Assembly (NCBI GenBank): GCA_001275005.1
Contig: JWZX01003176.1
Location: 1-43,138 of the forward strand
Source of the DNA: Chrysochromulina tobinii
Taxonomy: Eukaryota
Direction of reading: 5' to 3'
Length of the DNA: 43,138 nucleotides
Shown here: piece by piece, positions 1-43,138 of the stretch
How positions within the stretch are numbered: the stretch's first letter is position 1
How the letters are laid out: every line of letters starts with the position of its first letter
The notes under the pieces: generated by a model
Told to the model about the DNA's origin: nothing
What the model saw: only the letters and a program-made list of their open reading frames with translations
Databases searched by the model: none
Translations under genes and position numbers: made by a program

Positions 1-25
1 CCCCCCCCCCCCCCCCCCCCCCCCC
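1..25. repeat. poly-C homopolymer at the window edge
   Basis: 25 consecutive C at position 1; could be a contig-end artefact. Confidence 0.9.
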
Positions 26-382
26 GTCGCAATGTCGCGGAGACTCACTGTACAACGGCAGCGCGTAACCGAAGGCCTCCGCCATCACGAGCGACATTAC
101 GTGCTGCACGTGAGCGGCGGAGGCGGACCGCGAGCCGGTGGTGGAGGAGCGCGCGGAGGGACCGCGAAACAACTGCCTGACATTGAAAAAAGCGTTTCCT
201 TTTGAATTTTTTCATCACATCACAATTGTGCATGCACCACTAAAGGCGATGAGGCCGCTACGTCGCCGAGACGTGTTGTGTGATCCACGAACTTGGCTTT
301 CTCGTGAAATCGTTGGGTCTGCGCCCTCCACGGTGTGTCTCCACGGGACCGGTGGTCGTGCGTCTTGCCGAGATGGCAATTT

Positions 383-406
383 AACGTGAACGTGAACGTG
401 AACGTG
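383..406 (+). repeat. (AACGTG)4 hexamer array upstream of the ABC1 kinase
   Basis: Four perfect AACGTG copies ending about 60 nt before ATG 465; CGTGAAATCGTTGG also occurs at both 303 and 403. Confidence 0.8.
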
Positions 407-464
407 AAATCGTTGGTGTGAGTTCACACTTGTGCGCGAGCACGAATCTCCTCTCGACTTTCCA

Positions 465-2851
465 ATGTTCTTCGACGCGCTGCGATCGCGCACTCCATCG
501 TGCACCTCATCCCTGTGTCGCGTTCGTCTTTGCCGCTCGCTGCAAACGCACGGCCTCGGTGGCCTCGTGCGCCACGCGTCAACGGCAGCCATCGAGACCC
601 AGCAGCACGTGATCACGCGGGCGCTTACACGGCCGCTTGCTGGCGCATTGGGCGGCGGCGGCGTGCTTGCACTCTCACTGCTCTGGCAGTCGGAGCGGCG
701 CGCAAGCGCGTGCGCGCCCGTAGGCTTGCAGCTGGCGTCGGCTCATTCCGCAAGCACCTCCCGAGCGCAGAGCATCGGGGCGCTGATTGAGACGAAGGGC
801 CGCCTGTGGGTGGCGCTGAGTGTCTTCTGGCGGTGCCTCGAGCTGCTCTGGCAGCTCGCACCCGTCGTGTTCACCCTGCCGCTGCTCCACTCACCGCTGC
901 GGCTGCGGTGGCTTGCGCTGCTGCGCCGCACGCTCGAGCGCTGCGGGCCAGTGGGCATCAAGTGGGGGCAGTGGGCGAGCACTCGGTATGACCTCTTCGA
1001 GGACGACCTGTGCGACGAGCTGCACAAGCTCACCAACTCCGCGCCCGCCCACTCGATCGCGCACACGCGCGCCGTCGTGGCGGCCGACTTTGGGTGCGAG
1101 CTGAGTGACCTCTTCGCTACCTTCGAGGATGAGCCGATGGCGAGCGGCTCGATCGGGCAGGTGCGAGCTCAGTGCGAGCTCAGTGCGAGCTCAGTGCGAG
1201 CTCAGTGCGAGCTCAGTGCGAGCTCAGTGCGAGCTCAGTGCGAGCTCAGTGCGAGCTCAGTGTGACCTCTGATCGACCTCTGAGCGTCTCTGATCGACCT
1301 CTGATCGACCTCTGATCGACCTCTGATCGACCTCTGAGCGTCTCTGGTGGCGTCTCTGGTGGCGTCTCTGGTGGCGTCTCTGGCGGCGTCTCTGGTGGCG
1401 TCTCTGGTGACGCGTCTGGTGACGCCTCTGGTGTCTGGTCGCCTGTGAGCGCCGCTGACTCTCTCGATGCATGCGCGGTTCGTTGTCGCAGGTGCACCTG
1501 GCGACGCTGAAGCACGCTCACGGGCGCTTCGAGCGGGGTCGCAAGGTGGCAGTCAAGGTGCAGCACCCAAACCTGGCCGAGCGCCTCACGCTCGATATGG
1601 CCATCCTCATGTCCGCGGCCGACCTCGTCGGCAGCGTCGCCGGCGTGCGCATCCACGAGACCGTCGCCCAGTTCGCCTCCAACTTTTACATGCAGCTTGA
1701 CTTCCGTGACGAAGCCGCCAACCTGCGCCGTTTCCAAGCCAACTTTGGATCGGCCTTTTGGGGAGCCATCGTCTCCTTTCCGCAACCCATTGAGGGCGGA
1801 CCCACGCCCCTCGTGTCGGAGCATGTGGTGGTCGAGACTTTCGAGGTGAGCGCCCATCGCCTCGGATGGCCTCTGATGACCTCTGATGACCTCCGAGTGC
1901 CTCTGATGGCCTCTGATGACCTCTGATGACCTCTGATGACCTCCGATGGCCTCAGATGACCTCTGATCGCCTCTGATCGCCTCCCATGGCCTCTGATGGC
2001 TCGACCGCTTACAGGCGGGCGACTCGGTCGCCGAGTACCTCAAGCGCGGCGTACCTCAGGTCGAGGTGAAGGGATGGAAGCGCGTGGGTAGCAAGTGGGT
2101 GCCAGCCGACGGCTCTGACCCAACTAGCCTGCTGCCGCCCGGCGCCGAAGCAGACGACGCAAAGGCGGCGGAGTTTGTCCTGCTGCGCAAAAAGGTGGGC
2201 GTGTGCGGCGTGCAGTCGTACATCAAGATGGTGATGCTCGATAACTTCGTCCATGCGGACCTGCACCCGGGCAACGTGCTTGTGCGCATGGAGGAGGTGG
2301 GCCTGCTCGCCCGGTTCCAGCGCTTCATCCTGCTAGGGGGCACTTGGGAGGAGATGCAGCGCTCGACCATGCCGCACATCGTCTTCCTCGACGCGGGCCT
2401 AGCCGCCACCTTCGACGATCGCATCTACTCCAACGTTCAAGGCTTCTTCACCGCGATCGTCGAGCATAAAGGACCCGAGTTCGGCCGCGCGATCCTCGGT
2501 CTGAACCCGACGCAGCCCCATGTCTTGTCCGAGGAGGCGTTTATACAGGAGGTAACGCAGAAGATGGGCGAGATGCGGGCTCAGCTATTACGGGGCGAGG
2601 GGCGCGCCGGTGACAATATCCGCTCGTTCATGGCCTCGGTTCGTAACCACAATGTGAGCCTCGACCCCACGGTGATGGTGGCGCTCATGTCTATGATGGT
2701 TCTCGAAGGGTGGCAGTGGCGCCTCGACCCTTCAGTCGGCATCCTCGACGCCATCGAGATGCAGCTCATTCGGAAGGCCTCGCTCGCCGGCTGGCTCCTG
2801 TCCGCCGCCGAAGTGTACGCGAGCTTCAAAGCCAAGTATCTGCCCGCGTGA
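465..2851 (+). CDS. ABC1/UbiB (ADCK) family atypical protein kinase; exons 465-1160, 1492-1845, 2015-2851
   Basis: Motifs GPVGIKWGQWASTRYDLF, PMASGSIGQVH, VAVKVQHP, LDFRDEA, HADLHPGN and LDAGL. Two phase-0 GT-AG introns (1161-1491, 1846-2014) join three ORF-track frames into one protein. The Arg/Ser-rich N-terminus suggests organelle targeting. Confidence 0.92.
1161..1491 (+). other. intron 1 of the ABC1 gene, composed of three tandem-repeat blocks
   Basis: CAG|GT...CAG|GT; (GTGCGAGCTCA)x9, then (CTCTGATCGAC)-type 11-mers, then (GTCTCTGGTGGC)-type 12-mers. Confidence 0.9.
1846..2014 (+). other. intron 2 of the ABC1 gene with a (GACCTCTGAT)-type decamer array
   Basis: GAG|GTGAGC...TTACAG|GCG; removal restores the frame VETFE-AGDSV. 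Confidence 0.88.
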
Positions 2852-3513
2852 TCAGAAGGCGGGGCGACGAGGATCGTTCTACTCTTGTCAGGCTAGGACG
2901 ACTGCCCGAGCTTAGTGCAAGTGGTTCCGTGATCAGGTGGAGCACCACTCCACACTTAGCAGAACGGTGCACACTTTGTGCAGCCCGTGCGAAAGAGAAA
3001 TGGGGCTGATTCGATGCACTAGTGTCGCGCTCGTAAGTCGATCTGGCCGCTGTAAAGTAACGAAGGGCGCAACACGAGCCGTTGCGTGCGTGCGTGTGTT
3101 AACTGGTGCACGACCGGACCTTCTTGACCCAAAGGGAGTGTGGCCTTCTCTTTATTCCGGTTTCGCAAGTTTCTAGTTTGGGTCCCGCTCAGCAGAACGA
3201 CAACGCTCTTCACCGTCTTGGTCTTGCTCAGGAGGACGTGGGCGGGGGAGCAGCGGGTCATGATGCAAATGCAGACACAAGGTTCACAAGCATTATGCTA
3301 TTAGCATTACACAAGCATCACAACTCAATCGTTCATACCGAGTATGGGTATGGACCCACGTGCTCACTACAGCGGGTGACTCATCCCCCATGCAGCTTCC
3401 AGGGTCTGAACCCGGCTATCGGATCTCCCCGCTCTGAGGTGCACTGGGCGCTGTGATGGGCAGCCCACCCTGTCTTCGGCTAACGACTCTCATTCCCTCA
3501 CGATCAATGAGGA

Positions 3514-6500
3514 TCATACCCTCACGATCAAGACATCCTCCTCGTCGGCCAAGCCCTCCGGCAGCGCCCAAGGCTTCAGAAGACTCGACGGGGACGGCGA
3601 CGGCAGTGCTTGCGGCGGCGGGACCTCCGCCGGCGCCGGCACCGGCGGCACAACCTCAACTGTCTTCGCACGCTCCAGCTGAGCCTCCGAAGCAGTCTTC
3701 GCAGCAGCAGCTTTCTCCTTCTCGAGCGCCGTATCGAGCACCATGGCCTCCGCTCGGAGCGAAGGCTTCTTCTTGAGGGCCGGCTTGGCAACGGAGGCGC
3801 CAAGCACCGATGCGACCGTCTCGGCGTGCTGTTCAAGAACGCCCTCAGTCTCGTCAAGAACGCCCTCAGACAGCCGGAGTGGTGGGTACGGGAGCAGGGT
3901 CCCCTCGCCACTGAGGTCTCGCGACTGGCGCGAGCGGATGCGTGGCGTGAGGCGCCTGTGCATGCCGCCCGTGAGCTTGTGATTGAGCGCCTCGAGGTAC
4001 TTGGAGGCCACGAGCAGAGCTCCGGACGAGATCTTGAGCACACCTCCAACAGTGGTGCTGCTCAGCCCATACACAAAGCCCTTGACGCCGCCCCGGCTCG
4101 CGCCTCGGATGGAGGCGCCCAGGTCGAAGACGCCGGTGCGCACGCCCAGCTCGAGCACTTCGAGAGAACCCATGGCTGACATGAAGTCACGCGACTTGTG
4201 CTGCTCCGCCTGAAGGTGTGAATAGACGAAGTTGGGGTCGCGGGTCAGGCGCGCGAGCGCGGTGCTCGAGGTGCCCAAGTTCGTCGAGAGGAACGAGAGG
4301 ATCCAATCGGCGATGGTGATGGAGAAGCCGTGCAGCCCCGCAGCCAGAGCCGCGGGCAGCTTGAGGAGTGACGAACCCTCACGCTCCCACCGGGCGAGGA
4401 ACCGGCTGTACCCAAACTCGACGGCTTGGAAGAGCTTGCCCACGTTGCCCAACTTGTTGGCGAGGAGATTCGTCAGGGCTTTGAGCGCCGCGAGCCAATA
4501 ATGGGCGACGGCGAGCTGCACGAGATCGGCGGGCGGCGAGAAGAACTCGAGCGTCTCGAAGGGCGGCAGCTCAATCTGCCAATTGTCGAGCGAAGCGAGC
4601 GAGGCGACGGCGCTGAGATGATCGAGCTCATCGAGGTCCTCGTCGTCGAGCGCGGCCGCCTCGCCGCCGTCGAGCTGCGAGCGTCGGTCGAGTGCATCTG
4701 CCTTGATCTGCACGGTGATGCTCAGCCGCACCTGGTCGATCTTCACGCGCTTGAGATAGAGCTCGTTCAGGCCCGATTTGGAACGAGACTTGGAGCGCTG
4801 GGCGACCACCAGCTCCGTCGACTCGGCGCTCTCGGGCGGCTCGTCTGCCGGGGCCTCGGCCTGGGGAGTCTCGTCCTCGTGCATCCGCCGCTCGTGTTGA
4901 TTGCCATCCGCCGTGTCCGCGATCTCCGCTAGACCTCGCTTCATACGGACGAGTCGGGCGACCAAGGTCTGCTCGAGGCAGATGGTGAGCGGCTGCAGCG
5001 AGATGCGCACCTCCTCGACGCACTTGATGCTGCTGCTGTAATCCGTCTGATCGGTGAGCGAAAAGAAGAGCATCGGCGGGAGAGGCCCATCCGACGCACT
5101 CGAGGGCGCATGGACCCTGCTCACACTGCGCCTGTTCGCACTGCGTCTGTTCACACTGCGTCGGATGGGCGGCGGTTGCGGCGGCTGGCGCCCAGCGCCC
5201 ACGACGGCGCGCCACGGGTGCTCGAGGAGCGAAGCGGCAGCAGCCTCGAGCGAGGCCGCGTGCGCAGGGAGGCATCGGCGATCGCGCGTGCGCTTCGATT
5301 CCTCGGCGAGCAGCACTGGGAAATCCGCCGATTCGATGGGCGTGTCGATCTGCAGCAGGTCCACGGCGAGCTGCACGGACTGCCGAGGCGCTCCGCTCGC
5401 GGGTGTGACGCTCATCAGGTGAGCATCGATGTGCTCGAGGGAGAAGCGCAGAATCTCCGACGGCTCGAGATCGACGAGGGTGAGCCCAACACGGCGCAGA
5501 TGGACGTGCAGCATCTCGACGGTGATCAACTTGAGCGGCGTCGTCTCGGGCGGTGGCGGCTCGGGCGGCGTCGTCTCGAGCGGCGGCGGCTCCGCGGCGC
5601 CCCCGGCAGGTGGGGCGCCGTGTTGGGCGTGGGGGTCGGCGGCGACGCCCAGCCGCTGGGGTGTGCCCACCACGGCGCGCTGGGGCGTGCCCGCCACGGC
5701 GCGCTGGGGCGTGCCCACGTGGAGCTCGCGTACTGGGCCGACCGCATGCAACTGTAAGCGCACGCTGTGCATCTCGGCCTCAATCTCGGCCTCAATCTCG
5801 GCGCCGGCCGCCCTCGAGAGCGCCGTCGCCGCACGCAGCAGGAGCTCGCGTGCCTCGCTCGAGGCGGGCGGGCAACTGTACAGAGGCAGCTGCCCTTGCT
5901 CGTCGCGGGCGCGGGGGTCGGCCTTGGCGCGCAGGAGCAGCTTGAGGACCGGCGCACAGCCCGCGGACGCTGCAAAGTGGAGCGCGGTCATGCCCACCAC
6001 GGCGCGCTGGATGCCCGAAAGAGGTGCGGCGCCGTGTTTGGAGTGGGCGAGGCTGGCGCCGTGCTGGGCGCTCGCCTCCGACGGGCGGGAAGGCAAGCCC
6101 GGCTCGGCGCGGGCTTCGAGCAGCATTCGAACGAGGTCGGCATGCCCTCGGATGCACGCCTCGTGCAGCGCACTCGTGCCGTTCGGACCAAACGAGTCTG
6201 GGTGCGTGTGGGAGTGAAGCAGGGCCTTGACGGTCTGTATCTGCCCCGCGGCCGCAGCTGTCACGATCAGCGCCGAGTGGATCATCTGCGTGCCCACCGC
6301 CTGCTGCCGCGTCTCGGCCATCGTGAGCTCTGTGCGCGCACGCGAGCCCTCGATGGAGAGCTGCGACGCACGCTTGCCATCGCCCCCCCTTGCCTCGAGA
6401 GGGTCGGCGCCGGCGCCGAGCAACAGCCGAATGCACGTGTGCCCGTGTGGAGCGGCCACATGGAGAGGCGTTTGCTTCCACCCGTCGTGGGTCTTCAGAT

Positions 6501-9500
6501 TCACGTCGGCCCGCGCCTCGATGAGCTTCTCAATCACGCCAGCGCTCTGCAGCGCACACGCGACGTGGAGCGAGCTCTGCCCCGTCTGGTGGCTCACAGA
6601 GTCGGGCGAGGCGCCCCGCGAGAGGAGGAGGTTGAAGGTGCTCATGTCGCCCGACGCGAGGGCGTCGACCAGCTCGGGCATCGCGATACGCGTCGGCTCG
6701 AGCTGCGAGTGCCAACGGGCGGCGCGTCGGCGGCGAGTGACCGACTGCACGAGCACGGCCGCCTGTGCCGCATCCATATTAGGGTTGGCCGTGCTCACGC
6801 CGCGCGCCCTTCGCGCCCACGAAAGCACCTGCAGCTGCACGTCCTCAAGATGGGCACGGGTGCTGACACGGGTGCTGACACGCTCCGCCATCTTGGCGCG
6901 CACGAGCTGCAGCGTCCTCTCCGTCGCGGCCCGCTCCTTGGAGCCGCTCAGTAGCGCGTTGAGCTGGGCACACGTGCGGGCAGGATCGAGCAGGCCGGTG
7001 CAGCGGAGCCGCTCGCCGCTGGTCGTGACGATGAGCAATCCGCCGTCGGCCACGTCCCTTGCATCGAGGCTCGAGCTGCGTGTGCCACCTTCGCCGCCGC
7101 CCCCTCTCGCTCCATCGGCCCCGAGGAGGACGGCCGCCACCTGCTCGAGCGGCAACGGGAAGGCGTCGAGGGCCATCCACGTGACCGTCGGCCCTGGAAA
7201 AGCGTCAGCGTTCGACACCCTTTCCTCTTCCGACTGCGACGGCGTGAGCGGCGGCGGGGACGATGAGTCCTCGCCCTCGTCCTCACCCACGGCCTCCCTT
7301 TTCGTCTTCCTCCTCGTCCTCTTCTTCTTCTCATCAGCAAGCACCAGGTCTCCGCTGATGAAGACGAGCCATGATTGTGACGCGCACAGCCACCCCCGAG
7401 AGCGCCTGATACGGCGCGGAGGGCGCGCCGCCAGAAGCGCCTTGTTGGCCGCGCTCGGTGAGAGCGGCGTCTTTTTCTTCGGTGTTCCACCCGCCGTCGT
7501 GGGCGACTGAGCCGCCGTCGTGGGCGACTGAGCCGCCGTCGTGGGCGACTGAGCCGCCGTCGTGGGCGACTGAGCCGCCGTCGTGGGCGCGGCATGGTGC
7601 AGGGTGCATCCGACCGAGAAGAGATGCGATTCTGACCGTGGGAGCCACGCGGTTGGCGAAGCCCGCGCCTTGCCGCCTGCAAGCGTCGCCAACTTGAAGT
7701 CGGGCGCGTGGGAGCCGATGCCCGTGACGGCGCTGGCCGTGCTCGCCATTTTGCCTACCGCGTCTCCCAAAGTTCCCACAGAGGACGCTGCCCTCTCGGT
7801 GAAGGAGCCTCCGCGGTCCATCACGCCGCTGATGGCGCTCCCCACCGACACCCCACCGAGGCTGATGGCGTTGTCGAAGACCTGGAGCGTCTTGAGGACC
7901 GCATCGCCCACACTCGCCTCCTTGACGGCCTTGAGCTCTCTGGTCGCTGTGGCGCACTGCACGCCGTGAGGGTCGCGCAGCATGAGCTCGAGGGTCGCCG
8001 GCTCACCCCGCTCCTTGAACGCGAGGGGCGAGTCGAGCGCGTAGTCCATCGTCTCTCCCGCGCCGAGCAGATCCCAGCGCTGGGTGCCCACCTGACGAAA
8101 CCCGAAGAGCATGAATGGCAATCAGAGGTCATCAGAGGCCATCAGAGGTCATCAGAGGTCATCAGTGGTCATGACCTGACGAAACCCGAGGAGCATGTTC
8201 AGCATGCAATCAGAGGCAATCAGAGGTCATCAGAGCTCATCACCTGACGAAACGCGAGGAGCATGTTCAGCATGCAATCAGAGGCAATCAGAGGTCATCA
8301 GAGGTCATCACCTGACGAAACGCGAGGAGCATGTTCGATTCGTTGGCGATGCGGAAGGGCAGGTGGCGGCTCAGGACATCCACATGCTCGGCCCGCGCCC
8401 CCGAAAAGTGGCCTTTGGGCTCGTCGAGGTAGAGCACCGTCTGCGCGCGCTCTTGGGTCACGTGGAGCACCAAGTAGCGCTCGATCGCATACGAAAGCTC
8501 CTCGTCGAGATTGGGACGAAACTTGAGCGTGAACGTGCCCATCTGGAAGGGCGAGAAGGCACAGCACCACTCGTGCTCGCGAGTAGCAAAGCGTACTTGC
8601 ATGAGCCGGCGGGCGTCGTAGTTCCGGAAGCGCAGCGCGCCCGTTTGGGCGCCCGGAGGGACCACGAGCTCAGCGCCAAAGGCATGCCGGCGGCCGAGCT
8701 CATTGCCTCGGTGCTTGGCCGGGGGCGCCTCCCGCCACCAAAGGGTCTCTGACGTGGCATTGTGCACCACGAAACGGTCGTGGACGTAGGTTACATTGCT
8801 CATGCCCACGGGCACGCTCGAGTCGCGCTCGACCGTGACGCTCACCTCGACCATCTCCCCATGGCCGACGGGCACCGAGAGGGGGGTCGACGAGCCGGTC
8901 ACGTTGATCGGGAAGGCGCCCGACTGCGAGCCGATCACGTCCGACTTGGCGTACGCGAGGCGTGCCTTGTCGCCGACCTTTTCGGTGGCGCCTTCGAAGG
9001 CCAGCGTGAAGTAATGGGGCAGCGCCGAGTGAGCGTCCGCGGTGGTGACCGGCTTCTTCGCGCTCGAGCCGTAGAGGGCGAGGGGCACCGACGACTTGTT
9101 GTACAGCCAGTGCGGCGCGAACAGGCGCAGCTCGCACTGGGCGCCGTGCGACTTGATCTCCACGAGTAGCGTGACGGAGAGGGCCGTGTTCCGGCCACCC
9201 ACGTGCAGCTGGAGCTGCGAGATCTGCTTGTGGCCCACCCGAGCCTTCTCGGGCAGGCAGACCTCGATCTCGCCGCGCAGAGGCTCGCCGTCCGCGCGCG
9301 GGAGCTGTGCGTACAGCTCGAGCGCCGTCCACGCGTGGAAGCTGTGGAAGCGGCGCGAGGCGCCGGCGCGGATGGTGAACTGCGCCGAGGGCAGAAGCGC
9401 GTCGATCGGGAGCGGAGGGTCGAGAAAGTCCTTGTTCAGATGGCCCATGAGGCTCTCGTCCACCTTGTGCCCGCTTCGGCCGCTCGGCCGCCTGGCGCGC

Positions 9501-12500
9501 TGCGTCAGACGAATCTCGACGGAGCTCGGCAAGAAGGAGGCAATGAGCAGCGGCGCGATCAGCGTGAGCTCCCTCGGCTGCCAGCCGGCGGCCGGGCTGC
9601 GACTCATGCGGATCGCGTGCGCGTGCAGCTCGCGCATCTTGGCGAGTGCCGTCTTGGCGGTGGAGGTTTCGTCACGGAACTCAAACGTCAGGCTGCCCCC
9701 GTTCTTGAGGCGCACGACCACCTCGGCACCCACGGTAGCGTCGAGCCCTTCTAAGAAGGACGATCTCAGCGCCTCGACCACCTCCTCGCCAGAGTCGGCC
9801 ATGGAGGAGGTGGGAAGCCCTCTGGTGAAGGAGGCAGCTCCCTCAGCCACCGCGGCGGCTCCACTTCTCTCGGCGATGGCAGTGCTGCTTTTGGCGGCCG
9901 CGCTCTTGGTTTGAGCAGCCGCGCTCGCAGCGCCCCGAGCCATCGCGGCGGCTCCACTTCTCTCGGCGATGGCAGTGCTGCTTTTGGCGGGCGCGCTCTT
10001 GGTTTGAGCAGCCGCGCTCGCAGCGCCCCGAGCCATCGCGGCGGCTCCACTTCTCTCGGCGATGGCAGTGCCAGCTTTGGCGACCGCGCTCTTGGCGGCC
10101 GTGGCGGCCGCTCCCAGACCAAGAGCGATCGAACGATCGATCACCTCGACAGCTGACCACGGGATGGCCTTCTCCATCGCTCCCGATTCGCCGGAGCCGA
10201 CGCACCGGACGCACAGGTATCCGGGCGTGAGGTACACACGGCCGCCCGTCGACCCATCCGAGTGGCCTAATCCGGTCAGACTCCGGAGATTGAGGCTCTT
10301 TTCGCCCGTGATCTGAATCTCGGAGATGCGCGACGAGCGGAAGGAGTCGATGCACGTCTCGGACGCGGGCAGCTGCAGCTCCGCGAGCTCACGCATCCGC
10401 TGCTTATTGATCGCGGTCGCGGCTGCTGTGGTGGGCAGCGGCTCCGCTTCCGCCTCCTCTTCCTCCTCCACCTCGTCCTCCTCTGACCGGAGGACGCGAA
10501 GAGATTCCCTTGAGCTCTGGACGATGCAGATCCATGGCAGCAGCAGATCCGTAGCGGCAGGGGCGGCGGCGGGGTCGGCAGCAGGGTCGGCAGCGCTCGG
10601 GGCAGCGCTCCCTAGCCCATGGCTCCTGAGCCACTCGCGCGTCGCCGCGTCGGCGGGGCTCACACTCTCTTCCAGACTCTCGAATTGATCTCGAGTCGGG
10701 CCGCAATAGAGGAGCGCCGTTCGATCGGTCCATATTAGGAGCTTGCCCGTGGGGGTGGCGGGGGCGGCAGACGTGCCCTGTCTGAGGCCGCTGGGCTTCT
10801 GAACGGAGGGTTTGGCGCCAATTGGGGGGGTGGCGCGGCGGGTAGAGGGGCTGGTCGAGGGGATGTACCCTCTGTCCGGATTCTGGAGCACGATGCCGTC
10901 GCCGTCGGGCACTCCGTCGGGCTCAAATCGCAAGCTCGCCATCGACCCTTCCGAGCCGAAGAGTGTGTACGCGAGAGGTAGCCATCGCTTCTCCTCACGT
11001 CGCACCACGACGGCACTTCCGGCGCCGAGGAGCATCTGGTCATAGCGCGCGTCCCAGTGCTTGCCGAGCGCCGTTGCGAGCGCGGCGCTCAGGTCGGTGC
11101 GGATCAGGACCGGGCTCGCAGTCTTATTCTTGATACTGAGGGTCGAGCGCGCGCTCACAGTACGGCACCCTCGGTCGTGTCTCACGTCGCACACCACGCC
11201 CAGCGTCATTTGGCGAGCCTTCATGGCCATCCCCACCGTCCTCGCAAAGTTGACGCGCTGCTCCCTGAGAAGAGACCACTTGCTCTTCGCAGGGCCGCCG
11301 CCGGCCGCGGCCGCCGCCGAAGGGGCCAGAAGTGAGGCCTCGGCAGCGGGGCAGGCTGTGGGAAGGGAGGCCTCGGCAGCGGGGCAGGCTGTGGGAAGTG
11401 AGGCCTCGGCAGCGGGGCAGGCTGTGGGAAGGGAGGCCTCGGCAGCGTCGGCAGCAGCGGCTACGAGGACGAGCGACGAGCCGAGACGGTGCAGCGGCAG
11501 CCGAGCGGGCGTGCAGAAGAGCGCGCCGCTCACCTCGTCCTCGAAGACGAACGTGACCGTCTCGAGCGCCGTCTCGAGCTCCTCGGCCGGCCTAGTCGAG
11601 CTCGCGGCTGCACCGGCTGCCGCGGATCGATGGATGAGCAAGCGCCGTCTCGAGCTGCTCAGGCTGCGCTTGCGGTGGAGCGCTACCGGTAACGCCTTGA
11701 GTGGACTCATGGCCCCCAACAGCCCACCCAAGCCCAAGGTCCGCTCGTGCTTGCCGATGGGCGAGGCTTTTGCGGACTTTTGGACCAAATTGGTGCATGA
11801 CGAGACGATGTGGCCGAGCCCGCCCAGCTTCCGGGTGACGAACCGGGTGACGCTGCGGGGGGTCGCGGCGGCCGCCTCGGCGGTGGGACGACGTGGTCTC
11901 GTCGGGGGGGTCGGGAGGTGCGTGGACCGATAGCCGACGAGCAGCCCTTCGAGCTCCGCGTGCCACACCTCGATCGTGGGCGAAACGGTCGGATCGCCGC
12001 GGTGGGAGTGCCCGTCATACTCGGCGGGATCGTCCGTGGCGGGAACCTCGAGCCAAATCTGCTCCTTGGAGATCGTGATCACGTGGAGCAGCGTCACGGC
12101 TCCGTCGCCCGAGGGCCGCGGGCGCCCGACGATCGCCACCTTGTGCAGGCTGCTGACGGGGAGGTGCTCGAGACGGCGCTCGAGACTCTTCGGGTGCAAT
12201 GTGAGCTGCGCGTCGGCAAAGCGGCAGAGGCCTTCGCGCGAGAGCAGTCCAAACCAGAGGCGTGGGTGAGTGAGCTCGGCGTCCCATTCGATCAGAAGCC
12301 CGCTGCACAGCGACGCGAGCAGCGACGCGTCGCGCAGCAGCGCATGCGCCGCCTCCACGTCCGCCGCCAGCTTTGAACGCTCCCTGCGCTGCTGCGCCGT
12401 CCGGCCGCCGCTCGGCGTCGTCGCGGGCAGCAGCTCGATCGGGAGCAGCCCGTCGCTGTCGACCAGCGTCGGGTCGGCACCCGCGTGGAGCAACAGCCCA

Positions 12501-15500
12501 ATGGCCTCGGGAAAGACGGCGCGACTCGCCAGATGCAGCGCCGTCTTGAGCGGTCCCTCCTCTGCGGAGCATGCGGGCAGCGCGTCGACGCTCGCACGTG
12601 CTGCAATGAGCAGCTCGGCACAGAGCAGAAACGGACGTCGCGAGCGGCTCTTCGAGACAATCGCTGCGCGGCACGCGTGCTGCAGCGCGGTGCCGTCCGG
12701 GCTGAACGAGTTCGGGTCTGCGCGCTCGCGCAGCAGCGACCGGACGTCTTGATCTTGACCCCTCGCCGCGGCGAGCACCAGGTCTGGGTCCGGGTAGTGC
12801 GTGGCCAGTGGCCATCGAGCGGCGCCGTCCTGGGTGTCGTCCTCATCCGAGCTCGAGGAGCGCAAGACACGAGCGGAGACGTCGTCGTCTGCCACGTATC
12901 CACTCCGATCGGAGCCGCCGCTCGGCTGCTGCACCGGGAGCGGAGGACGTGGATCGAGGGCATGCTTGCATGCAACCGCGAGCCTCTTGTGCGCCTCGGT
13001 CTTCCGATGCGCCTTGGCGAGCCAAGCGGCCGTCCGCCCATGGCAGTCCGCGGCGATCGGGTCGGCGCGGTGCTCGATCAGCAGCTCGATGATGCCGACG
13101 GAGCCCGAGACGGCGGCAAAGTGTAACGGCAGCATCCCATCGCTCGTAGGCTTGTTGACCTGCGCCTTGACGCGCAGCAGCATCTTGACGACTGCCTCGT
13201 GCTTGTACGCGGCCGCCACATGCAGCGCGCTATGATCGCCGTGCACGCCGCCCTTTTCCGAGTCTGGGTGCGCGCAGCGCCTGAGGAGCAGTTCCACCGT
13301 GGCGAGCTCGCCCTTTCGCGCCGCCGTGACGAGCATCGCGTTGAAAGTTGTGGTCGCGTGCTTGCTCGCGTGCTTCGCTCCGAGAGCACCCATGCGCTTT
13401 GCGCCGATCCACATGGCATACCCGCCCAACGGTTCGGCCACAAGCGACGTGAGCAAGTCCAGTCCCCTCGGGTCTCGAGTCCCTCGATGCGGCCAATGTG
13501 AGACCCTTCGACGCGAAGCCGGAGCTCGGTATAATTGAGCGCGGCCGCCGGCTCGTACACATTCTTGGTCTTCAATTGTGAGCCGACCACCTCGGTAGCG
13601 TGCACGATCTGGCGCATCGACTTGTATGAGTCCTCCTTGTCCCGTTGCCGGCGGCTGCGGCGCATCTCGTCGAGACGACTCTCGACCTGCTTGAGACGGC
13701 CCTCGTACTCGAGGCGCACCGAGCGCTTCTGCTCCTCGCTCTGGCCCGGCTGCTGCTCGGCGCTCTCCATCTCGAGCTTCGTCGAGTGGAGCTCTTGCAG
13801 CAGCGCGAGGATCCGGCGCGACATCTCGCTCGCCGTCGGCGCTTGGTCCGCCGTCTCCTGCACGCCGTGACCGAGCTTTGGAGTGGGAGGCGAGGAGGAG
13901 CCGCGGAGCCTTGGAGGCCGTGCGTCATCGGTTTGGGGTCCATCCTCAGGCTCGATCATGCGGAACTTGTCCTTGAGAGACGCCACGCGCGGCGCTGCCT
14001 CGAGCAGATCCTTGAGCAGAGCGTACGACACGTTGATCTCAATCGGGGAGCTCGCGCGAAGCATGAGCGCCGTCGTGGTAGTCGGCCCCGTCGCATGGTT
14101 GGCAAACGTGAGCCGGACAGCCGACGGCTCGAGGATCGGTTCCCATCGGGACAGGGCCATGTTGAAGTTGGACACTTGCATGCGCAGATCGAGCGCCACA
14201 TTGTCGAGCACGTTGTCGAGCACGTTGGCCGACTTGACGAGCACATCGGCCTGCGCGCGGAACCCATCGACAGCGACCTCGAGCAGCGGCAGGAAGGAGC
14301 CCCCTCCCCACAAGGCGGCGTCCGAGTCGTCGATGAGATGGACCCAGAGCCCACCCCAGCTGCTCACACGCACCTTGAGGTCCATGCTCGTCAGTTGCGA
14401 GCCCGGGTCCGCAAAGTCGGCCGCGGTGGCTGCCGCGGCCTTCTTGGCGGCGGCGAGTCGTGATGGCGACAGTCGCGATGGTGGCTGCGACGGCAGTGCG
14501 CCGTCGGCCCTTTGGGGCGGCAGCGCCGAGCGCATCGAGGCGACAGCTCTCTTGAGCGCATCCGAAGCGTCCCCATCGTCGACCATCCGCTCTTGGTTCG
14601 GCATTCGCGATGGCAGCTTGGGCGCCGGGTTGAGCGCCGCCTCCGCCACGGCCTCCGCAGAGCGCATTTGGCCCCAGCTTTGGCTCCAGCGCATGGCACG
14701 TTCGTGCTGCACCACAAGCTGCTGCTCCTTGGCGATCTCCTCCCCGATGATGGCGAGCAGCGCCAGATGGGAGAAGGCCAGGTTCAAGTGGAGCGCGCCA
14801 AGGCGCACGTCCACGCGCAGCACGATCGGGAGCACGGAGCCCAAGGGCGGGAGCGTCCTCTCGAGCACAAGATCCAATTGGAAGCGCTCGAGGGTGAACT
14901 TGTCGTTCGGAATCCGGCCCTGCTCTCTCGTGCCGCCGAGCGCCTCCCCGTCGTTGTCAACCACCCTCCATCGCTCGTTGAGACGGTCGTCGATGAGCAC
15001 TTCGACATGCTTGAGGCGCAGCCGCAGCCTGTCGCACCATCCGAGGTTCGTCAACTTCGGGCGTGCGCCAGGGCCCAAGTCGAGCAGTTTCGTCAGATCG
15101 GTGCATGCTTGCAGCTGCCCGAGGCGTACCACCAGACCTCCGCGCGGGTCGCTTGGGCGTGGCAACACGAGCACAGGCAACTCGAAACAGAGGCACAGCG
15201 CCACCAGAGGGAGGGTGCGCAGGGCATCCGTCGGGTCGCCTGCGGCAGCGGCGGGCTTCGTACCGGTACCGCCGCCGCCGCCACCGCCGGCAGCGGCTGG
15301 CTCGGGCGCCTCGGCTGCTGCCTCCGCGGGCGGCGGCGCATGCGCTGCCACCGCGGTGCCGAGTCGTGCAATCGCGGCGCCAATCGACGCGAGCTCGCGC
15401 GCATGCAGATTCACCTGCAGGGGCTTGAGAGCGCATGCAAGACTCAGGGCATACTCAGGCATGGTGCACGCCGCGCTGCCCTGGGCACCGCCTGCTGCTA

Positions 15501-15907
15501 CCGCCGGCGCCGCCTTCGGCTTCAGGGAGCGTAGCCGGAGGACCAGCACTTGCATGCCAAGGCACTTCGCCGCCGTCCGATCGCCCCCCCCACCCGCCGC
15601 CGTCCGATCGCCCCCCCCACCACACGCCACCTCGGTACTTCCGATGCCGAGGTTGCGCAGCACGGCTTGCTTGGGTCGGTGGCGCGCCTCGGCGGCGTCG
15701 ATCGGCCCAGCCGCGCGGAATTCATCCAAGACGCGCGCCGCCGTCGCGAGCGCTCCCGAAGAGACGCCCGCGGCGGCGCCGCCAGCGCTAGAAGGAATCC
15801 AGCCACCAGCGTGAGAAGGTGCCTCGGCGGCGCTCAGTGCGCTGCGAGCGCAGGGCATGGTACGGAGGAGTTCGCGCGCTTCGGAGCCGCCGCCTCCAGC
15901 GCCTCCA

Positions 15908-15941
<34 letters not shown>

Positions 15942-18900
15942 TCTCAGCGCGTGCGTAGGCATGGATGCCTCCTATCGTGAGCCGCACGTCCTGTGCGCCC
16001 AGCTCGAGCAAGGCACGGGCCTCGATGGCCGCGATACTTGCAACGAGCAGCGCGCCCGCCGACGCCGTGTCGGGCGCGTGGGGCCAACCAAAAGGAGTCG
16101 TAGCGTGAAGCAGGACTGCCAGCCTCTCGAGCTGCGCGCGCACGAGCATCTTCGGCTTGGCGGGAGCCGCGGCAGATTCGACTCGCGGCGATGAACTTGC
16201 TTCCGAACCCTCATGCACATCTGCATACTCGTCCAAGGCGAAGCTTTCGACATTTGGGCTTCTGACTCTAGCAGCAGCTTCGACTCGCGGCGAGGAACTG
16301 GCTTCTGAACCCTCATGCACATCTGTAAACTCGTCCAGGGCGTTCGCTGATTGAACACTGCCGAGGCTGCTGTTGACGCTGCTGTCGACGCTGCAGTTGT
16401 CGCAGCCAGCCGCCGTATTGCTAGGCGACGATGACTCGGCAGCGGCGGCGGCGGCGGCGGTGGCGGCGGCGGTGGCGAGAGCGGATCGCTCCGATGCGAG
16501 GCTCTCTCCGAGCGTCTTCGCTAGCATCACCGACATGATGGCTCCTTTGAGGCGGCGATCGGGCACGGGCGCTTGCGAGTCGACGACGCTCTTGACGATA
16601 CTTGATGAGATCTGGCTGATCTCAGCCATGCCCGCCAGCGCCGGTGCAATCGCCGCTGCAAACTGAGTCAGCCCGCTGAGTGGCCGTGCGAGGGCGGAGG
16701 TGTCAACGTGCACGCGCACCGGCCGAATCGCGACGTCCACACACGTGGCGGCTGCAGCCGCGTCGAAGGCCGGCGAGCCGGCTTGTACAAGATCGAGCTG
16801 CACCACGAGCAGCGAGGTGGCGTCGACAAGCGCCGCTTCCTCGTTGAGGTGCGCGTCGAGATGGGCGCTCGCCGATGCGTCGAGCTGCTCGAGGTCGGCA
16901 GGCAGCCTGCCGCCGTCGAGGAGGGGGATGAGACCAGCGCGCGAGCCGTCTCGGGCGGCCGTTGGACGAGCGGACGCTTCCCATCGGGTGCGCCGGCCCT
17001 GGGCGCCGTCTCGGGCGCCGTCTCGACGTGCCGAGGAGGGGGAAGCGGGCGGAGGTGGCGTCACAAGAGTAGTAGGCCCGAGGTCGATGGAGAGGCCTTC
17101 GAGCCGCATGGCAAGCCGCAGATCCAACGGACGCATGTGCATGCGCGTCCGAAGCTCGTGTAGGCGCAGGCAGAGCAACGACTGTGGTGCGGCCGGCCGC
17201 AGCTGCGGCTGCTTAGATGCCGATGAGGACAAGAGGGTTGGTGGGGCGTGCACCACTGTCACTGTGAGCTTGCACAGCCGGAGCGAGACCGCCATCTGTT
17301 CACGCTCGATTGCGTCGCGCACGACGGTCCCACCCGCCTGCTTCGTCGCCTCCTCGAAAAACGTTCGGAGCTTCTGCTCGGCGAGCAGATCGCTGCGCTT
17401 GCGCCTCGGCGGCTGCTTGGCCGCGCAGGCGGCGGCCCATTTGTTGGCTTCGGATCGCGTCTCGACGAACACCTGGACGGTGCACGAGGCGAGATGGCGA
17501 GGCAGGCGGGACGCGTGCATCGCGAAGCTCAAGCTCCGACCGTTCCCCCCCATCTCGGGATTGTCGAAGTCGTCGAGGCACAGCTCATACGACTCGCCCG
17601 TGCTCGTGGCGTAGGTGAAGCCGCGGTTACGAAGCACTGCCCACGAGCGACCATGCTCGAGGACCATCTCCTTGCCATACTGCGCGCCGGTGCCAGCGAC
17701 GCTCTCCTTGAGCCGCGAGCTTCGGACTACGCCCAGTACCCAGCCGGAGCGGCCACCGCTTTTGGATGCCGAAGCCACGAGCGTGTTGATCGTGAGCAGG
17801 AGCATCGATAGGTTGCCGTAGAGCCCGCTCAGCTCGAGGACCGTCGCGTCAGAGACGCTCAGGCTGATCGCACGCACCAGGACGGACACGTCCACACGCG
17901 GTACCTCGGGCGGCACCTCGACGAGCGGCACGCCAACGGCGATTTGGACTGACGTCACCTCCACCAGCCATCCCTGGGGTGGTGACGTCGGCGAGGGAGG
18001 GGACGTCGGCGGGGGTGGTGACGTCGGCGGGCTCGATCGCCAGGGATGGTTCTGGAGAGGCTCCGCGTCCAGATCAAAAGAAGGATGCAGCCACGCGGCC
18101 GCGAGGGAGGTGGGCGGCAGGATCCCCATGCGCGCCGCCTCGAGCGCGACGCGTAGCACGAGGCGCGGCTTGTCGGTGGGCAGCCCGACGCTTTGCGCAT
18201 CGACCGTGCAGACGCTCAGCGGTCCGACGCGGACCAGCACGATGCGACGCACGCTGCACGCAGGCTGAACGCTGGGGCGTCGCTCTTTGTTGAGGTGGCG
18301 CTGACGTGAGGTGGCGCTGACGTCGCCCTTTGCTGTGGCGGCGCCCTTGGCGGAGGAGAGGTTTGGGAGTGTCGCTGGCTCCACTTCACGGTCGTCTTCA
18401 TCGGCGCGCGCGTGCACACGGCCTTCAGCGGCGCGCGCGTGAATGAGGCGGGGGAAGAGCGCCGAACGCATCGCATGGAACTCGTCGACCGTGAGCGACG
18501 GCTCGACGAGGGCAAATTGCAACGTGCCCACACGAACGTCAATGTCAGTCGCCAACGCCTTGGACTGCATGGCAGCGAGTTGCGCACGCATGGCAGGGCC
18601 GATGGCATCGAGCACGTGGTCGGCGAGCTGCGCCCCGCGCGCCTTGAGCGCTGCTTCGAGCGCCGACTCTTTCCGGCGCGTCGAGTTGTCCGTACTCGGT
18701 CGTATCGAGGCAAAGTGGAGCAGCGGCGGCAGGATGTGGGGATCAAGGAGGACGCGTGGGCCGGCGACGCGAAGGCGCACGCCCAGCGCGACGCCAGAGG
18801 CCGACAGCGTGTCTACCTGCAGCTCGATCGCGGCATTGGTGTCAGCCGGCGTCGAGATCCCATCTCGCGGCGTCGAGGTCACATCTCGTCTCGTCGAGAT

Positions 18901-20991
18901 CCCATCTCGCTGCCGGCGGCGCATCTCGTCACCATCTCCCATCGAGCTCCCATCTTGCTGCCGGCGGCGCATCTCGTCACCATCTCCCATCGAGAAGATG
19001 GTGCGCAGGTACTCGTCGCGCTTGGCTTTGAGGTTCGTCAACTCGATCGCCATCACGCGCGCGTAGAGGGATATCGAGCCGGCGCCTCCGAGGAGGATGG
19101 CGGCCCGCACCGACGCCTGTCCGACTTGGAAATCGAGCCACGCCGAGTCATCGCGCTCGCTGTGGATCTTGACGTGGAAGGAGGGCATCGAGAAGGTCAC
19201 CACGAGCTCCTCGGTATTCACCGCCTCCTTGCCGGCCATCGACGCCACCATCGCCGCGTGCACCGCTGCCTTGGCCACGCCCGCCTCCTCGGCCGCCCGC
19301 TTCGTACTCTGGTCGAGCTCATACTGGAGCTCCTCGAGCTCGCCGGGCGTCACGACGGCCGCATGGGCCGCATCCGTGTGCGTTGGTCCACCACCGAAGA
19401 GGCCCTTGAAGAGCCCCGCCGGCTGGAAGGCGGCTGCGAGCCGCCGAAAGGCGACGATCTCTTCAAAGAGCATCCCATCCGCCTCGAGCGCCTCGAGATG
19501 CTTGACCGACTCCGAGCCAGCCTTCGCACCTCGAGCCGCGACGTAGGCCTCGAGGTACGCAGCGCGCCGCTCGCGCCGCTGCCTATGGTTGCGCCAGCCG
19601 AGCTTGAGCTTGCCCTTGCGCCTCACCTCGAGCAGCGCGCACCGGCCCACAAACTGCCACCACTCGCGTGGGGCCGTCGAGGCGGCGACCGAGCTCGGGC
19701 GGCGCGCTTCGGCATAGTGGTTACGCCGCTCCTTGAGGTCGAGTGCCTCGAGCACAGCCATCAGGAGCACAAACTGGCCGTGGCGCACGCACAAGCCGTT
19801 GCCGTGGACGCTCACCGCTACGGCGCCATCGCTCAGCCCCAAGCCTGCCAAGCCCAGGTCGAACACCACCTTCAGGTCAAGCGGTGTGAGGATGTGGGCC
19901 GGCCCCTCGGGGGCGTCGATCAGGGGCTGCATCAGCCGTCTCCAATAGCTCCCAGCTGCATTCGCCTCGAGCGCACTCGCATATTCCTCGTCATCCCAAA
20001 CGTCCAAATTTGGAACAGGCTCCTCGCCCACGCTGCCGCTGCCCGCGCCGCCCGCGACCGAGCTGCCGCCGCCCGCGCCGCCCGCGCCGCCCGCGCCGCC
20101 TCTGCCTCTCCCTCCCTCACCCCGGGGACTCAGCCACGCCTCGCGCTCAGAGGTGAGATCGGCACGGGAGCCGAGGTAGATGCCCAGCCCTTGGAGCTCG
20201 AGCGTCTTGCACACGCGTGCCTTGGCGCGCGGGTGCTGTGCGACACCACCCGTGCCGCTCTTGCCGCCGCCCGTGCCCACCACGGCGTCCAGCGTGTTGA
20301 TGAAGGCGAGGCGGCGCAGCACCACGCCCAGAGCGAGCGGCATGGGGTCATCCTTCACCTCCTCTTGCAGGCGCACGTGCACGTTGGTGAGCACGAACTC
20401 GATTCGGTGGGCCACCGACGAGATGATCTTGTCGATGAGGCCCTCACCCTTTTTCCCGCCGCCCGCCGCCTGCCGCTGGTCCTCGACAGCCTGCCAAGCC
20501 GCGACGCGCGCACGCAGCGCTGCCGCCGCGCGCTTCGCCGCCATCTCGGGCTCATAGGTCTCGGGCTGGGCGAAGCCGCGCAGCACGAAGTAGACACGGT
20601 CGATCTTCACGGTGATGGGCTGGCTCATGAGATCGTGCCACGGCACATGCAGCTCAATGCTGCCAATGAAGCCTCCCGCGAGCTCGCACGGCAAGCCGTC
20701 AGCGAGCCCTTCCGCGTCCGGCCTCAGGAACAGATCGCTAAAGGTGGCGCCGTCGATGCCTATTCTCGCAAAGCCGATCCGAAAGAAGGCCTCCAGCTGC
20801 TTCTTGACCATGTCCGTGATGGCGCGGCCCACCCAGGAGAACGCGCCACCAAAGACGGAAGAAGGCGCTGCTGCGTGCTGCTTGTCTGAAGGCGCTGCCG
20901 CTTCGGCGTCGGCGGCGCGCGCTGGCGACGGGCTCGCTCCCGAAAACCTTTCGCCAGTCATCTGACTCCATGACTCTCGGATCCAGTCCAT
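3514..20991 (-). CDS. VPS13: giant VPS13-family (chorein) bridge-like lipid transfer protein, ~5,750 aa, with inserted ankyrin, PH/GRAM-like and IQ-like modules; intron 8092-8311; apparent frameshift near 13465
   Basis: Chorein-N-like GFIGSIELHVPWHDLMSQPITVKIDRVY and EWWQF; NFNMALSRWEPILEP; VAB-like APHWLYNKSSVPL and PFRIANES; C-terminal LQIDTPIESADFPVLL and ELYLKRVKIDQVRLSIT; ATG_C-like GVKGFVYGL. Three consecutive long minus-strand ORFs (13078-20991, 8288-13456, 3514-8121) are joined by one intron and one frame change. Confidence 0.85.
7491..7589 (-). repeat. coding 21-nt tandem repeat (PTTAAQS), about 4.7 copies
   Basis: CCGCCGTCGTGGGCGACTGAG repeated perfectly within VPS13. Confidence 0.95.
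8092..8311 (-). other. 220-nt phase-0 intron of VPS13 made of three serial GT...CAG units
   Basis: Sense strand TTTCGTCAG|GTGATG...TTTCGTCAG|GTGGGC; removal joins AFRQ to VGTQ in frame. Confidence 0.9.
9851..10070 (-). repeat. coding 93-nt tandem repeat, about 2.4 copies
   Basis: GCTCCACTTCTCTCGGCGATGGCAGTG recurs at 9858, 9951 and 10044; 31-aa unit AIAERSGAAAMARGAASAAAQTKSAPAKSST. Confidence 0.92.
11333..11446 (-). repeat. coding 33-nt tandem repeat (AAEASLPTACP), about 3.4 copies
   Basis: GAGGCCTCGGCAGCGGGGCAGGCTGTGGGAAG recurs with period 33. Confidence 0.92.
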
Positions 20992-21562
20992 ATCGGCCGG
21001 CCGTGTTCGGGACTATCACGACGCCCTCGTGGAGGAACATGTTTCCATTTTTAATCAAGTTCATTTTTAGACAGCCGAAACACTCTCACACACATAAGTC
21101 AAGCTTGCGCTACAAACGTCGCGCCGGCCCGCCGAAAGGAATCATGTGAAGATCCGTCCCGGCGGGCCCTGGCACGCGAGAGCAGCATGTATGTACAAGC
21201 TCAGCAATGAAGCTCAGCTTCAAGCTCATTCCGTTATCCGTTTCCTCAAGAAGGCTTTCCCCTGGGCCTTTTCCGATTGCCCTTCCTCTGGGCTATCAGT
21301 ATCCCCCTATGACTGGTTCCATGAATGGACACCGTCCCATGTGATCGACACACCTGTGTCAAGTTGAGTTCACAGGAGCGACGCGTAACTTTGGGCGTCA
21401 CGCGGCAATCAGGACTTCAGGAGCATTACCTTGTATGGAATCAGGAGGCCAGGCGCTCGGATGTTCAGCCGAAGACTGGCGCCCCACACCGACACGCGTC
21501 CTTGCTTGCGTCCGCTCCAATTCACGCAATCTCGACAGCCGAGATCACTTCCGTCTCGTGAG

Positions 21563-22138
21563 ATGAAGGTCAGCGTCGTGCTCTTCTTGCTTGGCCTGGT
21601 GGCTTGCGCACAAGCTGGGTGGGGTGGCAAGGGGAAGAAAGAGGAGAGAGACCTCGACGAGAAGGAGCACATGGAAGAATCGATGTACGAGGAAGAAGTG
21701 CGCGCGGCCGGCGGGCGTGACTACGAGGTTGAGGGCCTGAAGAGGCGCAAGGCCGGCGAGATCAACGACGCCGAGCTGGGGATCAACAACCTTGCCGGCG
21801 CCATGAAGGACCCGGCCGCGATGGCGGAGATGGCACAGATGATGAGGGATCCAGAGGCCATGCGGGCCGTCAAGGAAATGATGGCCGATCCGCAATTTCA
21901 GGAACAGGCGAAGGCAGCGATGGCGCAGATGCAGGCATCGGGCAGGTTGCCGGACATGGCGCATGTGCAGGAGATGATGAAGGACCCAGCCGTCATGCAG
22001 AAGGCGAAAGCCATGGCTGAGGCGATGAACTTTGGATGGGACGGCGTGTCGCACGGTGGCGGCATGGGTGGTGGTGTCGAAGCCGAGCTCGCCCGGCTGC
22101 GTGCCGAGAATGCGCGTCTGAAGCAGCAGATGTTGTGA
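21563..22138 (+). CDS. signal-peptide protein with STI1/DP-like Met-rich repeats and a short C-terminal coiled coil (191 aa)
   Basis: Hydrophobic leader MKVSVVLFLLGLVACAQAG; repeats AMKDP, MMRDPE, MMADPQF, MMKDP; strong GC3 codon bias. Confidence 0.8.
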   Translation: MKVSVVLFLLGLVACAQAGWGGKGKKEERDLDEKEHMEESMYEEEVRAAGGRDYEVEGLKRRKAGEINDAELGINNLAGAMKDPAAMAEMAQMMRDPEAMRAVKEMMADPQFQEQAKAAMAQMQASGRLPDMAHVQEMMKDPAVMQKAKAMAEAMNFGWDGVSHGGGMGGGVEAELARLRAENARLKQQML

Positions 22139-22647
22139 GCGGCACGCTGGGCAGATGAAAATACTGTTGAGATCAGCTTCTGGACCGACTTTGAGATCGG
22201 CGGCGGGCCAGGGGAGCAATGCCTAAGCAATGCCGGGGACGGCGAATGTGTGAGAGTCCCAGTTCCAGAGACACCAGATGCACGGCAGGCGCGCGCGCGC
22301 AGCCGCCATGGCAACCGTTCGGCAGCCGCACGCCCTACCAAATTGTGTGCGACTACAGTGCAGCTCGTCCACACTGTGTGTCCAGTGACGCCCGGGAGCG
22401 TTCTGAACTGGGCTTATCCGACTCGTCGGCTTACACTAAACGTCGAACGGAAAACCCGGTAACGGGCCCAAAAATATCCAAACCCACCAGCCGAGGCTGC
22501 CGACAACGCAGCCCCCTCGAAAAAATAGCCCCGCGGGGCTTCAGCCACGTAAATGTGACTCTCGAGCCCGATACAGCGCTCGACCTGAGCGTGCGATCGT
22601 TGAAGAGACAGAGAGGGCCTTTCTCTGATCTGCTGAAGAGCGGACAC

Positions 22648-23312
22648 ATGGGCAAAGGCGCGACTCAGCATGTGGTGGAAACCCGGAAGCCCAAGGCCAT
22701 CGACGTGCCGCCGGAGCTCGTGTCATGGATGAACCCGATTGGCTCCTTCAGCGACGAGCTTGTTCGTGCGTGTGCTGCCCGCTCAGAATTGCCTTGAGGG
22801 CACCGGCGGCCCGGTGCTTGCACTCACTCTCACGTGCCCCCCGCGTCACGCCCGTCGCAGCTCAAGCGCGGCGGTACTACAAATCGCATCCGAGTACCAC
22901 TGGGCAACTGACCGCTGGCCAGTTTGGGGGGGCCATCGGCTATCCACGGCCGTCAGTCACCTCGAACGAGGATCCGCTGATCAAGGAGAAGATGCGCACC
23001 TTCCCCGACAACCATCCATCATTCGGCTCAGTGCCAAACCTCAAAGCTATGGGCGCCCCCGCTCTCGTCTTCACGCAGGGCGACTCGACGCAGTGGGAGT
23101 CGACGACGCGCGCCACGATAGACCTCCACAAGCCGACGCTCAAAAACCGCAAGGAGGGCAAGGCGAGTGTGGAGGCGCTCTTTGGCGCGGGCGACCTTTA
23201 CACGGTGCCGATCGACTCGTACGTGGCGCCCGTTGGCGCTCCGCCCACCATCTCACGGGACCAGCGTGTGTTCAAGCACATGGGCACTCTGTCGCGCTTG
23301 GGCAAGTGGTGA
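22648..23312 (+). CDS. hypothetical protein (189 aa); exons 22648-22765 and 22861-23312
   Basis: A phase-1 intron C|GTGCGT...CCCGTCGCAG| (95 nt) joins MGKGATQ...DELV to QARRYYK...LGKW; coding-like codon usage. Confidence 0.65.
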
Positions 23313-23578
23313 ACGCCTGAACGGGCGCGCTCGCTGCTGACCCTGGACACGGCTGCGCTCGCAGTCACAGCGCACACGCCGCGCGAGGGCCGCGGCGGTG
23401 CTTGGCACACCCAGCACGACGAGAGAGATGAGAGAGAATACGAACGCACACACAGGTATACCATTAGAGAATTGACCTCTTGCCACGCGGTTAGCCACGC
23501 TGTACACGCTATTTGTGAGAGAGCGAGAGTTGAGAACTGAACTCACGTCGAAAGCGCTGTTGTGGGCGGCCGACGAGA

Positions 23579-24319
23579 ATGTCAATGGCGCCGATGAGGT
23601 TGTGGACGCCGATCAAGCCGCTGACCTTGCTGGCGATGCTGTGCGGCGTGGCCGGTATGGCTGTGCGACCAAAGCTCAGCCAGTGCCGGCCAGGTCCCAA
23701 CTTGCAGCCTCCGGAACGCATCGACGCCGACGCAGCACCTGGCCCTCGCGATGTGGTCGTCAAGCTTTACGACATCTCGACGCCCGAATTGTGCAGGGCA
23801 ATGTCGCTGCTTGCGTCGAAGCCCGCGTATTGGTTTCCAAAGCTGAGCGTGGGCGTTGGTCGGCGGACGTGGTCCTACGACGGCGAGCCCGAGCAGACGT
23901 ATGACGCGATCATCGAGAATGCAGCAGGCGAGCCACCGCTGCGCACGTGGAATTGTGGAGCGACGAGGCTGACGGACACGGAGATCGACGCGCTCATTGG
24001 TGAGATGGGCGCGACCGACTACACGCCAGCCGAGTACGACTTCTTCCTTCGCAACTGCAACCACTTTTGCTACGACCTCGCCGAGCGGCTCGCGGGCCCA
24101 TGGAAGACGAAGGCTGCGCAGTTCATGGACGAGCGCGTGCTCCATGAGTCGGAGGCGATCCTGAACGCGATGCCGGGGTTACAGCAGACAATGACGCGCG
24201 CGGTCACCTTCCAGGTCCAGAAGATTATCATCAAGTCGTGGCGCAAGGAGTGGAAGCGCGCGCTCGCCGAGTATGAGGAGCAGCAGAACGTACCGCTGGG
24301 CGAGCGGATCTCGGGTTAG
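23579..24319 (+). CDS. PPPDE/DeSI (peptidase C97)-like protein with an N-terminal hydrophobic leader
   Basis: VVVKLYDIS at the domain start and YDFFLRNCNHFCYDLAERL match the DeSI NCNHF catalytic-Cys motif; start may be ATG 23579, 23585 or 23594. Confidence 0.8.
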   Translation: MSMAPMRLWTPIKPLTLLAMLCGVAGMAVRPKLSQCRPGPNLQPPERIDADAAPGPRDVVVKLYDISTPELCRAMSLLASKPAYWFPKLSVGVGRRTWSYDGEPEQTYDAIIENAAGEPPLRTWNCGATRLTDTEIDALIGEMGATDYTPAEYDFFLRNCNHFCYDLAERLAGPWKTKAAQFMDERVLHESEAILNAMPGLQQTMTRAVTFQVQKIIIKSWRKEWKRALAEYEEQQNVPLGERISG

Positions 24320-24871
24320 GGGTTTCTCGGCGGCGGCGGCGGTGAATTGTACACTGTACGCCCGTGTAACTGTGCATTGGGCTTTGACGTGCGTTCTACA
24401 CGCCGCACCGGCCCCACCGCGACTCGCCCTTCGGGCTTCGCTATCAATTCTGGGGCTTCCGGGTGGCTGCTCTTGCTGAACGACACAAATGACGACAGCT
24501 TTTCGTTCCCGGCTTGTGTATCCAACCTCGTCATGTATCATTATGGAAAGTTTAGCAACGATTAGCGTTTAACATAGATACGGTAACCGTTACGAATCCA
24601 CTGTACCGCGTACCTCAAATCTGTGCGGCCAGCAGGGCCAGGGGTCAATCCTTTATTGAGCGGGACTGCGTGGGGAAGCCGCTTACATTCGTGCTTAGAT
24701 AGGGATTGCGAGGGTATCTAAGGACTAAGCTTTCAGAACTAGTCACCGGGTCGCCGGCTACAGAAAGCACTCCGGAACGCCGCTCCGATACGGCGCTCAC
24801 ACAAGATAGGCGCCGTCGGGTCGAGGCGACGTCGCAAGCGCATATCGTCCAACCCCTTCGGCGCACTCACG

Positions 24872-25413
24872 ATGGCTCCGCTGAGCTTCTGGGGATGCGT
24901 CGTCAAGCCTGGCAAGACGCCGACAACACTCAAACGCGCGCAGGAGTTTGCCTCCGTCATTATCAAACAGGTGCGCTTGCCACCACCACCGCCGCTGCGG
25001 CCGCGCCCGTGTGACGGAGCACAAAGAGTCGCGCGCGCGCACCTCAATCGAAAAGTGTTATCGTGGCGGCGCCCCTAACTCTCCTTTCTGCGTGCATCGC
25101 GATTTTGCTGCAGGCCGCACTCGCTCCCGAGGGCAAGCCCGAGGGCACGAGCGTCCTCTCCGTGTCGGTGGGCGCCACGTCGGAGGACAAGTTCGTGCTG
25201 TGCCACCTGACGCCGGGCAGCTGCGACCAGTGGGCGCTGGACGTGGGCTTCGCGCCCGAGGACGGTGAGGTTACCTTCCACCTCACAGGCAAGACCGCCG
25301 TCCACCTCACTGGCTTCCACGAGATGGACGACGACGACGAGGACGACGACGACGAGGACATGGACGAGGAGGCAATGAAGCAGCTGGAGGAGGAGGAGGG
25401 CGAAGAGGAGGAT

Positions 25414-25471
<58 letters not shown>

Positions 25472-26454
25472 CAGCCCCCGCGCCGGCCAAGGGCAAGGGC
25501 GCGCCAGTCAAGGCGGCGGCGCCGGCACCGGCCAAGGCGGCGCCGGCCCCGGCACCAGCCACGGGCAAGGCAGCGCCGGCCCCGGCACCAGCCAAGGGCA
25601 AGGCAGCGCCGGCACCAGCACCAGCCACGGGCAAGGCAGCGCCGGCGCCAGTGCCGGTCAAGGCGGCGGCGGTCAAGGCGGCGGCGGGCAAGGCGGCGAC
25701 GGCGCTTCCGAAGGGTGGTGTGGAGGACGATGAGGACGATGAGGACGATGATCTTGATGACGGCGAGGACGAGGAGGATGACCCTGACGATGAAGACGAT
25801 GAGGACGATGAGGACGATGAGGACGATGAGGACGATGATGACTTTGACGACGCGGAGGTCGTGGACCAGAAGCGTTCGTTGCTCTTCGAGGGAGTCGACA
25901 TGAAGGACCTTCAGGGCGACGACGACGACGACGACGACGAGGACGACGACGAGGACGAGGACGGCGAGGAGGACGAGGAGGATGAGGACGACGAGGGCGA
26001 GGAGGAGGACGACGAGCTCGACGACGACGAGTTCGATGACGAGGACGAGGAGGAGGATGAGCCCGCACCTCCGCCCAAGGGCGGCAAGCGCCCTGCGCCG
26101 GCCGCCGCTGCCGCCCCGCCGCCGGCCAAGAAGGCCAAGGGCATGCCCACCCCGCCGCCGGCCAAGGCGCCGCCGGCCGCACCTGCGAAGGGCGCAACGC
26201 CCAAGGCGGCAACGCCCGCGGCGAAAGCGGCGACGCCCGCAGCTGGCAAGGCGGCGACGCCCGCGGCTTCGCCCGCCGCGACGCCCGCAGCGGGCGCGCA
26301 GGCGTGGAGTGCTAAGGAAGAAAAGGCCCTCGCGGACTCGCTCGCCAAGCTCAAGGAGGGCACTCCGAATCGATGGGAGCGTGTGGCGCAGGACGTGGGC
26401 GGCGGCAAGACCCCGAGTGCGTGCAAGAAGCATGCCAAGGAGATGAAGAAGTGA
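24872..26454 (+). CDS. nucleoplasmin-like (NPL) domain protein with acidic tracts, Lys/Ala/Pro-rich linkers and a C-terminal SANT/Myb domain; exons 24872-24970 and 25114-26454
   Basis: SFWGCVVKPG...KQAAL...FVLCHL...VTFHLTGKTAVHLTGF resembles the NPL fold of HD2 and FKBP39-type proteins; long D/E runs; WSAKEEKAL...NRWERVAQDVGGGKTPSAC is SANT-like; phase-0 intron CAG|GTGCGC...CTGCAG|. Confidence 0.85.
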
Positions 26455-26473
26455 GTGTGCCGCAGTGAGTGCG

Positions 26474-26549
26474 CGGCGGTGGCGGCCACGGCGGCGGCCA
26501 CGGCGGCGGCCACGGCGGCGGTGGCGGTGGCGGTGGCGGTGACGGTGAC
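26474..26549 (+). repeat. GC-rich microsatellite-like tract (GGCGGCGGCCAC and GGTGGC units) downstream of the NPL gene
   Basis: About three 12-mer copies followed by (GGTGGC)n degenerating to GGTGAC. Confidence 0.8.
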
Positions 26550-27083
26550 AGCTGAACCGCCCTCGCGCGGCGCGGGTGGCAGCAGCAGTGCGTGCAAGGG
26601 AGCGGCTGCTCACTTTAGATGGCGGGATGCTGCATGAGTAGCTCCCCAAACATGCACTCAAGTGGTCCAGAAATGAATGAGTTGGAGCGGGCTGCGCTCT
26701 GACTGAGCCGGGACGAACAAGTCGTTTCGTATGATGTGCGCGTTGAGCTGAGTCTTCTAACACTATAATGGATACGGTAAGCCAACCGCGCCAACTCACG
26801 CTGATCGCGCTGTATGTACCTGCTCGCCGCCCGGACGCGGGGGACCGGGCCCGGAGGCATGCCCGGAGGACGGCGGTCGGCGCGCCACGGCCGGGAACCT
26901 GTGTCCTGTCAAAACTGTGCCCCGCCCTTGGTGCCCGCAGCCGACACTGCGCGGCACGGAGCACTTGAGATCGATTAGCTAGTGGTCCTATTACCTATCG
27001 AATGAGAAAAGACCGGCGCGCCGCACCGTTGGGCGGAGACGTCACAGGCCGGGCGGGAGTGGTGGGCGCAAAAGCAAAAGCCG

Positions 27084-28655
27084 TCAGGCTGGTTCAGATA
27101 CGCCTGTGGCAGCCTGCGTCGCCTTCGCGGACCACAGTGGGCGGTACACAATGGGCGGTGGCGGAAGCTTCTGAGCGCTGGCACTGGCGAGAGATTCGTC
27201 GGCCGAGGGAGGGTGATCGCTCGGGTCGGTGGGCCGCGGACCCCCAAGCACCCAACTGAACCACTCGGCGGTGTAGCGCGCAGGGCCGTGGCCCGGACTC
27301 TGTGGAAGCTCGTGGGCAGCGGGTAGCGAAGAGTCGGCGGCTGATGAGGATGAGGATGACGCGTTCGGTGCTGCAGAGGAGGGGGGCGCCTTTGCAGCTG
27401 GTGCTGCCTTCTTCGGCTTCCCTCCTCCAGAGCCCGATTTGGATTTGGTTGCGGCGCCCAATCGCTGCCCCTCTGCCGCGAGCATGTAGGCGTCATAGGA
27501 AGCGGAGGCGCCGCCCACGTTGGTACGCGCCTCTTTGGCCACTCCCAAGGCTTTGAGGATCGCATCGACCTGCGCCTGCAAGCTGCCCGCGTTCGGGAGT
27601 CCGATGATTCCGTTGGCCTCCCAGACTACCGCGTTCGGCGAGAGCGAGACCTCCAACCCTAAGCGCTCCTTGATGAGATCCACTTGGTGGCGCTTGACGA
27701 ACGCATGCTTGGGCGCTGCCGTGGGCATCTTCGGGGGTGGCGGTGGCAAGGGTGGAGGCTCCGAGGGTGTGGCCAAAAGCGGCTTGGCTTTGGGTAGTGG
27801 AGCGGAGCGCGGCAGCGGTGGCGACGACGACCCAGGCATCGACCCAGGCAACGGGTGCGAGCGCGGTAGCGGAGGCGAGGGCGGCGTGCTAGCGGCCACC
27901 GCCGCCTCTTCCGGTGCACCCGCCTGCTCCGTCGGCAGCTGCTGCGTTCGCCCCAAATGAATCAACGTCTCGCCCTCAGCGTGCCGTGCTTCGCGCTTCG
28001 CACGCCGCGCTGCGAACGCCACTTTCTCCGCTTGCGCCGCTGCGGCGATCGCGGCCGCCTCTGCGTCGGCGACCTCGCGTGCGGCGGTTGCGTTGGCCTT
28101 GGCAATACCCGCGGCGGACGTTGCGCCGTGCGGTCCAAATCTGTGGCGGGCCGCCTCAAGCTCGTCGACTTGCTTGGCCTTGCGCCGCTTGGCATCCTCA
28201 AGCCGCCGCTGGGCCAGCTTCAATCGGTCCTCAGCCTCCCGCAGCCGCGAGATGTCCTTGCGCGCCTGCGCGGCTGCACGCTCCTTCTCAAAAATCGCTT
28301 CCTCACGCATCCGCTGCAGCTCCGCCTCGGCGGCGGCTCGCCGGCGCGGCGTGAGCGCTCGCTGGTAGAGCGGGTTGCTCGCCGCTTGCGGGTTGAGTTT
28401 CTGCCTTCGGAGCTCGTCCACGTAGGCCGCGCGAAGTTTATCGTCTGCAAGCACCCGGTACGCCTCGTGCAGGATCACGAAGGCGTCCGCCGCGCGAGGG
28501 TCATCGCTCTTGTCAGGGTGCACGTGCAGGCTGGCCTTGCGGAAGGCAGCGGTGACTGCTGCCTTGCCCCCCTCCTTTAAGGCTGCCGGTTTCAGCTTGA
28601 GCACCTTCCAGTGGTCAGTGGCCTTGAGGACGGAGGTCACGGTGACCGTCTTCAT
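27084..28655 (-). CDS. class C J-domain (DnaJ) protein with a coiled coil and a Pro-rich region
   Basis: DHWKVLKL...AFRKASLHVHPDKSDDPRAADAFVILHEAYRVL contains the HPD motif; ATG at 28655. Confidence 0.85.
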   Translation of the reverse strand: MKTVTVTSVLKATDHWKVLKLKPAALKEGGKAAVTAAFRKASLHVHPDKSDDPRAADAFVILHEAYRVLADDKLRAAYVDELRRQKLNPQAASNPLYQRALTPRRRAAAEAELQRMREEAIFEKERAAAQARKDISRLREAEDRLKLAQRRLEDAKRRKAKQVDELEAARHRFGPHGATSAAGIAKANATAAREVADAEAAAIAAAAQAEKVAFAARRAKREARHAEGETLIHLGRTQQLPTEQAGAPEEAAVAASTPPSPPLPRSHPLPGSMPGSSSPPLPRSAPLPKAKPLLATPSEPPPLPPPPPKMPTAAPKHAFVKRHQVDLIKERLGLEVSLSPNAVVWEANGIIGLPNAGSLQAQVDAILKALGVAKEARTNVGGASASYDAYMLAAEGQRLGAATKSKSGSGGGKPKKAAPAAKAPPSSAAPNASSSSSSAADSSLPAAHELPQSPGHGPARYTAEWFSWVLGGPRPTDPSDHPPSADESLASASAQKLPPPPIVYRPLWSAKATQAATGVSEPA

Positions 28656-28886
28656 GGCGCTCCGGCCCCGCAGGCCGGCCGGAGCCAAACCCCGCACGAA
28701 AGCCTGTGAATGTGTACACCCGGACTATTGCGCGATTATCCTTTCGGATAGCTGGATGTTCACGTGCTTCTTTACCAACTTAGGTATGTATGTGAATGTG
28801 AACGTTAGCACGACAAACGCGTCGACCGTGCACGACACCGGCGACACGGCACTTGCAGCTCAATAGGCCGTCCCCGAAGTGAAAGA

Positions 28887-31494
28887 ATGGCTTTCGGCGT
28901 GATATGCTCGTGCTGCGGCGAGAAGGGCGAGGTGGAGGACGCTGCCGCGGCGGCCTCCTTCATGTGCCAACCTTGCGAACAAGATCCCAACACGGCGAAA
29001 CCCGACATGTCGGTGTACACCATACCCGCCGAAACGGGAGTCGTCATGCTCGAGGCAGCGAAGGCGTTTGCCACTCTGACGCCAAAGGAGCAGGCGTACG
29101 CACACGCGCTCGCCAAGGCAGATTGGGACGGCGCCAAGATCTGCCTACTTCAGTGCAGCCCTGAATCGCCCTACATATTTGCGCTCCTCATGCTCGTCTT
29201 TTCCGCGCAGCCGGTGGAAGCGCTCGTCTCAATGTCGTCGGCCAAGGGGCTGAGCGATGAAGAGGTTTGCCAAGCGCTCATGTACTGCGCGGCCTTTTTC
29301 GGCAACATGGGCAACTACAAGTCCTTCGGCGACACCAAGTTTGTCCCGTCGCTCGCCGCCGACAAAATGCTCGCCTTTCTGTCCGCCGGCGCGGCGGATG
29401 GTGCCAAGGTAGATCGGCTTTGGCGACGCTGCGTCGTGCGGATGTACTCGCTGCCGCCGCGGCAGCGGCAGCTCGGGCTCGGCCGCGCGAACGGCATCTC
29501 GACATACTTTTCTGCTAACTGCGAGGCCGCTGACGCCGATCTCGCTGGCCGCTTCCTTACTTCGATCGGCCTCTCACCATACAATACGAGGCTCTTCAAG
29601 GGCGACGATGGGTACACCGTGCTTCTCGCGTCAGCGGAGGAGCAGGCGGCCGTTGCGGGCATCCTCGCGGAGGCCCGCAGTGCCGGTCTAGATGCGAGCA
29701 AGGCTGTGCCCGCCTGGCTGGCCAACCTCGACCTCCCGGCATCCATGGCCGCGGCGTTTGGGGCGGTGGCCGTTGACATCAGTGATGGCGAAGCGGCGGG
29801 CGCGGGGGCGGGCGAGGCGGAGGCACGGGCGCTGGACGGCCTGTGCCGCGCTCACTCCTTCGAGGGGCACACGATCCGCGTGCGCCGCGGCGACTACGCT
29901 CCAATTATGGCTCGTGTGGTGGGCTGGCTCGAGGCAGCGATCCCCCACGCGGCAGACCAGACGCAGGCGGCGATGCTCGAAGCGTACGCGACGTCGTTCC
30001 GTGAAGGCTCGATCGAGGCCCACAAGCGTGGATCCCGCCACTGGATCCGTGACAAGGGCCCCGCGGTCGAGAGCTACATCGGCTTCATCGAGTCCTATCG
30101 CGACCCGAGCGGCTCTCGCGGGGAGTGGGAGGGCTTCGTCGCCTGCGTCAATCGCGAGGTGAGCCGCACGAGCTCACCTGATGGCGTCTGGTGGCGTCTG
30201 GTGGCGTCTGATGGCCTCTGATGGCGTCTGATGGCGTCTGGTGGCGTCTGGTGGCGTCTGATGGACTCTGATGGCGTCTGATGGCGTCTGATGGCGTCTG
30301 ATGGCGTCTGGTTGCCTCTGATCGCAGGTGAGCCGCAAGTTCCAAACTCTCGTCGACGGCGCTGAGGAGATGCTCAAGCTCATGCCCTGGCCCCGCGCCT
30401 TCGAGAAGGACCAGTTCCTGCGGCCGGACTTCACGTCGCTCGAGGTGCTCAGCTTCGGCTCGTCGGGCGTCCCAGCCGGCATCAATATCCCCAATTATGA
30501 TGACATTCGGCAGTCCGAGGGCTTCAAGAACGTGAGCCTTGGCAACGTGCTCCAGGCCTCGTACGGCGCGGGCGAGAAGCCCGTCTCCTTCGTGGCCGAG
30601 GCCGACCAAGCGCTCTTCAAAGCTCTCAAGGGCGAAGCCTTCGAGGTGCAGGTGGGAATCCATGAGCTTCTGGGGCACGGATCTGGCAAGCTCTACCACG
30701 CCAACACGGCCGACGCCGCCACGCTCCACGGCACGCCGCACCCGCTTACGGGCGAGCCTATCTCGGGCCCCTTTTATGCGGCGGGCGCTACGTGGGACTC
30801 GACCTTCGGACGGCTCGCGTCGGCCTATGAGGAATGCCGCGCCGAGTGCGCGGGCATCTACCTGTGCTTGGAGCCAAGCGTGCTGACCATCTTTGGGCAT
30901 GCGGATGCGCCCGCGAGCGAGGTGGCGCAGGTGCACGACATCACGTACATCAACTGGCTCCTCATGGTACGTGCAGGTCTCACCGGTCTCGAGTTCTACA
31001 CGCCGGAGACCCGCGAGTGGCGCCAGGCGCACATGCGTGCCCGTTTCGCCATCCTACGAGTGCTGCTGGAGGCGGGCGAGGGGCTCGTCACACTCACGCG
31101 CACGACGGGTGCCGACGGGAGGCCAGACGTAACCGCGACCATCGAGCGCGCGCTCATCAAGACGGTTGGCAAGGAAGCCATCCGCAAGTTCCTTCTCGCG
31201 CTCCAGGTGCATAAATCGCTCGGTGACCTTGCCGGCGGCACCGCCTTGTTCGAAAAGTACTCGCTCGTGAGCGACGAGCTCATGGCCATCCGCACGATCG
31301 TGATGGCTCGCAAGGAGCCACGCAAGCTTCTCGTACAGCCCGTGCTCACTGCGGCGCTGGATGGCTCGATTGGCATCAAGCAGTTCGAGCCGACGCCCGC
31401 GGGCATGATCGAGTCGTTCGTCGCGCGCTTCCCCGCAGAGGATGACGCGCTGCTCGCCCTCGCCGACAAGGACCAGCCGCACGTGCTCGACTGA
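28887..31494 (+). CDS. DPP3: dipeptidyl peptidase III (peptidase M49), 812 aa; exons 28887-30158 and 30328-31494
   Basis: Diagnostic HELLGH and EECRAE zinc motifs, plus NMGNYKSFGDTKFVP, GFIESYRDP, PAGINIPNYDDIRQSEGFKNVSLGNV and QAHMRAR; phase-0 intron 30159-30327. Confidence 0.96.
30159..30327 (+). other. DPP3 intron composed of a (GGCGTCTG[A/G]T)-type decamer array
   Basis: GAG|GTGAGC...ATCGCAG|GTGAGC; about 14 decamers; removal restores VNRE-VSRKFQ. Confidence 0.92.
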
Positions 31495-31721
31495 TGGAGG
31501 CCGTGTGAGGACCGCATTGATGATGATGGCTGATGATGACTTTGGTGCAACTCGGATAAAGTGGAGTGCATGAAGCGTGAGGACCACAGCTGCACAGCTC
31601 GGCCACAGCTGCACATGCTCGGCTGATGAAGAAGACACCGATTGGAAAGAGCTGTGCCCCTAGATCGAGGATGCGAGGGGAGCATGCGGGTCGCTGTCGT
31701 CGCGTCAGTGGTGTAGAAAAC

Positions 31722-32345
31722 ATGAGTCACTCGGGTGGCGTCACGTCGTTTCCTCCACCCTCACGTTTTGATGGGCTCAAAAATGCATACGGTTTCGAAC
31801 ATACGTCTTTTTGGGCCCGAGGCAAAATCAGAGAAGATCCAACCACATTTGAGGGGCACATGCACGCCAGTGTGGAGTCGACTACTGGAGAGGCTTTGGC
31901 GCGCATGAAGAGATGCCTTCTCACGCATGAAGAGGTGAAGGCAACGACCAGCCAACGGGATCTTGCCTTGCAAACGGTCTCGAACGACTCTCTCGTCCTC
32001 TGCGCGCTTCAGCATGTGCGGGCTGAGCAGGCGCAGTCATTGCAGGCGCTGCGAGAGGATATGACGAGAATGATGTCGCAGCTCCGTACGGAGTTTGATT
32101 GCGTGGTAAGCGAGCTCCGTGCAGAGGCCGACCGTGTCCGAGCGGCTGCAGATGCCACCATCGCCAGTGTACGCGAGAAGGCGGTCCGTGACCGAGAATT
32201 GTCGGACGCTGCTATTGCCAGCCTGCGCCTCGAGCTTCAGCAGGCGCAAGCTACCTTGCAAAACGTGCGTGCCAATCAGGGCCGGCATGAGTCACTGCTC
32301 GATGGTACGACGAGAAGATCGCCGTTGGTTGCAATGCTCGATTAG
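31722..32345 (+). CDS. hypothetical coiled-coil protein
   Basis: Open frame 31626-32345 with a helical, heptad-like C-terminal half; weaker GC3 bias than neighbouring genes; start codon uncertain. Confidence 0.5.
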   Translation: MSHSGGVTSFPPPSRFDGLKNAYGFEHTSFWARGKIREDPTTFEGHMHASVESTTGEALARMKRCLLTHEEVKATTSQRDLALQTVSNDSLVLCALQHVRAEQAQSLQALREDMTRMMSQLRTEFDCVVSELRAEADRVRAAADATIASVREKAVRDRELSDAAIASLRLELQQAQATLQNVRANQGRHESLLDGTTRRSPLVAMLD

Positions 32346-33228
32346 CTGAACTGAGTACATTTAGCTGGCACGGACAGTCAGATGGGACATGGGAGCACTC
32401 GCCAGGCGATTTTGCTTCGCCAGTTTCCAGCGCTTGAAGTGGTCACGGTGAGCAGCACTCTTGCCTCTTAGACTGCACTGTGGCAAGCAGCCGCTGCTGC
32501 GACTGCCGTACATGTACAAGCAAGGTACCTCGAAGGCCTTGCAACGGACGGACGGACGGCGTCATCGAAGGTCAGTGGGTCGTTGAGGTATCGCCATGCT
32601 GATTTCGCCTTCCCCCGCCACCCTCGAAAGGCACACTGACGCACTCCTCCTCGCCGCCACTACCGACGACGCTCACGACGACGCGCAGCTCATGCGCCGT
32701 GCGGCCCTCGAGGCTCTCAACGTCCTTGATCTCCGTTTGGTCGGCGCGCCGCGGTGCCGAGTGCGTCGCAAGCTTTCGCTTCTTGGCGGCCCTCGACCCT
32801 GTCGAGCCCCCCTCGACGACCATTGGGCGGCAGCGGGCCTACTTGGCCAAGAAGGGTGCGGAGGTCCTCGTGGAGACCAAGACGGAAGCGGCGCCTGCGG
32901 CGGCGGCGGACGGCGGCACCGGCATGTTTGGCGGGATATTCGGCTTCTTATCTGGGGGCCAGGCCGCCCCGGTCAAGCGGGAACAGAAGCGGCCACATCA
33001 CGTGTGAAACACATCCGTCATTTTTCAGATTAGTCCCAGGATTATAACCACATATGAAATAATGTAATGATGAGTTTGGCTTGTGCGTGTTGGTGTGTTG
33101 TGAATGAATTGTTTCTCAGCTCTCCGCCTGCATGTGTCTCCCTTTGGGAGTCTTGTTTTACGTGTCGTGTGTATTCATGTGAATGAATTGAACCATCCTC
33201 GAGACGAAGTGAAGCCGTGCGAGAGTCC

Positions 33229-33819
33229 ATGCACGGTCCTGCTCGAGGACAAGCGCTGCTCGACGACTTGCGCCTGCCCAACCTGCGTCTGCCCTCGAGC
33301 AGCGACTTGCGGTTACCCTCGAGTGTCAGCGCAGCGGCGGCGAGAGCCTTTCAAAAGGTTGCCGGTGACGCCGTCGGCGAAGACGTGGCTACGGCGGTGA
33401 GTGAGTGGAGGCGTGCGCTGGGTGTTGCCGCACGCTCTGAGGCGGTGTGCGACTTGTACTCGGCTCCGTTTGTGCACAGTCCGGCACTGGAAGCCGAGGT
33501 CCGTCGACTCGATACGGCGCTCGGCCGCTTCTCAGAGCAGGCGCAGGTGCGCCAGGCGCACGAGCGGCTGCGCACCATCGAGCTCGAGTTGCCTTTGGCC
33601 TCGGATGCACTGATGGCCGTCTCGGCGCCTGAGCTTCCCGACGACTTCGGCGCCGGCGTGCGCGCCACCGTTAGCGCTCGCCTGGCACGCGAGGCAGATC
33701 TCGACGCGAGGCGCGAACGTGACGTGGCGCAGGTCAAAGCGCAGGCTGAGGCAGGCCGCGAGGCGTTCATGGAGAATCTGAGGAGAACTCGGATCGAGGC
33801 CGGATTGAGTGATCGGTGA
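33229..33819 (+). CDS. hypothetical helical protein (196 aa)
   Basis: ATG-initiated ORF with GC3 bias; N-terminal (D/N)LRLP repeated three times; charged helical C-terminus. Confidence 0.6.
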   Translation: MHGPARGQALLDDLRLPNLRLPSSSDLRLPSSVSAAAARAFQKVAGDAVGEDVATAVSEWRRALGVAARSEAVCDLYSAPFVHSPALEAEVRRLDTALGRFSEQAQVRQAHERLRTIELELPLASDALMAVSAPELPDDFGAGVRATVSARLAREADLDARRERDVAQVKAQAEAGREAFMENLRRTRIEAGLSDR

Positions 33820-33835
33820 CTTTTTAAGGTGAGAC

Positions 33836-34613
33836 TCACTTCCTAGCCTTCCTCGCCATCACGACCACCATCGGGTCTCGCTGGCCGACCCAACCGTCGG
33901 GCGATACGTCCGCGAACCAGCTCTGCCCACGCGTCCGATGAGAACTTGAAATAGTTGCCGACGATCTGCACGTGGTGCGCCTCGGTGAAGGGGCGATTCC
34001 AGATGGGCACCACCTTGGTGGGAAAGCAGCGGTTGGTGAAGGCCATGCACGCGAGGCCGCCCGGCTTGAGCACGCGCGCCATCTCGGCGAACACCTCGAG
34101 CGGCTTTGTCAGGCAGTCGACGCTCAACGAGTTGGTCACCACGTCGAAGCTCGCGTCGGCATACGGGAGCGTCGGCTTCTGATTGAGGTCCTGCACCGCC
34201 CACTCAGTCTTGGACGGATTGGCGATGAGCTCGAGCGGATTGAGGCCGAGGATCGCGACCCGCCGGCCTTTCCAGCCCAGTGGGTAATGCGACGTCCACG
34301 ACGAGCACAGATCAAGCACATCGCCGTCCTGCGCTGGCAGCGCGGCCTCGTAGAAGCGCGTCAAGCTGTCGCGGCACTCATCGCCCGCATGCTGCACAAA
34401 CTTGGGCACAAGGTAGAAGAGGCCATCATTCCCCGCCATCATCGGCTTGAGGTCTGCGTCAGAGTACGGGAAGCTCTTGGGCCAGTTCCCAAGCGCACGG
34501 CTCGCCGCGCTGGGCTTGGCATGCGGCACGTTGAGACCGCAGACGACGAGTGCGGCCGCGCGGTTGGCTAGCGTACACACGAGCAGCGCACGCACGCAGG
34601 CCATGTTCGCCAT
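33836..34613 (-). CDS. class I SAM-dependent methyltransferase (type 11) with a signal/transit-like leader; apparent frameshift near 33917
   Basis: VLDLCSSWTSHYP, QDLNQKPTLPYADASFDVV, RVLKPGG and FTNRCFPTK. A family-like C-terminus DVSPDGWVGQRDPMVVVMARK lies in the +1 frame with its stop at 33836-33838; the as-read frame stops at 33843. Confidence 0.85.
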
Positions 34614-35031
34614 TCACGCGCAACTCGCTCGCGCGGGGTGAGCGAGTTTGAGGGTGTATTGAGTGTGACAGTACATGTAACTCGACAACAACCGGCATGC
34701 CGCTCAGAATACACATACGTTTCATGACCCCAAACGAGATGCAATACATGCGGTGTGAACGAGCACAAGTTTGTGCCGCGTGGCGTGTCATATGATTAAG
34801 TACGAATTGTTTTCGTCGACTGGGCCCCGACGGTCATCCGGCGAATAGCGTCGTGTTGAACAGCGACGTGTCTGCCTCCGTCCATGCGATAGCGGCTCCC
34901 GTGCTAGGGGGTCCGGAGCTGACGAGCAAACATATCGTCTTCCCACGCAGCCCGCGGAAGCAGAAAAGTGCTCACACCATGGGAAGTGTCTTGCTTCCGC
35001 TTCCGTGTGGTGGTTACAAATTGTGTGGACG

Positions 35032-35073
35032 CTTAGGCCACGTGTTTAGGGGCCAGGAACTTAGGCCACGTGT
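35032..35073 (+). promoter_or_regulatory. duplicated CTTAGGCCACGTGT element containing a G-box/E-box core
   Basis: Identical 14-mers at 35032-35045 and 35060-35073, 60-100 nt upstream of the DnaJ ATG; regulatory role inferred. Confidence 0.45.
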
Positions 35074-35133
35074 CGGGCCCCAGAAAGCGTTGTGTTGAGC
35101 AGCAGCCGTCTAGACACGAGGTTGTGGTAAGCC

Positions 35134-36258
35134 ATGCCCTCCTACTACGAGCTGCTCGGCGTCGACAAGAATGCGAGCGCCGATGAGCTCAAGAAGGCGT
35201 ACCGGAAGATGGCGATGAAGTGGCACCCCGACAAGAACCAGGATAAGAAACAGGTCGCAGAGAAGAAGTTCAAGGAGATTGCCGAGGTGCGGGAACAGCC
35301 CAAGCGAGCGCCGAAATGCCATTTGCCTGGACTGACGGTGATTTGTTTTCTCTCTCGATAGGCGTACGAGGTACTCTCCGACCCGAATAAGAAGGAAATT
35401 TACGATCGGCACGGCGAGGCGGGGCTCAAGCGCGGCGGTGGCTTCGGCGCGGGCGGCATGCCCGGCGGCATGGACGCAGAGGAGCTATTCCGGCAGATGT
35501 TTAGTGGCATGGGCGGCATGCCGGGCGGCATGGGTGGCATGCCCGGCGGCGCGCGGTTCCATACATGGCCCGGTGGCATGCCCGGCGGCATGCCCGGCGC
35601 CAACGGCCAACCTGTTGACCTCGCGCAGGTGCTCAGTGGCTTGTTTGGCGGTGCGATGCCGGGCGGCGCGCGCGGCGGCGGCGGCGGCGGCAGCGGCGGG
35701 CGGGTAATGCAGGAGCACAAGCTCTCATGCACACTCGAGGAGCTCTACCGCGGTGCCACCAAGACCGAGACGGTCGAGGGGAACACGTTCAGGGTAGAGG
35801 TGCAGCCAGGATGGAAGCCGGGCACTAAGGTCAACTTCGACGACAGGGGAGTGCGCTTTGTGGTGCACGAGCAGAAGCACGAGCGCTTCGAGCGGTACAG
35901 CAATGATCTGGCGACCGTGGTCACGTGCAGCCTGCTCGAGGTCCTATTCAACGGCTCACAGCACGAGGTGCGGACCCTTGACGGTAGGCGTGTGGCGGTG
36001 CGTGTGCCTCCGCGGCGCTTGAGTGCAAGGGTGGCGTGCGAGGGGATGCCATATAAGGAAACAGATGCGCTCGGGCAGCGGCAGCAGCGGCGTGGCGACC
36101 TCGTAGTGTACCTCTTCCTGTGCTGGCCCGAGCTCCTCTCCCAGGCCAAGCAATGGGGCTCCACCTTTGGGATGATCGGCTTTCTCTGGCTCTTCCTGAC
36201 GAACCCGATGCTGTGCCTCTTCATATTTGGCGCCTACCGATTCCTGAGCTCGCGGTAG
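35134..36258 (+). CDS. class B (DNAJB/Sis1-like) Hsp40 with a hydrophobic C-terminal tail, 349 aa; exons 35134-35286 and 35362-36258
   Basis: YYELLGV...[16 protein letters not shown]...FKEIAE|AYEVLSD; G/F- and G/M-rich region; [30 protein letters not shown] and RGDL; 75-nt GT-AG intron. Confidence 0.92.
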
Positions 36259-36736
36259 ATGCGCCCACCAAGGGATGGCTGACTGGCGGCGTATGCTGTA
36301 CGCTTACGGTGGTTCCACCCGCGCCGAGAGGGGCTTGCGGGATGTGCATGGGGATGTGAAACTTCCCCCGCCTTGATACACACAACCGATCATAGCCACC
36401 AGCACAGAGGCCGTGCGCGCATGAAACTTGAGAGCACCATGGCTGTATTGCACCGGGACACCACAGCTGCGCGTCACATTCATCATTCTGATTGAAAATA
36501 GGTGTCGATGCTCTAACGATGCTCCGTCGACGTGCTTAGACGATTTCTATGTTACGGACCGTTCTTGGGATTGTATGAGTTCTGGCTTTCACTAATCCCT
36601 ACTGGTGCCACTCAGCTGCTACGTCAACTTCTGCTAGAAAACCCATTGACGTGCTGTGCACGCTCGTGGCGGGCGGACTGGAGCAGTGTCATGCCATCCG
36701 ATCAGTGTCCACGCTACGTATTCATGCTCACGGCCT

Positions 36737-36988
36737 TCAATAACTGAATTTCTGCTTCCTTTGTCCCTTTCGATCATCGCTGTTAGCGAGTAGAGCCCAG
36801 GCAGCCGCCGTCGCCGCCGCCTTTTTAGCCTTCTTAGAGGCGAATCGTTTGCTGCTGAAGCCTGTGTATGATGGCTGCAGCCCATTCGGCGGTTTTGTGG
36901 CGCCGATGATCTTAGGGCCCAGCTTATGGCCTTTCTCTCGCTCCCGCGCCCTTGCGTTAGGGCCCTTGTGCTTCACGTTCTTGCCCAT
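36737..36988 (-). CDS. small basic hypothetical protein (83 aa)
   Basis: ATG at 36988; Lys/Arg-rich sequence MGKNVKHKGPNARAREREKGHKLGPK; no recognised family. Confidence 0.45.
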   Translation of the reverse strand: MGKNVKHKGPNARAREREKGHKLGPKIIGATKPPNGLQPSYTGFSSKRFASKKAKKAAATAAAWALLANSDDRKGQRKQKFSY

Positions 36989-37309
36989 CTCACTCTTCAG
37001 GGTCGCGAAGACGATTCGGCAACCACAATCCTGGAATGGCGACGCGCCTCGATCGCGTGCCCGTTTCCTTCCGGCCGACGATTGGGCGAACAAAAACTTC
37101 GCGCGTCTTGTCGAGCGCGCAACCTGCGCGTCGGGCAACTGGGGCGCTTAAACTCCGCCACTTCCAGCCCGAAAGAGAACTGACCGACCTGCATGTAACC
37201 GACGTTGCGGATGTGAACGCGAATCCCTAAGAATGCTCGAAAAAGGAAATCGAGGTTTTTCGAAGTGTGTTCGTTCCCCCTCGCGCATCTTCTTCCTGGG
37301 GGCCCGTCC

Positions 37310-39419
37310 ATGATGGCGATGGTCACGCTCGGGATCGCCGCGTTGAATTGGCAACCAATGAAGGCACATGTGGCCTTTCCACCCATGGAGGTGCAGCACG
37401 CGCTCGTCGCCCGTTCCCCATTCGCAATCATGCTCGACAGCGAGGCCGAGGAGATGGAGGAGTGGAAAGTCATGCAGCGCACGTGTGTCACGGAAGGCCT
37501 CGACCTCAAGCTATTGGTCTCTGCTCTGCCTTGCCTCCCTTGCCTCCCAAACTGATCTGGACTCGTGCCGTGAATCGACATACGCGCACACAGGCTCGAT
37601 ATGGCGCAACTGCGGTTGGAACAATGGGGCCGTGGTGGCGGTGGGTCGCCATCGCAGTGGTCAGGCGGCCAATCGGTCGCGAGCTTGCTCGATGGCACAG
37701 CCTCGACGCTCGCCTTGGGCAAGCAGCGCCTGCAGGCCAAGGTCCAGCGAGAGCGTTTGCAAGCGGAGGAGGCATTGAGGCGGGCGGCGATGGCGGAGGC
37801 GGCGCTGGCTGCAGCGAGCGAGAGTCAGCAGCGTGCGGAGTGGCAGGCGGCGGCCGTGCTCTCCAAGGTGCGGTACGCCGAGGAGGAGCTGGAGCGAGCC
37901 GTGCAAACTACCACCTCCGCATCCACGCGCGCTGCGCGTGCCGAGGCCGCGGCGCTTCGATGCGGCGGCGGTCGTAGAGCGCGTCGAGGAGCTCGCACGT
38001 ATGGCGGCTAATAAAGCGATCCAGCAAGAGCAGCTGGCGACCGAGGCGACCGTGCGGGCGTCCGAGGCGAGCGCTGCCGCGGCCGCTGAAGCGCAGAAGG
38101 CGGCCGACGCGCGGGCGGAGAAGGAGAGAGCGGTGGCGGCGGCGGAGGCGGAGACGGCGGCGGCGCGCTTGGCGAGGCAGGCTGAGGCAGAACGTGCAGC
38201 CCGCGCAGAGGCGGCAGCGGCGAGCACGGCGCAGAAGCTGAACACGACGGCGCGCGAGCTCGCGGAGGTGCGTGCCGAGCTCAGCGAGGGGCGCGAGTTT
38301 GCGGCCGCTCGAGTGAGTGACCTCGACGATGCACTCGAGCGGGCTCAAGATCGGCTCGCACGCACGCAGAGGGACTTGGAGGCTCAGGCGAAGGCGACGA
38401 GCGAGGTCGAGAAGGCGGCCGCACGGGAGGCGGCCGCGGCGGCCGCAGCGCAGGCGGCTGCTGCCGCGGCGGCCAAAGAGGCGGCCGAGGCACGAATGAT
38501 CGCCGAGGGCGAGGCTGCCGCGGCGGCTCAAGCGAGGGCTGAAAAGGAGCAGGCGGTGGCGGCGGCGCAAGCGGAGGCGATGATCGCTGTTGCGCGGCAG
38601 CGGCAAGTGGAGACGCTCGTGGCGACGGCCCAGGAGTCGGCTCAGTGGGCGCGGGCTGAGCTGGCTACGGCCATGGCGGCGCGCGACGAGGCCTCTTCTC
38701 GAGCCCGCGAGGCGACCGCACGCGCGACGACAGCGGAGGTGGCAGCCAAGCGTGCTGTGCGGGAGAAGCGCACCGCGGTCGCGTTGGTGCAAGCAGAGCG
38801 TCAGCTCGCGCTCGAGGCGAGGGACGAGGCAACGGCGCGTGCGGAGCAGGCCGCGACACGCGCGGCGATGGCCGACGAAGCCGCGCGCCGTGCCGAGCAT
38901 GACAAGGAGGCTGCCGTGCAGGCAGCCAGGCTACAAGCGGCGGGCGCCGAGCGGCACGCGAACGCGGCCGCGCAGCAGAGCACAGTCGCCATCGAGCGCG
39001 CCACAGTCGCCGAGGCGCGCGCTCAGCAGGCGGAGGCACAGAACAGCGCACTCGGCGCGGCACTCGATTGCGCCCTCATCGAGCTCGATGAGCTTACCGG
39101 CCAGTGTGCGGCGCTCCACCGACGCGCCGCGGCCCTGAGCACTGAGCTGCGCCGCATCCAGACGCGCCACGCCGATGGCGCCGCCCCGAACGCAGGCACG
39201 AGTGGCGGCAGCGGCAGCATGGGCAGCATGGCCGGCGTTGTGAAGCCCACCAATGCCGTGATGGCGACGGGAGCGTCCTTCGGCAGCATGGGCAACACGG
39301 CCACTGCTCTCTCGGCGCACGAGCGCGAGGCCCAGGCAAAGGCCGAGTGGCTCGCCAAGCTCGACCGGCCGCTCGCTCCCAGGCTTGATGTGAAGCTGGT
39401 CAACTCGCTGCGGCGGTGA
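37310..39419 (+). CDS. Ala/Glu/Arg-rich long coiled-coil protein with a probable targeting leader; probable intron ending at 37593; apparent frameshift near 37955
   Basis: Three consecutive coding-like frames (37310-~37516, 37594-~37954, ~37956-39419). The acceptor ACACAG at 37593 is plausible but the donor is unresolved: the obvious GT at 37517 gives the wrong phase. Confidence 0.6.
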
Positions 39420-39698
39420 GGCGAGGGGTCAAGGAGGGGGATCGTGGTTGGGTGCGTTGTCGGCGGGTTGTCACATGTTTCGGTGCGTTGACCGTTGTCT
39501 GGCGGCGTTGTCTGCGTTGACTGTGTCGTAGACTTGTACGTTGTGGGAAGAGGGGGTACAGAGAAGCGAGAGCAGCGAGCTTGGGGGGCAGGGGGCGCGG
39601 CAAAAGCGCGACCGCGCGACCCGCGCATCAAAAGGCGCCATGACGGGCGGATTCATCGACGTGGTGACCCCCGACACGCGAAGTCGGCGCGGGCGGCA

Positions 39699-40823
39699 AT
39701 GGCGATGCACATGCAGAGCTTCCTCAACACGGAGACGGAGCTGGGCGGGCGCAGCGACTTGCCCGATGAGGTCTTATTGGCGCTGACGGCCGGTGGCTGG
39801 CCAGCGATCCGCTCGTCGACCAAGCTCGACACGCAGCAGCAGCAGCAGCATGAGGTCTTTGTGCTCGAGTTCAGCAAGGAGGCACCGGCGGCGCTCGCGC
39901 CGTGCGGGCCGCACGGCAGCGACCGCTCCTCGGCCAAGCTGATCATCATCGGTACGGAGCTCGGACGCTCGCCCATCTTTGCGGTCGACGCGCCCACGTC
40001 CGCGGCGACCATCGAGCGCACGCTCGCACTCGCATTGGCCGCGGGCGCTGCCGTGCCCAAGGTGTGGATGCGCGGCGAGATAGCCAAGCGTGGCGCACTC
40101 CGCCGCCTCTCGTACGTCCTTCTCGAGAACTTGCCCGCCGCCGCCGCCGCGTCCGGCCTGTCACTCCCGCTTCCCGTCACCGTGGGTCCGAAAGCAGTGG
40201 CGGGCATCGCGTGGTACGATGACGCACCGAGCTTGCTGCGTGAGATGAGGCGGCTGGCTATCGAGGCGGGCGCGATGGAACTGGACGCTCCGCTCGCCAA
40301 GCTCGAGGCCCACTGCACCGACGCGTGTGGCGCGCCCACACAGCGCTGCATCCTCTTTGACGTCGGTGGCACGTCCGAGGCAGAGGTTACGCCCGAAGCC
40401 ACACCCGCAGAGCCGCCGCCGCCGCCGCCGCCGCCGCTCGACACGACGCTCTTCTGGGCGGGCGCGGCCGTATGTGATGCGCGGGTGCTCCATGCGCCCG
40501 GCGCGCCCTGGGAGCTCGTCCGCGCCGCATGCCACGTCGTCAAGGCACGCTGGCTCATCGACCTGTGCCGGCGCGAGCCCGGTACGGCGCCGCGCTGCGA
40601 GGTTCGCGCCCTACTGAGCGCGCACGACGGTGCGCAGAAGCTTCTCGTCGAGCCTCCGTGCCCCCCTGCATGCAAGTGCTCACCCTGGCGCCCTCGCCCC
40701 CCCACAGGTGCGCAGAAGCTCCTCGTCGAGCGCGGCTGGCTACCGGCCACGGCCATCTCCAAGGGCAGCTCGTGCGCCATGCTCGCCCAGACCTTCCCGG
40801 AAGAGATGTGCCCGTGCTACTGA
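39699..40823 (+). CDS. hypothetical protein with an APH/choline-kinase-like N-lobe; probable 78-nt intron 40630-40707
   Basis: LALAAGAAVPKVW...YVLLENLP resembles the aminoglycoside phosphotransferase N-lobe; duplicated GAQKLLVE flanks a GT-AG segment. Confidence 0.6.
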   Translation: MAMHMQSFLNTETELGGRSDLPDEVLLALTAGGWPAIRSSTKLDTQQQQQHEVFVLEFSKEAPAALAPCGPHGSDRSSAKLIIIGTELGRSPIFAVDAPTSAATIERTLALALAAGAAVPKVWMRGEIAKRGALRRLSYVLLENLPAAAAASGLSLPLPVTVGPKAVAGIAWYDDAPSLLREMRRLAIEAGAMELDAPLAKLEAHCTDACGAPTQRCILFDVGGTSEAEVTPEATPAEPPPPPPPPLDTTLFWAGAAVCDARVLHAPGAPWELVRAACHVVKARWLIDLCRREPGTAPRCEVRALLSAHDGAQKLLVEPPCPPACKCSPWRPRPPTGAQKLLVERGWLPATAISKGSSCAMLAQTFPEEMCPCY

Positions 40824-41400
40824 GCGCGTGGTCCCGTGAGCGCGATCGCGTTGGCCTTGGCGAGGTGCACTGCGCGCCACTACTGTGCGCTCGCCGTGGC
40901 GCTCGCCCGGGGAGTTGGGGAGGGGAGATGTGTTTTTTCCCGATCACTCTCTGCGAGTACGGTTTGCGCGCCTGCGTCTCCGAACAGATGCCGAACCGGC
41001 CCCGTGCGCGTCGTCGTGGCGCGTGGTCTCTGGTCTCGTCCCCGCAGCTCGGGGGCCCGGCACCCCGCCGCACGCGCGGCTCGCGGGACCTGAAAACGCG
41101 GCGGGCCGACGGCGACGCCCGCGGGCACCCGCGGTGCGCGGAGGTCGAGGTGGGGAATCATCGCGTTCCGCGTGGTATGTGTCCACGGACATGTGTGTCT
41201 GTCGTGCAAATTGTGAACCGCTCTCTGTGTACAAACTCGCACCGAGTCCCTCTTGCGAGCGTGCGTCACACGCGCCGGTCCGCCCGCCTCCTCGCCTTTA
41301 TCCTTTGTGTCGCCTCACTGTGGTGACACCTCCGCGCTCATCCTCAAGCGCCCGCGTTGGCTCAGCCAGCCGGGCGACGATCAAATCAGGCAGGCCGCAA

Positions 41401-41958
41401 TCAGCCCTGACGTGGGAAGTCGTACTGCTTGCCGTTGATCATCATCGGACCTCCCCTGAAGCTGCGTTTTACGGTCTCTGCAAACTGCCGACGGTTGCCA
41501 GCGAGCATGTTGGCAGCCTCTTTGTTCAGAGGATCGTCGGCATTAGGCTCCAGCATCAGAAACTGCAGCCCCATGATGACAGATGAAATGGTCAGCACCG
41601 GCTTCCAGTCCTCGCGCAGGATGTTGAGGCACACGTGCCCTTCCATGTCAATGTTTGGGTGGAAGACCAGCGTCTCGCAGAGCACCTTCGGGGCATCGTG
41701 GGGGTACGTATTTGGCACCTTCACGTCGAAGGTGAAGTGCCCCCCTGCGTGAAAGCCGTCATCCGGACTGATCTTGACCTTGAAGTTCATGAGGTCCGCC
41801 TTGCCGTTGTAAAAGTCGATCTCGACGCCCTTCTCTTTCTTGAGCTCGCTGACGTCTTTCTGCATGCGAATCAGGCCGGGTGCGATTTTGCCCTCTCCCG
41901 ACGCCGCCGCCGCCGCCGCCTTCCCCTTCTCCTGCTTCAAACTGAACAGTTTGATCAT
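41401..41958 (-). CDS. UBC12: NEDD8/RUB1-conjugating E2 enzyme, intronless, 185 aa
   Basis: Characteristic N-terminal MIKLFSLKQ docking peptide and FHPNIDMEGHVCLNILREDWKPVL active site; EPNADDPLNKEAA. Confidence 0.96.
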   Translation of the reverse strand: MIKLFSLKQEKGKAAAAAASGEGKIAPGLIRMQKDVSELKKEKGVEIDFYNGKADLMNFKVKISPDDGFHAGGHFTFDVKVPNTYPHDAPKVLCETLVFHPNIDMEGHVCLNILREDWKPVLTISSVIMGLQFLMLEPNADDPLNKEAANMLAGNRRQFAETVKRSFRGGPMMINGKQYDFPRQG

Positions 41959-42160
41959 GGCAACCCTGAACCAGCGCTTGCTTCGCGGGGCGCGTGCGTT
42001 CGCGGTCACACGATTCCGCCTTCTCGCTCGCACTTTCGCAAACACGCTCAAAAGACACTCTAAAGACTAGAGGCAAAATGAAACTCTCACGCCGCCCAGG
42101 CAAACTCACGCATCCCCAAAAGCGCTGTTATGAGCGTCCAGTCCGTCTCACACGGATCAT

Positions 42161-42751
42161 ATGTGGATGAGGACATGTCTCGTTGCCGTGCTCGTCGCCG
42201 CCATCGCCGCGCTACCGAGCGAGCCTTTGACACCATACGGTGGCGACGTTGAGAGCGTCACCCCCGTCATGCAGTCCGCTGGTGCTGACGCCTCGCAGCC
42301 CGCTGATGCCGACGCCACACAGCAGCAGGCGGAGGCTTCCATTGCCCAGGTCGAGGCCGACGTGCGGTTGATGGACTCTTTTGCGAACGCCGTGCGGCGC
42401 GACCTCACCGAGCAGGACAAGGTGAAGCAGGGTATCATCCATGCGCTCGGCTACTTCCGTCGGCAGGAAGAGCTCGCCCAAGACGAGCGTGACGGCTGCC
42501 ACAGCAAGACACAACACCTCGAGGACGAGGTCGCCACTCTGCAGCGCCAGATAAAGGCACTTGAGGCGGAGAAGATGGCGCTGGCCGCGGATAAGGCCAT
42601 GCTGACCGAGGCCAACAAGAAGGTCCTCGCGCAGGTCAACAGCGTCTTCGCGTTTGGCCAGGCGGTGCAGTTGGGTCTCGCCTTCAAGGGCGTTGCCCTC
42701 GATGGCGCACCAAACGCCTCGACTGCCGCGGCCGCGTCAGGCGCCTCGTGA
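42161..42751 (+). CDS. hypothetical secreted coiled-coil protein (196 aa)
   Basis: Signal-like MRTCLVAVLVAAIAA; heptad segment LEDEVATLQRQIKALEAEKMAL; GC3 bias. Confidence 0.7.
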   Translation: MWMRTCLVAVLVAAIAALPSEPLTPYGGDVESVTPVMQSAGADASQPADADATQQQAEASIAQVEADVRLMDSFANAVRRDLTEQDKVKQGIIHALGYFRRQEELAQDERDGCHSKTQHLEDEVATLQRQIKALEAEKMALAADKAMLTEANKKVLAQVNSVFAFGQAVQLGLAFKGVALDGAPNASTAAAASGAS

Positions 42752-43074
42752 GGTTTGGATAGATGCAGGCAAGACACCACCCACATGCCACCTCCATGGC
42801 GCGTGCGAGCGTGCATCGTTTTGCTGGGCCTAAAGTATGCATTTTGGTAAAGATAATGGTCACATGCGGAGCTTGGTATCGTACTCAGGTAGAATCTCGT
42901 GGTGTGTACGCGGAGTTTCCTGTGAGATTTGCGCTCGCTCCCCCGAACCCTTCGCGAAGATGCCCTGGCAGTCTTCCCTCGCGATGCCCTGGGGCTATTC
43001 CGAGACCCCTCCTGGTCCTGCGAGCGAGCCCTCCAAGACGGTCTAGTTGTCCATGACGTTCGTCGCGTCCCCGC

Positions 43075-43138
43075 GTAAACGCAGCGTCGGGTGCGTATAC
43101 GCGGGTAGGTGCGTATACGCACCCGACGCCGCGTTCAC
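43075..43138. repeat. 28-bp inverted repeat with an 8-nt spacer reaching the window end
   Basis: Arms 43075-43102 and 43111-43138 are complementary at 26 of 28 positions. Confidence 0.9.

Follow-up and report, generated by a model that had tools for sequence, protein, structure and literature searches.

The window analysed here, a 43,138-nucleotide stretch of the Chrysochromulina tobinii genome (contig JWZX01003176.1), contains four introns that consist largely of short tandem repeats with the core TCTG(A/G)T. They interrupt an ABC1/AarF kinase gene, a VPS13-like gene and a DPP3 gene. An ordinary intron, used as a control, and a predicted intron of an array-free sister family lie in the same window. 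The features are:

465..2851, plus strand, ABC1/AarF kinase gene with exons 465-1160, 1492-1845 and 2015-2851 and Pfam PF03109 in every exon
1161..1491, plus strand, ABC1 intron 1, 331 nt, phase 0, skipped in RNA contigs in 2 of 4 runs
1161..1262, plus strand, 11-mer tandem array in ABC1 intron 1, 9.3 copies, 100% match
1264..1439, plus strand, TCTG(A/G)T array of ABC1 intron 1, 11- and 12-bp units, 13 cores
1846..2014, plus strand, ABC1 intron 2, 169 nt, phase 0, skipped in RNA contigs in 3 of 4 runs
8092..8311, minus strand, VPS13-like intron, 220 nt, phase 0, skipped in RNA contigs in 3 of 4 runs
22766..22860, plus strand, ordinary control intron, 95 nt, skipped in RNA contigs in 3 of 3 RNA runs
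28887..31494, plus strand, DPP3 (peptidase M49) gene with exons 28887-30158 and 30328-31494
30159..30327, plus strand, DPP3 intron, 169 nt, phase 0, with a 10-bp array at 30178-30322
40630..40707, plus strand, predicted intron of the array-free family, 78 nt, with a fixed 3' module as acceptor

All four arrays lie in real introns, as the first-pass annotation had proposed: three are confirmed by RNA contigs and the DPP3 intron by reading frame and Pfam continuity. The joined ABC1 exons give exactly the public C. tobinii protein KOO23598.1 (628 aa), and Pfam VPS13_N and VPS13_VAB matches lie upstream of the VPS13-like intron. Removal of the DPP3 intron joins the exons in frame, the Pfam M49 match continues across the join (85-188, then 189-547), and DPP3 homologues have uninterrupted sequence across the intron site; its splice joint was not found among the RNA-contig joints listed. 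The window has 66 copies of TCTG(A/G)T, compared with 30.0 ± 5.2 after shuffling (0 of 100 shuffles as high), and 46 of the 66 cores are inside the four introns (13, 9, 10 and 14), all in the transcribed orientation. The control intron has neither an array nor a flanking repeat.

The ends of the four introns are built in different ways. An 8-bp direct repeat that reaches barely beyond the AG|GT consensus lies over the splice sites of ABC1 intron 1 (1157-1164 and 1488-1495), and 8 letters of the RNA-contig joint are compatible with either side. As a correction to the first-pass annotation, positions 1161-1262 of this intron are a separate 11-mer array, amplified from the donor site and outside the TCTG(A/G)T family. 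The accompanying claim of no AG holds for the unit only (arrays have 1.3 AG per 100 nt versus 6.0 overall); ABC1 intron 1 has 21 internal AGs, most of them due to the 11-mer. ABC1 intron 2 has a 10-bp array at 1859-2000 and an exact end repeat of only 3 bp. The VPS13-like intron consists of three tandem 68-bp units, in each of which array sequence is followed by a copy of the end of the upstream exon; this duplicated end (20 of 22 identical) supplies the acceptor, and 13 letters of the RNA joint are compatible with either side. In the DPP3 intron a perfect 12-bp direct repeat lies over the splice sites (30157-30168 and 30326-30337).

Putatively related loci were collected by a metagenome scan in which selection was by array match. 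At least 217 distinct array clusters were found in 91 sources (90 loci and the window), which supports the proposal of a shared intron body spread by an introner-like process. Among the matches listed, 1234 of 1468 array units have a period of 10, and two unit variants make up 48%. An automatic spliced-gene model misplaced two of the four known window introns and was excluded from all boundary counts. The 44 stretches of 10-periodic TCTGAT in viral contigs were rejected as family members, being AT-rich or otherwise dissimilar, with a 3' module in none. One phage-like contig ending in the array-free module was taken as a chimeric end, and the single prokaryotic occurrence, on one short contig, is likely algal contamination. 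No Rfam match was found in the window.

That array orientation follows transcription holds for all four window introns and for 184 of 201 testable clusters among the matches listed, but not universally: two of the 201 (L063 and L077) are clearly antisense, inside Pfam-bearing ORFs of related loci. ORFs neighbouring the arrays have Pfam matches in 16 of 40 cases in the sense direction versus 3 of 40 in antisense. Among the matches listed, non-coding context on both sides is seen for 1 of 201 arrays, compared with 6.7% of random sites and 19% of tiles that are non-coding, and for 0 of 337 two-unit matches. Hence, arrays equally frequent in intergenic DNA and on both strands, the pattern that would have spoken against an intron family, were not what these loci contained. 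The near-absence from non-coding DNA, where blind targeting should put most insertions, points to a transcript-linked step.

Three features go beyond the first-pass annotation: duplications of host exon that provide one splice site or both, fixed acceptor modules at the 3' end, and the array-free sister family. Splice-anchored host-exon duplications (score ≥10) were detected in 60 of 217 clusters among the matches listed, compared with 0.5% of shuffled pairs; 32 lie to the right of the donor, 14 to the left and 14 on both sides. Exact repeats of ≥10 bp sought without anchoring occur in 62 of the same 217 (shuffled, 1.1%), so that nearly all long repeats are splice-anchored, and 157 of 217 have no detectable long duplication. 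Both splice sites come from the duplicated host segment in DPP3, in VPS13 and in the 28 'left' or 'both' cases listed, but not in the 32 'right' cases. A family array lies between the two copies, so the introns are not made solely of duplicated host sequence.

A fixed 3' module ends 89 of the 217 clusters listed and is lacking in 128; its commonest form was found in none of the four window introns. In the module an A at -17 is conserved in 97% of 75 ends among the matches listed, followed by the acceptor AG. This supports a predicted branch point only for the last unit before the module; the stacked branch points first proposed for the other units are putative. The exon after the module starts with GT in 65 of the 89.

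We define class 1, the commonest form, as introns with both a fixed 3' module and an anchored duplication (score ≥8), which applies to 36 of the 89 among the matches listed (shuffled, 2.2%). Here the duplication gives the donor and the module gives the acceptor; AG precedes only 11 of the 36 donors listed, so the insert supplies the AG. The duplications are 8-37 bp long and 19 of 36 are still perfect, from which we take the family to be young. With duplication and insert taken out, 29 of the 36 leave a reading frame that is open and scores as coding, and if the intron is retained the frame is disrupted in all 36 (among the matches listed). Measured from the first core, the 5' junctions cover 9 of 11 possible distances between 0 and 10, starting at any array phase, and show microhomology (mean 1.7 versus 0.45, n = 28). 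The inserts end at the acceptor AG with no poly(A) or simple-repeat 3' tail, and end-to-end similarity between copies is absent, the longest shared identical 3' stretch being 2-72 nt of 48-512 nt inserts. The two 169-nt window introns do not reflect a fixed length, as class 1 introns range from 70 to 532 nt with no peak at 169.

The array-free family has the same anatomy, with 19 copies, 11 of them with 14-50 bp duplications (among the matches listed); at several loci, its copies and arrays are joined. Its predicted member in the window has a 24-bp duplication (23 identical; second copy 40708-40731) that provides the donor; splicing of this intron was not found among the RNA-contig joints listed. 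The equal footprint shows that the array itself is not required.

The arrays are best read as the body of a genome-wide family of spliceosomal introns, many of them bracketed by duplicated host exon. These introns are probably recent and probably arose when 3' parts of existing introns were copied, with RNA as template, into new sites in exons, a reading to which we give about an even chance. The template would be an RNA that ends at the intron AG, whether a spliced-out and debranched intron or a short master RNA with the same end, and reverse transcription would begin at that end. Copying would break off at one or another position within the array, and the new strand would rejoin the target 8-37 bases beyond the point of entry through microhomology of 1-4 bases, creating the target duplication. 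If the duplication begins with GT or GC, its first copy could serve as donor and the copied end as branch point and acceptor, and splicing would then restore the mRNA exactly. Where copying began inside the array, the insertion might survive if the duplication carries AG|G. Slippage would later alter the unit number and sometimes repeat a whole unit. Because a lariat branch should stop reverse transcriptase, this route calls for an RNA that has been debranched or made separately. A motif scan of 960 ORFs and Pfam searches of 80 of 247 array-adjacent ORFs (726 kb) revealed neither a reverse transcriptase nor an autonomous element.

A more specific and tentative proposal, which we think somewhat doubtful, is that ordinary introns, once spliced out, serve as mobile templates in their own right: reverse transcription would place their 3' ends in other transcripts or transcribed genes, a long target duplication would provide the donor, and no dedicated transposon would be involved. 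The stop-rich, AG-poor 10-mer would then be enriched because it gives a working intron from any truncation point.

The strongest rival is DNA-templated repair, which we consider unlikely: the gap at a staggered break would be filled in, microhomology-mediated end joining would bring in a copied piece of another array intron, and selection would keep only the exact splicers, the array being simply the commonest filler. It agrees with the variation in duplication length, the microhomology seen at the 5' junction, the three geometries and the two antisense in-frame arrays, and the accessible text of PMC11782384 links direct repeats at the ends of introns to break repair. GT at most exon starts also means that DNA microhomology could halt copying exactly at the AG. 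However, blind repair should give many intergenic and antisense arrays, whereas these are the rare classes among the matches listed.

A second alternative, that old introns were invaded by a minisatellite and exon-edge copies were added later by local tandem duplication, is improbable. Ancient, conserved positions had been named as evidence for such expansion. A 62%-identical relative also has an intron, free of arrays, at the site of ABC1 intron 1, which may therefore be older; the 3' end of ABC1 intron 1 is unique. The whole-unit tandem repeats (the VPS13 68-mer, the ABC1 11-mer and L084) and the differences in array make-up between alleles also fit invasion. The DPP3 intron does not: it is a recent gain with an empty site in relatives. 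Alignments enter it in 13 of 13 listed alleles at ≥99% identity, its site is uninterrupted in sisters P0001 and P0133 (405/424, 95.5%; contigs up to 22 kb), and it is absent from outgroups (28-43 kb contigs). The ABC1 intron 2 site is likewise uninterrupted in distant homologues covering it, although a 97%-identical lineage (P0220) appears to carry both ABC1 introns and no intron-less sister ABC1 was found. Class 1 introns, of which 20 of 36 listed are 70-130 nt long and contain duplication, array and module only, leave no older intron to invade. Among the related loci no empty site was found; a second copy exists for 3 of 36 introns, all filled.

Telomerase-like de novo addition, in which a dedicated RNA would template the 10-base unit at breaks, is the form of templated synthesis suggested earlier. 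It would account for the dominant period and variable copy number, but many unit variants occur, and the composite, fixed, non-repetitive 3' ends and the array-free family require a longer template; we regard it as very improbable. A non-autonomous DNA transposon (MITE- or HUH-type introner) is least probable of all and, given the variable ends, largely refuted: most classified introners are DNA transposons (PMC12130899, accessible text) and some supply the 3' site themselves and obtain the 5' site from the duplication (PMC12130899; bioRxiv 10.1101/2020.10.14.339549, accessible text), but here, as the first-pass annotation had noted, terminal inverted repeats are absent, there is no fixed 5' end (3 of 28 junctions begin at a core complementary to the 3' end), duplications of 8-37 bp replace a fixed 3-8 bp, and no consistent folding signal supports a stable RNA structure (z -2.0 to +1.5 in 5 sequences).

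Non-LTR retrotransposons and SINEs insert by target-primed reverse transcription, and the RNA-templated reading shares with them a fixed 3' end, variable 5' truncation with microhomology and variable duplication, a combination seen only in class 1 (36 of 89). Unlike them, the arrays end at an acceptor and lie nearly all in sense coding introns, and a partner enzyme was not found among the ORFs scanned. Intron gain by tandem duplication of AG|GT is resembled by the 14 'both' cases, DPP3 and VPS13, which duplicate an AG|G site, and by the re-duplication of whole units, but differs in that the copies are separated by a foreign filler common to the family, which mostly supplies the acceptor. Read et al. 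in 2013 reportedly described tandem repeats of 10-11 bp with a strand bias in the introns of Emiliania huxleyi; these share period, intronic location and strand bias with the C. tobinii arrays, but were reportedly presented as a compositional feature, with a different unit and without duplications, fixed 3' ends or intron gain.

Among introners, those of Symbiodinium and of Polarella classes 4, 5, 6, 8 and 10 bring their own 3' site and take the 5' site from the target duplication (PMC9860276; bioRxiv 10.1101/2020.10.14.339549), the splice-site logic of class 1, and Polarella classes 9 and 12-14 have similarly flexible geometries. As far as the accessible text goes, however, those introners have fixed 3-8 bp duplications, with inverted repeats in Symbiodinium, whereas the C. 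tobinii family has duplications of 8-37 bp or more (14-50 bp in the array-free family), a variable 5' end and a minisatellite body. A Chrysochromulina sp. marine MAG introner has a 4-bp duplication and carries the 5' site (PMC9860276). Two possibly related families of the same phylum have equal splice-site geometry in the accessible text of PMC12130899: Emiliania huxleyi fam24 ('10bp terminal direct repeats', co-opts 5', carries 3', class unknown) and Pavlovales fam1 (weak non-LTR call). In that text the haptophyte introners have 5-7 copies each with no mechanism given, and C. tobinii has 0 introner families. The accessible text of PMC4580454, PMC12480563, PMC4028052, PMC10288648 and PMC11282704 contains no description of the array family, and full-text literature searches gave none among the matches listed, though supplements or subscription papers might list one. 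Similarity-based surveys missed it, probably because copies vary in length and are low-complexity.

The origin of new spliceosomal introns is an open question, and about 72% of introner families are unclassified (PMC12130899, accessible text). The best reading of the C. tobinii arrays is an introner-like family with retro-type signatures. According to the accessible text of PMC4580454, the genome measures 59 Mb and its genes average about one intron each. The window has an array intron every 11 kb, a density that would, as a rough extrapolation from four cases, mean thousands genome-wide. A cultured alga with a small genome thus has a large young intron family whose junctions record insertion chemistry, and RNA- versus DNA-templated intron gain becomes directly testable. 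Array introns also explain a source of wrong gene models in haptophytes. If spliced-out introns are indeed their own templates, this would be natural, large-scale RNA-mediated intron transposition, and it may explain the stranded 10-11-mers of haptophyte introns generally.

Arrays of tandem TCTG(A/G)T-core units lie in four introns of the window, and a fifth intron, without an array, is predicted.

1161-1491, plus strand: ABC1 intron 1, array; skipped in RNA contigs from 2 of 4 runs
1846-2014, plus strand: ABC1 intron 2, array; skipped in RNA contigs from 3 of 4 runs
8092-8311, minus strand: VPS13-like intron, array; skipped in RNA contigs from 3 of 4 runs
30159-30327, plus strand: DPP3 intron, array; supported by the restored frame, a Pfam profile running from 188 to 189 across the intron, and homologues
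40630-40707, plus strand: predicted fifth intron, array-free; its duplication is 24 bp long and its 3' module is conserved

The source is haptophyte DNA, given that the joined ABC1 exons are identical to a 628-aa public protein from Chrysochromulina tobinii. The window holds 66 TCTG(A/G)T cores against 30 expected, and 46 of them lie inside the four introns, every one on the transcribed strand, which bears out the first-pass annotation of four array introns oriented with transcription. In one DNA run the summed contig depth was ~9,980 in the DPP3 array bin compared with ~45 nearby, a figure that is not a copy number and that shows the array to be highly repeated sequence. Exact direct repeats at the splice sites measure 12 bp for DPP3 and 13 bp for VPS13 (upstream-side repeat 20/22 identical); the 8 and 3 bp of ABC1 introns 1 and 2 are no more than splice consensus, and three ordinary window introns, taken as a control, have 0-3 bp. 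The initial 102 nt of ABC1 intron 1 form a distinct 11-mer array amplified from the donor. ABC1 intron 2 and the DPP3 intron are each exactly 169 nt long, which we rejected as a special length given that the wider set has no peak there. The VPS13-like gene, which also has ankyrin repeats, changes frame at 13081-13924 (minus strand) between the overlapping long ORFs 21012-13081 and 13924-8291, through either an intron, a frameshift or an assembly error. At 37956 a DNA run is one base short, and near 33915 (33915-33916) two extra bases appear in contigs from both RNA and DNA; both differences are likely to be assembly errors or alleles, and affect reading frames.

Outside the window, at least 127 loci (726 kb) were collected from one metagenome scan and one prokaryotic-genome match; they are mixed-culture and other metagenome records, taken together irrespective of species. 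Among the matches listed, these loci and the window contain 330 array sites (clusters), 278 with 150-nt flanks and 217 after duplicate removal. The unit period is 10 in 1234/1468 cases and two variants make up 48%; the three commonest units have a stop within 30 nt in every sense frame and in no antisense frame. One locus, L045, is likely algal contamination: its array with 3' module sits on a contig of 1.4 kb from a bacterial MAG. Phage and giant-virus contigs (L001-L044) have 10-periodic TCTGAT arrays whose spacers differ and are mostly AT-rich, some of these arrays being near-identical across contigs.

Strand was called with a coding model whose training set was the window exons plus long ORFs; it agreed with the window gene reading in 49/53 held-out 120-nt pieces. 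Arrays are sense in 184 of the 201 clusters with sufficiently long flanks (16 were dropped), and most of the 17 non-sense clusters have flanks of further array and sense splice signals. An independent test on 80 of 247 candidate array-adjacent ORFs gave Pfam matches in 16 of the 40 longest sense ORFs compared with 3 of the 40 longest antisense ones. One of these three is a neighbouring gene; the others are true antisense arrays (L063 1207-1253 and L077 8379-8448), read in frame within ORFs as a repeated short peptide; the antisense frames of the unit are stop-free. The L077 array has a copy of a duplicated flank on either side. In loci selected for containing an array, and hence not an unbiased genome sample, non-coding context on both sides was found for 1/201 clusters compared with 6.7% of random sites, and for 0/337 two-unit matches, while non-coding, array-free tiles number 895/4711 (19%). 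Sense orientation is a strong tendency, with L063 and L077 as exceptions.

Exact repeats of at least 10 bp are shared between the flanks of 62/217 clusters (1.1% of shuffled pairs) and bracket GT/GC and AG in 60/217 (0.5% of shuffled pairs), lying to the right of the donor in 32, to the left in 14 and across it in 14. A long duplication is not seen in 157/217; copies that are older or rearranged should look like this, but so should arrays entering older introns. The fixed 3' module, which supplies a branch-like A and the acceptor AG, ends 89/217 clusters, 75 of them in a form with CATCAG at its end; in 97% of these the final CTGAT has its A at -17. Of the 89, 36 have a second copy of the downstream exon start immediately before the array (score at least 8; shuffled 2.2%), the duplications being 8-37 bp long, 19 perfect, with 3.7% mismatch overall. 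A host AG precedes only 11/36 donors, which means that the insert brings the acceptor. Once duplication and insert are taken out, the coding frame is open again in 29/36, whereas retaining them breaks it in 36/36. The array starts at nearly any unit phase, with a mean microhomology of 1.7 versus 0.45 (28 junctions). A sister family without the array follows the same plan with another 3' module (a strict pattern recovers 19 copies, of which 11 have duplications of 14-50 bp), and this module directly follows arrays at several loci (9/10 matches). It also forms, with an exon start, the final 60 bases of a phage-like contig (L172 4495-4554), probably a chimeric contig end. Whole units are repeated in tandem at some sites, VPS13 among them; the complete duplication-array-acceptor unit occurs six times at L084 9255-9700 and two or more times at L049, L058 and L120.

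Relatives bear on age. Among 15 listed members of the 47 in the DPP3 cluster, 13 (exon 1 identity at least 99%) run into the intron in every case and show four array variants, and two (405/424 identical) continue across the site without it, one of these being present on 16 contigs, the longest 22 kb. Outgroups at 59-65% identity are likewise uninterrupted there, on contigs reaching 28 and 43 kb. This comparison assumes ORFs called without splicing, which fits the truncated DPP3 form yielded by the same sources. For ABC1, a 97%-identical lineage (P0220) appears to carry both introns, and in distant homologues the intron 2 site is uninterrupted. Where intron 1 lies, one cluster at 62% identity has an array-free in-frame insertion of 34 residues (102 nt; homologues P0164 and P0186), missing in an 80%-identical relative of that cluster and in others on 8-113 kb contigs; it is either an intron gained in parallel, at a CAG|GTG site, or one of older date.

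The filler and the duplication probably entered in one event, given that the 8-37 bp duplication is shorter than any intron seen here (at least 65 nt). Retro-type insertion is marked by a fixed 3' end, a 5' end that varies and shows microhomology, and a duplication of variable length; here the fixed end coincides exactly with the end of an excised intron. That arrays are nearly missing from neutral DNA and from the antisense strand speaks for a transcript-linked step, which could be priming at transcribed genes, or template switching between mRNA and intron RNA followed by recombination. We give RNA-templated copying an even chance of being the origin; the branch should stop a lariat from being copied, and no reverse transcriptase was found by a motif scan of 960 ORFs or among the Pfam-searched array-adjacent ORFs. 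DNA-templated microhomology repair plus selection accounts equally well for the junctions and better for the two antisense cases, but it leaves the array-empty intergenic DNA unexplained and we consider it less likely. A DNA-transposon origin, as in some introners, failed its tests. The array unit contains CTGATGA, whose reverse complement closes the 3' module; the unit is also similar to the overlapping box D and box C motifs found in snoRNAs. Folding of five sequences showed no consistent signal.

Stranded 10-11 bp repeats were reportedly described in Emiliania introns by Read et al. in 2013, so the compositional observation is probably already known for the phylum. The splice-site logic resembles that of some introners, which bring their own 3' site and take the donor from the duplication (PMC9860276; bioRxiv 10.1101/2020.10.14.339549). 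A 2025 survey (PMC12130899) gives 0 introner families for C. tobinii; it does list small, unclassified families for Emiliania and Pavlovales, with terminal direct repeats of 10 bp recorded for one of them. No description of the insertion footprint was found in the literature searched. The array introns form a real family, young and large, whose insertion signature is unusual, and the family is a new form of intron-generating element.

Follow-up and report, generated by a model that had tools for sequence, protein, structure and literature searches.

A 220-nt intron of three serial units that all close with a copy of the upstream exon end, in a VPS13-like gene of Chrysochromulina tobinii: a likely single gain followed by tandem growth

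A VPS13-like gene of Chrysochromulina tobinii contains a 220-nt GT-AG intron (positions 8092..8311, minus strand) that is built of three serial units, each of which ends in a copy of the last bases of the upstream exon. The analysis was performed on the whole contig JWZX01003176.1 of the assembly GCA_001275005.1, a stretch of 43,138 nt called here the window, and all positions refer to it unless another contig is named. We consider it likely that the intron was gained once, by the insertion of a target-duplicating 10-mer array, and that it then grew by tandem duplication to three units. Gained introns seldom keep a trace of their origin, and this one appears to retain the duplicated target, the filler and two later duplications. 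Moreover, related strains hold different alleles, and similar footprints are common in the genome (three of eight candidate introns of the window). Repair with long duplications and repeat filler as a main route of intron gain in this organism is thus testable in one gene. The same applies to the question of whether a spliceosome used to introns of 70-85 nt removes a stack of units in one step or in several. As the organism is present in mixed cultures, both questions can be addressed in the VPS13-like gene.

The host gene, giant in size and similar to genes of lipid transport (3514..21012, minus strand, with approximate ends), was delimited by open reading frames, Pfam hits and RNA coverage, and it comprises the frames 13078-21012, 8288-13924 and 3514-8121. 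The Pfam analysis of its product showed ankyrin repeats and the VPS13_VAB domain above its cutoff. The VPS13_N domain was found with an E-value of 7.5e-21, but its 74 bits lie below the Pfam cutoff of 80 bits. Two extra bases at positions 13467 and 13470 are missing in four out of four RNA runs and in two metagenome assemblies (L001 and L002), and they are probably assembly errors that lead to a false frameshift in this gene. The coding sequence also contains in-frame tandem duplications at 7491-7589, 9834-10095 and 11329-11447, with periods of 21, 93 and 33, respectively, which indicates that the gene is prone to local duplication.

The final 25 nt of the upstream exon (8312..8336; all elements of this intron lie on the minus strand), whose end is given by the junction in RNA, stand in phase 0, close with CAG and are the template of the copies. 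The next exon opens with GTG (8089..8091), which completes an AG|GT proto-splice site. All three units start with GT, contain 10-mer filler of the GACCTCTGAT type and end with CAG. Unit 1 (8244..8311, 68 nt) bears the functional donor, four 10-mers and a 25/25 copy of the exon end (8244..8268) that ends in the first internal CAG|GT. Unit 2 (8176..8243, 68 nt), whose 24/25 copy (8176..8200) ends in the second internal CAG|GT, is of the same type as the first unit in the related strain L003 (63/68 identical, of equal length and with the G-type copy). Unit 3 (8092..8175, 84 nt) has a longer array and a different junction and bears the acceptor used in the mRNA, the region of which is the 20/22 copy of the exon end (8092..8113). 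The number, lengths, ends and copies of the units given in a preliminary description of this DNA were confirmed to the base, and so was its statement that the frame is open only after removal of all 220 nt. In the tested stretch, this was the single stop-free variant among the eight combinations of kept and removed units, with two to four stops per unit in every frame.

Units 1 and 2 open with GTG, as does the next exon, and unit 3 opens with GTC. The exon end together with GTG recurs at the unit boundaries, so the duplicated AG|GT supplies both splice sites. However, the generic start of the filler family is also GTG, which means that this triplet could come either from the duplication or from the filler. 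Each unit includes 40-60 nt of 10-mer sequence, and the intron is therefore not wholly derived from the exon. The 22-nt exon end had no other match with fewer than six mismatches on either strand of the whole window, and the chance of the unit-3 copy, counted outside CAG, is P ~2e-8. Folding of the 220-nt intron was no better than that of shuffled sequences (z -0.02), and no inverted ends were detected in it.

In three of the five RNA runs (X13, X14 and X17), RNA contigs lack precisely these 220 nt, with CT..AC at the ends of the gap, which is contig evidence that the sequence is removed from the mRNA as a spliceosomal GT-AG intron. The junction 8311>8092, for which mapping of RNA reads had been proposed, is thus seen in RNA mapped as contigs; among the RNA matches listed, no bridging contig came from X15 or X16. 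The runs X19 and X21 lack coverage of the intron flanks and weigh on neither side. An assembly artefact, in which the assembler would have expanded a single unit, had also been envisaged, and we regard it as highly improbable. The three units occur letter for letter in L001 and L002, which are 99.9% identical to the window; the units differ from each other at diagnostic bases, and at least two array starts are present in L003 as well. In the DNA run X1, from which the window itself may derive, contigs extend from either exon into the intron, and the junction of units 2 and 3 is spanned by one of them, over 8144-8216. What speaks for an artefact is that the window contains assembly errors elsewhere (the bases at 13467 and 13470), that no X1 contig among the matches listed crosses the junction of units 1 and 2, and that the evidence consists of contigs. 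L001 and L002 are probably of the same strain as the window and hence provide a check on the assembly, not on the population.

The comparison of the units with each other bears on their order of origin. Units 1 and 2 are identical at 66 of 68 positions and share the array-to-exon junction and the order of the 10-mers; judged by their sequence, they can be firmly regarded as a tandem duplicate. The three separate fill-in events assumed in the preliminary description are not supported, given this pair. At unit position 58, unit 1 has the C of the exon, while units 2 and 3 have G. We infer that unit 1 obtained its C when the exon end and the copy in unit 2 were exchanged at a point 5' of that base, and unit 1 is likely the youngest, having arisen as a duplicate of unit 2 with renewal from the exon. 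The array-to-copy junction is not the same in units 2 and 3, where 25 and 22 nt are copied, respectively. The residue at the position of the shared G is Ala in six homologue clusters and Gly in the closest homologue, P0037. The shared G was at one point taken for a derived mutation, an interpretation withdrawn in view of the Gly of P0037, and the G of units 2 and 3 may be the old state of the exon. The 3'-most copy had been proposed as the oldest on the basis of a gradient of divergence. Such a gradient of identity does exist, but it is partly due to refreshing from the exon and does not provide a clean clock.

The strain L003 differs from the window at 21 of 1691 exon bases. Its contig carries a first unit of the unit-2 type, followed by a second array start, after which it departs from the gene, probably through a mis-join. 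The derivation of unit 2 from unit 3 by duplication is only plausible. The simplest history comprises one birth and two duplications, with two births and one duplication as a possible alternative. A stronger version of the latter, in which the array was inserted repeatedly and independently at a hotspot, each time with its own target duplication and with regeneration of AG|GT, seems unlikely to us. It would explain why units 2 and 3 differ in copy length and junction; 10-mers of this family are plentiful, and the shared G is explicable if the exon once coded for Gly, as in P0037. However, family members elsewhere vary in length and ends, and the near identity of units 1 and 2, with their common junction and 10-mer order, limits the independent units to at most two of three.

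In the history that we prefer, a single gain followed by tandem growth, the first step would be a break or a staggered nick at the CAG|GTG of the exon, repaired with filler from the abundant 10-mer family. Such an insertion would duplicate 22-28 bases of the target across CAG|GT. The copy of the exon end would become the acceptor, the GT the donor, and the 10-mer would contribute CTGAT, which resembles a branch site, at a distance of 31-35 nt from the AG. The insert could then be spliced immediately, leaving the protein unchanged. In the second step, the long direct repeat would allow slippage or unequal exchange to produce further copies of the unit. Since any smaller number of units would still form an intron with GT-AG ends between the same two exons, the copy number could drift almost freely. 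The internal CAG|GT sites would be by-products, perhaps used as splicing steps and perhaps not.

The presence or absence of the intron in relatives was analysed at the protein level. The HMMER search with the upstream exon led to 14 distant representatives, six of which (P0016, P0018, P0019, P0020, P0027 and P0029) continue through the site with no stop. P0037, which belongs to the cluster of a seventh representative, also reads through, which gives seven clusters in all. The other distant representatives fall short of the site, and no alignment ends there; word-based protein searches returned only the own cluster or nothing. The alignment of orthologues proposed in the preliminary description thus yielded seven distant homologue clusters without an interruption at the site, an absence deduced from proteins whose identity in this region is about 30-42%. 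P0037, on a 12.3-kb contig, and P0020, on a 47-kb contig, are very likely unspliced DNA calls, in the case of P0037 because an intron-like repeat stretch at another site is read through in frame; some of the other read-through homologues could be transcripts. That stretch of P0037, at about residues 133-197, is built of repeats and suggests a parallel family of repeat introns in a relative.

The close relatives gave a different picture. The cluster of close proteins has 37 members; of the 15 listed, 11 extend as far as the site, and every one of these stops seven residues later. The stops are of three allele types (four, four and three proteins), one of which is the window's own. As these proteins run into the intron and stop, the gene calls from these sources are unspliced, and the presence of the stops in all 11 proteins in three variants implies that the intron is common to the close strains and that its array changes fast. 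Judging from these alignments, the intron is likely a lineage-specific gain. The earlier idea, that the intron was born through target-site-like duplication and repeat filler, is likewise likely, given an acceptor that is a copy of the exon and distant homologues that are free of the intron.

The generality of the boundary copies was assessed on eight candidate introns of the window, of which the VPS13 intron was checked with RNA, and on L003, L010 and L019. The boundary-copy score was 19 for the VPS13 intron, 22 for the candidate at 40630-40707 and 12 for the intron of the DPP3 gene, and it ranged from 3 to 8 for the other five; the maximum of the control, calculated across 72 cross pairs, was 9. 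Long boundary copies are therefore present in three of the eight candidates. They are missing in the remaining five and in the family member of L019, so members of the family can do without a long duplication. Among the repeat introns, the boundary copies measure 3-5 nt (L019 and the second ABC1 intron), about 12 nt (DPP3) and 25 nt (VPS13); a short target duplication constant across the family was not found.

The candidate at 40630-40707 (plus strand) is 78 nt long, in frame and devoid of 10-mers, and its opening 24 nt are a 23/24 copy of the beginning of the following exon. By its sequence it is a probable intron that mirrors the VPS13 case on the donor side. The 10-mer intron of the DPP3 gene (30159-30327, plus strand) has a donor that copies the first 10 nt of the next exon. 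DPP3 relatives read through this site, one of them as a full frame of 737 aa on an 11.3-kb contig. In L003, a repeat intron at 2300-2453 of the contig repeats its own exon/donor junction, as a perfect copy of 26 nt located 95 nt further downstream, and represents a second case of an internal CAG|GT, in a part of the contig that is probably mis-joined. L019 contains repeat introns of the generic form at about 980-1100 and 1320-1440, with a 28/30 copy of a piece of exon near its end.

The latter two contigs bear on another possible history. The locus could have held a generic 10-mer intron into which a duplication spanning the donor copied the exon end, after which the generic last unit was lost exactly, for example through the cDNA of a partly spliced RNA, leaving the exon copy as the acceptor. 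Such turnover, the exact loss through cDNA included, appears quite improbable to us. Donor-spanning duplications of the required kind are seen in the tail of L003 (the perfect 26-nt copy, 95 nt apart) and in L019 (28/30), and the second array of L003 ends in a generic acceptor. Against this, the sequence of L003 past that acceptor is not VPS13 and resembles an assembly jump, the scenario requires one additional exact event, and the mirror-image cases at 40630 and in DPP3 fit single insertions with target duplication.

As for the filler, arrays of the 10-mer occur in four introns of the window, in L003, L010 and L019 and in thousands of contigs, and they form a repeated family in the manner of introners, whose members resemble each other in repeat unit and ends, not in end-to-end identity. 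In the run X1, 3529 contigs were aligned to 6 kb, 1579 of which fit two places; the RNA runs gave 323-461 contigs each. The generic form of the family, as seen in consensuses of loose ends and in L019, ends in CCTCATCAG. The scan of genome contigs for the 10-mer revealed 17 loci. Two of them, L010 and L019, are eukaryote-like contigs inside bacterial bins and carry the 10-mer intron family; the search of these bins gave no additional contigs with the family. The other 15 (L004-L009, L011-L018 and L020) are look-alike 10-mer arrays in bacterial genomes, several of them intergenic and beside an inverted copy, and they look unrelated to the intron family. No match was obtained in two 10-mer scans of viral contigs.

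The 10-mer contains CTGAT, and the motif CTG[AG]T was counted 48 times in the sense and zero times in the antisense orientation of the four repeat introns of the window. The last branch-like CTGAT is predicted at 8277..8281 in unit 1 and at 8209..8213 in unit 2, in both cases with its A 35 nt from the end of the unit, and at 8121..8125 in unit 3, with its A 31 nt from the acceptor. A branch-like 5-mer lies no more than 60 nt from the AG in all three units and in all six other candidate introns of the window that were tested, against a background of 11% of 35-nt coding windows, a comparison that is rough because these windows are narrower than the scanned span. Similar 5-mers lie 26-39 nt from the AG in four repeat-free candidate introns. 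The 10-mer is thus predicted to serve as a branch site, in which case an insertion with a duplicated AG|GT would be spliced immediately.

By sequence, each unit is a complete mini-intron, close in size to the plain introns of the window (75-84 nt), and consequently any order of removal would yield the same mRNA. Each of the two internal CAG|GT junctions is preceded by a short stretch rich in T and, at a distance of 35 nt, by a branch-like CTGAT. The proposal that they act as recursive splice points is possible by anatomy. The joints listed did not include skips of 68, 136, 84 or 152 nt; they come from contigs with a depth of 5-8, in which rare forms are lost. Recursive AG|GT ratchet points (PMC10156609; 10.1101/006163) are described as an adjoining acceptor and donor inside an intron, which is the arrangement of the VPS13 intron. 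Stepwise removal at ratchet points gives the same mRNA, as would be the case here. In the human study, short introns (<1,000 nt) favoured conventional lariats (PMC10156609). The fungal stwintrons, as outlined in PMC8469720 and PMC9024468, are nested and obligately ordered, whereas the VPS13 units are serial. A broader reading, that the 10-mer minisatellite makes introns out of long duplications by acting as branch-site filler and that the resulting stacks of mini-introns are spliced unit by unit in any order, so that recursive splicing would have arisen out of intron gain within only 220 nt, is put forward tentatively, and we consider it rather unlikely.

Of the known routes of intron gain, introners are described as a repeated intron family in which one splice site comes from the duplicated target (10.1101/2022.06.06.494994; 10.1101/2020.10.14.339549), and the VPS13 intron shares both features. 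The same accounts describe an introner family of Chrysochromulina sp. that carries its 5' site, co-opts its 3' site from the duplication and has no terminal inverted repeats (10.1101/2022.06.06.494994; 10.1101/2020.10.14.339549). However, the target duplications of introners are given there as 3-8 nt and fixed per family, and those of the VPS13 intron are 22-28 nt and variable; likewise, introners are near-identical elements, whereas the 10-mer array that forms the filler here is variable. No series of units at a single site appears in the sections of these two accounts on which the comparison is based (10.1101/2022.06.06.494994; 10.1101/2020.10.14.339549).

In the model of AGGT tandem duplication, a duplicated AG|GT provides acceptor and donor and leaves the protein unchanged, as in the VPS13 intron. 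In its classic form, however, the intron derives from the exon over its full length, and the VPS13 units consist to about 60-75% of foreign repeat filler with a branch-like motif. Intron gain by break repair places filler DNA between direct repeats, which is also seen here, but its repeats are described as short, while those of the VPS13 intron are long enough to drive duplication of the unit, and its filler, unlike ours, is not one genome-wide family. Tandem repeats spanning an exon boundary (PMC1557585; human paralogues, PMC2812944) are reported to cross the donor and to create identical internal pseudo-donors, as in the VPS13 intron; in the 37-bp VNTR of intron 7 of human F7, the mature RNA is spliced from the donor furthest upstream (PMC1557585). 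Unlike F7-type repeats as presented there, the VPS13 units also end in an acceptor with a branch-like motif, which makes them mini-introns separated by exons of zero length.

At the level of titles and abstract openings, the literature contained no report that deals with introns built of serial target duplications or with this 10-mer family, which supplements may list. Serial units and the 10-mer family are likewise not mentioned in the portion of the haptophyte genome paper PMC4580454 that was available. We regard the VPS13 intron as real, well supported and likely young, with a target duplication of unusual length. Its ingredients are known; their combination and the clean record are uncommon.

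The Rfam search on 8092-8311 gave three hits to C/D-box snoRNAs, far below the gathering score. They are explained by TGATGA and CTGA within the 10-mer, which we take to be box C and box D motifs, and a snoRNA in the intron was rejected; the box C/D-like motifs of the array are probably incidental.

Two further repeat-built introns (1161-1491 and 1846-2014, plus strand) lie in the ABC1 kinase gene of the window. The first of them joins arrays of 11-, 11- and 12-mers and has a weak likeness to the exon end. In L001 and L002, the ABC1 intron region contains one extra 11-mer.

Follow-up and report, generated by a model that had tools for sequence, protein, structure and literature searches.

A spliced 78-nt intron of Chrysochromulina belongs to a large family probably built from long target duplications and intron-derived filler

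Introduction

The window analysed here, the whole 43,138-nt stretch of Chrysochromulina tobinii DNA, contains a 78-nt spliceosomal intron from a large family that probably arose through long duplications of the target and fillers derived from introns. The likely route to such an intron is the entry of a piece of some other intron, in many cases a close neighbour, into a staggered DNA break. The origin of new spliceosomal introns is a long-standing question. Known intron bursts are mostly due to transposons with short, fixed duplications, and intron gain by break repair is represented, in the cited sections of PMC3443670, by few cases with fillers of unknown origin. About a hundred of the Chrysochromulina sites sampled here retain the target scar together with a filler that can be traced, and several are polymorphic among close relatives; with a cultured alga at hand, these properties make the mechanism directly testable. 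One end of each copy is unique, so that introner pipelines needing similarity at both ends would miss this class, and gene callers read such introns as spurious peptides.

Results

Anatomy and splicing of the 78-nt intron

The host gene (39699..40823, + strand) encodes 348 aa after splicing. Its first exon (39699..40629, 931 nt, with the start codon inferred from relatives) and its second (40708..40823, encoding the conserved C-terminus) flank a GT..AG intron at 40630..40707, which lies in phase 1 within a Gly codon and begins with GTGCGC. The donor is supplied by the first copy of a 25-nt direct repeat (40629-40653), the second copy of which (40707-40731) forms, from 40708 onward, the start of exon 2 and is retained in the mRNA. 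The two copies are offset by 78 nt and agree at 24 of 25 positions, the sole mismatch being T40643 versus C40721, and the repeat itself makes up a third of the intron. Its score in the host gene, 21, was reached by none of 200 codon shuffles (maximum 14). Between the copies lie a 5' filler segment (40654..40666), a near-identical version of which also stands upstream of the core in locus L086, then the family core (40667..40686), with a branch-like CTCAC at 40679-40683 whose motif suggests use as a branch point, and finally a C-rich tract ending in the CAG acceptor (40687..40707), which the filler brings with it.

The first-pass annotation had described most of this anatomy, and its description holds: the repeat and its T/C difference recur at the same coordinates, the CTCAC motif, the C-rich tract and the terminal CACAG are all present within 40630-40707, the GTGCGC donor is common to the intron before the NPL-domain gene (24971), and ORF 39492-40823 reads through the segment, a multiple of three in length, without a stop.

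Of 20 runs listed, contigs from three RNA runs (X14, X12 and X11) and one DNA run (X9) were compared across 39400-41300; the lake runs X17-X20, in which none of the sequence words sought occurs, were left out. An exact 78-nt skip with GT..AG ends (cut +1) was found in contigs of X14 and X12, two of the three RNA runs; X11 has no contig spanning the intron and is hence uninformative, and the one DNA run has no 78-nt joint. The predicted junction of 40629 with 40708 is thus seen in RNA, which runs counter to the constant retention that the first-pass annotation had named as part of a refutation. In X14 the spliced form is the single contig spanning the site. The joined form fits both repeat copies for 14 letters only, so that the C of the second copy is kept, as a GT..AG splice predicts. 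The segment 40630-40707 is confirmed as a real spliced intron, cut out at GT..AG as U2-type spliceosomal introns are.

The segment might instead be read as a coding insertion of 26 aa, with the RNA joint an artefact of reverse transcriptase switching templates between the repeats. It is indeed stop-free and a multiple of three, a 25-nt direct repeat can promote template switching, and contigs cannot measure intron retention. We consider this reading extremely improbable, however, since the joint falls in the very 14-letter zone that holds the GT..AG cut, X14 offers one spanning contig, six alleles of relatives are frame-shifted, and sister introns whose lengths are not multiples of three are spliced, one of them with only 6 shared letters. 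Run X14 comes from a strain with a few base differences, and five clustered differences in its 3' UTR (window 40931-40944) are probably a strain allele.

The host protein

No Pfam family matched the host protein. A structure was predicted for the insert-free, empty-site relative P0020 rather than for the intron-bearing protein, and this model suggests an APH/choline-kinase-like fold: the best Foldseek E value was 1.3e-3, the APH/choline-kinase matches were consistent though weak, and comparison with structures of this type gave Z scores up to 10.5 with rmsd of 5-7 and identity of at most 14% (for VIA, Z 10.5, rmsd 6.0 and 225 aligned). For the adjoining ubiquitin-conjugating gene, a C. parva model falls into the same cluster at 90%.

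Presence and absence among relatives

Presence or absence of the intron was read at the protein level. In a distant set of 24 relatives, 12 representatives of which are 39-65% identical, 22 read through without an insert and the other two are uninformative, one ending early and one breaking a few codons later. Orthologous proteins therefore do not carry the insert in the manner that would contradict an intron. In the distant relative P0010 the frame breaks a few codons past the insertion site, perhaps at an independent intron nearby.

The near set comprises 33 relatives listed out of 49 members in four clusters, with P0017 (19% coverage) excluded from the allele counts. Among the 33 are 7 empty alleles, 18 with an in-frame insert, 6 with a frame-shifting insert, 1 with a doubled unit and 1 truncated. 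Alignment with orthologues, which the first-pass annotation had advised, thus reveals an intron polymorphic among near relatives, and because 6 of the 33 alleles are frame-shifted the length divisible by three is incidental. The empty allele is probably genomic: the longest contig with P0020 has 37,618 bases, and the maximum for a relative of the neighbouring gene is identical. The youth claimed for the intron agrees with the 24/25 repeat and with the 7 empty-site relatives among the 33 near ones listed, and sequence comparison supports an intron that is both young and polymorphic.

The direction of change may be read in more than one way. Empty alleles keep the Ala and Glu seen in most outgroups and all informative intron alleles have Thr and Gln, so that the empty alleles are not nested among the intron alleles. 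The empty alleles also share a His with the first copy of 6 intron alleles, the exon copy and most outgroups having Arg or Lys. A single gain with a parallel change, or a gain followed by deletion between the repeats, would both fit, and the shared His is as compatible with precise loss as with gain.

An intron family with one geometry

Within the window the core has a single match at up to 3 mismatches. Summed contig depth is 7402-9332 over the filler versus about 44 beside it, a figure that is not a copy number. A search for the filler in other introns, as the first-pass annotation had suggested, uncovered a high-copy Chrysochromulina intron family, with at least 136 loci in metagenome contigs scanned for an 18-mer of the filler. 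Filler sequence is common to many introns in unrelated genes, as in introners under the definition of Gozashti 2022.

Sites were ascertained by the core motif, and the counts that follow, all among the sites listed, derive from ungapped matching in several strains; tandem units account for some of them, a few sites are misclassified, and at least one locus enters the counts twice. A flanking direct repeat (score of at least 14) was found at 99 of 138 distinct exact-core sites, versus 6 of 600 mismatched pairs; direct repeats thus flank the insertions above background, as in break repair. With a degenerate core, 222 sites divide into 135 with their own acceptor only, 31 with their own donor and 56 with neither signal. 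Among the acceptor-only sites listed, 89 of 135 open with a copy of the downstream exon (null 9/2000), and it is this locus-specific 5' copy that removes the similarity near both splice boundaries expected of introners; the copies are 10-45 nt long (median 26), and 80 of the 89 start with GT (73) or GC (7). The mirror form is found at 19 of the 31 own-donor sites listed, which end in a copy of the upstream exon (null 27/2000), 17 of them in AG. Even where neither splice signal is present, 35 of the 56 listed insertions lie between duplicated copies. The copies are 95% identical overall, and 33 of the 89 listed are perfect. All three forms fit one geometry of target, filler and target.

Both filler ends vary, with 0-81 nt before the core and, in the mirror form, 0-24 nt after it, and inspection by eye of the listed sites revealed no evident terminal inverted repeats. 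Viral contigs contain no exact copy of the core, and five mirror-form loci gave no Rfam matches. A genome paper on C. parva may mention these repeats.

A conventional introner of the DNA-transposon type, non-autonomous and moved by a DDE transposase, would account for the many copies of one sequence and, as in Symbiodinium and Polarella, for a target duplication that contributes a splice site. We regard this as very improbable, because the duplications span 10-45 nt (median 26) rather than a fixed 3-9, both ends vary, and the listed sites show no evident terminal inverted repeats. Replitrons were considered on account of the variable duplications, and the terminal repeats described for them in the cited part of PMC10288648 were not seen here.

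The same geometry is found elsewhere in the window with other fillers. An intron candidate of 169 nt in a peptidase M49 gene (30159-30327, + strand) opens with about 11 nt copied from the exon downstream, and its filler is a 10-nt satellite. A 220-nt candidate in the VPS13 gene (8092-8311, - strand) contains three copies of the 22-nt end of the upstream exon with satellite units between them, a tandem expansion of the mirror form; it ends in the upstream-exon copy, which bears out the view that it is the mirror image of the 78-nt intron. Locus L042 shows this geometry around satellite filler too, so that the process extends beyond introns with this core.

Other features of the window were recorded in passing. 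The VPS13-like gene (3517-21012, - strand) has ankyrin repeats on either side of its VAB domain, the introns of an ABC1-kinase gene (1161-1430 and 1846-2013) contain 10-12-nt satellites with branch-like TGAT motifs in the units, and ORF 25015-26451 (+ strand) has long acidic tracts as well as a nucleoplasmin-like domain and, at its C-terminus, a Myb-like domain.

Sister introns and tandem arrays

A DHX37-like helicase gene in locus L013 (1800-3050) has four predicted family introns of 77, 71, 133 and 79 nt, none a multiple of three and three of them opening with an exon copy. RNA runs show the removal of all four at canonical ends; of the 4 runs, between 2 and 4 support each skip. Five DHX37-like relatives, 87-99% identical, differ in possession of two of these introns, adding to the protein-level presence and absence seen at the 78-nt site; the relatives are genomic because they read into other family introns. 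In the same locus, at about 4300-4390, the core has been inserted in antisense orientation. This 69-nt insertion has a 19-nt duplication and keeps the frame of a disordered coding region, and introns of that gene lying 1.5 kb away match the flank of the insertion.

Tandem arrays of a unit comprising the 3' half of an intron and the start of an exon occur in L036, L048, L134 and P0035, resulting in back-to-back introns with no exon between, which are candidates for recursive splicing. In L042, one intron appears to be a complete GT-to-AG copy of a second intron in that gene, and no long duplication accompanies it. An alignment of 15 locus pairs for DNA-level empty sites returned only tandem-unit and satellite differences.

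A different history would be aborted intron loss, in which repair of an older intron from spliced mRNA or cDNA crosses the exon junction by 10-45 nt and rejoins inside the intron, replacing one intron end with an exon copy. Such a process would yield both mirror forms with exact junctions and need no selection, the first copy directly follows an older intron end at 6 of the 89 listed sites, and at 103 of the 135 listed acceptor-type sites GT is next. It is nonetheless improbable in our judgement. An unmodified, unduplicated intron was found at the position in none of the 33 near relatives listed and none of the 24 distant ones, a DHX37-like relative that is 99% identical is without one of the introns outright, and antisense copies, signal-less in-frame insertions and fillers bearing the exon copy of another locus are left unexplained.

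Discussion

The source of the filler

Several observations point to other introns, often close by, as the source of the filler. In a comparison confined to culture-series contigs (five overlaps 99.8-100% identical), fillers on the same contig were more alike than under shuffled labels (0 of 5000 permutations), and the best match of a filler lay on its own contig in 19 of 75 cases versus 2.9 expected. Locus L101 contains an intron of the L059 type from GT to AG together with L059's own exon copy, L067 carries the duplicated target of L073, and one of the L042 introns contains an exon copy that belongs to a different intron, about 2 kb distant. Among insertions that lack splice signals of their own, 21 of 35 are multiples of three in length (12 of 17 once tandem cases are set aside, one locus being counted twice); the spliced form gives 34 of 89 (Fisher p 0.044 for 21 of 35 against 34 of 89). 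Signal-less insertions are mostly in frame and one is antisense, from which we infer that the process need not make an intron and that the survivors are those that can be spliced or stay in frame. Microhomology at the inner junction is weak, a point against the route proposed below though too slight to decide between mechanisms, with none in 8 of 18 cases and the four longest matches being tandem units.

We propose a route in which a staggered DNA break in an exon is repaired with duplication of about 25 bases of the target. Repair would switch template to the DNA of another intron, often 1-2 kb away, and the 3' half of another family intron would be copied between the two target copies in one step, short AG/GT matches setting the filler end at a splice site. 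In the donor-from-exon form the duplicated exon would give the GT and the filler the branch site and AG, and in the mirror form the filler would give the GT and the duplicated exon the AG. Selection would keep the insertions that splice out cleanly or stay in frame, and each new intron could serve in turn as template for a further one. Small tandem duplications are known products of breaks that have complementary 3' overhangs, according to the cited part of PMC8355091.

The part of this route shared by the DNA and RNA versions, an insertion that duplicates its target and brings in filler of intron origin, is probably right. Its DNA version, repair of a staggered break with a template switch to intron DNA, we hold to be evenly poised between right and wrong; its basis is the comparison of sequences. 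One end of the filler coincides exactly with a splice site, and in the donor-recipient pairs that were traced only sequence internal to introns is carried over; both facts fit an RNA template as well.

An RNA template is a strong rival precisely because one filler end is always on a splice site, although we judge it on balance unlikely. Excised intron RNA, whole or trimmed, would be reverse-transcribed into a staggered nick near its origin, the enzyme being of LINE or Penelope type or else a repair polymerase, a process that would yield long variable duplications and truncated fillers. Fillers end exactly on source splice sites, at AG in the donor-from-exon form and at GT in the mirror form, and the GT-to-AG intron within L101 is what such copying would leave. 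The variable-length target duplication is also a mark of retro-insertion, and LINEs and Penelope-like elements have variable duplications and short 5'-truncated inserts (in the cited part of PMC9977147). The 3' end, however, is fixed at AG in one form and variable in the others, so that no one 3' end holds across forms; no poly(A) or microsatellite tail was found, nor a longer parent element extending beyond the consensus ends, and the tandem units that span intron-exon junctions in L036 and L048 show DNA-level duplication to be common.

More broadly, and tentatively, introns as DNA or excised RNA may patch nearby staggered breaks, forming a transposase-free, self-propagating intron factory in Chrysochromulina. 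The long target duplication would both supply the missing splice site and allow clean removal, so that mass gain and loss of introns might be reversible.

Comparison with known systems

No description of this family was found in the openly accessible papers searched. In the sections cited, the C. tobin genome paper mentions introns once (PMC4580454), the introner supplement has C. tobinii only in the input table among the entries listed (PMC9860276), and a Penelope paper (PMC8557442) yielded no mention of haptophytes or TSDs.

Tandem genomic duplication, as modelled in the cited sections of PMC3443670, resembles the present case in that an exon is duplicated and the GT comes from the duplicate; there, both sites come from a duplicated AGGT with no foreign filler, whereas here the filler brings the acceptor and branch site. 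The break-repair gains of the same source have direct repeats read as filled staggered breaks, with presence and absence among close relatives as here; their repeats are short and their fillers are not described, in those sections, as a repeated family, whereas those here come from other introns. Same-gene duplications in fungi and the near-identical introns of Oikopleura likewise give a single gene several related introns, but the fungal duplications are few (at most 16 per species) and are not described with long target duplications in the cited part of PMC3609843. Insertions of 5'-truncated LINE and Penelope-like elements likewise combine short inserts with variable target duplications; as presented in the excerpts of PMC9977147, they have a fixed element 3' end and an autonomous parent, neither of which was seen among the sites listed here.

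The closest parallels are introners. Those of Symbiodinium (PMC9860276 Fig. 2B) are multi-copy, take the donor from the first target copy and leave the mRNA unchanged, as here, and Polarella classes 4/5 and 6/8/10 (bioRxiv 10.1101/2020.10.14.339549) similarly carry the 3' site and recruit the 5' site from the duplication. As far as the cited parts of these sources go, both have fixed duplications of 4 or 8 nt and defined ends, with inverted repeats in Symbiodinium, in contrast to the variable duplications of 10-45 nt, the variable ends, the two mirror forms in one family and the tendency towards local donors found here. Introners of a marine Chrysochromulina sp. (PMC9860276 Fig. 2C), compared by the description given there and not by sequence, share the genus label, have no inverted repeats, include an example of 70 bp and, like the mirror form here, take one of their splice sites from the target, but have a 4-bp duplication. 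Splice-site recruitment from a duplication is therefore already known; what sets this family apart from these introners is the lack of fixed ends together with a long and variable target duplication.
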